In this document: positions 1 through 64,000 of the stretch, piece by piece
Numbering within the stretch: position 1 is the stretch's first letter
How the letters are laid out: each line of letters starts with the position of its first letter
NCBI GenBank assembly: GCA_040384485.1
Contig: JAZKJH010000002.1
Span: 231,951 to 295,950, forward strand
Direction of reading: 5' to 3'
From: Patescibacteria group bacterium
GTDB taxonomy: Bacteria > Patescibacteriota > Minisyncoccia > Phycocordibacterales > DATDWN01
Length of the DNA stretch: 64,000 nucleotides
Made by a program: the position numbers and the translations under genes
The notes under the pieces: generated by a model
What the model saw: only the letters and a program-made list of their open reading frames with translations
Databases searched by the model: none
What the model was told of the DNA's origin: nothing

Positions 1-1
1 T

Positions 2-223
2 ATGATCTACGGGTCATTCATCGTCTGGATCACCTGGGAGATCGAAGGCCCCACTGCCGGCGTCATCACATTCGCGGGAGCAATCATCTTCGTCTCATCA
101 TTCAAGATGTACGACGAGTATGGGTTGCTCACGTCGCTCCTGGTCTGGGTACTCGGCACTGTCATGTTCCTGGGACCGCTGGTCCACATGATGACAGGGC
201 TTCCAGAAAAGAGACTCACCTAG
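2..223 (+). CDS. C-terminal fragment of a hydrophobic membrane protein; the gene starts before the window
   Basis: The ORF is open from the window edge and its peptide is hydrophobic. This stretch is G+C-rich compared with the rest of the window. A hairpin follows the stop codon. Confidence 0.4.
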   Translation: MIYGSFIVWITWEIEGPTAGVITFAGAIIFVSSFKMYDEYGLLTSLLVWVLGTVMFLGPLVHMMTGLPEKRLT

Positions 224-345
224 AGCCGAGCCGACTTGGCTCTCCATCCCCGCCCGTCATGTTTTCCTCACGGAAAACCTCTGACGGGCATTTTTTATAT
301 TTGATTTTTGAACAGAAAAAAGTAATATGTTGGGTAGAGAGGTTC

Positions 346-747
346 ATGGTGACTGACAACAAGAAAAGTATTTATGAAGTGCTGATGGGTTTTAATCGCG
401 GAGAATACCCATCACCAAATGAGATCAAGTTAATGGGAGTTGCTTCCGACCCTTTGGCTGGACGTTTCGGAAAATGTGAAGTGGAAATGGCTGCTGGAAA
501 ACTTTTGTCTTTCTTGCAACACAGAAACAAAGGTTGGGAAGAATTCACCATCTCGGATTTGTTTGCCTACTACAAATCCAAGGGATGGAATCCGGACATG
601 ATGTTCTTTGGACTTTTAGGTCCATGGTTTGACGATGGAATGTCGACCATGGATTTCCGAGACACTGCGAATGTTTATCTCGTCGTTGGTGACAACGGGA
701 AATACTACTTCACTGACAAGTTTGTTACCAACAGCATGAGAAAGTAG
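346..747 (+). CDS. hypothetical protein
   Basis: The ORF track gives 259..747. An internal ATG at 346 is preceded by AGAGAGG at the right spacing for a ribosome-binding site. A terminator follows at 754..785. I recognise no domain. Confidence 0.5.
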   Translation: MVTDNKKSIYEVLMGFNRGEYPSPNEIKLMGVASDPLAGRFGKCEVEMAAGKLLSFLQHRNKGWEEFTISDLFAYYKSKGWNPDMMFFGLLGPWFDDGMSTMDFRDTANVYLVVGDNGKYYFTDKFVTNSMRK

Positions 748-753
748 GAAGCC

Positions 754-785
754 AGCTACCAAGACACCACTTGGTAGCTTTTTTA
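754..785 (+). terminator. rho-independent terminator
   Basis: AGCTACCAAG-ACACCA-CTTGGTAGCT followed by TTTTTT. Confidence 0.6.
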
Positions 786-1802
786 TATTTGTACTTCAAG
801 CTTACAGTTCGAAACACCAACGAATTTACAAACTTTTTCTTTATTTTCGTTATAAATAAATTCTGGAGCAAATTTGTTCAGTTTGTACGGCAGGATTTCA
901 AAAATCATTTTATCGGAATACAGTTCCATACCTACTCCGTAGCCATCAGTAGTGTTGAGAGCAAACTGATCGAACACAAAGTTACCAAGGGAAAAGAATA
1001 CTGGTTTGTTTTTATACATTCGCATTGGTTGCATCACATGCGGGTGATGCCCTACCACCACATCTGCGCCACTGTCGACGAGAGCATGTGCAATAGCTGT
1101 CTGCGTCTCGTTCTCTACAAGCTCGTACTCGTCGCCCCAGTGGATATTTACAACTAAATAATCGTTTCTAGTATCTAGTTCCTGTACTAACTTATAAAAC
1201 TCAGCTGTTATTGGTTGCATGGTCACGTCCACTCCTACAAAAGCCACCTTTTTGGCGTTTATTGTTTTCTCTATAAAACTTTTTTCAAAAGGTTTGTCCC
1301 CTATGTATTCTATCCCCGCTTTTTCCAAGAAATTTTTTGTACTGTCGACGCCTGCCTGATAACAATCATAAGCATGGTTGTTCCCTATAGTTACCATGTT
1401 CACCCCAATGCTTTTAAGCAGGGTTGGGGTCGTGTCATCGAACTGAAAGTTGTAAGATTTTTGCTGGCAATTCTCTCTCGGCATCTCAACTATCGGACCT
1501 TCTAGGTTCAGGAGGACAATATCAAAGCCTGACACAACTCCAATATCTCTCTTTATGTATTCAAAAGGATCTCGTCCCCGGTCTTCCATAATATCCCGCA
1601 CCCCCCGGTCGAACATCGCATCCCCAAAATTCAGAATCCTCGCTGGTTTTTCCGGTTCAACAAAAATATCTTTCACTGTTTCTACAACTGGGTTGTTAGC
1701 AATAACATCCGAAACGGTAGGAGCGATACTGGTGTCGCGACTTAGAAAAATTATGACTCCGAAAGCCACTAAACCCAGAACAATCCCCGCGATTTTTTTC
1801 AT
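783..1802 (-). CDS. CapA-like (poly-gamma-glutamate synthesis) metallophosphatase-family protein, secreted
   Basis: N-terminal signal or TM segment. GNNHAYD and GHHPHV motifs are typical of CapA/calcineurin-like metallophosphoesterases. Confidence 0.75.
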   Translation of the reverse strand: MKKIAGIVLGLVAFGVIIFLSRDTSIAPTVSDVIANNPVVETVKDIFVEPEKPARILNFGDAMFDRGVRDIMEDRGRDPFEYIKRDIGVVSGFDIVLLNLEGPIVEMPRENCQQKSYNFQFDDTTPTLLKSIGVNMVTIGNNHAYDCYQAGVDSTKNFLEKAGIEYIGDKPFEKSFIEKTINAKKVAFVGVDVTMQPITAEFYKLVQELDTRNDYLVVNIHWGDEYELVENETQTAIAHALVDSGADVVVGHHPHVMQPMRMYKNKPVFFSLGNFVFDQFALNTTDGYGVGMELYSDKMIFEILPYKLNKFAPEFIYNENKEKVCKFVGVSNCKLEVQI

Positions 1803-1822
1803 TTGTTTAATTCTATCAAAAT

Positions 1823-1853
1823 AAAACTTCCAAGGGCATCCCTTGGAAGTTTT
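1823..1853. terminator. bidirectional hairpin with core CCAAGGG-CAT-CCCTTGG; likely terminator of 1858..3261
   Basis: 14-bp arms (AAAACTTCCAAGGG / CCCTTGGAAGTTTT) flanked by an A-run and a T-run. The same 17-bp core recurs at 10560..10588. Confidence 0.6.
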
Positions 1854-1857
1854 ATTT

Positions 1858-3261
1858 TTACAAGCTTTTTATTAAATCCTGGATTTCACAACTTTTTTTG
1901 ATATAAGCCTCGTAAGTGAGGTGGCCCATTTCATACATAAACTCTCCCACATTTACCTGACTCGCGTCGTTATCAAAGTCGAACTCCTCCATATTTATGG
2001 AAATTTCCTTATGACTATTTTTGTATGGAGTGCCACACGGCATATCAATGTTTTCTAAATCTATCAGAAGTGAATCGTAGAAAAGCTTTTTTGTAGCGAA
2101 AGAATCCCACAACAAACTGTCTTTGACTGCAGTTCTGAATATATTAATTTCTTCTTCAGACTGGAAATACATTGACTGACTAGTCGGCTTGTTCAGATCG
2201 TCTACATACTCAATAAACTCGATTGCCCGAGAGTATTCCTTTTTCATCCCATCCCTATGGAATTCTCTTATCTTAGAAATGTGACTTTCCTTTTCTGCTT
2301 CATCCATAACAGAGTCTCCCTCTACCAAATTCAGTACTTTGTATCCCGTATTGTGAACGGCCAAGCCAACAAGAGTAGTAATAAGATCACTACCCGATGC
2401 CGATGTCATATCCCCGAGTTTAATTATTTTATTGGCATAAGCTTTGGCCTCCTCAGCTTTGCCAGTGTTATACAAATACAATGCTTTTAGCCCAACAACC
2501 TGAGACAAATTCCTGACCACACTTAGTTTACAATCTAGACCATCGACACCACTTTGACATTGAAAGTATTCCTTGCCAGTAACCCCATCAAAAACATCTA
2601 TATAACTATCGTACTTTGACAATATTCTTTCTGCTTCCTTGAGGTTGAGCTTTTCAATGTTTGGATAATTGTTCAAGTATTGAGTCAAAAAATCTCTGTC
2701 TACTTCATCCGATATAATATTAGTGGACGAAAGGTCCACCATCGCAAAATATCCGTTTTGTTCTTCAGGAACTTTCACATATGGCACCACATGTTCATAA
2801 AAAGCAATGTTTTCAGTAAGACTTTGTCCCAACATACTGACAGTACTAACGGTTTTTTTGTAGCCTAAATAAACCACTACGCCAATGATAATAATCGGAA
2901 CTAAAACAAACCCGATTATGTACGGCCACGTCTTACTTTTTTTATTTTGAGACGTAAGGACAGGTTGGTTTTGTATAGGAGGAATAAAAGTGTTTATTGT
3001 TGGCTGTACAGTTGTGACTGGAGTTGAAACTGAGTTTGCAACCGGTTGAGTTACAGCTGTCGGTGTGAAAACTGGAGGTGGAGTAGGTGCTGGTGGCGGA
3101 GGTGTTGGGTTTAGTGCATTGAATGCTTGAGTAATATCCTCGTCGGTCCAGCCATTGCTCTTCAATCCAAGAGAGATTTGCTCTCTAGTTGTGCCTGCAT
3201 TCAACTGCTGCCGAACATAGGCCAATATTTCGCCATTTATCATATAGTTTAATAATAGCAC
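1858..3261 (-). CDS. hypothetical membrane-anchored protein: small N-terminal cytoplasmic domain, Pro/Thr-rich linker, one TM segment, then a ~330-aa extracytoplasmic domain
   Basis: Long ORF. The track start at 3261 is a GTG; an alternative ATG lies at 3243. Hydrophobic segment WPYIIGFVLVPIIIIGVVVYLGY. Palindrome P1 and a promoter lie upstream. Confidence 0.6.
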   Translation of the reverse strand: MLLLNYMINGEILAYVRQQLNAGTTREQISLGLKSNGWTDEDITQAFNALNPTPPPPAPTPPPVFTPTAVTQPVANSVSTPVTTVQPTINTFIPPIQNQPVLTSQNKKSKTWPYIIGFVLVPIIIIGVVVYLGYKKTVSTVSMLGQSLTENIAFYEHVVPYVKVPEEQNGYFAMVDLSSTNIISDEVDRDFLTQYLNNYPNIEKLNLKEAERILSKYDSYIDVFDGVTGKEYFQCQSGVDGLDCKLSVVRNLSQVVGLKALYLYNTGKAEEAKAYANKIIKLGDMTSASGSDLITTLVGLAVHNTGYKVLNLVEGDSVMDEAEKESHISKIREFHRDGMKKEYSRAIEFIEYVDDLNKPTSQSMYFQSEEEINIFRTAVKDSLLWDSFATKKLFYDSLLIDLENIDMPCGTPYKNSHKEISINMEEFDFDNDASQVNVGEFMYEMGHLTYEAYIKKSCEIQDLIKSL

Positions 3262-3297
3262 TCTAATATCTAGACCATAAGTAGCCTATCCCCAAAA

Positions 3298-3320
3298 TTA
3301 CATAGGTTTAACCTATGTAA
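3298..3320. promoter_or_regulatory. palindrome P1: TTACATAGG-TTTAA-CCTATGTAA, a candidate operator
   Basis: Perfect 9-bp inverted arms with a 5-bp spacer, about 40 bp upstream of the 1858..3261 start. Related copies lie at 4211..4233 and 6373..6397, with a half-site at 4997..5004. Confidence 0.55.
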
Positions 3321-3343
3321 AAAAGCCACCTTGGGAGGTGGCT
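3319..3343 (-). terminator. rho-independent terminator of 3356..4129
   Basis: AGCCACC-TTGGGA-GGTGGCT, followed on the minus strand by a T-run. Confidence 0.6.
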
Positions 3344-3355
3344 GGTAGTCATGAA

Positions 3356-4129
3356 CTAAATTATCTTGAATGACAGATTGGAAAAATCTGGACGCCAGAT
3401 GAAATCGCCATTTGGATTATAAAGAAGTCCATATGGGTTTTCTTGTCGACGAACTAGAGTCAAAAGAAGCCTCTCTGTTCGTTCAGCGTCTTTGCTCTCT
3501 TCAATTCTGCGCAAGATTTTTCTTTCTTGTTCGATTGAAACTGGTGCTTTGAAAAGTAGGACCTTATGTAGACCCTGACTTCCCTCAACACTCAAGCTGT
3601 ACTCAAAGAGCTGTTGCGTTGCTATCGCTCCACAGGCGCCGATATACCACTGTTCGTACTTGGATGACCGAGTCAGAAGAGCGTTTTGAGAAAAGTGATC
3701 ATGTTCCCCAGCAAAGATTTTGTCAGGAAACAAAACTGTTTTGTACTCGTTCCCACCCGCAGAATGAAGCGGACGCATGGCAGGTAACTCTCCAGCGTAC
3801 CTGTACCAACTCAGCATCTGTACTGCGTAAAAATCCACCCTATGTTCGTAGTGGTCCCTCAGCCGGCCCACAATGTGACCGATATCGGGATATTCTGGAT
3901 CATCATCATCCCCATCGAAAATAATGGAGACCGGACCATCTAGTGTATACATGTCGATTCGAGGAATCAGCTCTTGCTCGACAATTCGTTTTGCATCAGC
4001 AATCGAAATGCCGTTATATGAACCCGCTCCGCGAAAAGCAATGATGTGGGCAGACTTCGCAAGCATTTCGCTCATGATCTCTTGCCATGCACTGCCAGTT
4101 TTATCCAAAACAACCAAAGGCTCTTTCAT
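3356..4129 (-). CDS. hypothetical protein, possibly a Rossmann-like (SLOG/LOG/DprA-like) nucleotide-binding fold
   Basis: 257-aa ORF. IAFRGAGSYNGI and IIFDGDDDDPE segments suggest a Rossmann-like fold, but this is a weak assignment. G+C-richer than the surrounding window. GGAGAGG lies upstream of the ATG. Confidence 0.55.
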   Translation of the reverse strand: MKEPLVVLDKTGSAWQEIMSEMLAKSAHIIAFRGAGSYNGISIADAKRIVEQELIPRIDMYTLDGPVSIIFDGDDDDPEYPDIGHIVGRLRDHYEHRVDFYAVQMLSWYRYAGELPAMRPLHSAGGNEYKTVLFPDKIFAGEHDHFSQNALLTRSSKYEQWYIGACGAIATQQLFEYSLSVEGSQGLHKVLLFKAPVSIEQERKILRRIEESKDAERTERLLLTLVRRQENPYGLLYNPNGDFIWRPDFSNLSFKII

Positions 4130-4210
4130 TTCAACGTCTTCCTCTCCTGTGAACCCGAAAACTTCTAAAATTAGAGTAGTACAAACTAGTAATTTGTCAA
4201 TACTCCCAAA

Positions 4211-4233
4211 TTACATAGGTCTCACCTATGTAG
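4211..4233. promoter_or_regulatory. palindrome P2: TTACATAGG-TCTCA-CCTATGTAG
   Basis: Same arms and CCCAAA flank as P1. On the minus strand a TTGACAAATTAC (-35-like) element follows, upstream of 3356..4129. Confidence 0.55.
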
Positions 4234-4267
4234 AGTTATCTACAGGAGAATCACGGAATGAGAGTAA

Positions 4268-4295
4268 TAAAAAAAACCGGCCTGTTACGGCCGGT
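4268..4295 (-). terminator. rho-independent terminator of 4305..4580
   Basis: CCGGCC-TGTTAC-GGCCGG preceded by a 9-nt A-run, which is a T-run on the minus strand. Confidence 0.6.
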
Positions 4296-4304
4296 CAAAA
4301 TGAA

Positions 4305-4580
4305 CTAAGAGTCGAAAGAAATTACTTGCTGGATAGGCATGGGAGGCCTGCCAGACACATCGTAGGGTTGGAAGAATTCATTGAACTCCTCCACTCTTTC
4401 TGGTGGGACTCTGAGTTTGAGTAAACGCGGGTCGTCCTTTGTAGAGTCGGCGACCGCGATCTCATCTGGCTCGGCACCAAAACGACTTAGTACTACACTG
4501 CGAAACGAGGGGTAGTCCATCATCCGGTCCAGCCAAAAAATCTGCAATCCTTCCAAACTCTCCAAAGGAACAACGAGCAT
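4305..4580 (-). CDS. hypothetical protein (91 aa)
   Basis: ORF with its own terminator. G+C-richer than the surrounding window. No recognisable domain. Confidence 0.45.
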   Translation of the reverse strand: MLVVPLESLEGLQIFWLDRMMDYPSFRSVVLSRFGAEPDEIAVADSTKDDPRLLKLRVPPERVEEFNEFFQPYDVSGRPPMPIQQVISFDS

Positions 4581-4639
4581 TTTCCTACCTCCTCCAACAT
4601 ATTATCATTTGTATTTTTTCTAGGCAAAAATTCTGTTGA

Positions 4640-4981
4640 TTACTCAAATTCCCAGAGTATGGAGTGGAAATTTTTTATCTTACCTTTTTCGTCGATCTCA
4701 ATTTTCTCCTTTTTATACAGTTCCATTCTCTCCTTTTTGTATTGCCCGTTTACCCAAACTTTTCCGTCTGCATATACTATCCGGTGAAAAGGAATATTTT
4801 TACTTCCCTCATCCCAAGCTTTACCAAGGATACCGGTAATACTTTGCGAAGCCATCCCGCCACTTCCTGCTGCTCGAGCTATTCTTCCATACGTAGTTAC
4901 TCTGCCTTTTGGTATAGACAGAGCAAGTTTCAGAACCCGCTCGGAAAAAGTAGGACCTACGGTTTTTTCATTCAGGTTCAT
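4640..4981 (-). CDS. alkyltransferase-like (ATL) protein: MGMT/Ogt DNA-binding domain without the catalytic cysteine
   Basis: VTTYGRIA...IPFHRIV matches the Ogt helix-turn-helix and PCHRV active-site region, but Phe replaces the catalytic Cys (PFHRIV). Confidence 0.7.
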   Translation of the reverse strand: MNLNEKTVGPTFSERVLKLALSIPKGRVTTYGRIARAAGSGGMASQSITGILGKAWDEGSKNIPFHRIVYADGKVWVNGQYKKERMELYKKEKIEIDEKGKIKNFHSILWEFE

Positions 4982-4996
4982 ATTTTGACATTAAAC

Positions 4997-5004
4997 CACA
5001 TAGG
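4997..5004. promoter_or_regulatory. CACATAGG half-site of the P-palindrome family
   Basis: Lies in the divergent promoter region between 4640..4981(-) and 5034..5225(+). No partner arm is present. Confidence 0.3.
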
Positions 5005-5033
5005 TGTTAATTTTTACAACTAGAGAGGTGTGG

Positions 5034-5225
5034 ATGAGACGACAGCTTGGTTTTTTTGATTTCTTGATTATCCTTGTGGTATGGTCCGGTGCTGTGGCCG
5101 CCATATACATTAGCAAGGACGAATTTCTTTCACTGGTATGCGTGTTCCTCGCCTACTTCTCGACAAAGTGGGTGGTCCTGCGTGAAGAAGTTGTGCGTGA
5201 CAGGAGAGAAAGTTCTGAGAGTTAA
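5034..5225 (+). CDS. small membrane protein (63 aa)
   Basis: GAGAGG ribosome-binding site 5 nt before the ATG. One TM segment (FLIILVVWSGAVAAIYI). The terminator at 5232..5262 follows. Confidence 0.45.
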   Translation: MRRQLGFFDFLIILVVWSGAVAAIYISKDEFLSLVCVFLAYFSTKWVVLREEVVRDRRESSES

Positions 5226-5231
5226 ACAGCA

Positions 5232-5262
5232 ATGGACAAGTTTTCACTTGTCCATTTTTTTA
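5232..5262 (+). terminator. rho-independent terminator
   Basis: ATGGACAAGT-TTTC-ACTTGTCCAT followed by TTTTTTT. Confidence 0.65.
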
Positions 5263-5265
5263 TTT

Positions 5266-5715
5266 CTATTTTTCATTTACCTTAACACTGTCCGTTACAG
5301 AAAATATTCCTTTAATAGGATACTTCCTCCAGTGATCCGTACTCAAGTTTTCTATTGGAACCAAAACCCCGTTGGCCGTTATGTAATCCCCTGTCTTAAG
5401 GTTCTGTCCCATTTGAGACATAGTTGCAAAATCGATCCCGTAATACGAACCGTCATCTGTTTGTATACCAAAAGCACACTCCATAGTCTGAGGTCCCTCT
5501 GTGTTTGTATGTGGTAAGCAAATATACTTTCCTCCCATGCTAACTCTTTGTGGTATTGAGTTTGTGGACTGGTCAGCAGGCTCTTTTCTAAGCTCATTAT
5601 CTTTTTGCGTAAAGCTCAAAGCTAGAACTCCTAGTCCCGCTAAAATTAGAACAAAAATCAAAAATCTTTTGTAATTAGTACTTTTTGTATTTTCCATAAA
5701 ATTTTTTATAACCAA
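5266..5715 (-). CDS. hypothetical secreted or membrane-anchored protein
   Basis: N-terminal hydrophobic segment (FLIFVLILAGLGVLALSF). ORF of 149 aa. Confidence 0.55.
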   Translation of the reverse strand: MVIKNFMENTKSTNYKRFLIFVLILAGLGVLALSFTQKDNELRKEPADQSTNSIPQRVSMGGKYICLPHTNTEGPQTMECAFGIQTDDGSYYGIDFATMSQMGQNLKTGDYITANGVLVPIENLSTDHWRKYPIKGIFSVTDSVKVNEK

Positions 5716-5769
5716 AATCCACGTTACTCATAATAATATATTGTGACGGTCAAACCTACAAAAAGTTAC

Positions 5770-5805
5770 AAAAAAAAGCACCACTACCCTTACGAGTAAT
5801 GGTGC
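5770..5805 (-). terminator. rho-independent terminator of 5811..6314
   Basis: GCACCACTAC...GTAATGGTGC with a T-run on the minus strand. Confidence 0.55.
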
Positions 5806-5810
5806 ACGGT

Positions 5811-6314
5811 TTAGGACTTCTGCAATTTCCTGAGAACTTTTGTACGTAGGTCCAGGACCACTTCAGTTTTTGCTACGAGGTATCCAAGGAGGGCTCCGTA
5901 GCACATCTGAGCAAGAACAGTCTCCTCGGCAAACGAGAATCCGAAGACAGAAATAACAGCAAACACTGTCACGATGCCTAGCCGGCGGAGTGCGCTAGCA
6001 AATGACAGAAAGTCTTTGTCTGTCACAACATACAACGGAGCATCTTTGAGTTTGGATCTCAGCAGAACTGCACAAACTCCGATGGTTACTGTTATTGCTC
6101 CAGGATATGGACTCATCTTGAAACCAGCTACAGATGATGCGACTACCCATGAGGAGATGAACAAACACCCCATCATGAATAGTAAATTCAACACGGCACC
6201 AAAATATCGTCTGACTTCCTTTATGTCAGTTTCTTTCCTGAAATTTTCTCTCGCAGTGTTCACTGTATCAACGAAATCGTCGACTACCTGACTTGCCATT
6301 GCAGCTCTGTCCAT
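5811..6314 (-). CDS. hypothetical multi-pass membrane protein
   Basis: Several hydrophobic helices. GGAGG ribosome-binding site 8 nt upstream. P4 and a TTGACAATTACAC promoter lie upstream. G+C-richer than the surrounding window. Confidence 0.6.
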   Translation of the reverse strand: MDRAAMASQVVDDFVDTVNTARENFRKETDIKEVRRYFGAVLNLLFMMGCLFISSWVVASSVAGFKMSPYPGAITVTIGVCAVLLRSKLKDAPLYVVTDKDFLSFASALRRLGIVTVFAVISVFGFSFAEETVLAQMCYGALLGYLVAKTEVVLDLRTKVLRKLQKS

Positions 6315-6372
6315 TTCTGAACCTCCGTCATAAGATTACAATTCCTAGTGTAATTGTCAAACTTCTAAAAAA

Positions 6373-6397
6373 CTCACATAGGACTGCCCTATGTGAG
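6373..6397. promoter_or_regulatory. palindrome P4: CTCACATAGG-ACTGC-CCTATGTGAG
   Basis: Perfect 10-bp arms. On the minus strand it is followed by TTTTTT and then TTGACAATTAC. It could double as the terminator of 6418..6969. Confidence 0.55.
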
Positions 6398-6417
6398 TTT
6401 TGTTTTTAAAAACCTAA

Positions 6418-6969
6418 CTAGTTGAGTTGAACTGAAGAAAAGTTTTCAGTAGACATCATCTGCAAAAGATCGTTCCCTTGCAAATAGCTGAGATACCTCA
6501 ACCAGTCGGTTGTGTTGCGTCCCATACGAAGGAGAACTCTCTTCTCGTCCTTGGTACGAAACGATCCAAGAGAAGACCGGTCAAAGAAAGCCATGCAAAT
6601 CTCTACTTTCTTTCGAACGATCTCCGCTTGTCTTTTGTTAAAGTCGAAAGTTGCACCGGAACGGCGCAAAATCCCCTCATACACCAGCAAGTTGTTGGCG
6701 ACAAGCTCACACTGCTGGATTTCGGATCGGTTCAGTTTGGTTTTCGGCTTTTTCAATAGCTCATTCGAGTTGTCCGCCATAACCCACGGCGAACCAAAAC
6801 GACCATCATAAGAAAACAAAGCTGTTTCGAGCAGCCGTTCGGTAAAGTACTCCACCTCTTCGTTCGAGATGTTGTGGGTTCGCCCTTGTCCCGGAGAAAC
6901 GAGCTCTCGCAAGTTCCTGCGCAGGCACACCCTGGCCAGTTCCCTGTCGTATCCAACAACAAGTCTCAT
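6418..6969 (-). CDS. hypothetical protein
   Basis: 183-aa ORF. G+C-richer than the surrounding window. No recognisable domain. Confidence 0.5.
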   Translation of the reverse strand: MRLVVGYDRELARVCLRRNLRELVSPGQGRTHNISNEEVEYFTERLLETALFSYDGRFGSPWVMADNSNELLKKPKTKLNRSEIQQCELVANNLLVYEGILRRSGATFDFNKRQAEIVRKKVEICMAFFDRSSLGSFRTKDEKRVLLRMGRNTTDWLRYLSYLQGNDLLQMMSTENFSSVQLN

Positions 6970-7024
6970 TTGACCTCCATGTTCTAGTATCTATTTTACA
7001 CAAACTAAAACAAAAAGCACCAAG

Positions 7025-7744
7025 CTATTTTCCTAGATAATAATTCAAAGTATAAATCCAATCTTCATCGTCGCCCTCACCACTGTCTCTCTGAGCCACT
7101 TTTTGATTTAGCAACCACTCTAAATACCCTCTGTCATTTTTTGCAACATCCTCTAGTTTTTTATCTTTATGTTTCCCAAAATTAAATTTTACATAAAGAG
7201 ACGGAGTGCTAGATATCTCTATCATTTTTTCCAATGCCTTTTCCTCACTGCCTTCTGTTTCAACTACTTTTGCTAGCAACCGTCCAAACACCGCTTCAAG
7301 CACAAGCACATCACCTTCAGCATCGTGGGCGTTTCCAGACACCTCTAGATCCAAGTAGTAACGCAAGAACTGCAAATTGTATTCTGGTATTACGGCTTCT
7401 TTGTCCAAAGCTCTCGCAACACGCAATGTACAAATGTATTTGGGTACCGACATTCCCTCAGATTTCAGCATAGTTATATCAAACAAAGCATTGTGAGCTA
7501 TCAGGACACCGATGTTCAACAACTCCTGCAAATCCTTTTTCATTTCACTTCCTTCGAAAGGCTTTTTGCCCTCCAACATTCTGTTGGTGATATGAGTAAT
7601 GCTCATAGACTTTACGGTCATAGGTACTGGTGGTTTGAAGTACTCTGTACGCACGACATCATCCACTTTGTAACAAATCTGGCACAGTCTATCCTTTTGC
7701 ATCTCGTTTCCTGTTGTCTCTGTATCTAGAAAAATTTTTTTCAT
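7025..7744 (-). CDS. DnaQ-like 3'-5' exonuclease (DEDDh) with a C-terminal DUF3820-like tail
   Basis: Exo I-III motifs: FLDTETTG, AHNALFDITML and HDAEGD. C-terminal FGKHKDKKLEDV...GYLEWL. Confidence 0.8.
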   Translation of the reverse strand: MKKIFLDTETTGNEMQKDRLCQICYKVDDVVRTEYFKPPVPMTVKSMSITHITNRMLEGKKPFEGSEMKKDLQELLNIGVLIAHNALFDITMLKSEGMSVPKYICTLRVARALDKEAVIPEYNLQFLRYYLDLEVSGNAHDAEGDVLVLEAVFGRLLAKVVETEGSEEKALEKMIEISSTPSLYVKFNFGKHKDKKLEDVAKNDRGYLEWLLNQKVAQRDSGEGDDEDWIYTLNYYLGK

Positions 7745-7750
7745 TTTTAT

Positions 7751-8401
7751 TTATTGGACCTGTCGTGGTGAGGGCACAAACTTACTAATCATTTCTTCAA
7801 AAACTTTTGTTATTTCGGAACCTGGTACATATGGCCACTGTGCAAAAATTATAATGCGTTGTAAGTCATAAAAGTGAACATACACTAGAGTCCTACCAGA
7901 GGAACCTCCTGACTCATCTGACACCGCACGAATCATTCGATATCCATTTATTATTACTTCTTCGCTAGGGGTTATTGGGTCGCCTTCAACCATCGGATCA
8001 TCCTTGTAGCCTTGTTTTATCAGCCACTCATCCTCGGTCGTAACCCCAGCTATATCCGTGATGTTTGTAACAGCCACGGAAAAGTTTGGTCCCACTGCAT
8101 TCCACTCAGTTGCTTGTGGAATAATTAAGTCTTCGTTTTTAGTAAATAAAACACCTGGTGAGGCATCATCGTTATAAATGTACCAACCTGAGGCGACTTC
8201 AACTGTATTGGTTACATTGTTTTTTGTGAAAACAAATTTATTGAATTTTGGAGCAACTACCGGTTCATTTACCGGCTCTTGCACTTGCTCCTCTACAACT
8301 TCTGGAATAACTGCAACTGTTTCCTTTGCATTTTCATAATAAAACAAAAACCCTCCCATAGCGACCACAATAATGCCCAAGGCTACGTATATTTTAATCA
8401 T
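7751..8401 (-). CDS. hypothetical secreted or membrane-anchored protein
   Basis: N-terminal TM segment (IYVALGIIVVAMGGFLFYY). Confidence 0.55.
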   Translation of the reverse strand: MIKIYVALGIIVVAMGGFLFYYENAKETVAVIPEVVEEQVQEPVNEPVVAPKFNKFVFTKNNVTNTVEVASGWYIYNDDASPGVLFTKNEDLIIPQATEWNAVGPNFSVAVTNITDIAGVTTEDEWLIKQGYKDDPMVEGDPITPSEEVIINGYRMIRAVSDESGGSSGRTLVYVHFYDLQRIIIFAQWPYVPGSEITKVFEEMISKFVPSPRQVQ

Positions 8402-8428
8402 AGTTTTTTAATTATAACTAAAATATAC

Positions 8429-8460
8429 AAAAAAATCCCCGCCTATAAAAGCGCGGGGAT
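8429..8460 (-). terminator. rho-independent terminator of 8472..9038
   Basis: ATCCCCGC-CTATAAAA-GCGGGGAT preceded by an A-run, which is a T-run on the minus strand. Confidence 0.6.
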
Positions 8461-8471
8461 TGTATCTTTAC

Positions 8472-9038
8472 TCAGATTGCGATAGCCCGACGAGCATCCT
8501 CAAGAGTGGTGACCCCATACAGGTCGAAATCAGCCTTCCCCATGCCGTCCTTTTTACCACCGTCACTGTATGGAACATATAGCCTGCCATCAGGAACAAA
8601 AATAGTTTTGAGAAGGTCTGGGTAGACAAGAGTATCACTCTTTTTATACCCAGTAATCTCGAAAATCAAATCTTCGAGAATCCGATCAAGGTCCTCCTTG
8701 GTTCCAGTATGGACAGGTCGATACGCCTCTTTGCTGCCCGCAAAAGTAAGTGTTGGGATTGGATTTAAAACAACCTTATCCCACACATTGATTTTTCCTG
8801 ACTCAAGCAGCTTGGCATGAGTTGCCTCAGCCTGTCGAGCAGAGTCTCCTCTGCAAACAGCAGTGACATCATTGTTGGTTTTGTAGTAAAACAGCAACTT
8901 AGCTGCCTTGAGTTTGCTAATTGCGAGTGCCAACTTCTTTGCATCCAGGTTATCTGACCACCAGATAAAGAGTGCACATAACCCAACGGCCGCGATAACT
9001 CCTAACAAAAGCGAAGTAAAATAGTCCACTACTGCCAC
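8472..9038 (-). CDS. hypothetical membrane-anchored protein
   Basis: N-terminal TM segment. ORF of 188 aa. Confidence 0.55.
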   Translation of the reverse strand: MAVVDYFTSLLLGVIAAVGLCALFIWWSDNLDAKKLALAISKLKAAKLLFYYKTNNDVTAVCRGDSARQAEATHAKLLESGKINVWDKVVLNPIPTLTFAGSKEAYRPVHTGTKEDLDRILEDLIFEITGYKKSDTLVYPDLLKTIFVPDGRLYVPYSDGGKKDGMGKADFDLYGVTTLEDARRAIAI

Positions 9039-9142
9039 CTATCCAACTCCTACAATCAGTACTGCAAAACACAGGCGATGAGAGTTGATCTGGTAACTAG
9101 AATACAATTTTTAAGTCTTACTGTCAACATACTGTCTCGAAC

Positions 9143-10504
9143 TTACATTCCAACGATAACCGCTCGAGTTATCGAACCCACGTAACCAACTGAAGGTGAA
9201 ATAGATTTAGCTATTTGAAATTTAATGACAGCTGCTCGGGTGGCCGGACCAAAATAGGTTGTTTCATTCCCTACTGAACCTGACCCAGTTGTCGCAATAA
9301 CGAAACCTTTGCTGTTTAGAAACTTTTGCAATAGACGAACATCTTCACCAGTCATACCAAGTGACAGATTTCTTGTTAGATTTAAACTACTAGCTCCTGT
9401 TGAAGTCGGTGTTGGAGTCATCGGACTTGGTGTCGGAATAGTTACTGAGGCAGTGACAACAGCTCGCGTGGCTGGACCGTAATATCCATCGGCAGGAAAT
9501 ATTCGCATTGCTGTTTGATATTCAATCAAAGCAGTTTGAGTAAGTGTACCAAAATACCCTGTCGCGCCTGCTACCGCCAAACGTTTTGCTTCTGCACCTA
9601 CTGACTTTGCAATAAGGTGAAGTTGGAGAGCAGTCACTTCAGCACCTCGTGAACCGAGAGTTAAATCCCCAGTTGGAACTGTTGGTGTAGGAGTGGTGGT
9701 AGTAGGAGGTATTACTGTTGTTCCAGGAATAAAGTTCAAAGTGCTGGTGATTATAGTTGGAAGAGTGATATTTTGTGATATCGCTGAGTTAAATGTACTT
9801 CTGAAATTTATAACTAGGAGTTTCGACAAAGCATCGGCGTCGGACGTTTGAGTTAGAATCTTCGAAAGAAAAGAAATTTTCTCTGCAATCGTGAACTCTT
9901 TTGTAAGTCTCGGAAATGGATCTATGTGGTTTCTGTCGCCAGTAAATATTTCAAAGTGCAAGTGAGCAGCACCACCAGAAGCATTACCTGTGTTTCCTAC
10001 ATAACCAATAAGCGAACCTGTTTCCAAAACAGTTCCTTCGGTCACCCCTTCACCTATTTTATCTAAATGCATGTAAACAAAAGTCTCACCGCCTGGGTTG
10101 GCAGTGTACACATATAGTCCTTCGGTAGTCCCTGTGCCAGTTCTTAAAACGACTGCTGGAGTTGGCGAAACAATAGGTGTTCCTTTTACAGCCATAATAT
10201 CCTGGCCTTCGTGAAGTCTTCCTCCAGAACGTGGGTCACCAAAGTTTGGTGACATATTGCTTCTCGCAACACCGAACAAAATTGGTATTGGTACTTCAGA
10301 TACTATACTTGCAGGTAAATTACTAATTTTCTGTTGTAACTCACTCGAGTCTCTTCTCCAAGTACGGATTCTTTCATAATAGTCAGTGGTTGATTCATTT
10401 GAGCCGGTGATTTGGGAAGTTGTCGCGGTCTGTGCAGAGGAAATAATTGGAATAATTAAAAAAACAGCCATAAATAAGGCTCCGAACATATAATTTTTTT
10501 TCAT
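9143..10504 (-). CDS. M23 family metallopeptidase with two C-terminal peptidoglycan-binding (PG_binding_1-like) domains
   Basis: Signal peptide. HEGQDI...HLHFEI M23 motifs. Two LxxGxxGxxVxxLQxxL...YFGxxTxxAVxxFQ repeats. Confidence 0.85.
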   Translation of the reverse strand: MKKNYMFGALFMAVFLIIPIISSAQTATTSQITGSNESTTDYYERIRTWRRDSSELQQKISNLPASIVSEVPIPILFGVARSNMSPNFGDPRSGGRLHEGQDIMAVKGTPIVSPTPAVVLRTGTGTTEGLYVYTANPGGETFVYMHLDKIGEGVTEGTVLETGSLIGYVGNTGNASGGAAHLHFEIFTGDRNHIDPFPRLTKEFTIAEKISFLSKILTQTSDADALSKLLVINFRSTFNSAISQNITLPTIITSTLNFIPGTTVIPPTTTTPTPTVPTGDLTLGSRGAEVTALQLHLIAKSVGAEAKRLAVAGATGYFGTLTQTALIEYQTAMRIFPADGYYGPATRAVVTASVTIPTPSPMTPTPTSTGASSLNLTRNLSLGMTGEDVRLLQKFLNSKGFVIATTGSGSVGNETTYFGPATRAAVIKFQIAKSISPSVGYVGSITRAVIVGM

Positions 10505-10559
10505 ACCCTATATAAGACGACTTTGTTGCATCAATATTACCTCCTTGCACCTGTTACCC

Positions 10560-10588
10560 TTCAATCCAAGGGCATCCCTTGGATTGAA
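10560..10588. repeat. second copy of the CCAAGGG-CAT-CCCTTGG hairpin, with 13-bp arms
   Basis: TTCAATCCAAGGG-CAT-CCCTTGGATTGAA. The core is identical to 1823..1853. It lies about 56 bp upstream of the start of 9143..10504. Confidence 0.55.
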
Positions 10589-10595
10589 TTGGTAT

Positions 10596-10630
10596 AAAAA
10601 AAACCGGTGGTGCATTTACTGCACCACCGG
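10596..10630 (-). terminator. rho-independent terminator of 10645..11379
   Basis: CCGGTGGTGCA-TTTAC-TGCACCACCGG preceded by AAAAAAAA. Confidence 0.65.
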
Positions 10631-10644
10631 ACCAAAAACTTGAA

Positions 10645-11379
10645 TTAGCTTACACCAATGTGTTTGAGAGAGACCTTTGCTTCAACCTGTAAACCTGGTG
10701 TATCCACAAATGGAGTGAGCAACTTCTTCACCTCGTCCTCGATCTGAAGACAGGCATCAGTCGTAAGTGAACCAGCTTCGATCAGACAATCAGATGTGGT
10801 GAGATGAATCAGTGACCTGAACTCTGGAAGCTTTTTCTCAACATCCAGCAAACCTCGTGATGAAATCCAGTTTGCAATCCTAGTGAGGTTGTCTCTTACA
10901 ACTCTGCTGTCATCCGTATTCATTCCGACCTCATGGACACCACGATAGTAGGCCCATGCGTCGGCGATACAAACCGAGGACTCAATGTTGACAACAGCAA
11001 CAACGTTCCTTGTTGTTCTTTCAACTGAAAATCTGTAGAGTTGATCCCCTACACCTTTCAACTGGGCAGAGGTTCCTTCAGTCTCACATATATATTGATT
11101 CCGTATCCTCGCCCACTTTTTGTTACCAAATGGTGGATCCCAAAGCGCAAACGGATGGCTTTTGGCTTCATGTTTTTCATCATCGAAGGATAGAAGTGTT
11201 TCCACCCCATATTTTGTGTCTCCAAACTCAAAAAAGAAAGGTGATGCGACGGGGAGAGCAATAATTGTTGCCAGAAACACCCACATGAACTTAGGAGTAG
11301 TACCGGCCTTATCTGCCCTCTTATCCCAAAACATGAACAGAACCGCGGTAACAATGAGAACGAGAACATAGCTCAACAT
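10645..11379 (-). CDS. hypothetical membrane protein
   Basis: Two N-terminal TM helices. ORF of 244 aa. Confidence 0.55.
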   Translation of the reverse strand: MLSYVLVLIVTAVLFMFWDKRADKAGTTPKFMWVFLATIIALPVASPFFFEFGDTKYGVETLLSFDDEKHEAKSHPFALWDPPFGNKKWARIRNQYICETEGTSAQLKGVGDQLYRFSVERTTRNVVAVVNIESSVCIADAWAYYRGVHEVGMNTDDSRVVRDNLTRIANWISSRGLLDVEKKLPEFRSLIHLTTSDCLIEAGSLTTDACLQIEDEVKKLLTPFVDTPGLQVEAKVSLKHIGVS

Positions 11380-11436
11380 GTCATTAACCCTCTGGCAGTG
11401 ACAGTACCATATTTGACTAAAAAGTCCAGACTCAGG

Positions 11437-12120
11437 TTAAACTTTTACTAGAGTAACTTTTTGATTAGATTTTTTAATTTCTATATGCTCCCCTTCTTTT
11501 AATTCGATGGATTCTTTTTGATTGTCCGCATATATCATTGCTGGACCTCGGGACAAACTTAGTTTTATTACTGAATCCTCTTTTATTACGACATGATCGG
11601 ACTGCTCAGTACTATTGTTAAAAGCTAGACCAATTCCTAATTCAAAATAACTGTCTGTGATACTTCTATAGTATCCTGTTGAACCAAAAGGTGTGGCCAC
11701 TACTATGCCGTCTCCTATTATAGTATCGCCTATTTGTTCGTCGTTCACTGAAACCGTGTATCTCACAGCGTGCCTAGGGTCTTCGTTATGTAAAATAATC
11801 TCCCCCATTGCATACAAAGTTTTATTACCCAACGTCGCTTCAATTTTAAACATTTCCTCTTTTCTATATTCTCCAGCTTTTACTTTTTTCAAAACCTCCT
11901 CATTAGAATATTTTGAACATTTTTTACAAACCAAACTATTTTTCAAAACTATTTTTGGTATACCTGGATAAGCAGCTTCTGCTCGTACGATAGTTCCGTC
12001 TCCTCCGAAGGTCACGATAAAATCTGGTTCTGTTTCTACTATTTCAAAACCACACTCCACTACAGTCTTTTCTATTTTTTCCTTCTCATCGCCAAAAATT
12101 ATAACTTTCATATTACTCAT
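11437..12120 (-). CDS. nadK: NAD(+) kinase
   Basis: GGDGT motif and DGIVVATPFGSTGYYRS (the NADK NE/D-GSTAY region). Confidence 0.85.
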   Translation of the reverse strand: MSNMKVIIFGDEKEKIEKTVVECGFEIVETEPDFIVTFGGDGTIVRAEAAYPGIPKIVLKNSLVCKKCSKYSNEEVLKKVKAGEYRKEEMFKIEATLGNKTLYAMGEIILHNEDPRHAVRYTVSVNDEQIGDTIIGDGIVVATPFGSTGYYRSITDSYFELGIGLAFNNSTEQSDHVVIKEDSVIKLSLSRGPAMIYADNQKESIELKEGEHIEIKKSNQKVTLVKV

Positions 12121-12121
12121 T

Positions 12122-12628
12122 TTATTTCTTGGTCTTTACTAAAGTAACTTCATTGCCCTGTTCGTTGTATATCACAGAATCAGCGTAGGACTTCATAAAT
12201 AACATGCCCCTACCTTTTGGTTTCAGCAAACCTTCCCCAGTTGTCGGGTCAGCAACTTCTCTCCAGTTAAAACCTTTTCCTTCGTCGCGGATGCGGATTT
12301 CTACCTTATTCTCATCTAAATCAATATCCACAAATACTTTTTTGTCTGTTGGATTTCTCTCTTGTTCAGCTTTTGCTATAACACCCAACTCTTCAAAACT
12401 TCCGTCAGGTATTGAGACATCCAGATTTCCGTGAGCAATAGCGTTAATAAGCGCTTCTCTGAAAGCTACTTGAATGTCTAGGACTTCATCACTCTCCAAA
12501 TCCCAACCAGCTACTTCTAGTTTTTTCCCAAGTGCATCATCTGCGGTAGTAACCAAACCAATGTCGGTTGGTAATATCCAATTGTTTCCAAGAAACTGCT
12601 CCTCTTTATTTATAGATTCTATTCCCAT
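12122..12628 (-). CDS. HATPase_c-domain protein, anti-sigma-factor (RsbW/SpoIIAB)-like serine kinase
   Basis: ALINAIAHGN...IRDEGKGF...GRGM motifs. The start was chosen at the internal Met (MGIES) to avoid overlap with the BtpA-like gene. The longer ORF-track start at 12772 is possible. Confidence 0.6.
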   Translation of the reverse strand: MGIESINKEEQFLGNNWILPTDIGLVTTADDALGKKLEVAGWDLESDEVLDIQVAFREALINAIAHGNLDVSIPDGSFEELGVIAKAEQERNPTDKKVFVDIDLDENKVEIRIRDEGKGFNWREVADPTTGEGLLKPKGRGMLFMKSYADSVIYNEQGNEVTLVKTKK

Positions 12629-12725
12629 ACTTAAAATATAGCATTTTAAACTTAAAGGCAGAAGTCGCTTCGGTTTGACTTGAAATACACTTCGTATATA
12701 GTTATTCCAGAACTGAACCCATAAC

Positions 12726-13445
12726 TTGGAGGTGCTCGTGGAGTATCGAGAAGTATTCAAAAAAAGACACACCTTTTTTCCTGTGATTCATGTCGAAACT
12801 GAAAACCAGGCTATTCGAAATACAAAAATTGCAGAGGAAAACGGTGCTGATGGAGTGTTCCTTATTAACCACCGAATTTCCCACAAGGAGTTGCAAAAAG
12901 TATACCTAGCGGTCAGAAACCAGTTTCCAAAATTTTGGATTGGTTTGAATTTTCTTGACCTGCAGCGTGAACATGCCTTGGCACTAATGCCAAGGGATGC
13001 AAACGCTCTCTGGGCTGACGACGGCGGAGTTCATGAAGCTCCTACAAAAGGCCTCGCGCCCAGGCACGGCGAAGCCAAACACTTTTCCAAACTTTTGGAT
13101 AGATCGAGATGGAAAGGTTTGTATTTTGGAGGTGTAGCTTTCAAGACGCAGAAACATGCGAACGAACCCGCCTTGCTGGCAAGATATGCCACAGCCTTTA
13201 TGGATGTGGTGACAACAAGCGGCGTATCGACTGGCAGAGCCCCTGATCACGAAAAAATTCGGGAAATGAAGGACGCTATCGGCCAGCACCCTATCGCTAT
13301 CGCGAGTGGAGTCACACCAGAAAATGTTCTGGGTTACACCCTACACACTGACTGCTTTCTGGTTGCAACAGGAGTGAGCGACTCGTTCACTGAGCTCAAT
13401 CCAAACAGAGTCAGAAAGTTTGCAGATGTTCTTGCAAGTGCCTGA
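12726..13445 (+). CDS. BtpA/SgcQ-family TIM-barrel protein
   Basis: FFPVIHVE, DGVFLINH and IASGVTPENV motifs are typical of the BtpA family. Confidence 0.6.
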   Translation: MEVLVEYREVFKKRHTFFPVIHVETENQAIRNTKIAEENGADGVFLINHRISHKELQKVYLAVRNQFPKFWIGLNFLDLQREHALALMPRDANALWADDGGVHEAPTKGLAPRHGEAKHFSKLLDRSRWKGLYFGGVAFKTQKHANEPALLARYATAFMDVVTTSGVSTGRAPDHEKIREMKDAIGQHPIAIASGVTPENVLGYTLHTDCFLVATGVSDSFTELNPNRVRKFADVLASA

Positions 13446-13448
13446 CAC

Positions 13449-13483
13449 AATCGTCTTTGCCTAACAGCAAAGACGATTTTTTT
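13449..13483 (+). terminator. rho-independent terminator
   Basis: AATCGTCTTTGC-CTAACA-GCAAAGACGATT followed by TTTTTTT. Confidence 0.65.
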
Positions 13484-13493
13484 AAATTTGTAT

Positions 13494-13527
13494 AAAAAAA
13501 TGCCCAGCGAGATTGCTCTCGCTGGGC
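13494..13527 (-). terminator. rho-independent terminator of 13533..14135
   Basis: GCCCAGCGAG-ATTGCT-CTCGCTGGGC preceded by AAAAAAA. Confidence 0.65.
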
Positions 13528-13532
13528 TTGGA

Positions 13533-14135
13533 CTAGTTGGCCATGCCTCGGATTAACATGAAGGGCCAGTTGGCATTGGCGCGTGATGCCAGATCCAAAA
13601 CGGTTTTGTTGGTTTCGCTGGATGTTCTCAGTTCCAACAGCTCTGCATGAACATAGCAAAACATTTCATCGTAATCCTCAGGGAACCCCGAGAATGATGA
13701 AAGGAATGTCAGGTTGTCGCCGAGAACTGGATGATCAACGCCTGGGATGATAATTGCTCCTGCGTACTCACCTGCATCTCTGTTTGCCGACTGACGACTG
13801 GTGAGGTGGCCGTGCGTCTTGTGTTTCCACATGAGACGCAATGCCTTTTCATGAGCATTGTTCTGATACCGGGACCAATCTCCCAGATCCTTCTCGACCC
13901 TGCCGATGAATGACCTGTCGTATGCACTTATCCGGTGATAATGACGACGTCCGTCCAATGGTCTATCTGTGACATACATGTGATGCACGCCACAGTTGCT
14001 TTCGATTCCCTTCTTCGCCATTTCTTTCTTGACGATTTCTGCTGCCTCCAGGGCCTCCCTATGGATACGTGCAGCAAACTGAAGAAAATCACTTCCTTGA
14101 ACTCTCACCTTTAGCATCTTCCCTCCGTTGGACAC
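13533..14135 (-). CDS. hypothetical protein
   Basis: 200-aa ORF. G+C-richer than the surrounding window. No recognisable domain. Confidence 0.5.
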   Translation of the reverse strand: MSNGGKMLKVRVQGSDFLQFAARIHREALEAAEIVKKEMAKKGIESNCGVHHMYVTDRPLDGRRHYHRISAYDRSFIGRVEKDLGDWSRYQNNAHEKALRLMWKHKTHGHLTSRQSANRDAGEYAGAIIIPGVDHPVLGDNLTFLSSFSGFPEDYDEMFCYVHAELLELRTSSETNKTVLDLASRANANWPFMLIRGMAN

Positions 14136-14164
14136 AGTAACACATATAGTGTGCTATGTAAATA

Positions 14165-14554
14165 TTATGAAGAAAACTCAATATCAAAAGGGTACATTCC
14201 CATCCCACAAGAACCAGCTAAACTTCCCTGATCAGACTGTCCGATGTTTATATCTGTTGAACCATTTTGATTAAGTGTTTGATTAATACCCAGGGATGGA
14301 ATAGAAACAATGAGTGAGCAATCAAAAGTGTTTTTAGTATTGAAGCGAACTATGGTAGGAAGTCCTGCTTTAGCATAACTTGTTCCGGGTTTATATCCCC
14401 CCTTTGCGTCTATTTCTATTATTTGAACACCGTCAACAATGCTGACATTGTTTACAGGCACTTCTACCTCTCGTGGTTTATTTAAAACTAGGATTATAGA
14501 AATACCGACCAGAGTGGAGGCTACTATTATAGAAATTAAATTTGCTTTATTCAT
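14165..14554 (-). CDS. small secreted protein, possibly a metal-binding partner of the transporter
   Basis: Signal/TM segment (LISIIVASTLVGISIILV). Contains Cys residues and a CGMGMY motif. Directly downstream of the HMA gene. Confidence 0.5.
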   Translation of the reverse strand: MNKANLISIIVASTLVGISIILVLNKPREVEVPVNNVSIVDGVQIIEIDAKGGYKPGTSYAKAGLPTIVRFNTKNTFDCSLIVSIPSLGINQTLNQNGSTDINIGQSDQGSLAGSCGMGMYPFDIEFSS

Positions 14555-14558
14555 GTAA

Positions 14559-15587
14559 TTAAAAATTAAACAATGCTGGTATAAATCCGAAGGCTGCCAG
14601 GGCATTTACTAAATTAAAAGCTGCGAATAAAATAACTATTATTCCTGCTGTTTTGAAAAAGATTCCGGATTTGGAACTATTTCTTATGCTAAACGAACTA
14701 AAACTAAGTAGAGCCAGTACTGGTAAAGTGCCTAGCGCAAAAATCAGCATTGTTACAGCACCGCCCAAAAAACTTCCTGAACTGAGGGTATATAACTGCA
14801 TTGATTGAGTAAATCCACATGGCAAGAAAAAAGTAGCAATCCCTACCAAGACAGGTGTAAAAGTGTGGTTGAATTTTGAAGTTTTGTGAACATGCTTACT
14901 TACAAAAGCCGGCATAGAGGGTTGGATTTTCTTGGCCCAAGGAAATACGTCCAACAAGTTGATGCCAAGCACAAGCATTACGCCGGCAATAACAAGGTTT
15001 AATATAAACGTACTTAAAGCTCCTAGTGTAAAAACTGAACCTAATGCCCCTATTATTCCTCCAAGCATAAAGAAAGAAACCAAACGTCCTGTGTGGAACA
15101 TAAGCTGTGGCCTGACCTGGTCTCCATCTTTTGCAAAAGTGGCCGACATGGACAATAAAAGCCCACCTACAACTGCCATGCAAGTAGAAAGTGAAGCAAC
15201 TATACCTATTAGAAAAACTGTGCCGAGAGTAACCTCATCTCCTCCAACCATGTTTACTATTCCTAACTTTTGAAGAAGAACAAATAAAATCACTAGCCCC
15301 AATGAAATAGGAACTGCCAGTTTAAAGTCATCCCATTTTGTTATATGCTTACTTTTTTCTACAAAAAATGAGTAACCATTATCGTGCAGTAAAGCAGAAA
15401 AATCTTTCGCCAGCTCCTCTTTTGGAACATCTTTAAAGTCACCAACAACTAAAACAGTATGATCACCAAAATCGACTTTTACTGAGTCCACATAAGACAA
15501 ATCCGATAATTCTTTTTCAATAGTTTGACTGCAAGCCTTACAGTTCATTCCCTTTATATGAAAAATGTGTGAAATTTTATTTTCCAA
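14559..15587 (-). CDS. heavy-metal-associated (HMA) domain fused to a multi-pass membrane transporter-like domain (DsbD_2/TauE-like)
   Basis: N-terminal IKGMNCKAC (GMxCxxC). About 7 TM helices with an FLPCGF motif. The start is a TTG at 15587 in the track; a start at the nearby internal M (GMNCKAC) is also possible. Confidence 0.7.
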   Translation of the reverse strand: MENKISHIFHIKGMNCKACSQTIEKELSDLSYVDSVKVDFGDHTVLVVGDFKDVPKEELAKDFSALLHDNGYSFFVEKSKHITKWDDFKLAVPISLGLVILFVLLQKLGIVNMVGGDEVTLGTVFLIGIVASLSTCMAVVGGLLLSMSATFAKDGDQVRPQLMFHTGRLVSFFMLGGIIGALGSVFTLGALSTFILNLVIAGVMLVLGINLLDVFPWAKKIQPSMPAFVSKHVHKTSKFNHTFTPVLVGIATFFLPCGFTQSMQLYTLSSGSFLGGAVTMLIFALGTLPVLALLSFSSFSIRNSSKSGIFFKTAGIIVILFAAFNLVNALAAFGFIPALFNF

Positions 15588-15612
15588 GATAGTTATATTA
15601 TAGCAATTACGT

Positions 15613-15650
15613 AAAATAAAAACCTACAGGCGGATATGCCACCTGTAGGT
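15613..15650 (-). terminator. intrinsic-terminator-like hairpin directly upstream of the HMA transporter gene; possible attenuator
   Basis: ACCTACAGG...CCTGTAGGT preceded by AAAATAAAAA on the plus strand, which gives a U-run after the hairpin on the minus strand. Confidence 0.5.
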
Positions 15651-15812
15651 TCGGTCCGCTTTCGCCCCCACTTTTTTAGAATAGGGGCCAGGTACTGCAG
15701 CCCTCTTTGCAATGGGCCACGGCGCGCAACATGTAGCGCTTCATAAGGAACAACCTTTCTCCTGAAAACAGAATGCCTGCTCAGGGAAAGAGTTTACCCT
15801 TTCTCTGAGCAC
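15651..15812 (-). ncRNA. GC-rich structured leader or small RNA between csoR and the HMA transporter; contains a 22-codon ORF (MKRYMLRAVAHCKEGCSTWPLF)
   Basis: Strongly GC-richer than the surrounding AT-rich sequence. It holds a 14-bp stem (GCUCAGAGAAAGGG / CCCUUUCUCUGAGC, plus 15765..15796) just after the csoR stop. AGGAGAAAGG lies 9-13 nt before the tiny ORF's ATG. I could not match it to a named RNA family. Confidence 0.35.
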
Positions 15813-15816
15813 GAAA

Positions 15817-16086
15817 CTATTTTCTTTTCAATCTATAAACCTTCAATATTTCATCAGCCATTTTACTTCCCTTTCCTTTTTTTACCTGATCCGTTGCACA
15901 ACAGTTGAGATGGTTTTCCATAAGAGCATCCTCTGCACTAGAAAGCGCTCTCTTTACCGCTGAAGTTTGAGTGATTATGTCTATACAATACTTGCCACTT
16001 GCCACCATTCCTTGCAAGGCACGTACCTGTCCCTCTACTATCTTTAGTTGACGGACTATTTGTTCTTTTGTTTTTGGTTTATGCAT
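15817..16086 (-). CDS. csoR: CsoR/RcnR-family metal-sensing transcriptional repressor
   Basis: 89 aa. CIDIITQTSAVKRAL...HLNCC matches the CsoR metal-ligand motifs. Confidence 0.8.
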   Translation of the reverse strand: MHKPKTKEQIVRQLKIVEGQVRALQGMVASGKYCIDIITQTSAVKRALSSAEDALMENHLNCCATDQVKKGKGSKMADEILKVYRLKRK

Positions 16087-16099
16087 TTATTTATATGCT

Positions 16100-16116
16100 A
16101 TACCCCCTGGGGGTAT
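16100..16116. promoter_or_regulatory. CsoR-type operator ATACCCCC-T-GGGGGTAT
   Basis: Perfect 8-bp inverted arms of C/G tracts flanked by AT, 14 bp upstream of the csoR ATG. It resembles known CsoR operators (AT-flanked C/G tracts, from memory). Confidence 0.55.
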
Positions 16117-16158
16117 ATGTCAAATCGAGTTATGCACAAGATATGATAGGATAGATTT

Positions 16159-17421
16159 ATGAAAGAAACAGACCAAATATGGGATGTAATAGTAATAGGA
16201 GGAGGACCTGCCGGGATGATGTCCGCTGGTAGAGCAGCTTCTTTAGGAGTAAAGGTTTTGCTGCTGGAAAAAAACGCATCCCTTGGTAAAAAACTTTTAA
16301 TAACAGGGGGTGGACGATGCAATCTAACAAACAACGAACCGGATGTTCGAAAGTTTTTGTCAAAGTTTAAAGATGCTGACAAATTTTTATTTTCTACTTT
16401 TTCCCAGTTTGCAGTCCCTGATACCTTGGATTTTTTCCATTCACATGACATGGAAACAAAAGAGGAGGTATTGGGTAGAGTGTTCCCTGTCTCCAACTCT
16501 GCTAGGTCTGTTTGGGATGTAATGCTGTCATACTTGAAACAAAATAATGTAACAGTTGCCTCAAACCTAGCTGTGGAAAGTATTGAAACTGAAAACGGTC
16601 TAGTAACTGGAGTAAAAACAAAAGACGGAAAGGTAATAAATGCAAAATCTGTCATCTTGGCGACTGGTGGAAAGTCTCGCCCAGAAACAGGTTCGACTGG
16701 TGATGGATTTAAGTGGCTAAAAAGCCTGGGCCACACTGTCACTGAACCATCGGCTAGCTTGGTGCCGATCAAAATAAAAAATGAATGGGTGAAAAAGCTT
16801 CAAGGAGTGAGCGTCTTGGATGTAAAAGTTACTGTTATTCAACAGGATGAGAAACAAGCAGTTAAAAAAGGCAAAATTCTTTTTACTCATTTTGGACTTA
16901 CTGGACCAACCATATTGAACCTAAGTAGTGAAGTTGGAGAACTCTTGCGATACGGAGAGGTGTTTCTGTCTTTGGATTTACTCTCAACTTTGGACCATGG
17001 ACAACTCAACCAAAAACTTCAAGATATTTTAAAAGAGGAAAGTAATAAAAAAATTAAAAACTCTTTGGACACTCTAGTACCGAGTTCTTTTGTACCTATT
17101 TTACTTGAGCTATCAAAAATCGATGGAGAAAAGCAGAGTAACAGTATTACGCGCGCAGAAAGACTTGCTCTTATCGAAACTTTAAAAAACCTTATGTTAG
17201 AGGTGGAGGATTTACTGGGAGTGGACAAAGCCATCATAACCGCTGGTGGAGTTTCTTTGGACGAAGTTGATTTCAAAACTATGTCCTCTCGCCTATTCCC
17301 AAACCTATATATAGTAGGAGACGTTTTAAATATAAATAGACCTAGTGGAGGCTATAGCCTACAACTATGTTGGACTACAGGCTTCGTCGCTGGTAGTAAC
17401 TCAGCCAAATTAAATTCCTAA
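16159..17421 (+). CDS. FAD-dependent oxidoreductase of the HI0933/YhiN family
   Basis: N-terminal VIVIGGGPAGMMSA (GxGxxG) and family-typical length. Confidence 0.8.
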   Translation: MKETDQIWDVIVIGGGPAGMMSAGRAASLGVKVLLLEKNASLGKKLLITGGGRCNLTNNEPDVRKFLSKFKDADKFLFSTFSQFAVPDTLDFFHSHDMETKEEVLGRVFPVSNSARSVWDVMLSYLKQNNVTVASNLAVESIETENGLVTGVKTKDGKVINAKSVILATGGKSRPETGSTGDGFKWLKSLGHTVTEPSASLVPIKIKNEWVKKLQGVSVLDVKVTVIQQDEKQAVKKGKILFTHFGLTGPTILNLSSEVGELLRYGEVFLSLDLLSTLDHGQLNQKLQDILKEESNKKIKNSLDTLVPSSFVPILLELSKIDGEKQSNSITRAERLALIETLKNLMLEVEDLLGVDKAIITAGGVSLDEVDFKTMSSRLFPNLYIVGDVLNINRPSGGYSLQLCWTTGFVAGSNSAKLNS

Positions 17422-17428
17422 CTCGGGG

Positions 17429-17782
17429 CTAAAAAGATCCTATACTCATATTACGTGGAATTATCATAAGAAGTACTATAAAAATAAGTACGATGACAAC
17501 ACCAAGTCCAAATACTATTTTATTAGCATAAACTAGCCAATGCTTCAGGCTCTTGTTCCTTCGAAAAAAAATAAATGATAAAACCATTCCTAAAACAAGC
17601 ATTATGCACCAGAGCCACCAAAAATCTTCAAAGGTAAAATAACAGTAGTCCTCTACTGAGGTACCCTCGCATAACCACCTCCAGTCAGGCAAAAGGTACG
17701 GAGATAAAAATGAAGCAAGTAGCACAGAAACATATAGAGTGACCGATATATACCCGGCCCAAACATTTCTTAAAATATTCAT
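17429..17782 (-). CDS. hypothetical membrane protein
   Basis: Three hydrophobic helices. Confidence 0.5.
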   Translation of the reverse strand: MNILRNVWAGYISVTLYVSVLLASFLSPYLLPDWRWLCEGTSVEDYCYFTFEDFWWLWCIMLVLGMVLSFIFFRRNKSLKHWLVYANKIVFGLGVVIVLIFIVLLMIIPRNMSIGSF

Positions 17783-17816
17783 TAGTTACTATTTTACAAC
17801 AACTAAATTTACTTGG

Positions 17817-19283
17817 CTATTTCTCTAGATTCAAAACTTGATCAATTCTAATTTGCTTTACAAACTCTGGTACGTGAGAAACTAGAATCATTGCTCCCTC
17901 GTATTTGTTTAATGCTTCGGCAATAACTGGAATGTGACGGAAGTTTATGTGGTTGGTTGGCTCGTCGAGAATAAGTAGTCCTGGTTTTTGTAGAACAAGT
18001 CGTGCAAAAGCCACCAAACCTTTTTGACCTTCTGAAAGACTGCCGACTTTGTTATACATAACCTCTCCTGAAATAAGAAAACCTGCAGCGACACTTCGCA
18101 TATGTTCTTCTGACTGGTCTCTATTACATACTGACATTAGTGAGTCGAAAACGCTGTCTTCAAAGTTAAGTGTTGAAAAGTCTTGTCTGTAGTATCCTAT
18201 TTCAACTCCAGGTGCGATCACAGTTCCCTCTGCTTCGTTTTTTGCCATAGCTTCAAGCAATGTACTTTTACCTATTCCGTTTGGGCCTTCGAGTAGCAAG
18301 TGTTGGTTTTTTCGAAGTTTGATATCAGTTTTTCGTGCAACAGCCTTGTGGTTTTTTATTGTTTTAAATTTTGTAATATGAACTATGTCTCCTGCAACAG
18401 AAATGTTGGCTGGAATAGTGAAAGCACGGATAGTTTTGTCCTCTTTTCTGGTATCTACTATTTCTTCTTCTAGCTCTTCTGCTTTATCTCGCATTCTTCG
18501 AGCAACAAGTCTCATCTGACCTCCCTTGTTGGCGAAAAAGTTGGCTTTGTCTTTGTTAGCTTGAATTTCTTTTTCTAACTGAGCATTCTTTCTGTTTTCT
18601 TTTTCCTGTCTCAATGTTATTTGTTCTCGCACATCAAAATAGTTTCCGACATACTGCTCTATTTTTCTTGTATACAAATCCAAATACAAAACTCCGTCAG
18701 TAAAACTGTTTAAAAACTCAGCATCGTGAGAGATAACGATAACTGTCTTTTTGTATTCTTTTAAGAAATTTGTCAGGTGTTCTATACCTGCTTTGTCCAA
18801 GTTGTTTGTTGGCTCATCCAAAAGAAGTAAATCTGGGTTCTGAATAAGTGCTGATGCCAATAGTATTCGAGCCTGCTGTCCTCCTGAAAATGATTTCACT
18901 ATTCTGTCGTGAGGGGCTTTCAAATGTACTACATCCAAAATTTCATTTATTCTCGGTTCAATATCATAGATTTTTTTGCCACTGCCTTGAGTGATAGCTT
19001 TTTCAAAAAACTCAGTCAGAGTCATTTCTAGTTCATCTCGAGGAATAACTTGTCTAGATATAGCTACAGACACTCCATTTACGATGTTTATTATTCCATC
19101 CAAAGGCTTGTTTGTGCCGGTAATGAGTCCAAACAAAGTACTTTTCCCTGCTCCGTTCTGTCCCATGATTGTAGTCTTGGTTCCACGTCGTATAGAAAAA
19201 TCCACCTCTTCCAAAAGAAGTTTTGTTTCTTTGTAACCGAAAGAAACTTTATCAAAACGTAATATAGTGTCGTTTTTCGCCAT
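17817..19283 (-). CDS. ABC-F family ATPase with two ABC domains and no TM domain
   Basis: Two Walker A motifs (GQNGAGKST, GPNGIGKST) and two signature motifs (LSGGQQ, LSEGQK). Confidence 0.85.
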   Translation of the reverse strand: MAKNDTILRFDKVSFGYKETKLLLEEVDFSIRRGTKTTIMGQNGAGKSTLFGLITGTNKPLDGIINIVNGVSVAISRQVIPRDELEMTLTEFFEKAITQGSGKKIYDIEPRINEILDVVHLKAPHDRIVKSFSGGQQARILLASALIQNPDLLLLDEPTNNLDKAGIEHLTNFLKEYKKTVIVISHDAEFLNSFTDGVLYLDLYTRKIEQYVGNYFDVREQITLRQEKENRKNAQLEKEIQANKDKANFFANKGGQMRLVARRMRDKAEELEEEIVDTRKEDKTIRAFTIPANISVAGDIVHITKFKTIKNHKAVARKTDIKLRKNQHLLLEGPNGIGKSTLLEAMAKNEAEGTVIAPGVEIGYYRQDFSTLNFEDSVFDSLMSVCNRDQSEEHMRSVAAGFLISGEVMYNKVGSLSEGQKGLVAFARLVLQKPGLLILDEPTNHINFRHIPVIAEALNKYEGAMILVSHVPEFVKQIRIDQVLNLEK

Positions 19284-19376
19284 TTTAGAACCCGATTGAA
19301 ACTGAAATATCTTTTAGATAGTCGTTTTTAAACAGGTTTATAGAGCATACTAGAAAATGACAAAAATAGAAAGAGA

Positions 19377-20198
19377 TTAATCAAATTTTCTTATTTCTTG
19401 TGAGTAGTTCGGAACGTCTCCAATTTCCTGAGATTTCGGCGTTATCAAATATTTCTCTCTTGCTTGCTCTATAGTTAGTTCTGTATCCAAAAGCCCGTGC
19501 TCAAGAGCTAATTCATCAGCAGAGGCAGTTAACCATAATTCCCACGACAACAGTGATATTCTACCAGGACTTATTTTATTTACATGTTTTGCGATGCTAG
19601 AAGTACAATTTGAAAATAAAGTGTTATACCAAGTTGGTTCAACTAATAGTTTGTTCATGGTCTCGAGCATATCAACTAAAAATAGTCTCTTGTTTTCTTC
19701 ATTTTCAAACTTTACTGGATAAGTATAAACATTATCTTTACGTAGATTTGCTCGAAGCATAACCACATCTCTCTCATCTGCTGCTACATATATAAGTGGG
19801 TATGTTTTTATAAGTCCCTTCCATACACTATAGTCTTGACCTTTTAGTTTTCTAGCTTCAATAGTGATAGCCAAGAAGTCTCCGTTACTAAATTCAAAAG
19901 AAACAAATGTGTGTGCAACCTCCTGCATGTCATTAAAGGGTTCAGTAATATACCAGACGTCTTTTAATTGAGTCAGATCATAAGTTCGGTCATAGTAACC
20001 AGGATGCATATCTGCCTCAGTTGGACCGTATCTGTAGTTACGAACATTTTTAATAGTAACCGAATCTCCATTAAATTCTGCTGTAGAAGGAATGGTCAGA
20101 TGTTCCTGCCAATCTCCCGTAGTAGCGGGTACTTTTGTAACTTGCCAGATAAAAAATATTAAACAAATTACTCCGAATATTTTAAGAAATTTTTTCAT
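19377..20198 (-). CDS. hypothetical secreted protein
   Basis: Signal peptide (MKKFLKIFGVICLIFFIWQV). Confidence 0.55.
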   Translation of the reverse strand: MKKFLKIFGVICLIFFIWQVTKVPATTGDWQEHLTIPSTAEFNGDSVTIKNVRNYRYGPTEADMHPGYYDRTYDLTQLKDVWYITEPFNDMQEVAHTFVSFEFSNGDFLAITIEARKLKGQDYSVWKGLIKTYPLIYVAADERDVVMLRANLRKDNVYTYPVKFENEENKRLFLVDMLETMNKLLVEPTWYNTLFSNCTSSIAKHVNKISPGRISLLSWELWLTASADELALEHGLLDTELTIEQAREKYLITPKSQEIGDVPNYSQEIRKFD

Positions 20199-20216
20199 TT
20201 AATAATTTTATCACGA

Positions 20217-21035
20217 CTATATTTTATATTCACCTCTTTCCCATTTTTGAATTTTTTTTGCGAGTTTATAACGAACACTCGGTAACCAGTCCTTCAGATA
20301 AAAAACTTTACTCTGTGTATTGTCTTGAGGTGTCGCGTGAATTTCCTTGCCACAATACATTTTAGTCGCGATTTCTAAAAACTGATCCATGGCTTGATCG
20401 TTCAAGTCAGCAAACAAGTACCTAGGCTTTTTACTCAGATCCGCATTTACTGTTGCCAAAACATCTCCAGTGTCCGCTGTGGCCTCTATGTGGTGAATGG
20501 TCGCACCTATTTTTGCAAAATCATTCGAAATAACCGCATGCTGGTTTGCAACCGCACCTAAATAGTAAGGACACAAACCAAAGTGAAGGTTTATAGCGTG
20601 TTTGGCTGTCTCAATAATTCTAGGCTGAATAACAGTGCCTCCCCAAACAACCAAAAGGTCAGGAGCAATTGTTTTTAGTTGATAGTAAACTTCGTTACTA
20701 TTAACAGAACTTACTTCAAGTGTTTTTTCAAAATGAATATCTTTCTGTTTGGAACTATGCTCCCTAAAATATTCTAAAGTTCTACTTAGTTCCTTATCTT
20801 TTCTCAGCAAGAATGCAAACCAGATTTCCTTAAAAATACCTAAACCTGCCTTTTTATACAAAATACTTAATCTCCTTAAAAGCGGCTTTTTCTCCTGCTT
20901 TTGGATAACCATTAATCTAAGAGAGTTATCTGTGTTTTTTGCCAAGCGTTTAGCAAAATGGTGTTTTATATCCCCTGGTACAGTCAAAAAGACTATTCCG
21001 CCGGTCTGAATGGGAGCTGTGTCTGTAGAAGTCAT
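20217..21035 (-). CDS. formyltransferase-domain (Formyl_trans_N-like) protein
   Basis: NLHFGLCPYYLG resembles the formyltransferase HxSLLPxxRG region. The start was moved to the ATG at 21035, which sits 6 nt downstream of a TGGTATAAT box. Confidence 0.5.
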   Translation of the reverse strand: MTSTDTAPIQTGGIVFLTVPGDIKHHFAKRLAKNTDNSLRLMVIQKQEKKPLLRRLSILYKKAGLGIFKEIWFAFLLRKDKELSRTLEYFREHSSKQKDIHFEKTLEVSSVNSNEVYYQLKTIAPDLLVVWGGTVIQPRIIETAKHAINLHFGLCPYYLGAVANQHAVISNDFAKIGATIHHIEATADTGDVLATVNADLSKKPRYLFADLNDQAMDQFLEIATKMYCGKEIHATPQDNTQSKVFYLKDWLPSVRYKLAKKIQKWERGEYKI

Positions 21036-21050
21036 TTGGGGATTATACCA
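21036..21050 (-). promoter_or_regulatory. extended -10 promoter TGGTATAAT, 6 nt before the ATG (leaderless-type start)
   Basis: Reverse complement of plus 21042..21050 is TGGTATAAT, followed by CCCCAA and then ATG. Confidence 0.45.
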
Positions 21051-21090
21051 CAGCCAAACCAGGTTTTTAAGCAAAAAAAACCGGTAACCC

Positions 21091-21927
21091 CTAGAAGGGA
21101 TTACCGGCGATCTGCGTGTTGTACTTTTTCATGAGCCGTTTGCTCATCTGATGAATCGACAGTACCCGAATGCTGGGACGTCCAAGCATCGGCTTGTATA
21201 AAACCTGCTTTTGAACGTGCTTGTCCTTCTCAATCTCCACCCACACCCGGATTTTGTCCTTGCGTGTGTACGGAGTGAGAGCATAGATGAACCAAAACCT
21301 CTCACGCTTCTCGAGAAGTGTGTTTGTGTTCACCAGTCGGACGTTCTCCGGGAGAAGGTGTCCGAGGTCCGCAGACTTCAAGAACTGCTTCAACTGACGC
21401 TCATGCTCAGCTCGAAGACCGAACCTGTCGCGACTGACCTCCCGACTCTTCTGCATGTAGCACAGAGTCATCGTTTCCGGATGAACATAAGGCCCCGAGA
21501 CAACTCGACTCACCGTTCCGAATTGAGAGACAGAGTAAATTTTTCCATCGTCACCGATGAAGCAATTCTTCTCGACCATCCCATCAAAATCCTTGATGAG
21601 TGTGAGGTCTGTCATCGCCCGGTGGTCAAACTGGTTTCGGAACTCCGAGTTAACCTTGTTCCAGGGCTCTCCAACTCGTGAGCGTAGAAACCGATGAAGG
21701 GGTGCGTATCGAATTCCGATACACTTTTTCCCTTCGTAGTCCGTGTCGATGCCTTTGGCAAAAATCGTCATTTTAGCCCGTGTTGGACCAAAGTCGCGAT
21801 CCTCCAAGTCTTCCAAGGTAGCGGAGGAAACTGCTCGAGTATCCAATTTCAAGGCCGTCCCACGATTCCGTCGGTGCGAACCGCCACGAGCCACATCTCT
21901 CACCACATCTCGCATGTCTGGGCGCAT
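21091..21927 (-). CDS. hypothetical protein
   Basis: 278-aa ORF. G+C-richer than the surrounding window. No recognisable domain. Confidence 0.5.
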   Translation of the reverse strand: MRPDMRDVVRDVARGGSHRRNRGTALKLDTRAVSSATLEDLEDRDFGPTRAKMTIFAKGIDTDYEGKKCIGIRYAPLHRFLRSRVGEPWNKVNSEFRNQFDHRAMTDLTLIKDFDGMVEKNCFIGDDGKIYSVSQFGTVSRVVSGPYVHPETMTLCYMQKSREVSRDRFGLRAEHERQLKQFLKSADLGHLLPENVRLVNTNTLLEKRERFWFIYALTPYTRKDKIRVWVEIEKDKHVQKQVLYKPMLGRPSIRVLSIHQMSKRLMKKYNTQIAGNPF

Positions 21928-21988
21928 TTAACCTCCAATGAACAGAAACCTGTTTAAGAGGTTACCATACTTATAGAATGTGTCAATA

Positions 21989-23281
21989 TTACACACTGAT
22001 ATGCCAATCTTCTACTTCGTTGTGCAACAATGGCAATAGATTCTCTTTTTTTACAATAACAGTATCCAATATTTTTTCCATCCATTCCTTAGCATTTGTT
22101 GCGTCTATTTTATTAGAACTAACTTTCGTTGAATCAAATAGACCATTAAAACCGTCCAGAAAAGAATCCGCCAATGCTTCCCTCTTTCCAGTATTTAGAC
22201 CTGCATCCTTTCCAGCCCTAATCAAAAGACGTAAACCGTAGCACATGTCTCTCATATCTTTTAGATAACTTCTAGGCACACCGCTATATTTTTTTGTTTT
22301 TTCTTTATCAACATCATCCTGCCATGGACCCATAGTGCCCACATCTGCTATCTCAGCTGCCAAAGTAACGTTGGCTGAATGCATGTAACCGTGGTCATAA
22401 CCTAAGTTAAAAAAGGTTGCCATGTTTTGTCCCATACGTTTAAAAAATTCCTGGAAAAATACTGGTTCCTCCTCCGGATTACCGATCGATATTTCTGGTA
22501 GGTCTAAATTCTTGTCGCGTGTTTCCTGATTAAAAACATCAAAAGCTTGTTTAAACAGTTCCTCTCTGCGTTCTCCGGACTGAGCAGCCTCAGCAATACG
22601 GTTGTTCATTTTAAACAACCTTACAACTTCGTATGGTTTATAGTCTTTTTTTGGAGAAATAACTTTTCGGTCTCTTAGCTCATCAACAGTCAACATCTGC
22701 CCTTTAAATGGAAGACGTTTTAACTCTGCCATTCCCCAATAAAGCTCAGTTCTTAATCCTGCACACATTAGATATTCTGAGTTCTCAAGCAGCGCCCCTC
22801 CTTCTGCTTCTTCTTTTGAAATTAAACCAAGGACTTTGTATCCCCGATCATTTACACCTTCTTTATCTTTGACAGCCCAGGAGTCATAATCTTCTATATT
22901 TAAATCTTTTGCAGTTGGTTTTAGATAACCAATACCTTTTGTACTAACTGCATAAAAATATTCTGTATATACTCTCCCTTGGTGGTCTTCTACCTCAATA
23001 CTACTTCTTACTCCGCTATCATTGATTGATCTCCAGTGAGGAGCCTCAACCATTTTTGTTTCTGTGCCTGTACTAGGACTAATAAACACGATAAAATCTC
23101 TAAAATCATGTGAGGATGTTATCCTGTCATTTTCTTCAACTGCCTCATAGTCTGTACCCTCCTCAAGTCGAACAAATTTCTCAGGCTTTGATTCTATCCC
23201 TTCTATTTCTCTACCAGAAAAGTTGTCTAAATCTACTAGTGTTGGTCTAACTTCTACTTCTATTTGTGGTTGTTTTTCCAT
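21989..23281 (-). CDS. hypothetical protein with a protein-kinase-like (APH/ChoK-type) catalytic-loop signature
   Basis: HGYMHSANVTL aligns with the HGDLHPGNV Brenner motif, but Tyr sits in the Asp position. A DVG (DFG-like) follows 10 residues later. The gene starts 10 bp after the stop of giant gene A. Confidence 0.55.
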   Translation of the reverse strand: MEKQPQIEVEVRPTLVDLDNFSGREIEGIESKPEKFVRLEEGTDYEAVEENDRITSSHDFRDFIVFISPSTGTETKMVEAPHWRSINDSGVRSSIEVEDHQGRVYTEYFYAVSTKGIGYLKPTAKDLNIEDYDSWAVKDKEGVNDRGYKVLGLISKEEAEGGALLENSEYLMCAGLRTELYWGMAELKRLPFKGQMLTVDELRDRKVISPKKDYKPYEVVRLFKMNNRIAEAAQSGERREELFKQAFDVFNQETRDKNLDLPEISIGNPEEEPVFFQEFFKRMGQNMATFFNLGYDHGYMHSANVTLAAEIADVGTMGPWQDDVDKEKTKKYSGVPRSYLKDMRDMCYGLRLLIRAGKDAGLNTGKREALADSFLDGFNGLFDSTKVSSNKIDATNAKEWMEKILDTVIVKKENLLPLLHNEVEDWHISV

Positions 23282-23290
23282 ATATTTTTA

Positions 23291-26200
23291 TTATTCCCAA
23301 TTACCATACCATTTTTCGTTACCGTCAGCATCGATTTCCCAGATCACAACTGGAGCGGTAGCGCTGTCGGTACTGTGTATGTTGTAATTGTTAAAATTTG
23401 TCTCACGTTTATCTTTTAAACCTATTTTTTTACATTTTAAAAACCTTTTTCTATATGAATCACTGACTGACTGCCGGTTGGTGGAAGCCATCCCGCGGGA
23501 GTCCATAGGTATTGCAACTTGTTGACACAGCATTTCCTTCGGAAGACTAGGGTCAGCTTTAATTCTTTCTTCTCTTAGTCGCTTCGCAGTCTCGATAGCC
23601 TCTTTCAGAACACCCTTCACAAAAGTATCGGCATTAACACTTTGAATAAAGTTTTCTGCTGGGTTGTTGGCACGTACAACAAGCACTGGCGTACCGGAAG
23701 ACCTGTTTGCTTGAATAGCCAACACAGAACCTCGTAGCTCTTCGTTTTGCTTACCTCTATTTGTTACATACACCCAAGTCCTAAGGCCTGGATACAGTCC
23801 TTTGGCCATGCTTTCATGTTGCGATGTATGACAAGAGTCCCCTAAATCCCCTGAGTAAATATTCAGTACCCCCGACACTGGCACCATCGATACCGCGACC
23901 TCTTTTTGAGTTTTTCCAGAGTAAACCCCCAAGATCTTGTCTAGTTTGTTTTTTAAAACTGTTATTGGCAAATGACCTGTTTGTTTATCGAGCTGTTGTT
24001 GCCAAGCGAGAGTAAGTTTTTCAAGTAACTCAGGAGAGAAACTCACATGGGATGTATGTTCTGGATCTTGTAAATGGTGAAGATAATGCTCCTCTATATA
24101 ATCTCGCGCAATCTTATGCACTCTGTAGACCATATCTGGGTTTGGAGACCGTCCTTCTTCAGAATCTACTAAACTATCGATCTCATCTCTTGAACCCTCA
24201 TCCATCACAATGCCATACATATGTAAGGCCGAAAAATCTCGTATTTCTTGTACTAAAGGAAGTTTTGCATCGAGTTTGTTCAGTTCTTCCAATACAGCAA
24301 CATAATCCTGGTCTTCCTGACTAGAATTATGAAGTTTTTTATCCAAATTTTTAATCTGCTCAGATGCATCTCTCAAGATATCTGCTTGGCGCTCGATTCC
24401 TTGTCTGCCTTTTGGGCTCTTAAGGGCTTTTAGTTTTTTAGACAGATTTTGTTTCTTTACAGAATCTTCCTCGTCCTCAATCATACTTTCTATATCTTCT
24501 AGTGAACTAGAAAGAAGCTGTCTAATACTGTTTTCCTCCGAAGCTAGCTTGCTCAATAAAGTGTTAAAGAACTGAAATGTTCCATTGCTTGAAGCAAAAT
24601 CGAGAGACTCCATAAGTGGCCCGCAAACATTTTTTAACTCTTGACTGGACATTAGCTCTTCCAAAGCTTTTTCTTGGTCAGGTGTTTTTTCTGATCCACG
24701 ACTCACAACAGAAACCTTGAAGCTTGATTCTTTAAAGCCTACAGGTAACTGAGCCACCTCTGGTTTATTTGTAATTGTTTTCTCCCATGTTGATACAATG
24801 TCTGATAATGCGTGATCTCTCTCAAATTGAGTGGAACCCTTTATCACACTAAACAACTCATCCCCTAATTCAGTTTTAAGTCCATCTGGAATAGTGTCCG
24901 CCAAAAGACTAGTTTTAATCCTTTTTAGGCCTTTGACTAATTCGTTAAACAATTCCAAAGAACTGTTGAACTTCCAAGATCCATCTTTGTTTTTTGCCTT
25001 AACTCCAAACTCTTCACATATACTTATGGTATCAGGACCGATTCTGTCCAGAGTTTTACTCCTATGACAGTCGGCATATACCTTAAACAGTCTCGGCAAG
25101 TTGCTCATTCCCATGGACTCAACAAAACTGACCACCAGCTCCGCATCCTCTGCTTTCTCTATAGAAACTATCTTATGGTCCACCAAATACTTCATTAGTG
25201 GTTTCAACTCTTGTTCCCAAGGATCGTTGGTGACATTAGCAGCGATAGCCTGGATTTTTTGCATTCTAGAAAAAGCATTGACCCACGGGTTGCGTGAAAT
25301 TATCTTGTGTAATTCATTAGCGATTTCGCTTTCTTTGGAAACTTCTTCCGTAAACTTTAGAACAGTGACCACTTTTTTGGGATCACTATACAAATGACTA
25401 TTCATCCAAGTTGAGATACTTTCAGGGTTGAATACTTTACCTGCAGCTTTCTCCCCGCCCATTTTTTCCAACACTAAATAGAAAAGAGTTTTATTTCCAT
25501 GTTTAATCGCTGTGACCAAAATATCTGTTGCGATCCCACTTATAAATTTAGGATCTGGTATTATCTCTTCAAGCTTGAATGCACCTGCTGGGTTCTGACC
25601 GGTGTCGATCAAAGATCTGACTGCATGGCTGGCTATGCGTTTTAATTCCTCTGAACTAAACTCTATTTGCTTGCCGGTTATTTTTTGAATTTTTGCTATT
25701 CGCTCTATGGTTTCGTTAAGACCATAAGCATCAAATGTTGTAAGATATCGAATAGCATAATTCCTAATCGGTATCTCATGTAATGCCCAGTCAATCTTTA
25801 CTTGAGTCAGCTCTTGTATAAGCTTGATAGAATCAGCGTTGCCTCGAAAAAGTCTCTGTACGTAAATGTCTTCAATTACTAGTCCGGTGAATTTCGGCTT
25901 AACTTTCGTTATAGTCTCCCATTCAGAAATATTAGCCTTCGCCCTCTCATATGTAGACTGATTATTAATTGTTGAAACTATAACATTGTATTGCTCCTGA
26001 ACCAGCCCTTCATTATTAGTAAAATCTGGTTCTATGCCTGTCATTTGATATCCGGCAGTGATAAGTTGCTTCATGTCTCTGTAGTTGTTTACAATCCAGG
26101 TTCTATAAGCCAATTGCATTCTTTTCGAATCAATTGTAGGTCGAATATTTGTGATTTTGTAAATTATTTCAGCTTTTTTTAAGCCTCTTGTTCCGTAGTA

Positions 26201-27715
26201 AGTGTCAGTTTCATATGCAGTAGCATTCAGAATGATTTCTGCATACATTTTTTGCACTTCTTTCTCCATTGATTTAAAATCTGGCTCCACACCTGTCAGC
26301 TGAACTAATGTTGGAACGTAATCCTCGGCATACTGAGATGGGTTTGTGAAAGCATCTAAATATTTATTTCTAACCTCCTCTGGGCTTATTTTAAACTTAA
26401 TGCCTGTTAATGAGCAAAGTTTTTTCATCGCCCGGAGTGTTTCCGGATAATATGACGAATACCCAAGTAGGTTTTCTTTATACTTATTTTGCAAGTGTAT
26501 ATCGTACGACTGGTAATCAGGTTTTATGCCTGTTAGTTCTTGCAAAAATGAAAATACTGGTTTTAGATCATCTTCATCATCGGATTTGTGGCAGGATTCT
26601 AGAGCCAAATTCCAGTATGCATACCTTATTAATCCTGGAAACCTTCCACTTTGATTATGTTCTTCTAGTAATTTATTTATTTCTTCCACTCGACGTTTGC
26701 AATCAGGAAGATTAGTACTGTCTGAATAAATAAAAAAATCTGAGAATTCCTTAATACTGTTTTTAAGTTCAATATCAAGAAATCTAAGTTCGTGTATCTC
26801 ATCAACCCCCTTCGGGTCAAGTGGGTCAGGAATACGCATGGGCTCTCTAGAGTATTGCTTTACACTTGAAACAATATAATCGATTGCATCATTAAACTTC
26901 TTTATCTCATTTTCCTCAGTTGTTTTTACCCTGATATTAACAAGTGCTTGAAGAATCGATTCTGCATCAAATATCCTAAGATTCTTAGGGTTTCCACCAG
27001 CCAAATTATAATCTGTTGTCATCTCTATATCAAAAATCTTCTTTAATTTTTCGATATCGTTCACATCGCCGATACGTCCCACTGGTCTATAGATATAGCT
27101 CTTAGTAGATCTATCTTCACTGTTTGCGACAGACTTATGCGCATAAAAATCTAGAACTAACTTCTTGTTTTTGGGTGTAGCCACGAGTTCTACTAACTGG
27201 GAATACCTAAATATTGTAGAGCTATGAGTTACTGGTTGATCCAAATAATCCAAAACATACAAAAGGACTTTAGATCCCTCCTTTCTAAGTTCATTACGTA
27301 ATCTTATAGTTTTTTGTAATGGAGTTTCTTCTATTTGTGGTTCAACCTCAACCTTATGTTCTGGCTGATTTTCCACCTGAGGTACGACTTTAACTTTATC
27401 GTCTTCCAGATTTTCTCCCTCATGTTGCGGATTTAGTTGCTCAAAAGGAACACCATTGTTTTCCTCGTTGTTATCATTGTCATCATCATAGGGAGGATCG
27501 TAGTCATAAAAGTCATCGTCATAATCGTCCTCATCATGGTCTGCTATATAAGGGTCATCCCACACACCCAAACGAACACACTCTTCCACTAGAGCTCTCA
27601 TGCGCTCCATGTCCTCTGGAGAAAGCTTGGCCTCTATTTGTTCCTCTGGTGACTTTCTCAAAGTCTCAACAGCTTCTGCAAGTGATTCCAGGCCCTTAAA
27701 AACCTTTCTTTCCAT
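23291..27715 (-). CDS. giant (1474-aa) cytoplasmic repeat protein A, paralogue of 27801..32000
   Basis: No signal peptide. N-terminal HEAT/PBS-lyase-like repeats (DRSTKSYIYRPVGRIGD). An acidic DDDDFYDYD block. About eight ~45-aa modules around (L/I)TGI(K/E)PD(F/Y). A conserved C-terminal domain with YSGDLGDSCHTSQHESMA. Confidence 0.8.
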   Translation of the reverse strand: MERKVFKGLESLAEAVETLRKSPEEQIEAKLSPEDMERMRALVEECVRLGVWDDPYIADHDEDDYDDDFYDYDPPYDDDNDNNEENNGVPFEQLNPQHEGENLEDDKVKVVPQVENQPEHKVEVEPQIEETPLQKTIRLRNELRKEGSKVLLYVLDYLDQPVTHSSTIFRYSQLVELVATPKNKKLVLDFYAHKSVANSEDRSTKSYIYRPVGRIGDVNDIEKLKKIFDIEMTTDYNLAGGNPKNLRIFDAESILQALVNIRVKTTEENEIKKFNDAIDYIVSSVKQYSREPMRIPDPLDPKGVDEIHELRFLDIELKNSIKEFSDFFIYSDSTNLPDCKRRVEEINKLLEEHNQSGRFPGLIRYAYWNLALESCHKSDDEDDLKPVFSFLQELTGIKPDYQSYDIHLQNKYKENLLGYSSYYPETLRAMKKLCSLTGIKFKISPEEVRNKYLDAFTNPSQYAEDYVPTLVQLTGVEPDFKSMEKEVQKMYAEIILNATAYETDTYYGTRGLKKAEIIYKITNIRPTIDSKRMQLAYRTWIVNNYRDMKQLITAGYQMTGIEPDFTNNEGLVQEQYNVIVSTINNQSTYERAKANISEWETITKVKPKFTGLVIEDIYVQRLFRGNADSIKLIQELTQVKIDWALHEIPIRNYAIRYLTTFDAYGLNETIERIAKIQKITGKQIEFSSEELKRIASHAVRSLIDTGQNPAGAFKLEEIIPDPKFISGIATDILVTAIKHGNKTLFYLVLEKMGGEKAAGKVFNPESISTWMNSHLYSDPKKVVTVLKFTEEVSKESEIANELHKIISRNPWVNAFSRMQKIQAIAANVTNDPWEQELKPLMKYLVDHKIVSIEKAEDAELVVSFVESMGMSNLPRLFKVYADCHRSKTLDRIGPDTISICEEFGVKAKNKDGSWKFNSSLELFNELVKGLKRIKTSLLADTIPDGLKTELGDELFSVIKGSTQFERDHALSDIVSTWEKTITNKPEVAQLPVGFKESSFKVSVVSRGSEKTPDQEKALEELMSSQELKNVCGPLMESLDFASSNGTFQFFNTLLSKLASEENSIRQLLSSSLEDIESMIEDEEDSVKKQNLSKKLKALKSPKGRQGIERQADILRDASEQIKNLDKKLHNSSQEDQDYVAVLEELNKLDAKLPLVQEIRDFSALHMYGIVMDEGSRDEIDSLVDSEEGRSPNPDMVYRVHKIARDYIEEHYLHHLQDPEHTSHVSFSPELLEKLTLAWQQQLDKQTGHLPITVLKNKLDKILGVYSGKTQKEVAVSMVPVSGVLNIYSGDLGDSCHTSQHESMAKGLYPGLRTWVYVTNRGKQNEELRGSVLAIQANRSSGTPVLVVRANNPAENFIQSVNADTFVKGVLKEAIETAKRLREERIKADPSLPKEMLCQQVAIPMDSRGMASTNRQSVSDSYRKRFLKCKKIGLKDKRETNFNNYNIHSTDSATAPVVIWEIDADGNEKWYGNWE

Positions 27716-27716
27716 T

Positions 27717-27790
27717 TTGGGTGAATTTAGAATTAATACTTATATTTTAAGATAGTTAGGGTTAAATTACAAACTGTGTCTAGCTTAAAA
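27717..27790 (-). promoter_or_regulatory. promoter of giant gene A: TTGTAA-17-TAAAAT, duplicated at 32003..32075
   Basis: CCTAACTATCTTAAAATATAaGTATTAATTCTAAATT is near-identical upstream of both giant genes. Confidence 0.5.
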
Positions 27791-27800
27791 ATAGTCGGTA

Positions 27801-30800
27801 TTACTCCCAATTACCGTGCCATGTTTCCTTCCCGTCTGCATCTATTTCCCAGATCACCACTGTGGCAGTACCGCTACGTAAACTATGAACATCATATCCA
27901 TTAAAGTTTGTCTCTCTAGTACTCTCTAACTCAACCTTTTTACACTCCTTGAATCTTTTTCTGTACACATCATTTACTGGTTGGCGGTTGGTAGATGCCA
28001 TACCTCGTGAGTCCATTGGAATTGTTACTTTTTGACAAAGAAGATGGTTGGGTAGGCTTGGGTTAGATTTGATTCTCTCTGCTCTCAAACGTTTTGCTGT
28101 TTCGACTGCTTGTTTCAACACATCTACCACAAGAGACTCTGATTCAACACTTTGAATAAAGTTTTCTGAAGGATTGTTTGCTCTTACAATAAGGACCGGC
28201 GAACCATCTGGTTCTGTCGCTTGGATAGATAACACCGAACCCTTTAACTCCTCATTCTGCTTACCTCTGTTTGTTACATAGACCCAGGTCCGGAGGTTAG
28301 GATATGACCCGTTCGCCATTGATTCATGCTGATGAGTATGACAAGAGTCACCCAAGTCCCCTGAGTAAATGTGAAGTAGACCAGAAACAGGAACTAGAGA
28401 AACAGAAATCTCCTTTTTAGTTTTTCCAGCATATACTCCTAAAATCTTGTCTATTTTGTTTTTCAAAACAGTGATAGGCAAATGCCCAGTTTGTTTATCA
28501 AGCTGCTGTTGCCACACAAGAGTTAGTTTTTCTAAAAGCTCTGGAGAAAAAGTTTGGTGATTTGTGTGTTCACTGTCCTGCAGGTGATGCAAATAATGCT
28601 CCTCTATATAGTCTCTGGCAATTTTATGTAGCTTATATATATTTTCCGGACTTGGTGATACACCTTCATCAGAATCTACCATGTCAGTCACAGCTACTCT
28701 TTGTGCCCCCTGCATAACCACATCAAACATATGCAATGCAGAAAAATCTCTTATCTCTTTAGTTAAAGGAATTTTTTTATCAAGCTGATTTAATGCTTCT
28801 AGAACGTCCGTGTAGTCCGAATCCTGTGAATGACCTTCATCAAACTTATCCTGCACCTTTACTACCTGATCTACAGAGTCCCGCAAAATATCTGCCTGAT
28901 TCTCTATTCCCAATCTGCCTTTAGGATTTTGTAAGGCTTTAAATTTCTTCGTTAAATTTTGTTTTGATTTTGGATCCTCCTCTTTTTCTATCATGCTCTC
29001 CATTTCTTCTCTGGAGCAGGAAAGAAGTCTTCTAAGAGACGTCTCCTCTTCTTTGAGTTTGGCCACCAAATCAGTGAAAAAATTATAAACTCCTTTTGTA
29101 GCTCCGAACTCGATAGATTTTGCCAGTGGCACGTAAGAATCCACCACTTCCTGACTACTCATTAGTTTTTCTAACTCCACCTCCTGATCCGCAGTTTTTT
29201 CTATTTTGTGACTTAATGCGGGAACTTTAAAAGTAGCTTCCTGGAAACCAGAGGGTAATTTTGCCACTTCTGGATACGCTTCTGCAGTGTTATTCCATAT
29301 ATCAAGAAGCACTGGTAAACTATGACTCCTTTCAAATTGGGTTGAACCTTTTATACGACTAAACAGTTCCTCCCCTAACTCAGTAGTAAGAGCTCCCGGA
29401 ACTTTATCTTCCAGCAAGCCAGTCTGAATACCTTTGAGAATTTTACTTAACTCATTGAACAGCTCCAAAGAACTTTTAAATCTCCAGGATCCGTCTTTGT
29501 TTTTTGTCTTAATGTCACAACCTTCACACACACTGATTGTGAATGCACCTAATTTATCTAAAGTTTTGTTTCTATGACAATCAGCATAAACCTCAAAGAT
29601 TTTGCTCAAATTCTTCATGCCCATAAGCTCAATAAAAGATACCACCAATTCAGCATCTGCAGGATTCTCCATAGAAATTATTCTTTCACCCACAATAAAC
29701 TTCATAAAAGGTTTGAATTCTTTTGTCCATGGGTCATTGGTTACATTTTTTGCCACGGCTTGAACTTTTTCGAGCCTTGTAAAAGCTGACATCCATGGGG
29801 TATGGGAAATTTCTTTATAAATAGAAAATGCTAACTCACTCTTATCAGAATGCTCTTGTAAAAACTTTAGGATAGTAAAACTTTTTCCTGGATCTTCGTG
29901 GAGATTACGGATAGCAATCTCTGACATGCTTTTAATATTAAAATCTACTTTTCTTCCTTTAAGTTGCTTGATTGCCTCCCCAAAAAGGTGGCTGTCGGCA
30001 TATTGAATAGCATGCACCAAAATATTTTCAATAACAGAATTGATAGCCTCCTGATCAGAGAAAATTTCTTGGAATCTAAGGGTGCCGAGTGGGGACATGC
30101 CGTATTCTCGTAAACGTCTTCTATTTGTCGAAATGATTCCAACCATTTCATCCTGTGTAAAATTTATCTTTAATCCCGTTATCTCTTGGACTTGCTTCAC
30201 ACTATCAATAACCTTGTCAAAATCGTATGGGTCATAAACAGTAAGAACATCGAGGCATTTACTCTTTATTTCTTTCTCCCGAGAAGTCCAGCCAATGTCG
30301 ACCCCTGTTAGTGTTTGCAAGGCCATTATTGTCTCGGCCGACCCTCTAAAAAGGTTACGCACATAAATTTCACCTATTATTTTTTCATTGTACTGAGGCT
30401 TAATTTTACAAATTTTCTCCAAATTCTCAATTTGTTTCATTGCCGCAGACAATGAGTCGACACTAATGACTCCTGAAAGGATTCGGCTATATTTATTTTG
30501 GACGTGAGCCTCCGATTTAGAAAAGTCTGGCTCTATTCCAGTAAGCTCATAACCTTTGGTAATTAGGTCAACTACATCTCCTGTACCGTCAAAGAGCCAA
30601 GTTTGGTAACAAAGTTGCATTTGAGAATCCTTAATTTTTGGACGGATTTTTGTTTTTTCATACATCAATTCTGCACATTTAAATCCTGTAGCACCCCAAT
30701 AATCATCGGACTCATAACTGCTGGAATTCATAATTATGCGATCGTAAGATTGCTGAATCTCGGGTTCTAACTTATTAAAGTCGATTTTGCTTTCTGTTAC

Positions 30801-32000
30801 ACTCTCGAGTATTTCCAAATAATCATTTGGATACTTGTGCAGGTTAGCCAAAACATATATATACTTTTCTTTTATGAAATTCGGATCTACCTCGAACTTG
30901 ATTTTAGTTATTGAATACAATTTTTCAATGCACATAAGGTTGTAGTCCTCCACCTCATCACCCGGAAAAAAGTTTTCATCATACATGCCTTGTACCTCAC
31001 TCTTACGAGAAGTGTAGTCCGGTTTCAAGTTGGTAATTGTTTCTAAAAAAGCTATTTGTTCAAAGTATTCGTCACCACGGGAGACACGTTCCGTCATTTT
31101 CCAATAAGCATTTTGTATTAGTTCTGGAAGTAAATCCTCTGCTTTCTCCTCTGCAAGTGCTTTTTTCAAGTTTGTAAAATTAGAAACAGTTCGGGTATTG
31201 TCTATGGCCTGAGACTCAAAATAGCGATTAAACTCTCTAATTAGTTCTGAAGTATTAGGATGGAAAAACTCTGAGCGGAATTCAATATCGGCTTCATGAG
31301 GATCATTTGCATGAGGAGTATAAACTTGGCCTATCTCTCCATTGATATAGTTGATAGCATTATTTATTCTTTCTATATCATGCTCATTCTTTGTGCGCGC
31401 TCGAATATCCACTAAGGCCCGAATAACCAAATCACCATCTAAGGATTTGTAATACTCCTTATCGTATTGCTGGTAGTTCGTAGTGAGAGTAATGTCAAAA
31501 TATTTTTTCAAACCTTCAACATGATCGGCACTACCAATACGGCCCATAATTTCATGAATATATGATTTAGTTGATCTGTCTGGAATAGCAGCAACATCTT
31601 TTTTGCTATAAAACTCAAGAATTTCATCAGCATTTTCTTCTGATGCAGCATACTTCAAAATTTTTGAGTATTTATAGACCTTAAGGTTGTTTACCTCCGG
31701 TCCATCCATGTATTGCAAAATAAGAGGAACTATTTTTCCCCTTTCATCCCTAATCTGCCTACGCAGTTTTACTATTTCTTCATTTCTAGCATCCTGGTCT
31801 TCTTTACGTTTATGACTTAATCCTCGAGTGCTATATACCGAATCCCATACACCTTTTTCCATGCATTCTTCCAAAAGAGCTTCCATACGCTCCATTTCCT
31901 CCGGAGAAAGCTTGGCCTCTATTTGTTCCTCTGGTGACTTTCTCAAAGTCTCAACAGCTTCTGCAAGTGATTCCAGGCCCTTAAAAACCTTTCTTTCCAT
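27801..32000 (-). CDS. giant (1399-aa) cytoplasmic repeat protein B, paralogue of 23291..27715
   Basis: The first 33 aa are identical to A, and the nucleotides at 31900..32003 are essentially identical to 27611..27716. It has the same module series and the same C-terminal domain (YSGDLGDSCHTHQHESMA). Confidence 0.8.
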   Translation of the reverse strand: MERKVFKGLESLAEAVETLRKSPEEQIEAKLSPEEMERMEALLEECMEKGVWDSVYSTRGLSHKRKEDQDARNEEIVKLRRQIRDERGKIVPLILQYMDGPEVNNLKVYKYSKILKYAASEENADEILEFYSKKDVAAIPDRSTKSYIHEIMGRIGSADHVEGLKKYFDITLTTNYQQYDKEYYKSLDGDLVIRALVDIRARTKNEHDIERINNAINYINGEIGQVYTPHANDPHEADIEFRSEFFHPNTSELIREFNRYFESQAIDNTRTVSNFTNLKKALAEEKAEDLLPELIQNAYWKMTERVSRGDEYFEQIAFLETITNLKPDYTSRKSEVQGMYDENFFPGDEVEDYNLMCIEKLYSITKIKFEVDPNFIKEKYIYVLANLHKYPNDYLEILESVTESKIDFNKLEPEIQQSYDRIIMNSSSYESDDYWGATGFKCAELMYEKTKIRPKIKDSQMQLCYQTWLFDGTGDVVDLITKGYELTGIEPDFSKSEAHVQNKYSRILSGVISVDSLSAAMKQIENLEKICKIKPQYNEKIIGEIYVRNLFRGSAETIMALQTLTGVDIGWTSREKEIKSKCLDVLTVYDPYDFDKVIDSVKQVQEITGLKINFTQDEMVGIISTNRRRLREYGMSPLGTLRFQEIFSDQEAINSVIENILVHAIQYADSHLFGEAIKQLKGRKVDFNIKSMSEIAIRNLHEDPGKSFTILKFLQEHSDKSELAFSIYKEISHTPWMSAFTRLEKVQAVAKNVTNDPWTKEFKPFMKFIVGERIISMENPADAELVVSFIELMGMKNLSKIFEVYADCHRNKTLDKLGAFTISVCEGCDIKTKNKDGSWRFKSSLELFNELSKILKGIQTGLLEDKVPGALTTELGEELFSRIKGSTQFERSHSLPVLLDIWNNTAEAYPEVAKLPSGFQEATFKVPALSHKIEKTADQEVELEKLMSSQEVVDSYVPLAKSIEFGATKGVYNFFTDLVAKLKEEETSLRRLLSCSREEMESMIEKEEDPKSKQNLTKKFKALQNPKGRLGIENQADILRDSVDQVVKVQDKFDEGHSQDSDYTDVLEALNQLDKKIPLTKEIRDFSALHMFDVVMQGAQRVAVTDMVDSDEGVSPSPENIYKLHKIARDYIEEHYLHHLQDSEHTNHQTFSPELLEKLTLVWQQQLDKQTGHLPITVLKNKIDKILGVYAGKTKKEISVSLVPVSGLLHIYSGDLGDSCHTHQHESMANGSYPNLRTWVYVTNRGKQNEELKGSVLSIQATEPDGSPVLIVRANNPSENFIQSVESESLVVDVLKQAVETAKRLRAERIKSNPSLPNHLLCQKVTIPMDSRGMASTNRQPVNDVYRKRFKECKKVELESTRETNFNGYDVHSLRSGTATVVIWEIDADGKETWHGNWE

Positions 32001-32002
32001 TT

Positions 32003-32075
32003 TTAGTAAATTTAGAATTAATACCTATATTTTAAGATAGTTAGGTTTAATTTACAAACGACTTACAATTTGGGA
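32003..32075 (-). promoter_or_regulatory. promoter of giant gene B, a duplicate of the gene A promoter
   Basis: TTGTAA-17-TAAAAT with the same flanks as 27717..27790. Confidence 0.5.
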
Positions 32076-32089
32076 ATTTTTGATATATA

Positions 32090-32131
32090 AGAAAAGCCCG
32101 ACCCGATGACGTGTTGTCATCGGCTCGGGCT
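32090..32131 (-). terminator. rho-independent terminator of 32141..32908
   Basis: AGCCCGACCCGATGAC-GTGTT-GTCATCGGCTCGGGCT with a TTTTCTT run on the minus strand. Confidence 0.55.
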
Positions 32132-32140
32132 CGTGTGTGT

Positions 32141-32908
32141 CTAAATGAACAGTTCACTCAGAGGACGGAAGTCCTCGTGAGGTGAGAGAGTCGTCCGTTC
32201 ATGTCCATGGTAGAGATATGCATTTCGGCGTGTATTGGAACTGAGTACTCTGTACTCATCCCCAATCACCTGCAAGGCACAATCGTCATCCACTGAAATG
32301 ACCGGCATAAGGAAACCCTTCTGCTCACTCAGGTAGTCCAGCTCATTTCTCCTCCAATCCTCGGAGTTGTGATGAGGTGAGTGATAGAACGGGAGCAATC
32401 CAAGACCTTTGACCCAGATGGGTTTCCAGTTCTTGATGCCAATGAACTTGTTGGAATCGCTCAGTCCAGCTTCAAACCAGCAGATGGATCCTGCGCTAAG
32501 TCCCATCATCACTTTTCCTTGAGCATGAGCAGAGCGAAGCAAGTTTGAGACTCCTGTTTCGTTCCAGATGTTCATCATCTCGCGGGTGTTACCTCCGCCT
32601 ACGTAGATGATGTCTGCCCACGCGATCTTGGAACTGATCTCCTTGAAGTAGACCTTGTCCTGCGCGAGGAGCAAATGCTCGTAGTTACATCCCAACCGAA
32701 GATGAAACTGGGTGTAGATGTTATGGCAGTATGCCATATCATCCAAGCTTGCGGTTGGCAGAAACAGTACATTGACTGTATCCCGCCCAACCGGCAACTC
32801 TGACGCAGCCAGTCGAACTGCTTCTTGGTCTATCGAAAGTGTGGTCGGTGGAGCACACTGGGTACGCACCGAGCCCCCTCCGATTGCAATTATCTTGGTT
32901 TTCGCCAC
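32141..32908 (-). CDS. S51 peptidase (peptidase E / cyanophycinase-like)
   Basis: IYVGGGNT and GLSAGS (GxSxG nucleophile) motifs. Markedly G+C-richer than the surrounding window. Confidence 0.7.
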   Translation of the reverse strand: MAKTKIIAIGGGSVRTQCAPPTTLSIDQEAVRLAASELPVGRDTVNVLFLPTASLDDMAYCHNIYTQFHLRLGCNYEHLLLAQDKVYFKEISSKIAWADIIYVGGGNTREMMNIWNETGVSNLLRSAHAQGKVMMGLSAGSICWFEAGLSDSNKFIGIKNWKPIWVKGLGLLPFYHSPHHNSEDWRRNELDYLSEQKGFLMPVISVDDDCALQVIGDEYRVLSSNTRRNAYLYHGHERTTLSPHEDFRPLSELFI

Positions 32909-33049
32909 ATCTGCTCCTTTCCGAGCAATATCTTGCGTTAAATTAACTATTCTATCTCCTTCCTTAATTATAGCATAATATATACCATACTGTCAATAGT
33001 TACATATAGGGCAAGGTAGAGCCGTATATGAAGAAAATGGCTAATTTCT

Positions 33050-33337
33050 CTATTTATCTAACTTTTTATATAAAGTACCTGTACCTACCAAGATCACCAA
33101 GCCAACAGCAAGCAACCTCCAGGGATGTCCATCGAAAAAAGAAAGGTTCACTACTATAGTTTTCAAACCTTCACTAACCGCTACCACTCCAACAAGGATA
33201 AGTAGTGCAAAAGTTAATGGGTATCTACTAAAAACTGACCTCGTTCCACGTGCCATTATCTTATTTACTTTGTCTGACAAAACTTCTATATGTCTTAAGA
33301 TGTCTAAACTGACCTCTCTATCATTGTTAGTGTTCAT
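33050..33337 (-). CDS. small membrane protein
   Basis: Two TM helices. It overlaps the upstream gene by 11 bp. Confidence 0.45.
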   Translation of the reverse strand: MNTNNDREVSLDILRHIEVLSDKVNKIMARGTRSVFSRYPLTFALLILVGVVAVSEGLKTIVVNLSFFDGHPWRLLAVGLVILVGTGTLYKKLDK

Positions 33338-33977
33338 ATCTATATAATATACTAGATAAAAAGTTTTTTATACGAGGTGCTATCGGCAGCTTTCTACAAA
33401 TAAAGTTTAAGTATTTTTTCGTGTTCACCTGGAAATCTTCATAATAAATAACTTCGAATCCGGCGTACAAAAGCAATACTTCTATTTCTTCTTTTTTATA
33501 AAAACTAAACCACCTTGGTTTTCCGACTCCTGAGCTTTCGCGATATAACTCTGTCTCTCCTTCTATTAGTCCCAGACCGAAAATGCCATTCTTTTTTAGA
33601 ACTCTATTTATTTCCATCAAAGGTTCCTTTATTTTTGACTTCGGCGTATGCAAAAGAGACGTATATGCCCAAACCCCATCAAAACTTCTAGAACTAAAAG
33701 GCAACTTGTCGAAATCTCCCAATACTGACTTGAGACCCTTTGCTTCAGATAGCTCTATCATTGATTTGGAAGCATCTAGACACACCACATCAAGTCCTGC
33801 ATTTTTGAGAACCAAACCGTCCCTACCTGGACCGCTTCCAACATCCAAAACCTTTCCTTTTGTTTCTGCAATAAACTTGTCAAATACTCTGTGTGGAAAA
33901 TGCTCCCAAAAACCTGTGGTCTCCTTGTCGTATTCCTCCGCTAACTCGTTATATGTTCTTATTGTTAGTAAATCCAT
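33327..33977 (-). CDS. class I SAM-dependent methyltransferase
   Basis: VLDVGSGPGRD motif I and a DVVCLDAS acidic loop. Confidence 0.75.
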   Translation of the reverse strand: MDLLTIRTYNELAEEYDKETTGFWEHFPHRVFDKFIAETKGKVLDVGSGPGRDGLVLKNAGLDVVCLDASKSMIELSEAKGLKSVLGDFDKLPFSSRSFDGVWAYTSLLHTPKSKIKEPLMEINRVLKKNGIFGLGLIEGETELYRESSGVGKPRWFSFYKKEEIEVLLLYAGFEVIYYEDFQVNTKKYLNFICRKLPIAPRIKNFLSSILYRYEH

Positions 33978-33988
33978 ATTAAAACAAT

Positions 33989-34381
33989 TTATACTCTAAT
34001 ATTATCATTGTCAGCAATTGCCCCGTTTTCGATTTTCTCTATTTCAGCTTTTGAGGGAGCGTCATGCTTAGCAAACAATGTTAATTCTCTTTGCTTTTTA
34101 AGTTCCTCAGCGAGTTTCTCATTGGCCTTTCTAAGGTTTCTGAGTTTAAGGGAAGTCTGGATACTACCTGGAAGGATCATAAGAAGTGAGACGAGTACTC
34201 CGCACCCGATAGCAAGTAGCAATACCATAGCAAGTGAACCTTCAAACTGCCACTGAAAAAAAGCCACAGTAACTATAGAAACGTTCTGTAGGGCAAAAAT
34301 AACCGCCACACCTCCTAGTAACAAACCGAAAATAAATAATACCAACATATAGTTTAAATTTAATAATAATTTTATATACAT
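33989..34381 (-). CDS. LapA-domain-like small inner-membrane protein
   Basis: Two TM helices followed by a charged coiled C-terminus. Confidence 0.5.
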   Translation of the reverse strand: MYIKLLLNLNYMLVLFIFGLLLGGVAVIFALQNVSIVTVAFFQWQFEGSLAMVLLLAIGCGVLVSLLMILPGSIQTSLKLRNLRKANEKLAEELKKQRELTLFAKHDAPSKAEIEKIENGAIADNDNIRV

Positions 34382-34496
34382 AACTGTAACATAAATATAT
34401 TGTATGTACTAGTTTTTTAATCCAATCTTAATGTTATAATTATGTAGGGGTTAGTGAATTTGTTACTGCTCTTTTATTAATCTAAGCCATCTGCTC

Positions 34497-34590
34497 CCTA
34501 ACTTTGTTAGTATCGTAATGCTTTTCTACTTGTATTCTGACGCCCATCACGAATACACGGATTGATACTAACAAGGTTAGGGGGTGGATA
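34497..34590 (+). promoter_or_regulatory. long inverted repeat in the 5' leader of 34600..34905; the distal arm overlaps the Shine-Dalgarno sequence
   Basis: CCCTAACTTTGTTAGTATC ... GATACTAACAAGGTTAGGG (18/19 bp complementary) separated by about 50 nt. GGGGGTGG lies about 14 nt before the ATG. Confidence 0.4.
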
Positions 34591-34599
34591 TACAACAAC

Positions 34600-34905
34600 A
34601 TGCAAATAAATTTAAACGTAAATAGTACTTATGGTTTTGGTTATGCATTTATTGAGACAATATCAAAAATATTTTCATTTAGACTTACTGACGACCACCT
34701 GAAAGAAAGAAACGACCTTGCAAAACGCCACCAGGATGAACAAGACAAGCTACTACAAGCACAAGAACTAGACAAGGAAAAAGAAAAAGAGAAATTGGAA
34801 AAAAGGAAAGAAGATGCCAAAGACAAAATAACTGACGCCGAAAGAGAGGCCGAAGTGCAACGAGAGGAAGTGCGCGAAGCCGAAGAGGAAGAAAATAGTT
34901 TATAA
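34600..34905 (+). CDS. small charged coiled-coil protein (101 aa, E/K-rich)
   Basis: The ORF has a ribosome-binding site and a terminator, but it is low-complexity, so confidence is low. Confidence 0.35.
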   Translation: MQINLNVNSTYGFGYAFIETISKIFSFRLTDDHLKERNDLAKRHQDEQDKLLQAQELDKEKEKEKLEKRKEDAKDKITDAEREAEVQREEVREAEEEENSL

Positions 34906-34938
34906 AACAAAACCCCGAGTTATCTCGGGGTTTTGTTT
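34906..34938. terminator. bidirectional terminator
   Basis: AAAACCCCGAG-TTATC-CTCGGGGTTTT. Confidence 0.65.
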
Positions 34939-34939
34939 A

Positions 34940-35050
34940 TTACGCTCTCTTTTTTGCTGCGAGTTTTACTCTTTTTGCTGCAAGACGTTTTTTAGTCTTT
35001 TTAGAACGTGATGTTTTATTTTTTGTATTTGTTGCTGCTCTTTTTGCCAT
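34940..35050 (-). CDS. 36-aa highly basic ORF (MAKRAATNTKNKTSRSKKTKKRLAAKRVKLAAKKRA), ribosomal-protein-like in composition
   Basis: Below the ORF-track cutoff. It starts with ATG and stops with TAA TAA immediately before the terminator. No Shine-Dalgarno sequence is evident. Confidence 0.25.
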   Translation of the reverse strand: MAKRAATNTKNKTSRSKKTKKRLAAKRVKLAAKKRA

Positions 35051-35089
35051 AATATTTTAAGTATATACGAATTTAATAAAAAAAGATAC

Positions 35090-35512
35090 CTACATTGATA
35101 GAATAAAAGCAGTTACCATAAGTACTAGGAGTTGAAAACCTCCAGAGATAGCTATCTGCTTAAACCAAAACTTTCTTTTTGTGTTTGCCCAGATCACTCC
35201 CCCTATTTGTGTAGGTAAAATAAATCCCAGCCATATCCACCCTGCAACCCCATAGGCATGGAAACCTACATTGGCCATTTGTAGGTAGTAAATAAACATT
35301 GCCAAGACGAAAGTCGAAAGAAGGGTAATAAAAAACTGGATTGCGTAATACGGACCCATAGTTGCTTGAGCTTTTTTAAGCTCCTCTAACGGAACGTCGT
35401 CGCACTCCATGATTGTTGCCCATGCTTTACCAAAAACAAACGAATACCACACCGCTCCTAATATAAACTGCACAACAGTAGCTATTGCTACTAACATATA
35501 ATTTATTTCCAT
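35090..35512 (-). CDS. DUF1761-like small membrane protein
   Basis: Four hydrophobic helices with aromatic-rich motifs. Confidence 0.55.
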   Translation of the reverse strand: MEINYMLVAIATVVQFILGAVWYSFVFGKAWATIMECDDVPLEELKKAQATMGPYYAIQFFITLLSTFVLAMFIYYLQMANVGFHAYGVAGWIWLGFILPTQIGGVIWANTKRKFWFKQIAISGGFQLLVLMVTAFILSM

Positions 35513-35519
35513 AAAACAA

Positions 35520-36017
35520 TTATAACACTTCTTGAATATATTTAGGAACCATATCTAAAGCCAGATATTTTTCTTTTAGTTTTTTTGGAAGTTTTTTGAA
35601 CTGACCCACAATTCCCCTACAACTTGAACTACCGCATTTACACTTCATTGTCCAAGAGTCGTCAGAAGCTATAATGGTAGAATAATCGAAAACTATTTCC
35701 TCCCCCTTTTTAACCTCAGAGACAGTAACAGCAAAAAGTTTATCCCCTATTTTTACAATCCTTGTATTTGGTTCACACGAGTGGTTCATATAGTTAGAAG
35801 GATAACCTTCAGGACTTATATACAGTTCATCATCATAGCGAATAGTGTTGGCTCTGGTTGTTTCATCAATATCCTCATCTTCATAACAAGTAACAAGCTT
35901 CCCTCTTATCTGAAAAATTCTTGTTCCTAACTTGAATCCCTTGGTCGCAAAAAGCCCATTTCCGTTTTTAGCTTTTTTAACTTCCACCCCTTTTCGTACC
36001 TTAATTTTCATTATCAT
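35520..36017 (-). CDS. SET-domain protein (putative protein-lysine methyltransferase) with a post-SET Cys cluster
   Basis: NHSCEPN, GEEIVFDY and CKCGSSSCRG motifs. Confidence 0.8.
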   Translation of the reverse strand: MIMKIKVRKGVEVKKAKNGNGLFATKGFKLGTRIFQIRGKLVTCYEDEDIDETTRANTIRYDDELYISPEGYPSNYMNHSCEPNTRIVKIGDKLFAVTVSEVKKGEEIVFDYSTIIASDDSWTMKCKCGSSSCRGIVGQFKKLPKKLKEKYLALDMVPKYIQEVL

Positions 36018-36023
36018 TCTTTT

Positions 36024-37061
36024 TTAACTTGCCAAGTACTTCTCGGAACCTTTTAGAACCTTGAATTCAATCATTTTTATTTCAGTGTCCAGATTAACTT
36101 TATCTCCATAGTATTGAGTTAGGTCATACACCACACTCTCTAGGTTATCGTAGTTGTGACTACCTAGATCTTCTTGAGACAAATCGCTTATCTTTTTTAT
36201 TGTTACGTTTTGTATAACTCCACGTTCAAACTCTTTACCTGTATTCTTGTTGACTAACGAAAGAATGTCTCCGGTCTGTAAGTCTTTGTCATCAAAAGGC
36301 CTCCATGTATTTGTCTTTTTACCCATCGTAACTGGAGTTACAAGATGAGGTGCAAATTTTATAGTTTTTGCCTCTTTTATTGCTGTATGAAATTTACCGG
36401 TAGTGAAATAAATTTTTAGAAAATGTAGGTGAACATACATTACAGATATTCCGAATAAAACAGAAAGCCAGCCCATGTTAGGAATAAAGAAAAATTCAAT
36501 GAATTGGTTTATCAAAAATTCACTAAATATGTATAAAAATATGAAAAATAACAGAGGAGGAGCGACGATTAAAAAATCTTGTCTGTTTTTAGACCAAGAT
36601 AATTTACTAGATATAAAAAGCACCACACTTTTATAAAATCTGTGCAACCTTACTAGTAACCACCAGCTGACGAAAATTAATAAAACAAATGAAATTATCC
36701 CTGCTAAAAATCCCGAAGCCATATCTCTAACCCTGTAAAAATGAAAAAGGAAGCTCTGAGCAACAGGACTTGTTTCGAAAAACACAACGAATACTGCTAA
36801 CGCCAAAACCGTCAAACTACCGCAAAGTTTAAGGTAACCCAAAACCTGACTATGCTTAGCTTTTAACCAGTCTGCAAAAAGAAGACAGGCCACAAACAGA
36901 ACCGCCGAAACCACAAAATGAATCATGATTCCTTGATTATTGTTTAGTAAGTCGGGAAAAAGTGTAATAAACACCAAAAACACCAAAAAATAACAACTAC
37001 TCATTAACAAAACTATTTCCTCTACCGTTATCCTTACATGCCTAATTATATTTTTTAACAT
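36024..37061 (-). CDS. hypothetical polytopic membrane protein with a C-terminal soluble domain
   Basis: Multiple TM helices. ORF of 345 aa. Confidence 0.55.
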   Translation of the reverse strand: MLKNIIRHVRITVEEIVLLMSSCYFLVFLVFITLFPDLLNNNQGIMIHFVVSAVLFVACLLFADWLKAKHSQVLGYLKLCGSLTVLALAVFVVFFETSPVAQSFLFHFYRVRDMASGFLAGIISFVLLIFVSWWLLVRLHRFYKSVVLFISSKLSWSKNRQDFLIVAPPLLFFIFLYIFSEFLINQFIEFFFIPNMGWLSVLFGISVMYVHLHFLKIYFTTGKFHTAIKEAKTIKFAPHLVTPVTMGKKTNTWRPFDDKDLQTGDILSLVNKNTGKEFERGVIQNVTIKKISDLSQEDLGSHNYDNLESVVYDLTQYYGDKVNLDTEIKMIEFKVLKGSEKYLAS

Positions 37062-37074
37062 TGAGTTAGAAAAC

Positions 37075-37980
37075 TTAGTTTCCTTCTGCAGCTTCCTTCA
37101 GCTTTGCAATATCAAACTTTTTCATTTTAAGAAAGGCCTCTGTAACTCTTTTTGTTTTTTCTGCATCGCCACTTTCCATCATTGCATTCATTTCTGTCGG
37201 AACTATTTGCCAAGACAAACCAAACTTGTCTTTCAGCCAACCACACTGCTCTGCTTCGGGTACTGCTGAAAGTTTTTCCCAATAATAGTCTATTTCTTCT
37301 TGAGTCTCACAGTTCACAATAAAAGAAACTGCTTCGTTAAACGCAAAGTTGTGTGGACCAGCTCCATCCATAGCAACAAACCATTGGTTCTCTAGAGTAA
37401 AATCTGAAAACATGATAGTTCCGTCTATATTCGGCTCCTGACCTGGACCATATTTCTGGACAGTGCCAATTTTTGCATTTTTAAATATAGACAAGTAAAA
37501 ATTCGTTGCATCTTCCGCTTTTCCACACACATCTCCCACAAACATAATGGTAGGAATAATGTTTGGTCTTGGCTCCCCGTTTGGATTTGTAAGTATTAGT
37601 TGCCATGATACCCCATACTTATCCTCCACATACCCAAATTTTTCACTGAAGGGGTACTTATCGAGAGGCATCATTATTTGTCCACCATCAATTAGTTTGT
37701 TCCACACACTTTCTAGAATTTCACTAGCGTTTGCATTTACCGATGGATCAAAATTGACCATAAAAGAAATAGACGGATTGAGCTTGAAGTATGGCCCAGC
37801 ACTAATAGACATAAAACCTAACCCCCACAAATTGAAAGACATTATATCGCAGTCACCAGAAGGAGTTCCTTTTATCACTTTACTACTGGTAATTTTTGAC
37901 TCAGGAAAAACAGACACGTAAAACTCTGCTGCTTCTTTTGCTTCTTTATCAAACCAAAGATGTGGGACTATTTTTTGCAT
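37075..37980 (-). CDS. PhnB/3-demethylubiquinone-9 3-methyltransferase-like (VOC superfamily) tandem-domain protein
   Basis: VPHLWFDKEAKEAAEFY at the N-terminus. A repeated VOC-like half is present. Confidence 0.65.
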   Translation of the reverse strand: MQKIVPHLWFDKEAKEAAEFYVSVFPESKITSSKVIKGTPSGDCDIMSFNLWGLGFMSISAGPYFKLNPSISFMVNFDPSVNANASEILESVWNKLIDGGQIMMPLDKYPFSEKFGYVEDKYGVSWQLILTNPNGEPRPNIIPTIMFVGDVCGKAEDATNFYLSIFKNAKIGTVQKYGPGQEPNIDGTIMFSDFTLENQWFVAMDGAGPHNFAFNEAVSFIVNCETQEEIDYYWEKLSAVPEAEQCGWLKDKFGLSWQIVPTEMNAMMESGDAEKTKRVTEAFLKMKKFDIAKLKEAAEGN

Positions 37981-38125
37981 AGATATAATTAAAGGTAATA
38001 ATCATACTGACAATTGTATCAAAATTTATTAAAAACAAATAACCTGGAACTCTCCTCATCACAAAAGCATAGTTGACTAATAACGTAAAGGTCAGTAAGG
38101 TTTATTTAGAAATACAGGAGGTTCT

Positions 38126-38572
38126 GTGTCAGATACAAAAACACTTGGCGAAGTGATACGCCACATGCTGGATGACTCTCACTCATTCACGAGGAAAGAG
38201 TGGGCGGTTGCCTTAGGTTGCACAACTCGAGAACTAAGAGATTGGGTTGCAAACAAGAAAATTCCCCCTGATCGCAAACTACGAGGAATAGTAGATATAC
38301 TTCGACATCGATTTGGCAGCCCATCTCCAACACTACAAGAATGGGATCGAATTTCGGGACTACCTATTTCAGATGTAGCACCCTCACTTACAGCATCCCC
38401 TGGGAAAAAAGGTGTCTTCTTTTTACCTTCCGTGCGTGTTTCAAACTTGGCTACCTATACCCTCTCACTGAGGTATTCTGGAATTCTACATAGGCTTACT
38501 TTACTTTCAGAGCCAGAACAAGAAAAAGTTTTGGACCTGCTTGTAGAAAAATTCATCCCCGAAGCAAGATAG
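38126..38572 (+). CDS. hypothetical protein with a probable helix-turn-helix DNA-binding domain
   Basis: GTG start with a CAGGAGGT ribosome-binding site. An HTH-like RKEWAVALGCTTRELRDWVANKK segment. G+C-richer than the surrounding window. Confidence 0.5.
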   Translation: MSDTKTLGEVIRHMLDDSHSFTRKEWAVALGCTTRELRDWVANKKIPPDRKLRGIVDILRHRFGSPSPTLQEWDRISGLPISDVAPSLTASPGKKGVFFLPSVRVSNLATYTLSLRYSGILHRLTLLSEPEQEKVLDLLVEKFIPEAR

Positions 38573-38599
38573 CGGGAAAACAAGGTAGACTAGAACCAA

Positions 38600-38626
38600 A
38601 GAACCAGCCATGCTGGTTCTTTTTTA
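38600..38626. terminator. rho-independent terminator
   Basis: AGAACCAGC-CATG-CTGGTTCT followed by TTTTT. Confidence 0.6.
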
Positions 38627-38627
38627 T

Positions 38628-39131
38628 TTATGGAACATACCGCTCTAAAATTTTTGTAATTTCGCCATTAGCTATGGTAACTGTATAAGGAATGTCTTTC
38701 CAGTACAAGCTTCTGTTGTTTATTAACTCTACGAATTCTATTGTTGGAATAGGAGTTTCTGTAACCTGACCAGTTTCTTCCATTTTCCAAGTTAACATTT
38801 TAACTTCTACATTTGGAGACACTGGCAATCTAGTCGTTACTATCGTTTTGTTATATATGTAAAACCCGTTTGGTGTACAGTATTCACGTTCTGTACAGTC
38901 TCCGGCTGCAATTGCAGCATCCGCAGCTCCTGTTTCCTCCGTTAGCCAAACCGCGTCATCAAAATCTATCGCAGTGCCGTTATCGGTGAATGTTCGAATG
39001 TAGCCAAAATACTCTCCATCTGGATACATTACAGTTTTTGATTGTTTCCCCTCGTATATGAATGCATTGACTACATAAAAGGCACTCAACAAAACCAGGA
39101 CAATACCTAAAACAATTACTGCCTTTTTCAT
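38628..39131 (-). CDS. hypothetical secreted protein
   Basis: Signal peptide (MKKAVIVLGIVLVLLSAFYVVNA). Confidence 0.5.
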   Translation of the reverse strand: MKKAVIVLGIVLVLLSAFYVVNAFIYEGKQSKTVMYPDGEYFGYIRTFTDNGTAIDFDDAVWLTEETGAADAAIAAGDCTEREYCTPNGFYIYNKTIVTTRLPVSPNVEVKMLTWKMEETGQVTETPIPTIEFVELINNRSLYWKDIPYTVTIANGEITKILERYVP

Positions 39132-39140
39132 GTGACGATT

Positions 39141-39593
39141 TTATTTTTCAGCTAATTCTTTTAAAATGACTAGTGCCTTGTTCCACATTTCAGTAAATGC
39201 ATCCTTGTATTCATCAGTAATGTCCAAATCAACTGAAACTTCTGTTCCACCATCCTTGTCTACAAAAGTGTAGTTCTCGTGTGCCCCTACCCATTTCTCT
39301 ATTTCTTCTCCAGTAGTCACGACTTCCCCATTTTTTATCATTCCCAAGTGTGCTATCGAAACAAACTCATGAAGTCTATTTTCAGCTATTTTACTGTACA
39401 TACCATCAGTAACTTTTCCGGTTTCATCTGGGCCAAAAAATTTGATTTCCGAACCTTGCTCCCAACTACCTTCATAAAAAGAACCTGGACAAAAAGGTGT
39501 CGTCCATATTCTATACGTCGCATCATCTAACATTGTATTCCAAACTTTCTCTCTAGGTGCATTTATAAAAATTGAAAAATGTAATTTTTGCAT
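39141..39593 (-). CDS. SRPBCC-superfamily (AHSA1/polyketide-cyclase-like) protein
   Basis: Begins with the family-typical INAPREKVWNTMLD. Confidence 0.6.
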   Translation of the reverse strand: MQKLHFSIFINAPREKVWNTMLDDATYRIWTTPFCPGSFYEGSWEQGSEIKFFGPDETGKVTDGMYSKIAENRLHEFVSIAHLGMIKNGEVVTTGEEIEKWVGAHENYTFVDKDGGTEVSVDLDITDEYKDAFTEMWNKALVILKELAEK

Positions 39594-39630
39594 TCTTATA
39601 TTCTAACAAAACAGCAAAATAATACTATAC

Positions 39631-40182
39631 CTATATTCTCTCAATCTTGTATTTAAATCTATAAGATGATTCTGGAATTTTCTCAGTACTTTTTGCTTCG
39701 GGGGTGACCTCTACTAGCGTTACCTGAAATTCACCAAATCTCTGAGGGACACCGAGCTTAAGAGTGTGCTCTCCATGCCCTGTCTTGCTTGATATGACAG
39801 TACGCACTTCAACTGTACCTGCCCAGATACACACCACATCAGTCGGACAACGACTGTCAGACACTAGTTGTTTTGCAGTCACTGAAATATTTAGTGCGGT
39901 CATTGTCCCACCCATATAGGTCAGTACTTCTGCTGAAGTGGCACTTTCTAGCGGGCAGGCGGAAAACTCGCAGTTAGGGCCAGTGCGGCCAACCAGAGAC
40001 CCATCCCAGCAGACTTTTCCGTCCCCATTACATTCGTATACCTCTGGTTCTCCCTTGGTATTTTCTGAGTCAGATTTAAATATGACAGTCTGTGACCTTT
40101 CACTATATGGATAATTCATAACAGCAAAAGTCAGCCCGACCAACAATACTACCCCGAGAGCTACAATAATTTTTTTATTCAT
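39631..40182 (-). CDS. hypothetical secreted Cys-containing protein
   Basis: Signal peptide. Several Cys pairs. Confidence 0.5.
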   Translation of the reverse strand: MNKKIIVALGVVLLVGLTFAVMNYPYSERSQTVIFKSDSENTKGEPEVYECNGDGKVCWDGSLVGRTGPNCEFSACPLESATSAEVLTYMGGTMTALNISVTAKQLVSDSRCPTDVVCIWAGTVEVRTVISSKTGHGEHTLKLGVPQRFGEFQVTLVEVTPEAKSTEKIPESSYRFKYKIERI

Positions 40183-40226
40183 ATTGTTCTAGACGTATTA
40201 GGTTTAAAAATATTTCATTTGCTAAT

Positions 40227-40685
40227 TTATGAAAATAAGCCGCTCAAATGTTCAACGAGTTCATTTATGGATGAAAATTGTGAAATTTTGTATCTTTCAC
40301 AAACTATATCTACGTTGCCCTTTCTCCAAAAACCTTCTGGGCAGACCACTAGTAGTTTTCCACTTGTTGCATATAAACCGAGCTCAAGTAATGAAATAGG
40401 AGACTTTGTGTTCGGATCAAAATACATAACTATATAGTCACTAGCATCTAATGCATCCAGCTCCCAATCCACCTGCTCTTTAAAGTTCTTATTATCTATT
40501 TTTTGTTCCCAACTGCTTTCCCAGTGCTCTCTGCGGGGATTCAGAAACACAACTTGCTCCTTTTCCAACAAACTGACTACCCGATGCTGCCAATCTTCCG
40601 CTGTATTCATCTCTATACTACCTGCAAGAAAAATCTTCTTGTCTTTTGTATCAGGAATTATATTTGGTGCTTTTATTTCAATCAT
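40227..40685 (-). CDS. nucleoside 2-deoxyribosyltransferase-like (flavodoxin-like fold) protein
   Basis: KIFLAGSI at the N-terminus and ISLLELG in the family-typical position. Confidence 0.5.
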   Translation of the reverse strand: MIEIKAPNIIPDTKDKKIFLAGSIEMNTAEDWQHRVVSLLEKEQVVFLNPRREHWESSWEQKIDNKNFKEQVDWELDALDASDYIVMYFDPNTKSPISLLELGLYATSGKLLVVCPEGFWRKGNVDIVCERYKISQFSSINELVEHLSGLFS

Positions 40686-40723
40686 ATTTATATTATATCA
40701 AACAAGCGCCACCTTGCGATCAG

Positions 40724-41443
40724 CTACCTCCACAAAAGATTAAAAATTTGTATGTAAAACCCGGCAAAACTTTTGTCATCTACAATAACCACTTCCTTCT
40801 TTTTATGAAAAATTAGTTTAACCAAACTACCACAGACCTCAACCGACATGCCTGGCGAAAATACACTTGGCGATATTCTTTTGTTTTCAAAACCATATTT
40901 TTTGTCATTCTCTCGAAAACTCTGGTCGTAAGAATCAGAGGGGGTTATACCTTTTAATTTAAACCCAAGTTTATAAAGATCAGCACAATGTTCCACATAA
41001 GCCTCACTCACCTTCTCCTTTTTGCCAACCCCTGCATAGAACGCATAAATTTGTTTATCTTTTGACGAATGAATACCGTACGCAAGGCCCTGAACCAAAG
41101 CTCCGTCTCCCTTGAATACCAACACATCTGTGGCAGGTCTTGTGAGTGTGGGGAGCAAAGACAAAAATTCTCCCATATTTTTATTTATTTTGGATTGATA
41201 TTCATTTATAAACTCGTTAGGATCTTTAGCTATATAAATTTTATTTTTAGTATGGGGAATAACCAAAGCTAGCCCTTTTTTGCGTAAATCTTCCATAATC
41301 AAATAAACTGTTGGGCGTTTTACACCCGATTCTTTGGCTACTTCGTATGAAGTACCTTGCCCGATTTTATATAAGGCCAAATAAACTTTCGCCTCCTTTT
41401 CACTTAGTCCTAACGATGCAAGAGTTTTAAGTATTTTATCCAT
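40724..41443 (-). CDS. TrmB-family transcriptional regulator
   Basis: N-terminal winged helix-turn-helix: LGLSEKEAKVYLALYKIGQGTSYEVAKESGVKRPTVYLIMEDLRKKGL. Confidence 0.75.
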   Translation of the reverse strand: MDKILKTLASLGLSEKEAKVYLALYKIGQGTSYEVAKESGVKRPTVYLIMEDLRKKGLALVIPHTKNKIYIAKDPNEFINEYQSKINKNMGEFLSLLPTLTRPATDVLVFKGDGALVQGLAYGIHSSKDKQIYAFYAGVGKKEKVSEAYVEHCADLYKLGFKLKGITPSDSYDQSFRENDKKYGFENKRISPSVFSPGMSVEVCGSLVKLIFHKKKEVVIVDDKSFAGFYIQIFNLLWR

Positions 41444-41605
41444 ATGTATAAATGTATATCACACACAAAAATAGTCAATAAAACTGACTACTTTTATTAA
41501 TTTTGTAATACACCTCTATATCAAGGTATTTTGTGATAGCAATAAAAACAACCACCCCTTTGTCTTGTTGTGTGCTTTTATTAATACAGAAAAGGAAAAT
41601 GTTCT

Positions 41606-42298
41606 ATGACAAATGATGACATTCCAAAAAGGCTCAGCTTGAGCTTCAACGCAACAAACCTAAACGACCTTCTGGATCCTGAAGTGGGAGCCACTGTTGT
41701 TCCAATATGTAGAGGTAGGCGAACTATCTTACAAAAAGCTCGTTCACTTACAAAAGATGTAGATTTTCGTCCGGTAATGAGTCAAACTCCTACGGGTGTG
41801 GCTCAAAACTTTCAAACTTTCAGTGGTTTTGAAAATGGAGATTACTGGACCAGGCTCGCATGCTACATCTCAAACAAGCTTGGTGATGAGTTCGAAAAAC
41901 ATAACTCTGGTTCACTGTTTTTCAACTCACGTCTCTTTTTCACTGACTTGTCTTTACAAAAGTATGGTCAAAGTAAAAAGAGTGATGAGTTTGGTATCTC
42001 ACCACATAGAGACCAGAGTGCTTTTGTAAACCTAGTTGTGATCCTTCTCATCTCAGGACCATCTTCTTTCTTTATCTGCCAAGACAAACAAGGCAATGAA
42101 AGACGTGAGATCCTGGCAAAGCCAGGGGACCTGATATTGATGCGTGGTGGAGATTTCAGGTGCAACCTAACGAGGCCTTACCATTTTGTTGGAAAGGTCA
42201 AAGACCCAAATGGGCGAGTAAGTTTTAGTATGAGACAGGTAACCGATAATCCAGAAGAGGCGCTGAAACTTCGTCGCACTTCCTGGGTTTTCGGATAA
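41606..42298 (+). CDS. 2OG-Fe(II) oxygenase-superfamily protein, AlkB-like
   Basis: HRD (HxD), a later His, and a C-terminal RVSFSMRQV that resembles the AlkB RxSxTxR motif. The assignment is tentative. Confidence 0.45.
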   Translation: MTNDDIPKRLSLSFNATNLNDLLDPEVGATVVPICRGRRTILQKARSLTKDVDFRPVMSQTPTGVAQNFQTFSGFENGDYWTRLACYISNKLGDEFEKHNSGSLFFNSRLFFTDLSLQKYGQSKKSDEFGISPHRDQSAFVNLVVILLISGPSSFFICQDKQGNERREILAKPGDLILMRGGDFRCNLTRPYHFVGKVKDPNGRVSFSMRQVTDNPEEALKLRRTSWVFG

Positions 42299-42358
42299 AC
42301 AGCTGTGGAGTATACTGGTAGTTCCAGTATACTCCACTTAACTAAGAGCAGGATTCCC

Positions 42359-42841
42359 ATGTCACAAAATCATACAATATTCATAGCGTTAGGTTCAAAC
42401 ACAGGTGACAAGCTTGCTTCAATTCAACTTGCCCTGCGGTTCCTCTCAGAAAAGGTATTAATCACAAAAAACGCTTGTGTTTATAGAACAAAACCTTGGG
42501 GATACACAGACCAGGACTTTTTTCTAAACACAGCTCTTGTAGGAACAACTGAGTTGAGTCCAGAAGAACTCCTTCACTTTATAAAAGAAGTTGAAGTAAG
42601 AGTCGGAAGACAAAAACGCTTTACCAACGGTCCGAGGGAAATTGATATAGACATACTGTTCTATGAAGATTTGATTCTCGAAGGTCCGGACCTACAAATC
42701 CCCCATCCGCGTCTTCATGAACGGGACTTTGTCTTGAAACCTCTTTTGGATATTAAACCAAACTTTGTACATCCCAAACTACAAGTGTCACTGCTGGCTT
42801 TGTATAAAAAAATCAAACCAGAAGACATCCATGTACTCTAG
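42359..42841 (+). CDS. folK: 2-amino-4-hydroxy-6-hydroxymethyldihydropteridine pyrophosphokinase (HPPK)
   Basis: IALGSNTGD, YRTKPWG, GPREIDIDIL and PHPRLHERDFVL motifs. The start was chosen at MSQNHTIF by comparison with known HPPK N-termini. Confidence 0.85.
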   Translation: MSQNHTIFIALGSNTGDKLASIQLALRFLSEKVLITKNACVYRTKPWGYTDQDFFLNTALVGTTELSPEELLHFIKEVEVRVGRQKRFTNGPREIDIDILFYEDLILEGPDLQIPHPRLHERDFVLKPLLDIKPNFVHPKLQVSLLALYKKIKPEDIHVL

Positions 42842-42864
42842 GATAAAATCTAATTAGAAAACTT

Positions 42865-42900
42865 AACCAGCGAGTAGCAACACTCTGCTGGTTTTATTTT
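42865..42900. terminator. rho-independent terminator
   Basis: AACCAGC-(loop)-GCTGGTT followed by TTATTTT. Confidence 0.55.
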
Positions 42901-43606
42901 ATATTTTTGGTTTTAAATATAAATCGTAACCAGAACTTGCTTCATCAACTTCCCAATTTTTCAAATATTTTTTAAACATCATTCTAAATAATCTTGAACG
43001 CGCAATCGCTCCACCGGACTCCCTAAAATCTCTGCCCACCTCAAAAGATTTACCTGTAATTTTCTTATAATAATCAAAAAGTTTTATCCCTGAATATACT
43101 TTTAACAACTGCTCTCTGTTTAATTTGTTTCTTTTACTTTCCAATATTGCCTGTGCGCATGCTTCTACTTCTTCAGCTGTATATTTTACGTCCGCAGGAG
43201 AAGCATCTATTATTTTTACTTCTCCACCAACATCCGCTTGAACTGAATCGAAAAAAGCAGAAATTGACTGAAATACTTCCATTCTTCCATTATCATCCAA
43301 GTTTGTCGTTGCATAACCATAGTCCTGAGTTTTAAAAACCAAAACCCATGTTGTACTTTTAGGGTTCCCATATTCCTGGTAAAGCTTGAAGGTGTATTTG
43401 TATCCACCGATATCACGCAACAAAGCATATTTATCTGCACCCTCAGTAATTGAGCCTAACTTAAATTTTACTATCGTATCTTCTATAAAATCCGGTTCAT
43501 GCTCCACGGAAAAACTCCCTTCTACTTCTACTATAGGAAAACTCTCTGGGACAGTCTCCATGCCTTTTTCAGTCTGTGCTATATCAATTGTTTTAAATTC
43601 CTCCAT
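42899..43606 (-). CDS. hypothetical protein
   Basis: The start was set at the ATG at 43606, which lies 6 nt downstream of a TGGTATAAT box. Confidence 0.5.
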   Translation of the reverse strand: MEEFKTIDIAQTEKGMETVPESFPIVEVEGSFSVEHEPDFIEDTIVKFKLGSITEGADKYALLRDIGGYKYTFKLYQEYGNPKSTTWVLVFKTQDYGYATTNLDDNGRMEVFQSISAFFDSVQADVGGEVKIIDASPADVKYTAEEVEACAQAILESKRNKLNREQLLKVYSGIKLFDYYKKITGKSFEVGRDFRESGGAIARSRLFRMMFKKYLKNWEVDEASSGYDLYLKPKI

Positions 43607-43621
43607 GTAATAATTATACCA
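43607..43621 (-). promoter_or_regulatory. extended -10 promoter TGGTATAAT, 6 nt before the ATG (leaderless-type start)
   Basis: Reverse complement of plus 43613..43621 is TGGTATAAT, followed by TATTAC and then ATG. Confidence 0.45.
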
Positions 43622-43690
43622 AATTAAATATTGGTGAGTTAGCATCTCTTTTTACATAAAAAATAAGTGGTCACCCTTCCGGATAACCAC

Positions 43691-44251
43691 TTAGTCTATT
43701 CTCTGCTCACGCATTTCTTTGAGCTTTTTCTTTTCTTCTTCCCATGAATAGTTCGGATTGAAAAACTGAACTATCTTGTCCCCATGCGAAAGTACAACTT
43801 TTTGTGCCCCCTCACTTGCATAGTCGAGCATTTTGAATTGTTTATTGTCGAAGCAGAAATTGTCTGCCTCATCAAAACAGTGAGGATCGGCCCACACGGC
43901 TTTGCTGGTGATATCTACTAGTTGACACCAGACGTCCAAGGTCTTCATGTTGCAAGCATTTCCCAGTTTTTGGATATTAAACAACCCAAACAAAGAGAAA
44001 TATGTCGGTTGCAAAAAAGTATGTCGAGTTCTCTGGTAAAACCGATACTCTGACCAGTTGGCGATAATACCACTGAACAAGAATCCCCAGTATTCGTGCA
44101 TCTCGATAGAAATAGAACGAAACTTCCCTCGAAACAAATTTCTGAAAAAAACTTTGCTAACACGAGCAATCTCCAGTACGGGTAGCTTCAAAACTATTCC
44201 TATTACTGGAATGATCAAAACTATCCGAGTAGTTCCCCATACAAGTCTCAT
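43691..44251 (-). CDS. hypothetical membrane protein
   Basis: N-terminal TM segment. ORF of 186 aa. Confidence 0.5.
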   Translation of the reverse strand: MRLVWGTTRIVLIIPVIGIVLKLPVLEIARVSKVFFRNLFRGKFRSISIEMHEYWGFLFSGIIANWSEYRFYQRTRHTFLQPTYFSLFGLFNIQKLGNACNMKTLDVWCQLVDITSKAVWADPHCFDEADNFCFDNKQFKMLDYASEGAQKVVLSHGDKIVQFFNPNYSWEEEKKKLKEMREQRID

Positions 44252-44342
44252 ACTTCCTCCTTTCTGGGAAATTTATACCATAAAAAATTGTTAATGCATA
44301 GTATATGTAGTATTTCTAATTCCGATTGATGTTTTTAATTAT

Positions 44343-44379
44343 AAAAAAAAGGTCATGTGGTGCAGAGCACCACATGACC
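44343..44379 (-). terminator. rho-independent terminator of 44386..44889
   Basis: GGTCATGTGGTGC-AGA-GCACCACATGACC preceded by AAAAAAAA. Confidence 0.65.
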
Positions 44380-44385
44380 AACGGA

Positions 44386-44889
44386 TTAACGCTGTTCGTA
44401 CCAACCAGGTCCTTTACCTGTCGGACCACCAATATATGGAATATTGACAGACACGACACTCGGCACAGAGCTGATGGCACCTGTCTTGTCCGGAAGATAA
44501 ATCTCGCGGAACCCTTGGTCGCCCGATTTGTTCCAAGTAGGCCGTGGGTCGGCTGACGTTCCGACCGGAGCCTTGATCCATGCACCCACCGGGATTGATC
44601 CCCAGAGGATGAATGTTTGACCATTGATCATGGTCGGTGGATCAACATACCCCCATTTGTGATCATCGAACTGACTGATGCAAGTCAACCGAACAATGCC
44701 TTTGGTTGCATCGACCACTTGATTCACGATAGCCACACGCTCAAGTCCTGCGCCAGGTTGCCAGAGGACAATCTGCCCGAGTTTCGGCGGCGTTGAAGGT
44801 AAAAGTCCCTGTGTCGTGGTTTTGGCGGGCACCAAAAGAAACAAAAATGCAACGGCGACCAGAACTGACCGGAAAAACTTACTTATCAT
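44386..44889 (-). CDS. hypothetical secreted protein
   Basis: Signal peptide (MISKFFRSVLVAVAFLFLLVPA). AAAGGAG ribosome-binding site 8 nt upstream. G+C-richer than the surrounding window. Confidence 0.55.
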   Translation of the reverse strand: MISKFFRSVLVAVAFLFLLVPAKTTTQGLLPSTPPKLGQIVLWQPGAGLERVAIVNQVVDATKGIVRLTCISQFDDHKWGYVDPPTMINGQTFILWGSIPVGAWIKAPVGTSADPRPTWNKSGDQGFREIYLPDKTGAISSVPSVVSVNIPYIGGPTGKGPGWYEQR

Positions 44890-44975
44890 AGACAAGGCTC
44901 CTTTGATTAAATCCAAATACACAATAACATTAAATATATAAATGTCAAACAAGTAGATATCTTATACCTTTAGAA

Positions 44976-45698
44976 CTATAAAACTTTTTTAATCTCATCG
45001 AACCAAAGTCCATACCCGTCATCACTCAAATGTAAAAAATCTTCTGCATAATACTTTTTTGGATTGTTCCGCAAAAGCGGCTCAGCAGGTGCATCTATCA
45101 AATCAACATAATGAGCATTGTATTTACTAGCCAGTTTTTTATATATTTCTCGCATTTCAAAACTTCTTTTTGAAAGAATCTTCCTCATATATATTGGGAA
45201 AAACCTCGACTCCCCAACATTTCCAGAGTGAAGAATAACTAGTTTATCTGTTTGAGTAGAAAGCCTTTGTAAAATTTCTTCTAAATCTTTCTCTATGTCG
45301 GACATTGAAGTTAGTCGGATAATATCGTTTGCACCTATTTGCACTAGGATAATGGAGAATTTTTCCTCTTTATTTATTGCGCCCAGCACTGCCTGCAACC
45401 CCTTTAACCTCATACCATTTACAGCTAGGTTTCGCACAATAGCATCTGGGTAAAAAGTTGCCAAGCGTCCAGCGGTGCTCAACTCTGGGTTAACTACACC
45501 AGTCCCAACAGCAGTACTGTCTCCTAATACTAAAATTTTATTTTCAGAACTAACCCCTATTCGCTCAAAAGGAACTGAATTCTCTGCCAGGACCTTTCCC
45601 TTCTTAAAAAGTAAATAAAACCTAATTGCATCTACCACAAAAAGTATAATGAGAAGAGCAACAATGCCGATAACTAAATTTTTAAATGGGAAAATCAT
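44976..45698 (-). CDS. SGNH/GDSL-type hydrolase
   Basis: N-terminal TM segment. ILVLGDSTAVGTG (GDS block I) and GANDI (block III). Confidence 0.75.
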   Translation of the reverse strand: MIFPFKNLVIGIVALLIILFVVDAIRFYLLFKKGKVLAENSVPFERIGVSSENKILVLGDSTAVGTGVVNPELSTAGRLATFYPDAIVRNLAVNGMRLKGLQAVLGAINKEEKFSIILVQIGANDIIRLTSMSDIEKDLEEILQRLSTQTDKLVILHSGNVGESRFFPIYMRKILSKRSFEMREIYKKLASKYNAHYVDLIDAPAEPLLRNNPKKYYAEDFLHLSDDGYGLWFDEIKKVL

Positions 45699-45753
45699 AT
45701 TTATATGCTACCACACATACATTCTTTAATTATTTTGCGTAGTTTATTTTGAT

Positions 45754-46242
45754 CTAAGTTAACTTCTTCAGCAAATATTCGCCATGTTTTACAGACACAG
45801 GTTGGACGGAAAGCCGTGAGCCGGTTTGGGCAACCACAATGCCTTCTAGTTTTGGATCAAATTTTATTTGAGCCAAGGTGAGTGGGGTTTTAAACTTTTT
45901 TACATATTTTATATCCACACAAAACCAAATTGGTTTTTCTTTTGTAGCCTTTGGTTCGTAATGATCATCCTTTTTATCGAACTGAGTTTGGTCTGGATGA
46001 GCAACACTACATACCTGTGCTAGTCCGTAAATACCGGCCGGAGTCGCGTGTGTTCCACCAGAGTAATAAAAGAAAACAAAATCCCCTACCTTCATATCAC
46101 GCACCATATAGTTGCGAGCTTGATAGTTACGGACTCCACCCCAAGAAGTTTTCTTGTCGGACTTCAGATCATCAATGCTGTAACAATCCGCTTCGCTTTT
46201 CATTAACCAATACTGTTTTGATTCTTTAGAAACTTTTGCCAT
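45754..46242 (-). CDS. EVE (PUA-like) domain protein
   Basis: YWLMKSE...WGGVRNYQARNYM...GDFVFFY motifs. Confidence 0.7.
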   Translation of the reverse strand: MAKVSKESKQYWLMKSEADCYSIDDLKSDKKTSWGGVRNYQARNYMVRDMKVGDFVFFYYSGGTHATPAGIYGLAQVCSVAHPDQTQFDKKDDHYEPKATKEKPIWFCVDIKYVKKFKTPLTLAQIKFDPKLEGIVVAQTGSRLSVQPVSVKHGEYLLKKLT

Positions 46243-46243
46243 A

Positions 46244-46903
46244 TTATATTTTTATTTTATCGCCCAGATATTGCGGTTTTCTTTTAAAAATTAAGTTAAT
46301 CACCGCTTTTTCATTGGCCAATATTTCTCTCCAATAATTACGAAAAGATGTACTCCCGATATCAGCACTGGCTCCAGACGCTTCGATGCCTAGCTGGCGA
46401 GCTAAGAAAACCGCCCGCGGCAAATGAAATGACTGAGTACTGATAATTATAGATGAAACTCCAAAAATGTCTCGGGCACGATACATAGTGCTGTATGTGT
46501 CGAAACCAGCATGGTCAAGAAAAATATTCGCTTCTGGTATTCCTTTGCTAATTAGATACAGCCGAACAGGGTTTACTTCGTTGTATGCGTCAGAGCTGTT
46601 GTCCCCGGAAACAAGGATTTTTGAAGCCTTGTTAGCTTCATATAACTCTACTGCCTTATCAACTCTCTCTAGAAAAATAGCGGACAGAGCTCCGTTAGGA
46701 AATACTCCTGCCCCAGGGATTATAATAACTTCTGCTTTGGGCACGTCATTTATGTCGTTATAGATGTAGGACTTGGAAACTACTCTAACAGCCACGTTAA
46801 CAAAAATAACTAGTGCGACAAAAATTCCGAAAATATAAACCGGCCATCTCACAAATCGCCACACTTTATTTAGTGTAAAATATTTATTTATAAATTCTCG
46901 CAC
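46244..46903 (-). CDS. SanA/YdcF (DUF218) family membrane-anchored protein
   Basis: N-terminal TM segment followed by a DUF218-like core (IIIPGAG...ILVSGD). Confidence 0.65.
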   Translation of the reverse strand: MREFINKYFTLNKVWRFVRWPVYIFGIFVALVIFVNVAVRVVSKSYIYNDINDVPKAEVIIIPGAGVFPNGALSAIFLERVDKAVELYEANKASKILVSGDNSSDAYNEVNPVRLYLISKGIPEANIFLDHAGFDTYSTMYRARDIFGVSSIIISTQSFHLPRAVFLARQLGIEASGASADIGSTSFRNYWREILANEKAVINLIFKRKPQYLGDKIKI

Positions 46904-46937
46904 AAGTAAATTAGTTATTAAAGTAATATTAAAATAA

Positions 46938-47966
46938 TTATAACATATTATTTATTCTCATTTCTATATCATCACGCATATCTCTTAATTCAAAATCATA
47001 AGGGTCGAGCGATGTAGCAACATTCATATGCAATAAAGCTTTCTTTTCCTCTCCAATTGTCCAGTAATAATTAGCCATTGCTTGATAACACCATGCATAT
47101 TCTGGATCATAATCTATACACTTTTGTGCGTTAATGCGAGACTTGTCATATTCTTTGAGATGTAGGTAGGCGTTGGCGAGTGAAGCATATGCAGCTGCAT
47201 AATAAGGCGAAAATGAAATTGCCATTGTTTGGTATTCGACTGCTTTTTGGTGGTTACGCTTTCTATTTTCGGAAACACCCAGCCAGTAATATGCATATGC
47301 TTTCTCTTCGTTTGTTTCGGCATCAGAAAGAGCCCTTTGTGCAGTATTTGTTTGCTCACTCCAGTTTTTTTGAACCCAGTTTGCAGAAGATTCGAACAAG
47401 CGAGCGTTGTAGTTACCCATACTGTTATAAACACCCACTCCCGCTATAACCAATATTATTCCGAAAATTTTAGCCCGTTTCCACGTGTCATCAGTCCTCC
47501 TATAAATGAGGTAGACGAGTGGTATTCCTATGATTAGCAACGTGACAACTGAAAAAAGTGCGTCGTGTTTAACAAAGTTATAGGTATAACCGGAAATGTC
47601 GGCATCAAGGTATGTTGAGTAAATTATTGGCCGAATATTAACTGTCGCCAAGAGAGATGCTGTAATGAGAAAAACGTCTATAAGTGTAGAGACCTTGGTA
47701 TCTTTTACATTACTAAATCTTTCTGACAGTACTCTTCCTATTGCATAGTAGGAACGGCGCACAAACCTGTATGTCACAACAAAAATAATAGAGTGAAATA
47801 TTGCATTAAAAACTGACAATGAAATTATATCCTGATTTAAGTTGCCGTTCGGAAGAAATAAAATATCTCTGTTGTATACTTCCAAAGCAAGTCCGACAAG
47901 AATAAGCATGAAAACTATTGCTAGTTCAACGAGAGTCTGCCACAAAAAGTAGAACTTAGTTTTCAT
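46938..47966 (-). CDS. membrane protein with C-terminal TPR repeats
   Basis: About 6 TM helices followed by TPR-like AYYWLG.../YASLANAYLHLKEYDKS repeats. Confidence 0.6.
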   Translation of the reverse strand: MKTKFYFLWQTLVELAIVFMLILVGLALEVYNRDILFLPNGNLNQDIISLSVFNAIFHSIIFVVTYRFVRRSYYAIGRVLSERFSNVKDTKVSTLIDVFLITASLLATVNIRPIIYSTYLDADISGYTYNFVKHDALFSVVTLLIIGIPLVYLIYRRTDDTWKRAKIFGIILVIAGVGVYNSMGNYNARLFESSANWVQKNWSEQTNTAQRALSDAETNEEKAYAYYWLGVSENRKRNHQKAVEYQTMAISFSPYYAAAYASLANAYLHLKEYDKSRINAQKCIDYDPEYAWCYQAMANYYWTIGEEKKALLHMNVATSLDPYDFELRDMRDDIEMRINNML

Positions 47967-48049
47967 ATTTATATTTAAAAATGTTCTCTTATTTTATCAA
48001 AGTTTATGATATTAAAAAACCCACCGATACACTGGTGGGGTTTTGATTC

Positions 48050-48721
48050 TTAAAACAAATCAAGAATATCGCTTATGTTTCTTATGGAATACGCTGACGG
48101 GTGTCTCTTTGGCAAAAGAAGAACCGATGGAATTTCAGCAGCCTCAGCTGCTTCAATCCCCGCAATCCCGTCCTCCACAACCAGACAGTCCGATAGTGGT
48201 GTGTTACCAGCAGCCTTGAGCCATACCTCTGGATGAGGCTTACCTTCTTGCACCATGTCTCTGCCGACAATGCTTTCTGCTCGAAAAAAATGATACAAGC
48301 CATTAATATCGAGCAATCTTTGTGCCCACATAACAGGTGAGGCAGTTCCAATAGCCAGTTCGACTCCTCGAAGTTGGAGTTGCGTGAACAACCGACGGAG
48401 ATCACACATCTCCCTGGCTTCTTTTGCAAGTGGCAACAACATTCCCCACTTTTTATCTGACAATTCTGCAGCAAGTGGTTGAGGACAACCCATGAGCTCC
48501 ATGAATACTCGTTCCGTTTTGACTCCAGCATATTTATCGCTGATGTCGTCAGCTGAGACATGAATCCCATGTGTAGCCATAAGCTGCGACTCAATTTGTG
48601 CATGGAACTTTTGGGTATCCCAAAGTGTTCCATCCAAATCGAACAAGACTTTCTTTATCAATCTGACCTCCAACAGTGATAGTACAATACCTGATTTACT
48701 TGTCAACAAAAACACCAGCAT
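48050..48721 (-). CDS. HAD-superfamily hydrolase (beta-phosphoglucomutase-like, subfamily IA)
   Basis: VLFDLDGTLWDT motif I. G+C-richer than the surrounding window. Confidence 0.7.
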   Translation of the reverse strand: MLVFLLTSKSGIVLSLLEVRLIKKVLFDLDGTLWDTQKFHAQIESQLMATHGIHVSADDISDKYAGVKTERVFMELMGCPQPLAAELSDKKWGMLLPLAKEAREMCDLRRLFTQLQLRGVELAIGTASPVMWAQRLLDINGLYHFFRAESIVGRDMVQEGKPHPEVWLKAAGNTPLSDCLVVEDGIAGIEAAEAAEIPSVLLLPKRHPSAYSIRNISDILDLF

Positions 48722-48743
48722 TCACAAATGCTGGTGTTTTTTT
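48705..48743. terminator. rho-independent terminator
   Basis: AACACCAGCATT-CACAA-ATGCTGGTGTT followed by TTTTTTT. Confidence 0.6.
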
Positions 48744-48762
48744 AGTACCGTGTTTATAAAAA

Positions 48763-48921
48763 CTAATTATTATCTCCACCTATTTGTAGTTCGATTCCAT
48801 TTGTATCTTCTTGCTCTGCTTTAAAATATCCTTCTTTGTAAGCAAGGAAGCCAACTACAGCTATTATCACAACGATAAGTATTCCCACTAAAACACTATT
48901 TGATGATGATCCATTATTCAT
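48763..48921 (-). CDS. 52-aa single-TM small protein (MNNGSSSNSVLVGILIVVIIAVVGFLAYKEGYFKAEQEDTNGIELQIGGDNN)
   Basis: Below the ORF-track cutoff. A hydrophobic core is flanked by polar ends. Confidence 0.3.
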   Translation of the reverse strand: MNNGSSSNSVLVGILIVVIIAVVGFLAYKEGYFKAEQEDTNGIELQIGGDNN

Positions 48922-48970
48922 AATTTTATATTAAATTGATATTGAACAATTATAACATTTTAATTCTTTT

Positions 48971-49378
48971 TTAATCAATTCTACTTAGGTCTCCTCCCAA
49001 AATAACAGAACCTAGAGACTGAAGCTCGTCGTCGATATATTTCTGATTTGGCAAAGGATTCAAAACAAAAATCTTTTTGCCTCTATAATGTGCAAAAGCC
49101 ATTTCCAAAAATGTACTGGCTCCAATATAGTTTTCTATCTCTTTTTTTGTATAGTTCAAAACCAAGATAGCATCTGAGCTATCGATTTTATCGAAATGAG
49201 TTTTAGCTAGATTCAGACTCTTCTTAGCTTCTATACGTTTTGAGCCATCCTCCTCCCAATAGTCTAGTCCTGGTACTTGAATAGGCATAAGAACAGTGTG
49301 CCCTCTCGAACGCAGCTGCTCATCTATTGCAAGCATCTCATTAAAAAACTTGATTGACCCACACAAAGTTATTTTCAT
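48971..49378 (-). CDS. nucleoside 2-deoxyribosyltransferase-like protein
   Basis: ITLCGSIKF...DAILVLN...IGASTFLEMAFA matches the PF05014-type pattern. Confidence 0.55.
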   Translation of the reverse strand: MKITLCGSIKFFNEMLAIDEQLRSRGHTVLMPIQVPGLDYWEEDGSKRIEAKKSLNLAKTHFDKIDSSDAILVLNYTKKEIENYIGASTFLEMAFAHYRGKKIFVLNPLPNQKYIDDELQSLGSVILGGDLSRID

Positions 49379-49440
49379 ATTTTCAATAATATCACTTTTC
49401 GACGCTTTGACATCCTAGACAAAAAGCATAAAGTTAGTGT

Positions 49441-50538
49441 ATGTCAAAAGTCCTAGTTACAGCTGGACCCATACCAGCAAGAGTTGACTCAGTCAAATAC
49501 ATACTCAACAGGTTTCGTGGTGGTTTAGCACTAAAAACAGCTGAAAATCTACAAAAAATGGGGCACGAAGTAACTGTCCTAGCTTGGGAATATGCTGGCA
49601 TTGAAACCGAGCTACCTTTGATCAAAATCAGAGACGTCAACGACTACTTCGAAAAAGTTCTGGAATATAAAGCTGATGCATACATACTAGCGGCAGCAGT
49701 AGCCAACCTTGCTCCTCTCAATCCTTTCCCCGGCAAGTTTCCATCTCACAACTACAAAGTAGGTGACGTTTTCCCTATCGAGTTCACTATTGCCCCTAGA
49801 GTCATAGATTCTATTAAAAACAAATACCCAACTGCAACTTTAGTAGCCTATAAGCTATATGATGGAACAGACGAAGAGCTGATAAAAGCTGGGAAGAAAA
49901 CTTTGTTCGAGAGTCGAGCTAATATAGTTTTTGCGAACCACCCTAAGTGGGCAAAAGAAAAAAAGCTGGTCATAACCGCAGATGGTGCTGTGTTTCCTGT
50001 TAGTTTCGACGAACATATAGACCTGATTGATAAACTTCTTAAAGAAGATTTTTACAAAACAGAAATAGGAGGTGAGACTACGCCCGACCTGACAAGCGAG
50101 GATATTTTTATTATAGGCTCTTATCCAAAACACAGAGATTCAAACATGGTATTCGGCACATTTGCTATTAGGAAACCGAACGGCTTTCTAACCACAACTC
50201 GAGGAAAAAAACTTGGAGAAAAATCGATCTCTTTTGTGACGAATGTAGATCATGAAAATAGGATAGTTTATGCAAACCAAAAAGCTACCCTAAACGCTCC
50301 TCTACTCCATATGTTGTTTCAAGAAAACCCACACATAAAATACCTAGTACACGGACATGAACTAATAGGAGAAAAAACTCAGGATATGTATCAGTTTCCG
50401 GGAACTGCCGGAGACTTGAATAATGTAGTAACAGCTCCTGGTAAAGATTTTCTAATTGAACTTCCCCACCATGGATACATAGCTGGGTTTTCTGAATTTG
50501 TTGAATGCCAAGAATTTATAAAAAAACACAATGACTGA
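49441..50538 (+). CDS. CoaB (phosphopantothenate-cysteine ligase)-like N-terminal domain fused to a C-terminal domain with class II aldolase-like His motifs
   Basis: VLVTAGPIPARVDSVKYILNRFRGG...GHEVTVL resembles the CoaB/DFP signature. The C-terminus has LVHGHE and LPHHGY. Confidence 0.6.
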   Translation: MSKVLVTAGPIPARVDSVKYILNRFRGGLALKTAENLQKMGHEVTVLAWEYAGIETELPLIKIRDVNDYFEKVLEYKADAYILAAAVANLAPLNPFPGKFPSHNYKVGDVFPIEFTIAPRVIDSIKNKYPTATLVAYKLYDGTDEELIKAGKKTLFESRANIVFANHPKWAKEKKLVITADGAVFPVSFDEHIDLIDKLLKEDFYKTEIGGETTPDLTSEDIFIIGSYPKHRDSNMVFGTFAIRKPNGFLTTTRGKKLGEKSISFVTNVDHENRIVYANQKATLNAPLLHMLFQENPHIKYLVHGHELIGEKTQDMYQFPGTAGDLNNVVTAPGKDFLIELPHHGYIAGFSEFVECQEFIKKHND

Positions 50539-51133
50539 TTGGAACAAATACAAAAATACATTCCCGACGCGATACCTAGAACAGGGGTACTTCGATGAAT
50601 ACATCAAAAAAATAATTTCTGAAACAAAACCTAAAACTATTCTAGATATTGGTGGCGGAGTAACCGGCACCACAGCACTTGTTGATTCTGGAGCAAAAGT
50701 CTACCTTCTTGATCCCTTTGTTACAAACAAACCTGACTGGATATTCGAAAAAATAAATTGGGACACTGTCCAACAATTTGATTTAGTTGTGGCGCGTGGA
50801 AGCATCAACTACCTAACAACAAATGAATTATTAAAAATCAATAAATTAATCAGTCCCGAAGGAACTTTTATTGCCAATACATTTCTAAATCAGCCAAAAC
50901 AAGAATGGTCGGAAAGGCTGTATGTAAATACACTGGGTGAAGAAGGGACAGAACGCTCTAGATACAATCTTGAAAAGCAGGTTATTGAGCACGAATTAGT
51001 TACTAAATCTGGAGAAGTCATTAGCCACACTTTCTTTTACCATTCGCCAGATATCTACAAAAAGATATTCCCTGGTATAAACATAACTGAGTACAAAACT
51101 AACTCAGCCATTCTACATTTTAGATTTTTTTAA
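50531..51133 (+). CDS. probable class I SAM-dependent methyltransferase
   Basis: ILDIGGGVTG (motif I) with a downstream LLDPF. It overlaps the upstream gene by 8 bp (ATGA), suggesting translational coupling. Confidence 0.5.
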   Translation: MTDWNKYKNTFPTRYLEQGYFDEYIKKIISETKPKTILDIGGGVTGTTALVDSGAKVYLLDPFVTNKPDWIFEKINWDTVQQFDLVVARGSINYLTTNELLKINKLISPEGTFIANTFLNQPKQEWSERLYVNTLGEEGTERSRYNLEKQVIEHELVTKSGEVISHTFFYHSPDIYKKIFPGINITEYKTNSAILHFRFF

Positions 51134-51137
51134 AAAT

Positions 51138-51389
51138 CTAACGGTGTGGGCATCCCGCCCAACAACATGGTCTTCGCTTACCTTCCAACAAATGCTCCTT
51201 CACTCTTCTAACATGCTCTTTTCTTGTTTCTATTTTTTTTGGAGAAACTACCCAACAAATCCATTCATTGCGGGCTAGTGGTGTGATGTCTTCCCATACT
51301 GCCAATACTGAAGCACTCGAAGTAAGCACCTTCTTCAGGTCATCAGGTACTTTATGAACTACACCTTGAGAAATAGTCTTTTTAATCAT
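51138..51389 (-). CDS. YdeI/OmpD-associated-like small protein with a C-terminal CCWAGCPH motif
   Basis: 83 aa. The basic KKIETRKEHVRRVKEHLLEGKR stretch is typical of OmdA-like domains. Confidence 0.45.
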   Translation of the reverse strand: MIKKTISQGVVHKVPDDLKKVLTSSASVLAVWEDITPLARNEWICWVVSPKKIETRKEHVRRVKEHLLEGKRRPCCWAGCPHR

Positions 51390-51399
51390 TGTAAACAGA

Positions 51400-51798
51400 T
51401 TATAAACCTAATTTAGTAGCTATGAAATATGTTGCGACAGAAACCGAAGCTGCTATGAATGCTCCCCAAGCAAGGTCAACGATAGTAACTAGAAGTGGCC
51501 AGTCTTTTGCGACAGCAAGATTTGTTAAATCATATGTAGCGTAACAAACCAAGCCAAATAGAGCTCCAAAAAGTAAGGCGTGCATCCATGATGCCTTTTC
51601 TACTGCTGGATTTATCACAAATACTATCAAAGCTGCGATAAACACAAGATAGAAAACGACGGCCGCATACCAATTAACATCTGACTTCATTAGATTACCT
51701 ATTTGTTCCCGGTAGAAATTTTTTGCAAGTACTCCAAGCCAAACCAAATCCATAAAAATAAATATTGGTAATGCTATCGCGTATAGTTTTATAAACAT
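51400..51798 (-). CDS. DUF2177-like membrane protein
   Basis: Four TM helices. Confidence 0.5.
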   Translation of the reverse strand: MFIKLYAIALPIFIFMDLVWLGVLAKNFYREQIGNLMKSDVNWYAAVVFYLVFIAALIVFVINPAVEKASWMHALLFGALFGLVCYATYDLTNLAVAKDWPLLVTIVDLAWGAFIAASVSVATYFIATKLGL

Positions 51799-51816
51799 AG
51801 TTTTGACTGTAAAATA

Positions 51817-52110
51817 TTACCAAATTTTGTAAATCTCTCTTGAACCAGAAACGTACATATCGTTCATGTTTGCAAAAGCTTCATTCATTTTTTGCATTTC
51901 TGGAGTTGGGTTTGCCCACTTTTCAAAAGATTTCTCATATGCAGTTAGGTTTTCATACTGATTGACCATTATCACTCGATGAAACTGACCAGTCATATCT
52001 GTCATTATATTTACTGTCTCTGGGAAATTACCCATATGCTCTTTACATAGCTTTGCTAGTTTTCCTGCGTTACCTGGTTTGCAAACAAAAATATCATGTA
52101 CGTGTATCAT
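51817..52110 (-). CDS. hypothetical protein, possibly an alpha/beta-barrel (Dabb/NIPSNAP-like)
   Basis: 97-aa ORF. The assignment is weak. Confidence 0.45.
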   Translation of the reverse strand: MIHVHDIFVCKPGNAGKLAKLCKEHMGNFPETVNIMTDMTGQFHRVIMVNQYENLTAYEKSFEKWANPTPEMQKMNEAFANMNDMYVSGSREIYKIW

Positions 52111-52182
52111 AAAGTTTTAAGATAATTTTAATTCAGTCATTTTACCTTAAAATACATGAGTGCTCAAATGTTTAGTATACTG

Positions 52183-52224
52183 AAAAAAATAAATGCCCCT
52201 CCAGAAAATTTTCTGGAGGGGCAT
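52183..52224 (-). terminator. rho-independent terminator of 52236..52823
   Basis: ATGCCCCTCCAGAAAA / TTTTCTGGAGGGGCAT, a 16-bp stem, preceded by an A-run. Confidence 0.65.
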
Positions 52225-52235
52225 GTTTCGAGGTA

Positions 52236-52823
52236 CTACTTAAGCTGTGCCATGTACTCAGACGCAAACGCAACTTCGTCACGGGTTAAGTACCCGTACC
52301 CTTTGATTATCACCTGGTCTTCTGTAAACAACCTTCGGTACCACGGAGGACTTTTGGTCACAGTCAGACTACAACCAGCCAGCCAAATTTCTCTAAAACC
52401 AAGTAACATAGAAGTGAGGTCGACAGCCTCCTCAACTTCTTGAAGCCGATGCTTTACTGAGTACAGCACAACATGACAAAGTTCATGAGCTATTGCAAGT
52501 GTAGCTTGCTCATAAGTTGTTTCCTTCAAAAAAGACTTGCGTAGGTACACCTCCACAGTTACTTCCCTGAATCTGGGTGTCCCATAAATCGGCAAGTCGC
52601 CCGGTGCTCTCAGCCATGCTGGTGCTACTGGTCCCCCGCTGTTTACCAACAGCAATTTTACCTTGAGATCAAGACGAAGAAGTTGTTGCACATGTCTCAC
52701 CATGCCCAAATAATTCTCTTCTGCGTGCATACTGGCGAGCTTGTCCGTTTTGACCGGTAGTCTTGCGGGACCAAAAGAATCTCGAAGCTCTTTGATGTAG
52801 GATTCAATCAATTCTCTACGCAC
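52236..52823 (-). CDS. hypothetical HExxH-motif (zinc metallopeptidase-like) protein
   Basis: HELCH motif. G+C-richer than the surrounding window. Confidence 0.5.
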   Translation of the reverse strand: MRRELIESYIKELRDSFGPARLPVKTDKLASMHAEENYLGMVRHVQQLLRLDLKVKLLLVNSGGPVAPAWLRAPGDLPIYGTPRFREVTVEVYLRKSFLKETTYEQATLAIAHELCHVVLYSVKHRLQEVEEAVDLTSMLLGFREIWLAGCSLTVTKSPPWYRRLFTEDQVIIKGYGYLTRDEVAFASEYMAQLK

Positions 52824-52934
52824 TCTTTCATCACCTCATTTCTAAAAAGAACACTGATCAAACATGATCAAATTTAAAATTTTATAACATATTTAAGCAA
52901 ATTGATCAAACTAATAGTGTGCTAAAATAAAAAT

Positions 52935-53303
52935 ATGAAACCAGAGGATCCAAATAAAAAACATCGCATCTACACAATGAGCTTTGCAAGTGTGTATACA
53001 CACTACATAACCAAAGTGGAGAGAAAGAGTCGTACCAAAAAAGAATTGGATGAAATTATTTGCTGGCTCACTGGATACACTCAGAAAAAGTTAGAGAAAC
53101 AAGTAGAAAAACAAACCAACCTTGAAGATTTTTTTGCGCAAGCACCAAAGCTCCACCCTAACCGCTCTTTAATTACTGGAGTTATCTGCGGTGTTAAAAT
53201 TGAAGAAATTAAAAATCCTCTTATGCGCGAAATTCGCTATATGGACAAGGTTGTTGACGAACTCGCAAAAGGTAGACCAATGGAAAAAATCTTGAGAAAA
53301 TAA
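52935..53303 (+). CDS. DUF2200-like protein
   Basis: 122-aa ORF with the family-typical N-terminus ([10 protein letters not shown]). Confidence 0.5.
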
Positions 53304-53449
53304 ATCAAAATATCATTGATTTTCGCTTCTAAAGCGTAATGGTTTATTACGCATTCTACTGTTGACAAACAAGATTTATTATGCTAAGATAAATGTTAGA
53401 TCTAATCCCCGCCACGTGGGTTACGTGGTGTTCCTTGACTGGAGACAGA

Positions 53450-54064
53450 ATGAAGTATTTTTCCCGAGCGTTGTTCGTTGTACTGATTGGAGTGCTTGTT
53501 ATTGCATGCGATGGCGGGCCTCGTACGCCCCAGCAATCAGTTAGTGGAGCGACACAGGCTGCACCCGACACTGTTCCAAAGAATTCCAAGGGAAACACTG
53601 TCGAACAACAAAACATCGCCGATCGACTCAAGGTGACACAGGATCCAACAAAAGTGATGTGGATTCACCTCATCGCACTCGATGGTCGGATTCTGCGCCG
53701 TATGGCAGTCCGCAACAAAGTAACCAGCTCCAGCAAAAGGCTGGAACCTGTCCAGGCGGTCGTAGTATCAGGCGACATGAAGAGTGGCTACTACCCGGCA
53801 GCACCTGGTGGATTTCAAACACCCGAACTGATTCAGCCTGATGGGACTCATGGTTCATCTGACCCGTACATCTTCTGGTTCGACCCAATGGGTCGATATC
53901 ACCAGTGGGGCACGGCCGGTGGACTGGGTTATCTTCTAACAGACTACCCGATCGATATCGGGAGTGAAATGGACGAGATTACCGGCCTCTTTCAAATGAA
54001 CGAAGCGGCTGCCAAGTGGCAAGCCGAACAAGAAAGCAAACTCAGAAAAGCGGAGGGAAAGTAA
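53450..54064 (+). CDS. hypothetical lipoprotein
   Basis: Start chosen at MKYFSRALFVVLIGVLVIAC (lipobox-like LVIAC) with a GGAGACAGA ribosome-binding site. G+C-richer than the surrounding window. Confidence 0.55.
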   Translation: MKYFSRALFVVLIGVLVIACDGGPRTPQQSVSGATQAAPDTVPKNSKGNTVEQQNIADRLKVTQDPTKVMWIHLIALDGRILRRMAVRNKVTSSSKRLEPVQAVVVSGDMKSGYYPAAPGGFQTPELIQPDGTHGSSDPYIFWFDPMGRYHQWGTAGGLGYLLTDYPIDIGSEMDEITGLFQMNEAAAKWQAEQESKLRKAEGK

Positions 54065-54065
54065 C

Positions 54066-54569
54066 ATGGGCATGAACAGTTGGGACGGACTCGACAACTC
54101 GATCGAAAAAGGACCGTTGTCCGGGATCTGGAAGATCATCGGCATCGGACTCCTCGTGATTGTGCCGTTGAGCATGATCGGATGGGGCTTGGGCTTGTTC
54201 AGTGAGGCGGCTCAGGTCGCTCAGGAAGAGTTCGGTCCTCGAGCAGCTCTCGACAAGTACGAATGGTTCATCGAGCAGTCCACTCGAATTGAAAAGATGG
54301 ACCAGGACATCAAACTGTTCGAGGGCAGCGCCGAGGCCGTTGATAAACAGTACGCCGGTTACGGTGACCAAACCAAATGGTCTCCGGACATTCGTCTGCA
54401 GTACAACCGGGCAAAACAGCAGAGCCGTGATGACCTTATCGCTGTCGTCTCCCAAAGAAACAATTTGGTACGGGAATACAATGGGGCTTCACAGAAGTTC
54501 AATTGGAGTCCCTTCCAGACCGATCCGAAGAAACCCAAGGAACGCTTCCACGAGTACACCACTCGTTAA
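54066..54569 (+). CDS. membrane-anchored protein, weakly LemA-like
   Basis: One TM segment. C-terminal RNNLVREYNGASQKFNWSPFQ resembles the LemA C-terminus. G+C-richer than the surrounding window. Confidence 0.45.
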   Translation: MGMNSWDGLDNSIEKGPLSGIWKIIGIGLLVIVPLSMIGWGLGLFSEAAQVAQEEFGPRAALDKYEWFIEQSTRIEKMDQDIKLFEGSAEAVDKQYAGYGDQTKWSPDIRLQYNRAKQQSRDDLIAVVSQRNNLVREYNGASQKFNWSPFQTDPKKPKERFHEYTTR

Positions 54570-54578
54570 CACGTTCTC

Positions 54579-54618
54579 GGCCTCGATCACAGCATTGCTG
54601 TGGTCGAGGCCTTTTTTA
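54579..54618 (+). terminator. rho-independent terminator
   Basis: GGCCTCGATCACAGC-ATT-GCTGTGGTCGAGGCC followed by TTTTTT. Confidence 0.7.
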
Positions 54619-54676
54619 TTATCTGAAATATGAAAAAAATAAGAAACATTAACTAAGAGAGCTATTTATTTTCCAT

Positions 54677-54707
54677 ATAAAAACCACCAAACGAGTTGGT
54701 GGTTTTT
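54677..54707. terminator. bidirectional terminator
   Basis: AAAACCACCAA-ACGAG-TTGGTGGTTTT. Confidence 0.6.
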
Positions 54708-54731
54708 AGAACAGATAACTGTTTCTATAAT

Positions 54732-56021
54732 TTAGTAGTTTGCTTGTATGTAAGCTCGAGTAATCGGACCAAAGTTACCCAAGGCAGGATTAACACCAAC
54801 ATTGGCCTGGAACTCTGCTAACGCAGCTCGAGTAAGTACACCAAAGTATGAAGTTGCACCAACTCTAGCAAGAGCTTTTGCAGATGCACCTATATCAAGA
54901 GAAATTAGAAAATCTTGAAGAGTCTTTACGTCTCCTCCTCTACTGCCCACACCAAGACTCATAGCGATAAGCTTGATTGGGTTTGGTGGGTTAGCTCCTG
55001 ACTGTGCTGATTGCATTATTTGAATCTGCGCCATCAAAACACTCAACTGTGCCTCAAGTGCAGCTCTTTGTTCTGCAGTACCTGAGTTCGAATTTGAAGT
55101 AGTATTTGTAGAAGTGTTTGATGGAGTGTTTGTTGTAGTTTGATTGTTTGTATTTGATGTAACAACTGGCGAGTTCGGGTTTGTAGTTCCCGAATTAGTG
55201 TTACTTGTTGAAGTAACAGTAACAACTGGTTCAACTACTGGAACAACTACTGTAGCTGTTCCTTCTGACTTTGTAATTGAGTTTGAATCGAGAGTCACTG
55301 CTGTTTGAGCCAATGCTCTACCATTTAGACTTGCACCAGTGTTAAACACAATCGCTGTCTTTCCGAGTATGTTTCCATTAAAAGCAGCTGTTGTACCGAT
55401 AGTAACCTGTCCACCTACAATCCAGTAGACATTGTTTGCCTGAGCACCACCAGATAGAACTATGTTTACACCAGAACTCACATCTAGAGTTTGTGCTATT
55501 TGGAAAATCCAAATATCATTTGGTCCACCAGACAAAGTTACATTACTTGGAACAATAACTCCGGTTCCCCATTTGTATAAACCAGGTGTAATAGTAAGAC
55601 CTCCAATGTTACCAGCACCTAACTCTGTTGCAGTCGGGTTAGTTCTTCCAGCTCCATCTGTGTATGCTGTTTCCATATCACCTATTGCTGTTATTAAATT
55701 ACTTGGAGTTGGATCTGCATACCCAGGAGCATATATTTTCCCTGTTACTATTGCAGATGTTGAAAATGCAGAAGCAGATGGAAGTGATAAAGCGAAACCT
55801 GTTATTGCACTAGCTGAGATAGGACTGACTCCCAAGTCTCCTGTAACCATAGTAGTTCCTGTAGTTGAAACTCCTGTTTTAGATAGTATTACAAAGTTTC
55901 CAGCAGTTCCTAGGTTTATAGCACCTGGTCCAGCTGCCAAAGCAGTGTTAGAAGCAGTAATCCCAAAAAGAGAGAACATTAGTAAAAACGCGAGTAACGA
56001 ATACTTGTTATTTTTTTTCAT
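54732..56021 (-). CDS. secreted DUF3494 (ice-binding-like) domain protein with a Thr/Asn/Ser-rich linker and a C-terminal peptidoglycan-binding domain
   Basis: Signal peptide. LGTAGNFVILSKTGVSTTGTTMVTGDLGVSP. C-terminal LGVGSRGGDVKTLQDFL...YFGVLTRAALAEFQ. Confidence 0.7.
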   Translation of the reverse strand: MKKNNKYSLLAFLLMFSLFGITASNTALAAGPGAINLGTAGNFVILSKTGVSTTGTTMVTGDLGVSPISASAITGFALSLPSASAFSTSAIVTGKIYAPGYADPTPSNLITAIGDMETAYTDGAGRTNPTATELGAGNIGGLTITPGLYKWGTGVIVPSNVTLSGGPNDIWIFQIAQTLDVSSGVNIVLSGGAQANNVYWIVGGQVTIGTTAAFNGNILGKTAIVFNTGASLNGRALAQTAVTLDSNSITKSEGTATVVVPVVEPVVTVTSTSNTNSGTTNPNSPVVTSNTNNQTTTNTPSNTSTNTTSNSNSGTAEQRAALEAQLSVLMAQIQIMQSAQSGANPPNPIKLIAMSLGVGSRGGDVKTLQDFLISLDIGASAKALARVGATSYFGVLTRAALAEFQANVGVNPALGNFGPITRAYIQANY

Positions 56022-56234
56022 TATTATTAAATTATTTTGTGATTAAACCTAAACCTTAGACGACTCGTAAACAGAACGCTTACAATAAACTTAACTTAGG
56101 TAGTAACGACCACTTACAAATACCAAATAAAAGTAGATAGCCAGAACGAGTTATCATGAATCGTATGATTCATCCGCAATATCTTATATATAGTATATCA
56201 CAACTAGTAAAAATAATTTAATCTTATTTTAACT

Positions 56235-56765
56235 TTAATCAATAAATTTTATTGTTTCGAACATTTCATCTACAAGATTATCTAGCTCGAAAGAACCTTG
56301 CTCTGTCTCACAAAGAGTCTTAGCGGCTTCGTCATAGTTGGCACATTGCGGATATCTCAGAGTAAATTCCATCCCTACAGTCTTATCATCAACTTCTTTC
56401 TCATAAACATACTTTGTGTATGTACTGCCTGCTGCTCCCTCAGAAGCCTTTGTAATACAATAATTATCACCATTTATCCGAGCTAAAGTAATTTGCCCTA
56501 CCCCAACTACACCTACCTGGGTTTCTGCACAAGCAAGTTTTCCTTGCGAAACTTTTGCAATGGGTGGCCAGTCAGTAGGTGTTATATAAGTCTTTCCTAT
56601 GCTCTCCGGGTACATAAACTCAACTTTTTGCGCAAGATTGGTTTGAGTTTTCCATCCAGCATTAATCCCGACAGCATCATCCTTTTTTGTAAAATAAAGA
56701 AGTCCAAATACTACAATTATTATAATTCCAAAACCTAATATATATTTTTGTATTGGTTTATCCAT
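56235..56765 (-). CDS. hypothetical secreted protein
   Basis: Signal/TM segment. Confidence 0.5.
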   Translation of the reverse strand: MDKPIQKYILGFGIIIIVVFGLLYFTKKDDAVGINAGWKTQTNLAQKVEFMYPESIGKTYITPTDWPPIAKVSQGKLACAETQVGVVGVGQITLARINGDNYCITKASEGAAGSTYTKYVYEKEVDDKTVGMEFTLRYPQCANYDEAAKTLCETEQGSFELDNLVDEMFETIKFID

Positions 56766-56869
56766 AGTCTAACTATAGACAAGAGCTAAACATTTTAATA
56801 GACCACACAGCTTTTATTTTGTGTTCTAATATTAAATTTAGATTAAATTAATAATCTTTTACTATGTGC

Positions 56870-57301
56870 CTATAAATTGCCCTCTACGGACTTTTTGAAG
56901 TTATCTAGTATCACCTGCCAGCCATTTCTCTGTAGTTCTTCGGTATTCTCACTTTCCATTTCGAACTCTTCTGTCACGACAACATCCTCCCCTACTTTTT
57001 CAAACTTTGTAGATACAGTTCTGTTATCACCCATCGTGTAGTCTACTTGCTCCAGCGGAATAACTTTTGTGTAAACAGCAGTTAGATCAAAAGAGCTTGT
57101 TCCATCTTTTGCTGACATACGAGTTAACATCTCCCCACCTTCTTTCAAATCTACTTCCGCATGTGGGCATTCCCAGTCATCTGATGCAAAAGCCCATTTA
57201 GTTATGTGAACAGGATTATTCCAATAATCCCAAACTTTTTCTATTGGTGCTGAAATTTTTGTTTGAACTGTGATTTTTTTCATATGTTTATATAATACCA
57301 A
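56870..57301 (-). CDS. SRPBCC (AHSA1-like) protein
   Basis: ISAPIEKVWDYWNNP at the N-terminus. Confidence 0.6.
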   Translation of the reverse strand: MVLYKHMKKITVQTKISAPIEKVWDYWNNPVHITKWAFASDDWECPHAEVDLKEGGEMLTRMSAKDGTSSFDLTAVYTKVIPLEQVDYTMGDNRTVSTKFEKVGEDVVVTEEFEMESENTEELQRNGWQVILDNFKKSVEGNL

Positions 57302-57305
57302 AGTG

Positions 57306-57785
57306 TTAATTGTGAAGCTCCTGCATAATACTCTTTAAGTCCAACGGTTCGGTAACCATCTCCACCATTCCGTCATTTCCAACTTTCCATTCTTCTCTTG
57401 GCCTGTCTGCGTAAATCTCAACACCGTTTCCGTCTGGATCTCGAAGGTATACTGCTTCGCTAACTCCGTGGTCTGAAGCACCATCTAGTGGGTACTCTGC
57501 ATCGACTAACTTTTTTAATACCTTTGCCAATTCAAGCCTGGATGGATACAAAAAAGCTACATGGAACATCCCAGTGTGGCCTCTTGGTGCAGGTGTAGCA
57601 TCCTTCCCAGCCCAAGTATTCAACCCTATGTGGTGATGATACCCACCAGCAGAAAGAAATACCGCTGACTCACCATAGCGTGCTGATACTTCAAAACCTA
57701 GCAAATCACGATAAAAAGAAAGTGAACGTTCTAGGTCTGAAACTGTGAGGTGGATGTGACCGACTGTAGTTTCTTTATGTGCCAT
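57306..57785 (-). CDS. VOC-family (glyoxalase/bleomycin-resistance/dioxygenase) protein
   Basis: HIHLTVSDLERSLSFYRDLLGF. Confidence 0.7.
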   Translation of the reverse strand: MAHKETTVGHIHLTVSDLERSLSFYRDLLGFEVSARYGESAVFLSAGGYHHHIGLNTWAGKDATPAPRGHTGMFHVAFLYPSRLELAKVLKKLVDAEYPLDGASDHGVSEAVYLRDPDGNGVEIYADRPREEWKVGNDGMVEMVTEPLDLKSIMQELHN

Positions 57786-57787
57786 GA

Positions 57788-58369
57788 TTACTTTATTAAT
57801 TTTCTTCTGTAAATTGCAAAAATTATAATTACATTAACCACTAAAAGATATATCTGAAAAGCAGTATTTTGAATATCAAAAACTTTTATTGTTGGGATAA
57901 TAACAAGCACACTACAAAGAGACATGATGTACGCGATACCAGTTTCGCTTTCAGGGTTTGTCCAGGATTTCTTGATAGTAGGAATAGCCGCAAAAAAATC
58001 AGCGAGTGCTGCTAACAAAACTGCATATACTGGCAGATCTATTATCAACCAGAAAAAGAGAGCAACTAGAGAAAAGGCTCCACAAAAATAGTCGAACATG
58101 GTTGTTTTCCAATATCCGTTTTTGTTTGCAAAGGATGCAACAAGAATAATAAAAGGAACAAAACCGGCCATAAAAGTTCTGACTGTAGTCATCCAGTCTG
58201 CTCCTGAAGAAATAGCAGCGCCAACCCCAATAAGTGGTGCAACCGCCCACAGACCTTGAGAAACTCTGTTAGGTCTTGTTGTGCCTTTTAAAGTATCGTA
58301 AACATACCTATAACTACCGTAGATTGAAATACAAACAGAAATTATAATTAGGATAACGTCTAAGTTCAT
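57788..58369 (-). CDS. hypothetical membrane protein
   Basis: Five or six TM helices. Confidence 0.5.
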   Translation of the reverse strand: MNLDVILIIISVCISIYGSYRYVYDTLKGTTRPNRVSQGLWAVAPLIGVGAAISSGADWMTTVRTFMAGFVPFIILVASFANKNGYWKTTMFDYFCGAFSLVALFFWLIIDLPVYAVLLAALADFFAAIPTIKKSWTNPESETGIAYIMSLCSVLVIIPTIKVFDIQNTAFQIYLLVVNVIIIFAIYRRKLIK

Positions 58370-58386
58370 AAAATGATTTTTTAAGC

Positions 58387-59022
58387 TTAAGTTATATTAT
58401 TTAAATCAATAATTTGAAATGAATTGTTGTTCACAAAAACATACTGAGCGTCATTTAGTATTATCATTGGGACTTTCATTCCATACGCATCCTTTGGCAT
58501 CTGTTCATAACTTTCTTTAAAAGTCTCAGTTCCCCAATGTGGCATAACTAAAAAATTTATCAGCCCCATTCCTCTTGTATCAAAATGATCTTCTGTATAA
58601 AACTCTAGTGACATCCCGGGCGCAGTATCCACGGCTGCAATAAAACTCCCAGTACTAGTTCCAATATACACCCCACCTTTATCTAAAAAATCTTTTATAA
58701 AAACTTCAAATCCAGATATTCTAACTTGGTTCATCATATGCACCAAACTACCTCCTTCTACGTAAACAACGTCTACATCATTTAAGTCTTTTTTTAAATC
58801 TGCCAGGCTTTTCCCAGTAATTGAATAGTCAAAAGTATCAAAACCTGCGTCAACCATAGCTTGCTTGTTATCGCGTGACCACTGCAAATCATCTTCCTCG
58901 TGACCTTTCTCTGTTGGTGTTGTTATATATACTGTGTGCAAATTTCCACTAGAAGTTACTATTCTTTTTCCAATATCTTTCGCAACAAGTTTAACCTCGG
59001 ACGTAAGAAAGAGTTGTTTCAT
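58387..59022 (-). CDS. S51 peptidase (PepE-like), the AT-rich native-looking copy
   Basis: VYVEGG and GTSTGS motifs. Confidence 0.6.
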   Translation of the reverse strand: MKQLFLTSEVKLVAKDIGKRIVTSSGNLHTVYITTPTEKGHEEDDLQWSRDNKQAMVDAGFDTFDYSITGKSLADLKKDLNDVDVVYVEGGSLVHMMNQVRISGFEVFIKDFLDKGGVYIGTSTGSFIAAVDTAPGMSLEFYTEDHFDTRGMGLINFLVMPHWGTETFKESYEQMPKDAYGMKVPMIILNDAQYVFVNNNSFQIIDLNNIT

Positions 59023-59040
59023 AATAATATTATTATAACA

Positions 59041-59607
59041 CTACCTAAACCCTAAAATCTTGTTTTTTAAAAGATAGGAGGTAAATACTGCAAACAAAAT
59101 TGCGAACAAATAAACTCCGAGTATTTCAAAATATGTATATGGAACTGCGCGTAGCATTCCTAGAACAACAGTAAAAATCCAAGAAGTAACAGACACTGCT
59201 CCGCTTGCCAAAAGAAAAGTGGATTTATTTCGGAAAACCTCTGACTCCGCAAACTTCATACCTATATGCTTTTTCAAATTTGGAATATGAATGATATGAA
59301 ACGCAAATCCATTTAGTACAATTACTAATACAATTGTTATTTTTGCCAGAAATTTGGATGAATCCATATATCTAGCTGGGTCAGTCATGAACAAAAGAAT
59401 TCCTGAAACCAAAAGGACCCCAACACCGATCCATACTATCCGACTGTTCATTTGCATAAACTCGAGCTCAGTTTTTTCTATCACACCATCTTTTACTGTT
59501 TTGAAAAACATATTATCTCCTACAAAAGCAGCTCCTGCACCTAAAATAGCCCCAAAAACATGGAGGATAGTGTATATGGTTTTGATAGTCAAAAATTCTG
59601 GGAGCAT
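59041..59607 (-). CDS. hypothetical membrane protein
   Basis: Five TM helices. Confidence 0.5.
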   Translation of the reverse strand: MLPEFLTIKTIYTILHVFGAILGAGAAFVGDNMFFKTVKDGVIEKTELEFMQMNSRIVWIGVGVLLVSGILLFMTDPARYMDSSKFLAKITIVLVIVLNGFAFHIIHIPNLKKHIGMKFAESEVFRNKSTFLLASGAVSVTSWIFTVVLGMLRAVPYTYFEILGVYLFAILFAVFTSYLLKNKILGFR

Positions 59608-59967
59608 TTGTGTTTTTTATTGAACGTCCTTTTTCTTTGCAAAGTGAACCCAAGAAGTTGAAATGGAAACGAGCATAAGAGTTACATAAAACCAGGTTTC
59701 TTCGTAACCGTTGATTGCCCAAATAACAATGAGAGCTACCTGAGTTAAAATCAGAAGCGCAATTCCTATTTTTCTAGTTTTTGATGGCACAGGTTGTTGT
59801 ATTAAAAGTTATTAATCTGATTGAAGAACTACCTAACTAAGAAATTATATCATGTATGAGGACTAAGGAACTAGCTTGAAACGTCCAGTGTCTATACATT
59901 GACAAATCACCTTATTAGGTGTACAATACTTTATGGTAGTAGTTCATTCACAAAGGACAAGGAAAAG

Positions 59968-60777
59968 ATGATTCAGACACAGACACCGAACCAGATTCGC
60001 AGGACAGAGTTGTGGAAAAAAATCGCAGGGTACAAGTTTGAGGGACTCGAGACTCCCCTCATTGCAGACCGACTCCGAAGTTATTTCGGAAGCTCGGATC
60101 CGACCACCCAGGCATTCGCGGCGAAAGTCGCCAAAAAACATGGATGGACCAGGGATTTTGCACTGAGGGCAATCGCCGAGTACAAAAAGTTTGTATATCT
60201 CGGAGTGACCAGTCCCACCGAAGTCACTCCTCCTGCCGCAATCGACATCGTGTGGCACGAGCACCTGCACTTCACCCGTGAATACCGGGAGTTCTGTGCA
60301 AATGTGCTCGGAAGACACTTCGATCACTCACCCGAGTTGGTGTCAGCAGAAGAGCAGACTGGGGTCTTCAACGCCCAGTACAACGCGACCCTCGAACTCT
60401 ATCAGCGAGAGTTCAACATGGAACCACCGGTCGACATCTGGGGCAAGCCGAAGTTCGATGCGCGAAAGCTTCGGAACACGGATTACAAACCTCGGAAAAA
60501 AGAGCTTGTCGAGGACAGTGTCGAACTCATCAGTGACGACGTCCCGCTCCACCTGCTTTTTGATTCGCTTTTTGGAACAAAAGGTGTTCCTGGAAATCCG
60601 ACAGACTTCTCCATCGGAGATGATGGAAGGTCAGGAGGAGCTGGAAGCAGTGCTTCCTGGGATCCGCCCTCGACGCCTTCACCCACATATGAGAGCTCGC
60701 CTTCTCACGTCGATTCCAGTCCATCAGTCTCCGCTTGTTCGACTTCATCGTGTGGTGGTGGTTGTGGTGGTGACTAG
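59968..60777 (+). CDS. hypothetical protein with a DIVWHEHLHFTREY motif (DUF1399-like?) and a Ser/Gly/Cys-rich C-terminal tail (CSTSSCGGGCGGD)
   Basis: Start chosen at MIQTQT with an AAGGAAAAG ribosome-binding site. G+C-richer than the surrounding window. Confidence 0.5.
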   Translation: MIQTQTPNQIRRTELWKKIAGYKFEGLETPLIADRLRSYFGSSDPTTQAFAAKVAKKHGWTRDFALRAIAEYKKFVYLGVTSPTEVTPPAAIDIVWHEHLHFTREYREFCANVLGRHFDHSPELVSAEEQTGVFNAQYNATLELYQREFNMEPPVDIWGKPKFDARKLRNTDYKPRKKELVEDSVELISDDVPLHLLFDSLFGTKGVPGNPTDFSIGDDGRSGGAGSSASWDPPSTPSPTYESSPSHVDSSPSVSACSTSSCGGGCGGD

Positions 60778-60793
60778 TTAAGTTATCGGTTAT

Positions 60794-60826
60794 GTGCTCG
60801 GGAGTTATCTCCCGAGCACTTTTTAT
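60794..60826 (+). terminator. rho-independent terminator
   Basis: GTGCTCGGGAG-TTATC-TCCCGAGCAC followed by TTTTTATT. Confidence 0.65.
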
Positions 60827-60830
60827 TATA

Positions 60831-60856
60831 AAAAAACTGGAGCCGAAGCTCCAGTT
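60831..60856 (-). terminator. rho-independent terminator of 60862..61437
   Basis: CTGGAGC-CGAA-GCTCCAG preceded by AAAAAAA. Confidence 0.6.
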
Positions 60857-60861
60857 ACAAG

Positions 60862-61437
60862 TCATCTACGGAACGGTGCACGAAATATAACAAAAGCGGA
60901 TGCAAGCTGATCGGGGTCTGGTCGACCTTGCTTTACCAAGTGTTCCGGCAAAGGCGCACCTACTCCGTTTACGAATACATCGTTGTCCTTTCTCTTCCAG
61001 TATCTTCCCTCGGCTCCTTGTTGCAAACCCAATGGTTTGTAGAAACCAGGTCGGTCCGTCTTGGCCAGAAAGTAAATCACTTCCATGCCAACATAGTCGA
61101 ACTGGTCCCAGCAGTCACTACACAAGAAGTGTGCGACTTTCAGCTTGGGAATCCTTTGATCAAAAGTGCTGTAACCGCCCTCAGTGATATCAACTGCGAT
61201 GGAGTAATAACGTTTACCATCTTCGCAAAGTGACAAAATAGAGCTCACGACTTTCCCGTATACCAGCTCGTCGGACTGCCTGACAACATCCGCAAATTTC
61301 ATGTACGGACTTGAGTCAGTCTTAAGAACAACTTCCTCTACCCTACGTGGATAGCAAGGGTTAAAATACGAAAGGGTTGCTGGTGGAGCCTGGGGTTGAA
61401 CCGTGAGACCTGACAAGACAAACAGTAAAGAAATCAT
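60862..61437 (-). CDS. hypothetical secreted protein
   Basis: Signal peptide. G+C-richer than the surrounding window. Confidence 0.5.
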   Translation of the reverse strand: MISLLFVLSGLTVQPQAPPATLSYFNPCYPRRVEEVVLKTDSSPYMKFADVVRQSDELVYGKVVSSILSLCEDGKRYYSIAVDITEGGYSTFDQRIPKLKVAHFLCSDCWDQFDYVGMEVIYFLAKTDRPGFYKPLGLQQGAEGRYWKRKDNDVFVNGVGAPLPEHLVKQGRPDPDQLASAFVIFRAPFRR

Positions 61438-61538
61438 TGAACACCTCTCTCGCTATCCTATACCGTAGAATATTAAAAATCAAATATAAAATTGACAAAG
61501 CGAACAAATGATGTAGGATTTTCAAAGGAGGTGTTACG

Positions 61539-62045
61539 TTGAGAAAGTTTTCGCCGATACTTGCTGGTTTTTTTGCAGTTGGCATGATGCTGCTCCTATG
61601 GGTAACCGACACGCCCGAGGCTGGGGCTGAACGGTTGAAGTTTGTTCGCGAATCCCCCGCCTGGCTGTTCTACGGATTCGTGGCACTTGCTTCTGCCCCA
61701 GTCTTTGTCACTATCTGGATTTTGGTCAACCAAAAGCGTTGGTCAAGGATTGCAACTGCGGATAGTGTGCAAAATGCCAAAAAAATTGCACTCAGTTTAT
61801 GGCAAGTGCTAAGTGACCCAATGTATTCTGAGGAAAAGGGCAGTTGGACGTTTGTTAAGTTCCAACACTTTTCTTTTGGCAACTGGATTGTGATTCTTCC
61901 AGTGAGACCAGGACATCCAGATGTCGAGCAGTTTCGCTCTCTTCGTGAGGGTAACACTGTCGAGTTCGAAGCTCTTTCAAAAGGAATGGACTGCGCGCTG
62001 GAAAACGAAATCTGTGGCTTCCTGCGAATCAAATCCGTTTCCTAA
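61539..62045 (+). CDS. hypothetical membrane protein
   Basis: TTG start with a GGAGGTG ribosome-binding site. Two TM helices. Confidence 0.5.
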   Translation: MRKFSPILAGFFAVGMMLLLWVTDTPEAGAERLKFVRESPAWLFYGFVALASAPVFVTIWILVNQKRWSRIATADSVQNAKKIALSLWQVLSDPMYSEEKGSWTFVKFQHFSFGNWIVILPVRPGHPDVEQFRSLREGNTVEFEALSKGMDCALENEICGFLRIKSVS

Positions 62046-62047
62046 AA

Positions 62048-62088
62048 ACCAAACCGCAAAAGTAAACTTTTACTTTTGCGGTTTTTAT
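62048..62088 (+). terminator. rho-independent terminator
   Basis: ACCGCAAAAGTAAA / TTTACTTTTGCGGT followed by TTTTT. Confidence 0.65.
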
Positions 62089-62123
62089 ATAAATTTCATT
62101 TGCAAAAACAATATTTATTGTAA

Positions 62124-62150
62124 GAAAAAACCCCACGGTGTTCTGTGGGG
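62124..62150 (-). terminator. rho-independent terminator of 62171..62560
   Basis: CCCCAC-GGTGTTCT-GTGGGG preceded by AAAAAAA. Confidence 0.6.
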
Positions 62151-62170
62151 TTCTGAAAAGTACGGCTGAC

Positions 62171-62560
62171 CTAGCCGTGGGACATTCCGCGAATCTCAGT
62201 TTCCACCCTCGTAAGACTCAGAAGCTCAGTCAGTCCTGCTTCGATGAACAGGAGGTAGACCTTCTGGGCTGGAATGGAAGGAAGTGGGTCGGCCATGAAC
62301 TTATCTCGTGAATTCTGAACCAACACCTTCTCACGCACCGCAAAGTCCCGGGCATCGTAGAAGTAGAGTGGCGCACGATGGACTTTGCCATCCTCCATCT
62401 CGAATGACCCTGTGATCCAGCAGCCTGTTTCCAACACCTGGAAGCTAGTACCCTTCTCCACCATATCCATGACGGCCGTGAAAAAGGACTTGAGCGCCTC
62501 CTCGAACGAGGTGTGCTCCGAGATGGGTCCAGCGACGTAGACTTCAAATTTCTGCTTCAT
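62171..62560 (-). CDS. hypothetical protein
   Basis: 129-aa ORF. G+C-richer than the surrounding window. Confidence 0.45.
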   Translation of the reverse strand: MKQKFEVYVAGPISEHTSFEEALKSFFTAVMDMVEKGTSFQVLETGCWITGSFEMEDGKVHRAPLYFYDARDFAVREKVLVQNSRDKFMADPLPSIPAQKVYLLFIEAGLTELLSLTRVETEIRGMSHG

Positions 62561-62646
62561 TAGTTGATCCTCCGACTGTGAATGTGCTAAAAACCTATAT
62601 AAATAATAGCATAATAGCTAAGTTATGTCAAATATGTAGAGAAGGA

Positions 62647-63042
62647 TTAGTTTGTAGTTTTTTCTTCTTTCAGTCTGTATTTTATTATCTTGGCTATAAG
62701 TGCAGTTGGAAGTGGTTTATTGTATTCAATACGGACACAGCCTTTAGAAAAGCCTATTCCTTTTTTTGTGAGTTCTGTTTCGAAAGCTGTTACTCCTGAT
62801 GGAGTTGGGTAGAAACCTAGGTGGCCTTTCATAGCAGCGTAGTGAATAAAGTTTTTACCGTTTAGTTTAATAGTCGGCATGCCGTAACTTATCGTCTCCT
62901 CCCCTTTTGGGACAAGTTTATTTACAAGAGCTCGCATTTCTTTTACGTGTGGTAAAAAATTTTTTGGAACTTCTTTTATGTATTCGGTTATGTTTTTATA
63001 GGATTTCATATGTGGGTTATTTATTTTTCCAACGAGGAGCAA
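62647..63042 (-). CDS. DUF1801 (YdhG-like) protein
   Basis: ISYGMPTIKLNGKNFIHYAAMKGHLGFYP. The true start may be the internal MKSYKN. Confidence 0.55.
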   Translation of the reverse strand: MLLVGKINNPHMKSYKNITEYIKEVPKNFLPHVKEMRALVNKLVPKGEETISYGMPTIKLNGKNFIHYAAMKGHLGFYPTPSGVTAFETELTKKGIGFSKGCVRIEYNKPLPTALIAKIIKYRLKEEKTTN

Positions 63043-63262
63043 AACCTGCCATAAATGCGAAAAAGTGGGCTTTTATTTTACTCTCTCCTCTTGCAACTAT
63101 TGCTTTCACCATACCCCTCTTGAACTCTTTTAAATCATTCCCTTCGTAACATAGTTTTCCGTTTTTAAAACAGTAACTACAATACTGTTTTGACTCTCGG
63201 TTTTCACCTAGTGGGTCTTTACTAAATGGCATTAGGCAACTTTCACACATTTGGTTGGTCAT
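63017..63262 (-). CDS. small zinc-ribbon protein
   Basis: CESC...CSYC Cys pairs. It overlaps the downstream gene by about 25 bp. Confidence 0.45.
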   Translation of the reverse strand: MTNQMCESCLMPFSKDPLGENRESKQYCSYCFKNGKLCYEGNDLKEFKRGMVKAIVARGESKIKAHFFAFMAGFAPRWKNK

Positions 63263-63367
63263 GGGGATATTATAGCAAAAAGAGGTTTGGGGAGAAAAGA
63301 GAATTACTGCAATCGTTTACCAACAGATTACTACTCATAAATAAAAGAGTGGTGTAGGAATAATTTT

Positions 63368-64000
63368 TTATAAATTACTCATTGCTTCAAATATCAGAAT
63401 TTCATTTTCTTCAACTTCTTTCATTTTGTTTATAATATCTAGATTAAATTGAAGTGTATCTTGTTCTAGATCAAATGTAACAAAAGATAAGTACTTTTCT
63501 TTAAAAAGTTTTGCTAGCTCCATTGAAAGTCCATTTTTTAGCATACAGATAACTTTTTTATCCGAAGTTCCATATTTTACCTGGTCATAGAAGTCGTCAT
63601 CAATTAAACCTAATTCATTTAGTATTTCTATGTATTTCATTATGTTAAAGTCGACAAATTCTTGCTCCTCTTTGATCTTTGCAATAGCCAAGTTTACCCT
63701 TTGAGTTTCGTTTTTCTGGCTTATATTTACAAAAAGTTTTTTGTGTCCATCTCGAACTTCGTCACCCCATTTTGAACCAACATATATTATCGGGTCTCTT
63801 TCTTCCTCACGGCCTTTCCAATAATGGAGAAAGTTATTAATCATTAAAGGATAGGGTGACCCCTTCATTCTCCATGCTATAAACATTTCGTAAAAATTCT
63901 TGGTCTTCTCCTCCTGAAGTCGAGCAATGTTATCTGTATTGTTTGCTAAAGTTATTCCAAAAAAGAATATGCTACCAATGGCCGAAAGAAGAGCTTTGGG
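63368..64000 (-). CDS. hypothetical protein, 5'-partial
   Basis: The reading frame is open from the window edge (…KALLSAIGSIFFFGITLANN… looks signal-peptide or TM-like) through the track's MFIAWRM start. The true start probably lies beyond the window. Confidence 0.5.
   Translation of the reverse strand, partial: PKALLSAIGSIFFFGITLANNTDNIARLQEEKTKNFYEMFIAWRMKGSPYPLMINNFLHYWKGREEERDPIIYVGSKWGDEVRDGHKKLFVNISQKNETQRVNLAIAKIKEEQEFVDFNIMKYIEILNELGLIDDDFYDQVKYGTSDKKVICMLKNGLSMELAKLFKEKYLSFVTFDLEQDTLQFNLDIINKMKEVEENEILIFEAMSNL

Follow-up and report, generated by a model that had tools for sequence, protein, structure and literature searches.

The GC-rich segments of the 64-kb stretch of DNA analyzed here (hereafter, the window), part of a Patescibacteria (Paceibacterota-like) metagenome-assembled genome, are best explained, and in our judgment probably, as autonomous single-gene units that were acquired horizontally. 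About 20 small genes make up these islands. They differ from their surroundings in composition, are built as separate units, encode few known protein families, and are absent from the related genomes sampled, and equivalent genes turn over between relatives. Piecemeal horizontal acquisition is a known process into which these observations fit; the density seen here is unusually high.

The window as a whole has a G+C content of 39.7%, and a two-state segmentation resolves it into states of 38.0% and 50.5% G+C, the higher of which covers 13.9% of the window (segments 1-289, 3571-4534, 6487-6949, 12957-14075, 20998-21925, 32096-32926, 44351-44872, 53407-54611, and 59974-62537). Shuffled sequence run through the same segmentation gave no high-G+C segments. 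The 12 segments listed as GC-rich in an initial annotation pool to 48.3% G+C, versus 37.8% for the rest of the window, and 10 of them exceed every equal-length window outside the listed set (z between 3.2 and 6.7). Segments 38126-38572 (44.3% G+C, z 2.0, GC3 not raised) and 48050-48721 (45.1% G+C, z 2.7) are weaker, and milder GC-rich segments beyond that list lie at 8472-9038, 10645-11379, 39631-40182, and 57306-57785. The proposed pattern of GC-rich islands on an AT-rich background is thus borne out by pooled G+C, by segmentation, and by comparison with windows of the same length. The further proposal, that most segments cover exactly one gene, fits 7 of the 12 but not the other 5: two genes lie in each of 3356-4600, 5811-7000, 12900-14140, and 53393-54620, and four lie in 59899-62560, with nearly every gene of these multi-gene segments having an individual terminator. 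A search across the window for tRNA and Rfam RNA genes found none. The islands and their signals are listed in Table 1.

Table 1. GC-rich islands of the window and their associated sequence features (coordinates within the window).
Feature	Coordinates	Strand	Details
3' part of GC-rich gene, truncated by window edge	1-289	+	ORF 2-223, GC 54.5%, GC3 0.77; then hairpin terminator
Gene 3356-4129, 257 aa, SLOG/LSDAT-like fold	3324-4232	-	Terminator 3324-3343
TTGACA promoter and palindrome upstream of 3356-4129	4213-4231 (palindrome)	-	
Gene 4305-4580, 91 aa	4275-4580	-	GC 50%; GGAGG Shine-Dalgarno site; terminator 4275-4296
Gene 5811-6314, 167 aa, membrane protein	5778-6314	-	Terminator 5778-5805
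Gene 6418-6969, 183 aa	6369-6969	-	GC3 0.58; palindromic hairpin 6369-6401 downstream
Moderate island, gene 8472-9038, 188 aa	8440-9038	-	GC 45.9%; not on initial list
Moderate island, gene 10645-11379, 244 aa	10604-11379	-	GC 44.9%; strong terminator 10604-10630; not on initial list
Gene 12732/12738-13445, BtpA-like (slightly under Pfam cut-off)	12726-13478	+	Terminator 13449-13478
Gene 13533-14135, 200 aa, no family	13502-14135	-	Terminator 13502-13527; convergent with 12732/12738-13445
Gene 21091-21927, 278 aa	21080-21927	-	GC 51.5%; terminator 21080-21108
GC-rich S51 peptidase E gene 32141-32908	32096-32996	-	Perfect TTGACA-18-TATAAT promoter 32967-32996; hairpin near 32096-32131
Weak island, HTH-like gene 38126-38572	38126-38622	+	GC1 and GC2 high, GC3 background-like; terminator 38598-38622
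Gene 44386-44889, secreted, 167 aa	44351-44952	-	Promoter 44921-44948; terminator 44351-44379
Moderate island, HAD hydrolase 48050-48661/48721	48020-48721	-	Terminator 48020-48039
Gene 52236-52823, 195 aa, HExxH motif	52193-52823	-	Terminator 52193-52224
Two-gene GC-rich unit	53362-54611	+	Promoter 53362-53390; lipoprotein 53450-54064; membrane protein 54066-54569
Terminator of two-gene unit	54579-54611	+	15-bp stem
Gene 59968-60777, GRDP/TIGR04222-like	59899-60819	+	Promoter 59899-59927; terminator 60794-60819
Gene 60862-61437, 191 aa	60835-61498	-	Terminator 60835-60856; promoter 61470-61498
Gene 61539-62045, 168 aa, membrane	61492-62084	+	Promoter 61492-61519; hairpin 62051-62084
Gene 62171-62560, 129 aa	62131-62631	-	GC3 0.68; promoter 62603-62631 (11/12 match with TG); hairpin near 62131-62150

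The deviation extends to codon usage, where GC3 is 0.41-0.68 for island genes versus 0.22-0.42 for background genes and where a leave-one-out codon log-likelihood separates the two classes completely (positive for 17 of 17 island genes, negative for 53 of 53 background genes). All G-ending and C-ending codons are commoner in island genes, and the rise of the G-ending codons equals that of the C-ending ones; AAG, GAG, CAG, CTG, CCG, ACG, and CGG all increase, along with GC1 and GC2, and ATA falls from 0.43 in the background to 0.09. At the protein level, Arg rises from 3.6% to 6.5%, and Lys, Ile, and Asn are rarer. The dinucleotide distance (delta*) separating islands from background amounts to 120, compared with a null of 33 +/- 9, and that between two halves of the island set is only 28; the set is as homogeneous in composition as a single genome. 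Using a regression built on 69 Patescibacteria loci, we estimate that the strong islands imply a source G+C of 0.48 (GC1), 0.51 (GC2), and 0.52 (GC3), and the background genes 0.38, 0.36, and 0.38, respectively. By G+C, codon usage, and oligonucleotide signature alike, then, the islands have the composition of horizontally acquired genes, although their uniformity, with all codon positions pointing to approximately 0.48-0.52, makes them unlike imports from assorted donors. The weak island carrying the HTH-like gene could be either native or an acquisition old enough to have ameliorated.

The islands are also set apart by their signals. A strong hairpin followed by a T-run lies 3' of the stop codon in 18 of 20 island genes but only 8 of 53 background genes (Fisher p = 4e-9), in agreement with the initial proposal that the genes have their own GC-rich terminator hairpins; the hairpins have no sequence in common. 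A promoter matching the consensus at 10 or more of 12 positions lies upstream of 6 of 20 island genes versus 3 of 53 background genes, near-consensus promoters can be recognized by sequence pattern for 6-9 of the 20, and GGAGG sites precede most island-gene starts. As far as such patterns can tell, the islands are autonomous units, each consisting of a single ORF between its own promoter and its own intrinsic terminator. Searches for insertion scars, integrases (among the proteins scanned), tRNA genes, and conserved cassette ends found none, and the lack of all four counts against acquisition. Flanking repeats were likewise sought, and none was found apart from the regulatory palindrome.

The proteins that the islands encode mostly defy annotation. 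Pfam matches above the cut-off were obtained for 2 of 19 island proteins versus 14 of 20 background proteins; these searches back the calls of a HAD hydrolase and an S51 peptidase, and of the suggested "lipoprotein/LemA-like" proteins, the lipoprotein assignment is plausible from sequence and the LemA likeness lacks Pfam support. Among 15 billion proteins, none of 10 island proteins tested has a relative of at least 90% identity outside its own genome; the protein of 21091-21927 matches only itself among 5.8 billion proteins, and the best match of the 3356-4129 protein is at 56%. In 1 Mb of related genomes, themselves no nearer than approximately 70-78% protein identity to the genome of the window, we found homologues of 24 background genes and of no island gene. 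For two island families, distant homologues occur on plasmids from unrelated phyla. No close homologue in a compositionally matching donor was found for any of the 10 proteins, so that the "higher-GC donor" is a putative one, read from composition. Because the strong islands show no sign of amelioration, a close donor would be expected; none turned up among the 90% protein clusters, the viral contigs (0 of 4), or PHROGs, and this counts against acquisition.

The GC-rich S51 gene matches PF03575 at 138 bits (cut-off 23.9), and the AT-rich S51 copy at 58387-59022 also matches Pfam (71 bits); the two share only 24% identity across 129 residues, and the initial suggestion that they are xenologues must be abandoned. 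The GC-rich gene heads a conserved Parcubacteria cluster comprising S51, a gene of ~1500 aa, and a gene of ~430 aa, and is no random insert. Its nearest relatives are other Patescibacteria (57-65% identity, best 65%). Orthologues are GC-rich in other AT-rich genomes too. Across five genomes, AT-rich or mid-GC, the family forms a GC-rich island, with the context differing in two; S51 composition is ordinary in two 50% G+C genomes. The identities of S51 and of the neighboring 430-aa protein are in mild conflict.

Turnover of equivalent genes is seen in comparisons between relatives, with gain, loss, and replacement clear in related genome pairs rather than in the window's own islands. A GC-rich gene present in one locus (L068) is absent from its relative (L069), where the flanking genes are adjacent. 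In a second pair (L038/L079), GC-rich alleles only 30% identical occupy one slot between promoter and terminator flanks that are ~95% identical. In a third (L036/L042), a shared GC-rich gene has a four-fold-site identity of 0.75, versus ~0.5 in the flanks, and an amino-acid identity among the lowest at the locus; on these sequence comparisons the gene is younger than its flanks, having coalesced later, and its GC4 of 0.47 and 0.35 is read as loss. Among atypical ORFs, AT-rich hosts have 23 that are GC-rich and none that is AT-rich, and hosts of at least 0.38 G+C have both kinds (29 GC-rich versus 21 AT-rich).

Foreign composition, predicted separate transcription units, absence, and turnover support the acquisition of single genes proposed initially, while uniform composition and an implied source of 0.48-0.52 speak against an assortment of donors. 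From these patterns we infer which way the genes moved, where they came from, and how they were inserted. Small units, each comprising a promoter, a Shine-Dalgarno site, a single ORF (in rare cases a pair), and an intrinsic terminator, would have been taken up and placed in the gaps between operons of a Patescibacteria chromosome that is itself AT-rich (38%). Judged by composition, the gene pool that supplied them would lie near 50% G+C; it most probably consists of other Patescibacteria, or of mobile elements that circulate among these bacteria. Carrying their own signals, the units could be expressed at any landing site and leave the neighbors undisturbed. They would evolve fast, relatives would gain, lose, and swap them, probably via recombination in conserved flanks, and their third codon positions would drift over time toward the AT-richness of the host.

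Several known systems resemble this arrangement in part. Horizontal transfer, mostly within the phylum, has been credited with as much as 13% of genome length in Patescibacteria (PMC12455944), in line with the GC-rich fraction of 14% in the window and with the Patescibacteria best matches of S51; the transfers in that study were identified by donor-recipient pairs, whereas no donor was found for the window islands, and the regular promoter-ORF-terminator build and uniform composition are described from the window and not drawn from that study. Classical genomic islands share the atypical base composition and accessory gene content, but are large (usually >10 kb), tRNA-adjacent, integrase-bearing, and bounded by direct repeats; the window units measure only 0.3-2.7 kb, and no tRNA gene, integrase, or flanking direct repeats accompany them. 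Integron gene cassettes are likewise mobile single-ORF units, often of unknown function, whose ORF is followed by a hairpin-forming sequence; in an array, the promoterless ORFs lie near an integrase and each precedes a conserved, imperfect inverted repeat of attC type. The hairpins in the window are instead ordinary terminators with T-runs and without conserved sequence, the units are scattered and have their own promoters, and no integrase is present. In replacement-type flexible genomic islands, hypervariable slots are exchanged when their conserved flanks recombine. The L038/L079 swap of a coding sequence between conserved flanks resembles this, as does the slot 3' of the ~430-aa gene, whose gene content differs between the window, L082, and L084; here, unlike in those islands, only one gene occupies the slot, and the composition of its alleles is foreign to the host.

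Among the alternatives, the one that fares best, although we consider it unlikely, holds that these are long-term resident, fast-evolving, separately transcribed cassette genes rather than recent imports, with alleles exchanged within the pan-genome and GC-richness actively kept up, either through a GC bias linked to recombination or through selection acting on DNA or transcript. S51 adjoins the ~1500-aa gene in three AT-rich genomes (those of the window, L088, and L090) and is GC-rich at that cluster position in each, with synonymous sites near saturation, and a tandem metallophosphoesterase (beside ABC-F in two cases) is GC-rich in four genomes, again with saturated synonymous sites. Both cases tell against acquisition, and the persistence of GC-richness across deep splits is unexplained by a simple one-off transfer. 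Residence would also suit the L038/L079 alleles, both GC-rich between conserved signals, the uniform composition of the 17 islands, the absence of a donor for all 10 proteins, and the association with terminators, which across the window and 85 related loci is specific for GC-rich atypical genes (81% versus 19%, p = 2e-18) and is not seen for AT-rich atypical genes in GC-richer hosts, a further point against acquisition. Against residence, all three codon positions and the amino acids are shifted, with G-ending and C-ending codons rising equally, and we know of no selective regime that produces such a shift. Moreover, one S51 orthologue, from a genome of 35% G+C, is AT-rich, the L036/L042 gene is losing GC4 and coalesces later than its flanks, presence and absence differ between closely related genomes, and the relatives of the window lack the island genes.

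It is improbable that the islands are remnants of phage or defense islands, that is, morons or anti-phage genes brought by viruses. Phage morons, a concept from lambdoid phage comparisons, are extra single genes that bring along a promoter and a terminator and whose base composition is atypical. The islands match this architecture (one gene flanked by a sigma-70-type promoter and by an intrinsic terminator, unlike its neighbors in composition), as does the L068/L069 insertion between genes adjacent in the relative; the SLOG/LSDAT-like fold of 3356-4129 is of a type found in conflict systems, and the S51 homologue of L091 sits amid GmrSD, PIF1, and T5orf172 genes. Unlike morons, however, the islands lie in a bacterial chromosome among chromosomal genes and at a density of ~20 units in 64 kb. 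PHROGs gave 0 matches for 20 proteins, four scans of viral contigs found no close relatives, tblastn against 50,697 phage records gave a weak domain match only, PADLOC returned one HTH match among 10 proteins, and no integrase, capsid, or terminase gene was found among the window genes scanned.

Still less probable is that the islands are native, highly expressed genes with codon usage shaped by translational selection. The near-consensus promoters, strong terminators, and predicted separate transcription units of the islands would suit such genes, but the rise across so many codons, GC1, GC2, and Arg indicates a general G+C shift rather than a preference for optimal codons, the products look like accessory proteins that defy annotation rather than those of translation or core metabolism, and relatives lack the genes. 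An assembly or binning artefact joining pieces of a higher-GC organism into the contig, as a metagenome-assembled genome with abrupt composition changes at segment borders might suggest, can practically be dismissed, since a Logan contig built independently matches positions 11989-27647 (15.7 kb) at 100% identity, through three islands and both flanks, which excludes the chimera that the initial annotation had considered, all ~40 borders are intergenic, at promoters and terminators, island genes share Shine-Dalgarno and promoter types with their neighbors, and the same pattern recurs in dozens of unrelated MAGs.

A broader possibility, which we put forward tentatively and regard as doubtful, is that AT-rich Patescibacteria possess a lineage-wide class of cassette genes: single, fast-evolving, mostly family-less ORFs with their own promoter and strong terminator, whose coding sequences are swapped precisely between conserved regulatory flanks and whose G+C of ~50% persists across deep divergences. 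If true, this would point to either a dedicated mobile gene pool, uniform in composition and shared across the phylum, or an unknown mechanism that maintains GC in these genes.

The window has an overall G+C content of 39.7% across its 64 kb, and a two-state segmentation divides it into a 38.0% state and a 50.5% state, the latter occupying 13.9% of the window and being absent from shuffled sequence. The 12 GC-rich segments proposed in the initial annotation have a pooled G+C of 48.3%, versus 37.8% outside them, and 10 of the 12 lie above every same-length window elsewhere (38126-38572 and 48050-48721 are the weaker two); four milder segments that had been missed are listed in the table. Per gene, G+C at third codon positions (GC3) spans 0.41-0.68 in the GC-rich genes, hereafter islands, and 0.22-0.42 in the AT-rich background. 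Because Rfam and tRNA scans of the window gave no matches, structural RNA genes do not explain the GC-rich stretches, and a non-coding RNA origin is further opposed by the proper Shine-Dalgarno sites of the island ORFs and their coding-type patterns of G+C across the three codon positions (GC1, GC2, and GC3). The mosaic in composition is genuine and has strong statistical backing, with segmentation, codon log-likelihood, and dinucleotide-signature distance (delta*) all finding the deviation that the annotation had anticipated. A useful contrast to the islands is offered by two secreted proteins of background composition (9143-10504 and 54732-56021), in which GC1 and GC2 are high and GC3 is very low (0.22-0.28); they have in common repeated C-terminal modules (repeat family D1) that resemble peptidoglycan-binding domains.

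Codon and amino-acid usage shift together in the islands. All G- and C-ending codons rise, the ATA share of Ile codons falls from 0.43 in the background to 0.09, TTA usage falls from 0.22 to 0.04, Arg increases from 3.6% to 6.5%, and Lys, Ile, and Asn are lower; this is the look of genes from a genome of about 50% G+C. Leave-one-out codon log-likelihoods are positive for 17 of 17 core island genes and negative for 53 of 53 background genes, with some 10 genes intermediate. The delta* between pooled islands and background is 120 (null 33 ± 9), while splitting the islands into two halves gives only 28 between them, no more than two samples from a single genome would show; the islands do not look like imports from the assorted donors suggested initially. 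None of 69 fetched loci of related Patescibacteria genomes, nor an E. coli control, matched the island signature (best delta* 60). When 69 Patescibacteria loci are used to calibrate GC1, GC2, and GC3 against genome G+C, the three values imply a source G+C of 0.48, 0.51, and 0.52 for the strong islands and 0.38, 0.36, and 0.38 for the background. A graded GC3 series at constant GC1 and GC2 is suggestive of amelioration, although this argument is partly circular, the groups having been picked by G+C.

The islands are also built alike. As had been noted from the sequence, most carry their own GC-rich terminator: a hairpin plus T-run follows 18 of 20 island genes versus 8 of 53 background genes (p = 4e-9), typically as a clean G+C-rich hairpin of 8-15 bp and then the T-run, 5-25 nt past the stop codon (the hairpin at 21080-21108 was added by a separate terminator scan). 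The same association holds in about 85 related loci, where a strong terminator accompanies 38 of 47 GC-rich ORFs versus 208 of 1072 others (p = 2e-18). Among the predicted promoters, the one at 32967-32996 is a perfect TTGACA-18-TATAAT with TG, others match 10-11 of 12 positions (59899, 62631, 61492, 53362, 44948, and 48706), and most island genes have GGAGG 6-12 nt ahead of the start codon. Within 59899-62560, four genes of alternating orientation each have a predicted promoter and terminator of their own. Neither conserved unit ends, flanking repeats, an integrase, nor a tRNA gene was found for the island units. A search for direct repeats as insertion scars gave a single convincing pair (3292-3319 and 4205-4232), which we rejected as a scar: it is a palindrome, ACATAGG-N5-CCTATGT, present three times (3300-3318, 4213-4231, and 6376-6394) in a window where no copy is expected. 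Because each of the three precedes a gene start (40-100 nt upstream of the minus-strand starts at 3261, 4129, and 6314), the palindrome is more likely an operator, and it looks like that of one common regulator over two island genes and one background gene.

The island proteins are largely outside known families. Only 2 of 19 passed the Pfam cut-off, versus 14 of 20 small background genes, namely the S51 (peptidase E family) protein at 32141-32908 and a HAD protein at 48050-48721; a BtpA-like protein (12726-13445) and a GRDP-like protein (59899-60777) fell just under it. Among 10 island proteins, PADLOC gave one match (HTH) and NCBIfam nothing beyond the same sub-threshold BtpA match. All 10 island proteins that were checked against 15 billion proteins for close relatives sit in 90%-identity clusters made up of this genome only. 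The ORF at 21091-21927 found only itself among 5.8 billion proteins; for background genes, three look-ups by exact protein sequence gave no record. The ORF at 3356-4129 comes from a rare family that, with clustering at 50% identity, numbers 61 clusters among 1.84 billion (best match 56%; no Pfam match). Its predicted structure, computed with the family alignment as input (pLDDT 93.8), adopts the TRPM N-terminal MHR1/2 fold, which is of the SLOG/LSDAT nucleotide-binding type, so this ORF encodes a genuine protein. Judging from sequence, signal peptides or membrane helices are present in about half of the island proteins. Two island families have plasmid homologues in unrelated phyla at 28-41% identity: the lipoprotein at 53450-54064 (31-37%; Deinococcus, Bacillus, Aneurinibacillus, haloarchaea) and the GRDP/TIGR04222-like protein at 59968-60777 (28-41%; Rhizobium, Ralstonia, cyanobacteria).

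Turnover of such genes was read from close pairs among the fetched related loci rather than from the window's own species. For the ABC-F protein (17817-19283), identity to its counterparts in Paceibacterota, Taylorbacteria, and other Parcubacteria MAGs is 66-78%, and synteny around its gene across 80 related genomes is poor. One locus (L068) has a strongly GC-rich gene and three others that are absent from the otherwise syntenic L069. A pair of closely related genomes has a GC-rich 167-aa gene in one and the same slot (L038 1390-1893; L079 7630-8133). The flanks, promoter region and terminator included, are about 95% identical, yet the two coding sequences defy alignment and their proteins share 30% identity; the coding sequence has been exchanged exactly between conserved promoter region and conserved terminator. 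A GC-rich gene common to L036 and L042 has a four-fold-site identity of 0.75 versus about 0.5 in 19 flanking genes, an amino-acid identity of 0.79 (among the lowest of the locus), and four-fold-site G+C of 0.47 and 0.35 where the background is near 0.19; the gene is weakly constrained, postdates the split of the two genomes, and is losing G+C. Taking all loci together, hosts of less than 0.38 G+C hold 23 GC-rich and no AT-rich atypical ORFs, and hosts at or above 0.38 hold 29 and 21, as exchange among genomes of differing G+C would be expected to produce.

The S51 gene calls for a correction of the initial annotation. It had been taken for a xenologue of the AT-rich copy at 58387-59022, but the two are only 24% identical over 129 residues; they belong to separate subfamilies and are not xenologues. 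Nor is it a random single-gene insert: it stands first in a cluster conserved across Parcubacteria (S51, one or two proteins of about 1400-1550 aa, and a protein of about 430 aa), found also in Sungbacteria (L085), Yanofskybacteria (L088), L090, and L092; L083 has it too, but with another type of S51. The window has two tandem copies of the large protein (27801-32000 and 23291-27715, 49% identical). Downstream of the 430-aa gene, the window, L082, and L084 differ in which genes fill the slot. A metagenome scan with the 430-aa protein found three loci only (54-71% identity). The best S51 matches (57-65%) are unnamed metagenome proteins or Patescibacteria, with no other phylum named among them. 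Four orthologues in AT-rich genomes are GC-rich (table), those in two genomes of about 50% G+C (L085, L092) are near host composition, and one (L094, a 35% G+C genome) is AT-rich; identities are discordant with the neighboring 430-aa protein, for which Sungbacteria are the outgroup, as they are not for S51. This pattern fits exchange among Patescibacteria of differing G+C followed by amelioration, and GC-rich S51 copies can hold one conserved position across several AT-rich genomes. Separately, L088, whose genome is 41% G+C, contains a stretch of 67.5% G+C (770-1261) that lacks an Rfam match and whose ORF looks spurious.

Features of the window and of related loci
Feature	Locus	Position	Remarks
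Milder GC-rich segment	window	8472-9038	
Milder GC-rich segment	window	10645-11379	
Milder GC-rich segment	window	39631-40182	
Milder GC-rich segment	window	57306-57785	
S51 cluster	window	21989-32908	~1500-aa and ~430-aa proteins without Pfam family
S51 orthologue	L088		GC3 0.53; neighbors 0.33-0.39
S51 orthologue	L090		GC3 0.62
S51 orthologue	L091		GC3 0.66; different, defence-like context
S51 orthologue	L093		GC3 0.61; different context
Metallophosphoesterase-like gene	L018	7335-8468	
Metallophosphoesterase-like gene	L022	1892-3037	
Metallophosphoesterase-like gene	L024	2212-3519	
Metallophosphoesterase-like gene	L033	11552-12742	

We favor, with moderate confidence, the view that autonomous single-gene units were repeatedly acquired by horizontal transfer from a pool near 50% G+C. 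That pool would most likely lie within Patescibacteria or their mobile elements; once acquired, the units would evolve fast at the protein level, be replaced, and ameliorate. A published survey (PMC12455944) in which horizontal transfer, mostly intra-phylum, makes up as much as 13% of the length of Patescibacteria genomes agrees with this reading. The initial interpretation was right about horizontal transfer in kind; its assorted donors, xenologue, and random single-gene inserts were wrong or unproven.

The main rival, that the islands are cassette genes resident in these lineages and kept GC-rich by some means, seems unlikely but draws support from four results: the islands look un-ameliorated and yet no donor turned up, the L038 and L079 alleles are both GC-rich, the terminator association is missing from AT-rich atypical genes, and GC-rich S51 and metallophosphoesterase genes hold conserved positions across genomes with saturated synonymous sites. 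The latter, a tandem gene near ABC-F with motifs identified by eye, exceeds host G+C by 0.08-0.13 in four of four genomes, its synonymous sites being saturated between them, and simple recent transfer does not account for it. Translational selection is poorly supported as the source of island codon usage, since the shift is a general one toward G+C that includes AAG, GAG, CAG, and CTG; in an AT-rich genome such selection would not give the codon and amino-acid changes seen. An assembly error is also poorly supported: a Logan contig (run SRR26324625) is 100% identical to 11989-27647, covering three GC-rich segments with both flanks, so the chimera considered at the outset is very unlikely. A phage origin is poorly supported too, with PHROGs matching 0 of 20 island proteins and scans of phage records and viral contigs for island proteins empty.

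Patescibacteria have tiny genomes and rely on other cells, and how they gain new functions is therefore an open question. The finding is a clear but ordinary case of horizontal gene acquisition, and the window a dense, tidy example of a known process, with a few features left unexplained. Compositionally foreign single-gene units make up about one gene in four here, with a regular predicted promoter-ORF-terminator build, and the link between GC-richness and terminators recurs in dozens of related genomes. If one common pool supplies these units, they would offer a practical handle on gene flow in the phylum and on many family-less proteins.

Follow-up and report, generated by a model that had tools for sequence, protein, structure and literature searches.

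The closest described counterparts of the locus reported here are the canonical cop operon, with the order csoR-copA(-copZ), small proteins under metal-sensor control, leader-peptide attenuators such as those of trp, his and tnaC, metal riboswitches (NiCo/czcD, yybP-ykoY Mn and Mg) and small RNAs derived from 3' untranslated regions (3' UTRs). Among the small proteins, MntS of Escherichia coli has 42 residues and is repressed by MntR, the CopA(Z) chaperone is made from the 5' end of copA, and CopZ is a related small protein. The small RNA CpxQ is derived from a 3' UTR and shares the terminator of the upstream mRNA. Gene callers skip open reading frames (ORFs) of under 30 codons in CPR genomes.

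We analysed a csoR locus from a Patescibacteria (CPR) genome within a 64-kb stretch of DNA, the whole of which is called the window below. The locus resembles the canonical cop operon in encoding a CsoR with Cu-type C-H-C ligands, in carrying a type 2 operator on a promoter that is predicted to be autoregulated, and in retaining the same HMA-DsbD_2 membrane protein and cupredoxin. It differs in that copA is replaced by a 229-nt cassette containing a 22-codon ORF, designated orf22, and in that a predicted terminator, followed by a new promoter, divides the operon in two. With MntS, CopZ and CopA(Z), orf22 has in common that it is a very short ORF under putative metal-sensor control, that its Cys and His residues are possible ligands, and that it stands at the site of the HMA-encoding 5' end of copA. 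However, a product of 22 residues would be too short for the ferredoxin fold of HMA domains, its cysteines form a CxxxC rather than a CxxC pair, and no significant similarity to HMA, CopZ or MntS was detected. On balance, we lean towards a reading in which the spacer is the second half of a copper-responsive csoR-orf22 bicistron that is ended by a terminator and followed by a separate promoter, rather than a leader of the transporter gene.

A copper-type csoR operon without copA

The csoR gene (15817-16086, minus strand) encodes a protein of 89 residues (PF02583, E = 1.8e-22). Its translation contains the ligand set C34/H59/C63, the C-H-C arrangement of Cu(I) sensors, with the spacings of 25 and 4 residues that C36/H61/C65 of Mycobacterium tuberculosis also show. 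A promoter scan found a putative csoR promoter with 10/12 matches (16095-16123, minus strand), consisting of a -35 element TTGACA (16123-16118), a 17-nt spacer and a -10 element TAGCAT (16100-16095). The csoR ATG follows 8 nt past the -10 element, and the csoR mRNA is, given this distance, probably leaderless. Between the -35 and -10 elements lies a perfect palindrome, TAC-CCCCAGGGG-GTA (16101-16115; in full TACCCCCAGGGGGTA), of the TAC-X9-GTA type 2 class; nowhere else in the 64 kb is the operator pattern matched exactly. The consensus of type 2 CsoR operators is TAC-X9-GTA with G/C-tracts (PMC3902906). The position of the palindrome within the promoter predicts that transcription of csoR is CsoR-repressed.

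The transporter gene (14559-15587, minus strand) encodes 342 residues counted from a TTG start, with an N-terminal HMA domain (PF00403) followed by a DsbD_2 (TauE/SafE-like) membrane domain (PF13386). An alignment of HMA-DsbD_2 relatives begins at residue 1 of the TTG-started protein. The next gene (14165-14554, minus strand) encodes a cupredoxin-like protein (PF13473, E = 1.5e-5). Almost every locus keeps it 3' of the transporter, and conservation of the module ends with it. Foreign-looking GC-rich genes adjoin the operon at 12984-14135.

The usual context of this transporter was established from 141 loci with HMA-DsbD_2 relatives of the CPR/Patescibacteria type (≤74% identical), collected from GTDB genomes and JGI metagenomes; 108 of these had enough upstream DNA for the upstream genes to be counted. 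CopA, a P1B-type ATPase of about 765 residues, is encoded directly upstream of the transporter in 84/108 loci, without any leader and often overlapping the transporter start. In 52 of those 84 loci, csoR comes before copA, so that the usual order is csoR-copA-HMA_DsbD2-cupredoxin, and csoR adjoins the transporter in none of the 108. The nearest relatives in a collection of 5.8 billion proteins are 70-79% identical and are encoded in the order csoR-(DUF305)-copA-transporter-cupredoxin. The copper-exporting P1B ATPase that characterizes CsoR operons is not encoded in the 64-kb window, where the search for copA returned only an HMA-domain match. Since copA is the usual upstream neighbour of the transporter and is absent here, the spacer occupies the copA slot.

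Architecture of the spacer

The spacer (15588-15816, minus strand) has a GC content of 47%, compared with 39.7% for the window as a whole, and reaches 61% in its best 80-nt segment; the GC peaks of the other internal intergenic regions range from 24 to 54%. The same spacer occurs without a single difference in a Logan assembly made independently from run SRR26324625 (locus L142), and it is therefore not an artefact of a single assembler. Folding of the whole spacer gave a z score of -5.75 for the transcribed strand, most of which is due to two long hairpins; folded by itself, the 123-nt core gave z = -2.1 on the transcribed strand versus -0.2 on the other. ARAGORN found no tRNA or tmRNA in the spacer. 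A repeat or mobile element was rejected: there is no second copy within the 64-kb window, blastn against phages and plasmids gave no match, and every match from three pattern scans of viral contigs was confined to the pattern itself.

Read in the direction of transcription, the spacer opens with an intercistronic stem-loop, hairpin 1 (15778-15811, minus strand), which begins 5 nt past the csoR stop and has 7+7 bp, a folding energy of -19 kcal/mol and z = -4.8, with 0/200 shuffled sequences folding as well. Its 5' arm, CAGAGAAAGGG, almost duplicates the purine-rich Shine-Dalgarno (SD) region CAGGAGAAAGG that precedes orf22 (15754-15764, minus strand), and therefore its 3' arm, CUCUUUCCCUG, which is complementary to CAGGAGAAAGG, constitutes an anti-SD sequence. 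The predicted pairing of the 3' arm with the SD region has an energy of -15.6 kcal/mol, against -7.05±2.5 kcal/mol for shuffled SD regions, of which 4/500 pair as well. The spacing between this site and the ATG of orf22 is long (14 nt counted from GGAG, 9 nt from AAGG); elsewhere in the window, genes that bear an SD site have GGAGG 4-8 nt before the start. orf22 itself (15676-15744, minus strand) consists of an ATG, 22 codons and a stop, and would encode MKRYMLRAVAHCKEGCSTWPLF, a candidate His/Cys microprotein with the pair C12-x3-C16. It is missing from both the JGI and the Logan annotations, and an ORF listing gives it as a 25-residue ORF from an upstream TTG. The GC content of orf22 is 56.5%.

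The stop codon of orf22 lies in the loop of a second, 9-bp hairpin (15664-15688, minus strand). Beyond it stands a strong predicted intrinsic terminator (15611-15652, minus strand), with a hairpin at 15652-15620 that has a 14-bp stem and a 5-nt loop, followed by the tail UUUUUAUUUU; its energy is -22.9 kcal/mol (z = -6.9), and it is predicted to function in the minus-strand direction only. Between the terminator and the transporter lies a putative extended -10 promoter, TGCTATAAT (15597-15605, minus strand), 9 nt before the TTG start and accompanied by neither an SD site nor a CsoR box. The initial annotation had described most of these parts, and the GC-rich gap between csoR and the HMA transporter, the stem-loop after the csoR stop and the ribosome-binding site with a 22-codon ORF carrying a CxxxC pair were all found again. 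Its hairpin with a U-run before the transporter was also recovered, as the terminator; its placement immediately before the transporter start did not hold, the promoter TGCTATAAT standing between the two.

A homologous spacer in a second locus

A search with the CsoR of the window led to a JGI metagenome contig of 3,001 nt, Ga0502760_0097062 (locus L167), with the order csoR (75% identical), a 245-nt spacer, transporter (69% identical) and cupredoxin, and with no copA. Its csoR has the same promoter-operator design, with an equivalent CsoR box at 419-437 that, as in the window, overlaps the promoter. The spacers of the two loci can be aligned. Over hairpin 1 their nucleotide identity is 91%; a single C-to-U substitution there preserves a G·U pair, and in the predicted folds the loop is 4 nt longer in L167. 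The SD region has the same sequence in both. The pairing of the hairpin 1 3' arm with the SD region is predicted in L167 as well, at -14.4 kcal/mol, with 3/500 shuffled SD regions as good. The start codon, stop codon and 22-codon length of orf22 are likewise kept, the L167 ORF reading MKHWMIPSVAHCKEGCSSKPSL.

The stop-codon hairpin and the terminator agree in position rather than in sequence. L167 has an equivalent stop-codon hairpin, GCCCUCACU-CUA-GGUGAGGGC (871-891), and a terminator with 15 bp at the same relative position (-28.8 kcal/mol, z = -6.6), the stem of which is almost wholly different in sequence from that of the window; a loop-proximal GG..AUAUCC is common to both. An extended -10 element, TGATACAAT, stands 9 nt before the ATG of the L167 transporter. 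The whole L167 spacer folds on the transcribed strand with z = -8.8.

Between the stop codons of csoR and orf22, nucleotide identity of the two loci is 79%, compared with 72% in csoR, 69% in the transporter gene and 66% in the cupredoxin gene, and the segment from the orf22 stop to the promoter is essentially unalignable. The third codon positions of the flanking genes are 38-49% identical, close to saturation. Judged by this alignment, purifying selection acts on the 5' half of the spacer, because its identity exceeds that of flanking genes whose third positions are near saturation. The initial annotation had treated the spacer as a real element, and this much stands, with the mini-ORF as its best-conserved part in L167. 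It had further proposed comparison with homologous spacers as a check; the mini-ORF, hairpin 1 and the SD region are kept in L167, and the multibranch fold of the core is not.

Coding capacity of orf22

Several features of the alignment suggest that orf22 is a coding frame. No other reading frame is open in both loci; a 65-codon frame in the window is broken in L167. Its 69 nt align without an indel, whereas the flanking non-coding parts have indels. The two peptides share 13/22 residues, among them an invariant nine-residue core, VAHCKEGCS, which contains three nucleotide differences, all of them synonymous third-position changes (GTG/GTA, GAG/GAA and GGC/GGT). When the same 19 substitutions were placed at random, 2.6% of trials matched or exceeded the observed number of conserved residues without introducing a stop (P about 0.026, from two sequences only). 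The differences fall 5, 6 and 8 times on the first, second and third codon positions, a weak third-position excess in a comparison of two sequences. Taken together, these observations give a modest coding signal from two independent sequences, and orf22 is probably translated. Among codons for identical residues, 3/13 differ in orf22, versus about half in the flanking genes; this low codon divergence hints at an additional constraint at the RNA level, or may be small-sample noise.

The ORF has no recognizable relatives. Searches of five spacer frames, including orf22, against Pfam gave no match at E ≤ 10. A phmmer search with the 65-residue open frame against 1.84 billion representative proteins returned three tandem-repeat translation artefacts only, the single repeat units of which are not similar to the frame by BLASTP. 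The spacer was thus rejected as a remnant of another gene, the 65-residue frame having no real homologue, not being open in L167 and giving no Pfam match.

That the conserved element works as RNA, with the ORF incidental, is the best-surviving alternative, and we consider it unlikely. The spacer would then be a structured csoR 3' UTR, or it would give rise to a small RNA that is cut from this 3' UTR at hairpin 1 or close to it and has its 3' end at the shared terminator. The strong fold of the transcribed strand in both loci, the strand asymmetry of the window core, the nucleotide conservation above that of the flanking genes and above all in hairpin 1, and the few synonymous differences inside orf22 all suit such an RNA, as does the GC content of orf22, which exceeds the local background by 13-17 percentage points in both the window and L167. 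Like CpxQ, the spacer lies directly after the stop of a regulator gene and ends at the terminator of that gene. The multibranch fold of the core (z about -2, marginal), however, is not common to both loci, and the L167 core lacks strand asymmetry. Conservation instead tracks the ORF, in its start, stop, length, freedom from indels and synonymous core changes, whereas the non-ORF 3' half cannot be aligned, and the spacer differs from CpxQ-like RNAs in having a conserved ORF that could be translated from its own SD site. No promoter is evident ahead of the element, a point against the RNA reading that is also a likeness to CpxQ.

Family searches do not favour an RNA either. The initial annotation could assign the spacer to no known RNA family and called for an Rfam scan. 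This was run on both the window and L167 with Rfam 15 (including the NiCo, yybP-ykoY and Mg families) and gave no match at the gathering score; at E ≤ 10 there were hairpin-type chance matches only, for example to miRNA precursors and to antisense_SR1 (20.6 bits versus a gathering score of 45). The metal riboswitches resemble the spacer in being GC-rich structured RNAs with a terminator beside a metal-handling gene, but none of their covariance models matches the spacer even at E ≤ 10, its core fold is not kept between the loci, and no structure in it competes with the terminator. Overall, the coding reading of orf22 is stronger than that of an independent or 3'-UTR-derived small RNA.

The spacer as a possible remnant of copA

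The spacer could also be a non-functional scar of copA loss, either a decaying copA stub or foreign GC-rich DNA in which the ORF and the hairpins are fortuitous, a reading that we regard as improbable. It sits in the exact position of copA in related operons, the HC at residues 11-12 of orf22 stands in the register that it has at the N-termini of HMA domains in CopA and in CopZ-like proteins, and foreign-looking GC-rich genes lie beside the operon. Against a stub, the CopA profile was negative in all six frames, blastx was negative, and neither nhmmer nor blastn matched the spacer to any copA-bearing locus, so that a copA remnant was rejected; the longest open frame, as noted, has no real homologue among the representative proteins. 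Against a scar of any origin, the 5' half of the spacer outconserves the neighbouring genes at near-saturated synonymous divergence, which neutral DNA would not do.

A truncated HMA (PF00403) N-terminus was likewise rejected as the origin of orf22. Profiles of the N-termini of CopA and of the transporter scored orf22 at -4.6 to +1.1 bits, with 69-692 of 1,000 shuffled sequences scoring as well; Pfam gave no match, and the cysteine pair is CxxxC and not CxxC.

Expression of the transporter

The transporter appears to be transcribed separately from csoR. In the window, 9/25 sites of the motif TGNTANAAT lie 6-9 nt before a predicted gene start, against an expectation of about 0.06 from position alone, and many genes have no SD site; in this genome, extended -10 promoters thus appear to be a common source of mRNAs with little or no leader. 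The transporter is one of the genes without an SD site, and it has its own predicted leaderless-type promoter downstream of the terminator, the box of which is conserved in L167. The TTG with which it starts is unusual for a leaderless mRNA. No second CsoR box was found before the transporter. Because it would have its own promoter after a terminator and no second operator, the transporter, and the cupredoxin with it, seems to be uncoupled from CsoR control.

These observations bear on the proposal of the initial annotation that the spacer is a leader-peptide or riboswitch-type attenuator gating the transporter, in which translation of orf22, or metal binding, would set formation of the terminator and hence read-through. 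The proposal has a plausible basis. The order of SD site, short ORF, hairpin over the stop and terminator, which is that of the trp, his and tnaC attenuators, is kept in two loci, the His and Cys residues of the ORF could bind metal, and in the ancestral operon the transporter was under CsoR control. Nevertheless, neither locus shows a mutually exclusive antiterminator that exceeds chance: the best pairing with the 5' arm of the terminator was -16.4 kcal/mol in the window, versus -14.6±2.4 kcal/mol for shuffled sequences (108/500 as good), and -11.9 kcal/mol in L167, versus -12.8±2.4 kcal/mol (312/500 as good). Given further the conserved extended -10 between terminator and transporter, a transporter start without an SD site, which would be internal to a read-through RNA and would therefore probably be translated poorly, an ORF that follows csoR rather than directly following the promoter, contains no regulatory codon run (two Cys codons stand four positions apart) and stops 23 nt upstream of the terminator stem, outside the ribosome footprint, the absence of a riboswitch family match, and the precedent of 84 loci in which copA precedes the transporter with no leader, we consider an attenuator very improbable.

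A proposed csoR-orf22 bicistron

For the csoR-orf22 bicistron that we prefer, the parts of the spacer suggest the following sequence of events. Transcription would start at the CsoR-repressed promoter with its operator at 16101-16115; copper would free CsoR from this site, and a bicistronic csoR-orf22 RNA would be induced. The transcript would run through csoR, the conserved stem-loop, the ribosome-binding site and the 22-codon ORF with its VAHCKEGCS core, and would end at the strong intrinsic terminator. The 3' arm of hairpin 1 could pair either with its own 5' arm or with the real SD site of orf22, and the conserved complementarity suggests that this choice may tune translation. The integrity of hairpin 1, which ribosome traffic at the end of csoR might for instance affect, could then govern translation of orf22. 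The extended -10, 14 nt past the terminator stem, would give the HMA-DsbD_2 protein and the cupredoxin an mRNA with almost no leader.

As to function, our guess is that the orf22 product is a small cytoplasmic peptide that binds or handles Cu(I) and is made upon release of CsoR in lineages whose operon has lost copA; buffering of Cu(I), or its transfer to the adjoining HMA domain, seem to us the likeliest roles. We offer only tentatively the full proposal of an undescribed, CsoR-controlled and copper-induced His/Cys peptide of 22 residues that binds Cu(I), or passes it on, for instance to the HMA domain of its neighbour, and whose translation is set by a stem-loop of SD mimic, anti-SD and SD. 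If true, it would represent a minimal copper-handling route for Patescibacteria without copA. If translated, orf22 would be one of the smallest proteins proposed for a metal regulon and a rare candidate microprotein of the uncultivated CPR bacteria.

The locus also illustrates how a compact copper operon can be rewired, with the ATPase lost, a terminator and a leaderless-type promoter apparently inserted, and the membrane protein uncoupled from the sensor. GC-rich islands in the AT-rich intergenic regions of CPR genomes can, on this example, mark tiny genes rather than riboswitches, and an internal promoter should be excluded before a spacer within an operon is called a leader.

Distribution of the cassette

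The two spacers share the conserved DNA motif GCCCATTGCAAAGARGGYTGCAGTA. In 176 loci (985 kb), a motif scan and an nhmmer profile built from the two sequences located orf22 only in the window, in its identical counterpart L142 and in L167. Six more close relatives of the CsoR or the transporter all have copA, and a search with the L167 transporter gave nothing above 73% identity. From these loci, the cassette appears to replace copA in at least two CPR lineages. The L167 CsoR is nearer to that of a copA-bearing locus, L168 (85% identical), than to that of the window (75%), and beyond the four-gene module the window and L167 have different genes, the one past the cupredoxin being unrelated in the two. 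Because of this discordance, recombination may have spread the cassette, or a lost copA may have been reacquired.

Variation in the interval downstream of csoR

The position following csoR is evolutionarily plastic across the related loci collected for comparison, most of which carry copA upstream of the HMA-DsbD_2 gene. Eight loci (L093, L009, L032, L020, L096, L022, L026 and L168) have a gene for a small membrane protein or DUF305 protein separating csoR from copA, a SHOCT-like small membrane protein lies upstream of the transporter in four (L005, L011, L065 and L088), and a stand-alone CopZ-like HMA protein is found upstream of the transporter in L118 and L127.

Three CPR MAGs (L012, L090 and L094) share a structured element of ~95 nt in the csoR-copA interval, directly 3' of the csoR stop codon (about 566-660 in L012). 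Its core, GGGTACRGATTTTTTGAAGCTTAAAAAATYCTGAAGTTCTC.GCTCGACAGCCTCGAAACCCCC, is flanked by an inverted repeat of roughly 15 bp (for example, ATAGATATTTTGGG...CCCCCAAAATATCTAT), and its sequence is unrelated to the window spacer. An Rfam search of the element returned no match at the gathering score. Possible identities for the element are a MITE and a second regulatory RNA or operator.

The longest open frame of the window spacer, a 65-aa query, gave phmmer E-values as low as 1.5e-12 for three entries (P0121-P0123) of the representative protein library. We rejected these as relatives of the frame, as they are translated tandem repeats whose single repeat units have no BLASTP similarity; such matches call for caution when searching with short queries.

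Gene starts in the window

NCBI and Logan gene calls begin the HMA-DsbD_2 gene (14559-15587) at an internal ATG, giving a 329-aa product (MNCKAC...) whose HMA domain lacks its first beta-strand. When relatives are aligned, they favour a TTG at 15587 as the probable true start, predicting a protein of 342 aa.

Nine window genes have an extended -10 box (TGNTANAAT) 6-9 nt upstream of the start codon, for example, at 63277-63269, 40700-40692, 39608-39600, 35527-35519, 20213-20205 and 52920-52928. Many genes in the window have no Shine-Dalgarno site, and others use a clear GGAGG site. Leaderless or near-leaderless mRNAs thus seem to be used extensively in this genome.

Other features of the window

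Immediately beyond the 3' end of the cupredoxin gene is a GC-rich island (12984-14135, about 50% versus 38%) that looks like foreign DNA. On its minus strand is a 200-aa ORF without a Pfam match (13533-14135), and a weak BtpA-like ORF is encoded on the plus strand (12726-13445). The gene in the corresponding position of L167, the second copA-less locus, is unrelated. At the left edge of the window, positions 1-258 have 57% GC, are covered by no long ORF and gave no Rfam match at the gathering score; the window boundary may truncate a gene end or an RNA here.

Two giant paralogous genes of 1474 and 1399 aa (23291-27715 and 27801-32000) stand in tandem on the minus strand. Their upstream regions are near-identical, and the repeats of the pair are offset by 4510 and 4285 nt.

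Follow-up and report, generated by a model that had tools for sequence, protein, structure and literature searches.

Of all 'pseudokinases' which turned out to have a different chemistry, the enzymes of the SelO type are the best known. The roles of their residues are taken here from two reviews, PMC8097203 and PMC12409994: K113, R176 and R183 hold the gamma-phosphate of a flipped ATP, N253 and D262 are, in the P. syringae protein, the Mg-binding Asn and the DFG-type Asp (PMC8097203), and a shifted catalytic Asp lies beside the conserved Asn, in the motif NTDN (PMC12409994). In the GNAT (acyl-CoA N-acyltransferase) superfamily, the pyrophosphate of CoA is bound by motif A, Q/RxxGxG/A. GNAT-fold and kinase-fold domains coexist in AAC(6')-Ie/APH(2'')-Ia, bifunctional, small antibiotic-modifying enzymes with canonical motifs.

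We describe a conserved module of Patescibacteria, made up of two kinds of protein, a giant one and one of about 430 aa, the former being duplicated in tandem at the locus studied. Like AAC(6')-Ie/APH(2'')-Ia, the module is predicted to bring GNAT-fold and kinase-fold domains together, either in an operon or within a single polypeptide; the two differ in order, size, motifs and scaffold, and here there is no resistance context. A search of the literature on Patescibacteria and SelO, or on CPR large proteins and GNAT, retrieved nothing relevant. The pair of giant and SelO-like genes is recurring and uncharacterised, and apparently built from known folds.

Organization of the locus

The window, i.e. 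the whole stretch of DNA analyzed, covers 64,000 nt of a Patescibacteria group bacterium (assembly GCA_040384485.1, contig JAZKJH010000002.1, positions 231,951 to 295,950, forward strand). The three minus-strand ORFs of the original prediction, encoding the giants A and B and the 430-aa protein, were found again with the same coordinates and lengths (Table 1). Giant A is identical to an NCBI entry described as 'MAG: hypothetical protein, Patescibacteria group bacterium', and its stop codon is followed, after a 9 nt gap (TAAAAATAT), by the ATG of the 430-aa gene. The same promoter-like hexamers precede both giant genes, within DNA tracts which are almost identical.

A terminator-like hairpin probably marks the end of a transcription unit comprising, in this order, B, A, the SelO-like gene and the gene for a 278-aa protein. 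For the latter no match was obtained in Pfam, NCBIfam or PADLOC; as it has no homologue in any other locus, it was not considered as a part of the module. A peptidase S51 gene, found upstream of B, adjoins the module in 5 of 27 loci, being thus a recurrent, not a universal, neighbor; since a strong terminator hairpin parts it from giant B, it was rejected as a member of the operon.

Table 1. Features of the giant/SelO-like locus (positions within the window)
Feature	Position	Strand	Evidence
Terminator-like hairpin, 13-bp stem + T8	21080..21108	-	
278-aa basic protein, pI 9.9, no known family	21091..21927	-	Same apparent transcription unit
SelO-like protein-kinase-fold protein (predicted), 430 aa	21989..23281	-	ORF
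Putative catalytic and Mg-binding loop, residues 296-316, GYDHGYMHSANVTLAAEIADVGT	22334..22396	-	41-sequence alignment; aligns with E. coli SelO loop
Giant protein A, 1474 aa, paralogue of B with extra acidic insert	23291..27715	-	ORF
C-domain of A, residues 1183-1474, four helices then GNAT-fold core	23294..24169	-	Predicted structure
M-domain of A, about residues 786-1003, motifs NDPW and DAExxVSFVExxGMxNLP	24707..25360	-	Family alignment
Eight helical repeat modules of A, residues 394-686, about 34-48 aa, LTGIKPDY-type	25616..26602	-	Regex and spacing analysis
Acidic Asp/Glu/Tyr-rich insert of A, about residues 57-130, absent from B	27326..27547	-	28 D/E in 74 residues
Promoter-like hexamers TTGTAA-17-TAAAAT, upstream of A	27744..27772	-	
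Giant protein B, 1399 aa	27801..32000	-	ORF; 49% identical to A; Cdom and Mdom HMM matches
C-domain of B, GNAT-like (predicted)	27804..28679	-	76% identical to A C-domain; Cdom HMM E=2e-144
M-domain of B	29214..29870	-	Mdom HMM E=3e-99
Promoter-like hexamers TTGTAA-17-TAAAAT, upstream of B	32029..32057	-	
Intrinsic-terminator hairpin and U-run, S51 gene/giant B interval	32087..32132	-	-31.4 kcal/mol, z = -8.4, then UUUUCUU
Peptidase S51 (PepE/cyanophycinase family) gene, upstream	32141..32908	-	Pfam PF03575 at 4e-40

Domains of the giant proteins

The similarity between A and B extends over 1344 aa, and reaches 86% identity in the first 56 aa. In B this conserved N-terminus is followed by helical repeats, M-domain, coiled region and GNAT-like C-domain. 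The modules centred on (L/I)TGI(K/E)PD(F/Y), of which about eight had been proposed, are indeed eight in A, with a (L/I)T(G)I(K/E)P(D)(F/Y) core, and more degenerate in the same region of B; repeats of the same type, found in the giant of another locus (L003), align with the repeat region of A. The acidic DD/YD block, originally assigned to both giants, is a feature of A, shared with proteins P0002 and P0003, but not of B. As to the HEAT/PBS-lyase-like nature suggested for the N-terminal repeats, neither HEAT nor HEAT_PBS gave a Pfam match at E<=1 in this region, whose sole weak repeat-like PDB match is a PPR protein (E 0.018).

As anticipated, the giants do not look like secreted proteins: neither signal peptides nor transmembrane segments could be detected, and for this reason a surface adhesin or S-layer protein was discarded. 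Both A and B have the C-terminal stretch YSGDLGDSCHT(S/H)QHESMA, as well as VVIWEIDADG..GNWE at the terminus. The C-terminal region is conserved, as predicted, but its extent exceeds the ~330 aa originally indicated, since it includes a helical domain of ~220 aa, a coiled region and the C-domain proper, of ~290 aa. The M-domain is conserved across the family: where a distinct locus matches the Cdom HMM strongly, it matches the Mdom HMM too in 20 of 21 cases; the exceptions, L021 and L027, are truncated by contig ends.

The three proteins score below the curated cut-offs of all Pfam, NCBIfam and PADLOC models, and their comparison to PDB sequences, by phmmer and by profiles, produced only noise and no convincing match. 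To this extent the original statement that no characterized family is recognizable holds true; at the level of predicted fold, GNAT and SelO can both be recognized. The same distinction applies to the C-terminal domain taken alone, homologous to a characterized group (GNAT) by fold and not by family.

The structure of the C-domain, predicted from a 75-row alignment, features a complete GNAT core, with topology b1-a1-a2-b2-b3-b4-a3-b5-a4-b6, and on these grounds the domain is assigned to a very divergent GNAT fold. Foldseek matches have a best E-value of 0.011, none being found at E<=1e-3. The complete order of strands and helices is shared with the GNAT superfamily, and so are the positions of conserved residues, predicted to lie where GNATs bind CoA and acceptor. 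In contrast, identity is only 5-15%, and sequence models do not match: GNAT sequence families (Acetyltransf_1 and related) gave no Pfam match for A and B, nor, at E<=0.1, for the 22 C-domains scanned, and a search of PDB sequences with the C-domain found no match to a GNAT. Motif A is absent, the b4-a3 loop reading R1348-A-N-N-P-x in its place; an invariant Cys is found at the start of a2; a four-helix extension precedes the core, and the domain ends proteins of 1000-2500 aa.

The conserved polar residues are Cys1295, Arg1348-x-Asn-Asn-Pro1352, Asn1413-Arg1414 and Tyr1444. The Cys, both Arg and the Pro are invariant in all 136 aligned C-domains (25-76% identical to that of A), while the two Asn and the Tyr do not vary in the 75-sequence subset, being conserved in at least 90% of the 136-sequence set. 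The predicted structure puts these residues in the b4-a3 loop, in a1-a2 and at the start of a4, where they would occupy the cofactor and acceptor cleft positions of GNAT enzymes.

Over 1000 residues of each giant consist of weakly conserved helical repeats and coiled segments, and the weak PDB sequence matches involve only helical or designed repeat proteins. Giants of this type might be mainly structural or scaffolding proteins, with the GNAT-like end as a pseudoenzyme binding module and the SelO-like protein as a pseudokinase-type regulator or adaptor devoid of transferase activity; the lack of hallmark motifs in both domains, namely the CoA P-loop and the shifted Asp of SelO, would fit. We consider this quite unlikely: the SelO-like protein has an invariant set of Lys, Arg, Arg, Asn and Asp, assigned to nucleotide and Mg, and the invariance of a polar cluster at canonical GNAT cleft positions, throughout C-domains so divergent, points to ligand chemistry rather than to shape alone.

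The GNAT toxins TacT2, AtaT, KacT and GmvT are among the structural matches of the C-domain, and the two genes form a tightly coupled architecture. It is nevertheless very improbable that the module serves in anti-phage defence or as a toxin-antitoxin system, in which the GNAT-like domain would acetylate tRNA as TacT, AtaT and KacT do, under control of the SelO-like protein. The GNAT domain is part of proteins of 1000-2500 aa, not a toxin of ~170 aa with a small antitoxin, and its neighbor is a 430-aa protein of predicted kinase fold. Moreover, no PADLOC model is matched, conservation is broad (535 clusters), and the module loci are surrounded by housekeeping genes, such as rpsB-tsf, aminoacyl-tRNA synthetases and ABC-F, and not by defence islands.

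The 430-aa protein and its linkage to the giants

The 430-aa gene had been termed 'kinase-like', and its product has indeed SelO as best structural match, which places it, by predicted fold, within the kinase superfamily on the branch of SelO. Curated SelO models are far from being matched: there is no Pfam match, NCBIfam scores are 12.9 bits for YdiU (cut-off 431) and 12.3 for SelO (cut-off 900), and a profile of 41 SelO-like members found nothing among PDB sequences, even at E<=10. Identity with SelO/YdiU (UPF0061; PDB 6eac) is only 16%. The two share an H-G-x-(M/L)-x-x-x-N ... D-x-G loop with the Mg-binding Asn and Asp and, apparently, K-G-x-G after the beta3 Lys and a pair of Arg seven residues apart (R221/R228, as in the R..S..R of SelO).

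Within the family, K115, R221, R228, H301, N304 and D313 do not vary in any of the 41 sequences. N304 and D313 were aligned by hhalign with N247 and D256 of E. coli SelO; K115 (K-G-x-G), R221 and R228 were matched, by eye only, to LKGAG and R170..R177 of the same protein. A difference lies in the catalytic loop, where NTDN of SelO is replaced by HSAN: the residue preceding the conserved Asn (position 303) is Ala in 30 sequences, Ser in 10 and Thr in one, never Asp, and the invariant His is found two residues earlier. As the Asp is replaced in every member, protein O-AMPylation of the SelO style is not assured. The protein is also shorter than SelO (430 versus about 480 aa) and lacks its C-terminal Cys/Sec. 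NIS siderophore synthetases (IucA/IucC, AcsD, SbnC) are much more distant than SelO, the 430-aa protein having neither an IucA_IucC sequence domain nor their multi-domain architecture of ~550-600 aa.

Synteny of the giant and 430-aa genes, proposed originally as a feature to be looked for in relatives, is conserved. At 23 of the 27 distinct loci the neighbor of the SelO-like gene encodes a protein with the C-domain, usually lying directly upstream and on the same strand, with an overlap of 4 nt in L009; in the four other SelO-like loci no giant gene was found within the flank. Fusion of giant C-domain and SelO-like protein in one ORF occurs at two loci, L028, where the junction is read through, and L030, and also in P0135, a database protein. 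SelO has no such genomic tie to a partner. A 360-aa neighbor in L007, considered as a possible reduced giant, was rejected, showing no similarity. The tandem duplication is peculiar to the source genome, a single giant being present at every other locus.

An exhaustive HMMER search showed that the giant family, with lengths of 1000-2500 aa, includes 535 clusters at 50% identity, and all named sources found for its members are Patescibacteria (CPR) metagenome-assembled genomes. A word-indexed homologue search had returned 3 giants, and only 1 with a 9-sequence profile, low counts which reflect a limit of the method and not rarity. No SelO-like gene was found near the distant giants at L031 and L032, nor at 11 of 13 informative metagenome loci. 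As this holds for most of the distant giants sampled, in much of the family the giant works without an adjacent partner.

These data bear on a further reading, that of a coupled ligase, which we regard as possible, if rather unlikely. By analogy with NIS synthetases or SidJ, the SelO-like enzyme would adenylate a carboxylate (for example a small acid, an amino acid or a carboxyl group of a protein), and the acyl group would pass to Cys1295 as a thioester, or else directly to an amine bound within the GNAT-like cleft; an amide bond would thus be formed without CoA or tRNA, and neighboring exopeptidases could trim or recycle the product. The missing Asp beside the Asn would be consistent with this, since, as we infer, formation of an acyl-adenylate needs no base for an acceptor hydroxyl; so would a GNAT-like domain with no CoA motif, yet with an invariant Cys and two invariant Arg, and the presence among its structural matches of FeeM and of the Ebony C-domain, both GNAT-fold condensation domains. 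Fusion of both parts is typical for consecutive steps, and in 7 of 27 loci an S51 or M42-like peptidase gene lies beside the module. These peptidase neighbors are, however, limited to the closer clade, no candidate for a carrier, a substrate or a product is apparent, and similarity to SelO far exceeds that to NIS synthetases. Furthermore, many giants have the same invariant C-domain residues and no adjacent SelO-like gene, which would be unexpected if the C-domain relied on adenylates made by the SelO-like protein. In its most specific form, a previously unknown ATP-dependent ligase would make an adenylate on a flipped-ATP kinase fold and condense it on a CoA-independent GNAT fold via the invariant Cys, giving a peptide-like product or a protein modification, with the giant as scaffold and S51/M42 trimming: this we hold to be distinctly improbable.

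A putative two-enzyme module

We give an even chance to a physically coupled module of two enzymes, a GNAT-like transferase scaffold and a nucleotidyl-transferase. Conserved residues, gene linkage and fusions are established by the present analysis, and the folds by prediction; the chemistry is proposed as follows. The giant would be a cytoplasmic, almost wholly alpha-helical protein, its variable N-terminal repeat region acting as a scaffold. The SelO-like protein appears to keep the residues for the flipped orientation of ATP and for Mg, which makes transfer of NMP, and not of phosphate, its most likely activity. The two proteins would form a complex, in which the SelO-like enzyme, with ATP, may nucleotidylate the C-terminal region of the giant, or a substrate held there; nucleotidylation could then switch, or cooperate with, a GNAT-like transferase activity, perhaps an acyl transfer.

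The module would add to the SelO-type enzymes a new branch with an altered loop. Its dedicated, sometimes fused, partner is a testable candidate substrate or co-enzyme, a type of information which is usually missing. The unusual invariant Cys/Arg/Asn-Asn-Pro/Arg/Tyr signature, on an end of predicted GNAT fold, offers a defined handle, i.e. residues about 770-1474 of A together with the 430-aa protein, on a giant family which is entirely unannotated. Patescibacteria are mostly uncultured and have small genomes, where a gene pair of 4-6 kb, about 10 kb with the duplication found here, represents a large investment.

Genes of the cluster and their transcription

An ORF check bore out the three genes of the original prediction: two tandem giant paralogues, A and B, and, with its ATG 9 nt from the stop codon of A, the gene of a 430-aa protein. 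A and B are 49% identical across 1344 aa, and 86% in the first 56 residues; the sequence of A matches exactly that of a "hypothetical protein" from a Patescibacteria MAG at NCBI. The repeat modules, YSGDLGDSCHT motif and VVIWEIDADG..GNWE terminus foreseen for the giants were all found and, as expected for non-secreted products, no signal peptide or hydrophobic segment was detected in any of the three proteins. The acidic block proposed for both giants is present in A and missing from B, while the proposed HEAT/PBS repeats gave no Pfam match. Sequence searches of Pfam, NCBIfam, PADLOC and PDB returned nothing above threshold for the three proteins: the view that they belong to no characterised family holds for sequence families, but not for folds, which are SelO-like in the 430-aa protein and GNAT-like at the end of the giants.

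A and B share near-identical DNA from about 60 nt 5' of the start codon to about 115 nt inside the gene (27600-27775 and 31885-32060, minus strand). This tract, which includes promoter-like hexamers, has the look of recent gene conversion or of a 5' regulatory and N-terminal element under strong constraint. Elsewhere the two genes are about 50-60% identical, reaching 67-76% in the GNAT-like terminal part (C-domain).

An identical promoter-like TTGTAA-17-TAAAAT precedes both B and A. Together with the hairpins listed in the table, of which that preceding B was overlooked by a simple terminator scan, these hexamers suggest that B, A, the SelO-like gene and a downstream 278-aa gene likely form one transcription unit, the S51 peptidase gene being transcribed apart. 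The upstream region of the latter (32967-32996, minus strand) carries a perfect 12/12 sigma-70 consensus, TTGACA-18-TATAAT with extended TG. The 278-aa protein (21091-21927, minus strand), very basic (pI 9.9) and encoded between the SelO-like gene and the last terminator, matches no family and lacks homologues in the related loci; its gene is not conserved with the module. Elsewhere in the window lie genes for a 165-aa SET-domain protein (35520-36017, minus strand) and a 429-aa protein with ice-binding-like and peptidoglycan-binding domains (54732-56021, minus strand). G+C is 49% at 60001-62000, against 35-44% across the rest, and Rfam identified no RNA gene over the whole window.

Coordinates of genes, fusions and hairpins (window positions, unless a related locus, L, is named)
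Feature	Location	Strand	Remarks
Giant A	23291..27715	-	ORF, 1474 aa
Giant B	27801..32000	-	ORF, 1399 aa
SelO-like gene	21989..23281	-	ORF, 430 aa
Hairpin after S51 gene, before giant B	32087-32132	-	strong intrinsic terminator; -31.4 kcal/mol, z -8.4, then UUUUCUU
Hairpin 3' of 278-aa gene	21080-21108		13-bp, T8 run
Giant/SelO-like fusion	L028 2946-9266		2107 aa
Giant/SelO-like fusion	L030 3948-9218		1757 aa
Giant/SelO-like fusion	database protein P0135		2265 aa
Exopeptidase genes	L001 12364-14095; L002 6337-7350; L006 9246-9986; L012 2424-3206; L020 7233-7919; L025 9217-10107

The SelO-like protein and its active site

For the 430-aa protein, the sole family hint came from YdiU/SelO of NCBIfam, matched at 13 bits by residues 269-333. 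A profile search collected 44 homologues, nearly all 400-490 aa long (three are shorter fragments) and none containing a Pfam domain; the AlphaFold2 model, built on an alignment of 41 homologues, has a mean pLDDT of 92.5. By hhalign, the catalytic loop GYDHGYMHSANVTLAAEIADVGT pairs with the catalytic-loop segment of E. coli SelO, making N304 and D313 the counterparts of the SelO Mg-binding Asn and DFG Asp, whose roles are described in PMC8097203. For the putative gamma-phosphate site, matched by eye, K115 lies in a K-G-x-G motif resembling LKGAG of SelO, and R221 and R228 are spaced by seven residues, as are R170 and R177 in E. coli SelO. These five residues are invariant (41/41 sequences), from which we infer that the protein would act like a flipped-ATP nucleotidyl-transferase.

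H301 is also invariant in the 41 sequences. In SelO, the residue directly before the conserved Asn is the "shifted catalytic aspartate" (PMC12409994), whereas every member of the present family has Ala, Ser or Thr there; judged by sequence and by this position, the protein falls outside the SelO family. Absence of the shifted Asp, together with the likeness to NIS synthetases, would also suit the main rival explanation, that the pair is an adenylate-forming ligase.

The giant family and its GNAT-like end

When the C-terminal ~1190 residues of four giants served as query for an exhaustive HMMER search, with clustering at 50% identity, 535 clusters passed E<=1e-3 and 170 passed E<=1e-30; the members are mostly 1000-2500 aa long. 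A word-indexed search had returned three giant matches, then one, overlooking even the second giant of this window. Most of the similarity falls within the final ~660 positions, which comprise the M-domain, helical and marked by NDPW and DAExxVSFVExxGMxNLP, then a coiled segment and the C-domain. The latter, modelled on residues 1183-1474 of A (75-row alignment, pLDDT 93.5), has four helices followed by b1-a1-a2-b2-b3-b4-a3-b5-a4-b6-b7. Foldseek gave no match at E<=1e-3, the weak top matches being largely GNAT-fold proteins, and GNAT sequence models matched none of 22 C-domains.

In up to 136 sequences, H1210, C1295, G1329, R1348, N1350, N1351, P1352, N1413, R1414, N1442 and Y1444 are invariant or nearly so. 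Placed by secondary-structure order, R-A-N-N-P falls on the b4-a3 loop, where GNATs carry instead the CoA-binding Q/RxxGxG/A, N-R just ahead of a4, and the Cys at the start of a2, on the acceptor side. The invariant Cys and the missing CoA motif are further points for a ligase. Invariant polar residues at active-site positions of both domains, on the other hand, make it quite improbable that these are purely structural proteins or pseudoenzymes.

Coupling of the two families

Looking up exact proteins gave nine SelO-like gene contexts, and scanning species-representative genomes gave 20; with duplicates dropped and the window added, the set comprises 27 distinct loci. Their named sources are all Patescibacteria MAGs (Yanofsky-, Sung-, Nomura-, Lipton- and Paceibacterota; some TPA titles are labelled otherwise). 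C- and M-domain HMMs were run on every ORF. The predicted synteny proved to be conserved: a C-domain protein adjoins the SelO-like gene in 23 of the 27 loci, mostly directly upstream on the same strand. The C-domain protein is convergent in L008 and L027 and downstream in L025, and its C-domain match is weak in L014 and L020. Tandem giants occur, among the loci, only in this window. C-domain and SelO-like domain also share a single ORF in the fusions of the table; the L028 junction, ...EIDNDGTETWH-(21 aa)-LDSNSGREIEGI..., contains no stop codon or ambiguous base. The association is weaker from giant to SelO-like gene than the reverse: no SelO-like gene occurs within 8 kb of the two distant giants of L031 and L032, and only 2 of the ~13 distant-clade metagenome loci with enough downstream sequence (19 in all) have one.

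Exopeptidase genes, S51 PepE/cyanophycinase-like or M42/M20-like, are found between or beside the two genes; the former type is adjacent in 5 loci and the latter in 3, together 7 of 27, all of the closer clade. Such neighbours would befit a ligase, an explanation we consider unlikely, since many giants lack an adjacent partner. A toxin-antitoxin or defence system is very improbable, given protein size, genomic context and lack of a PADLOC match. The rpsB-tsf gene pair adjoins a distant giant in one locus (pair at L031 6594-7943) and in another (pair at L007 130-1401) lies no more than 9 kb from a SelO-like gene that lacks a giant, an arrangement that may have arisen by chance or be left over from common synteny.

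The reading we prefer, with about even confidence, is that of a physically coupled pair: the giant would be a helical scaffold with a GNAT-like transferase domain at its end, and the dedicated SelO-like nucleotidyl-transferase would modify either the scaffold itself or a scaffold-bound substrate. Fold assignments and functional coupling are well supported; chemistry and target are proposed by inference. While SelO-like and GNAT folds are themselves already known, our literature search found no paper on either family or their pairing. New are a SelO-like family with an HSAN loop, a GNAT-like family with an R-A-N-N-P/Cys signature ending giant proteins, and the conserved pairing and fusion of the two.
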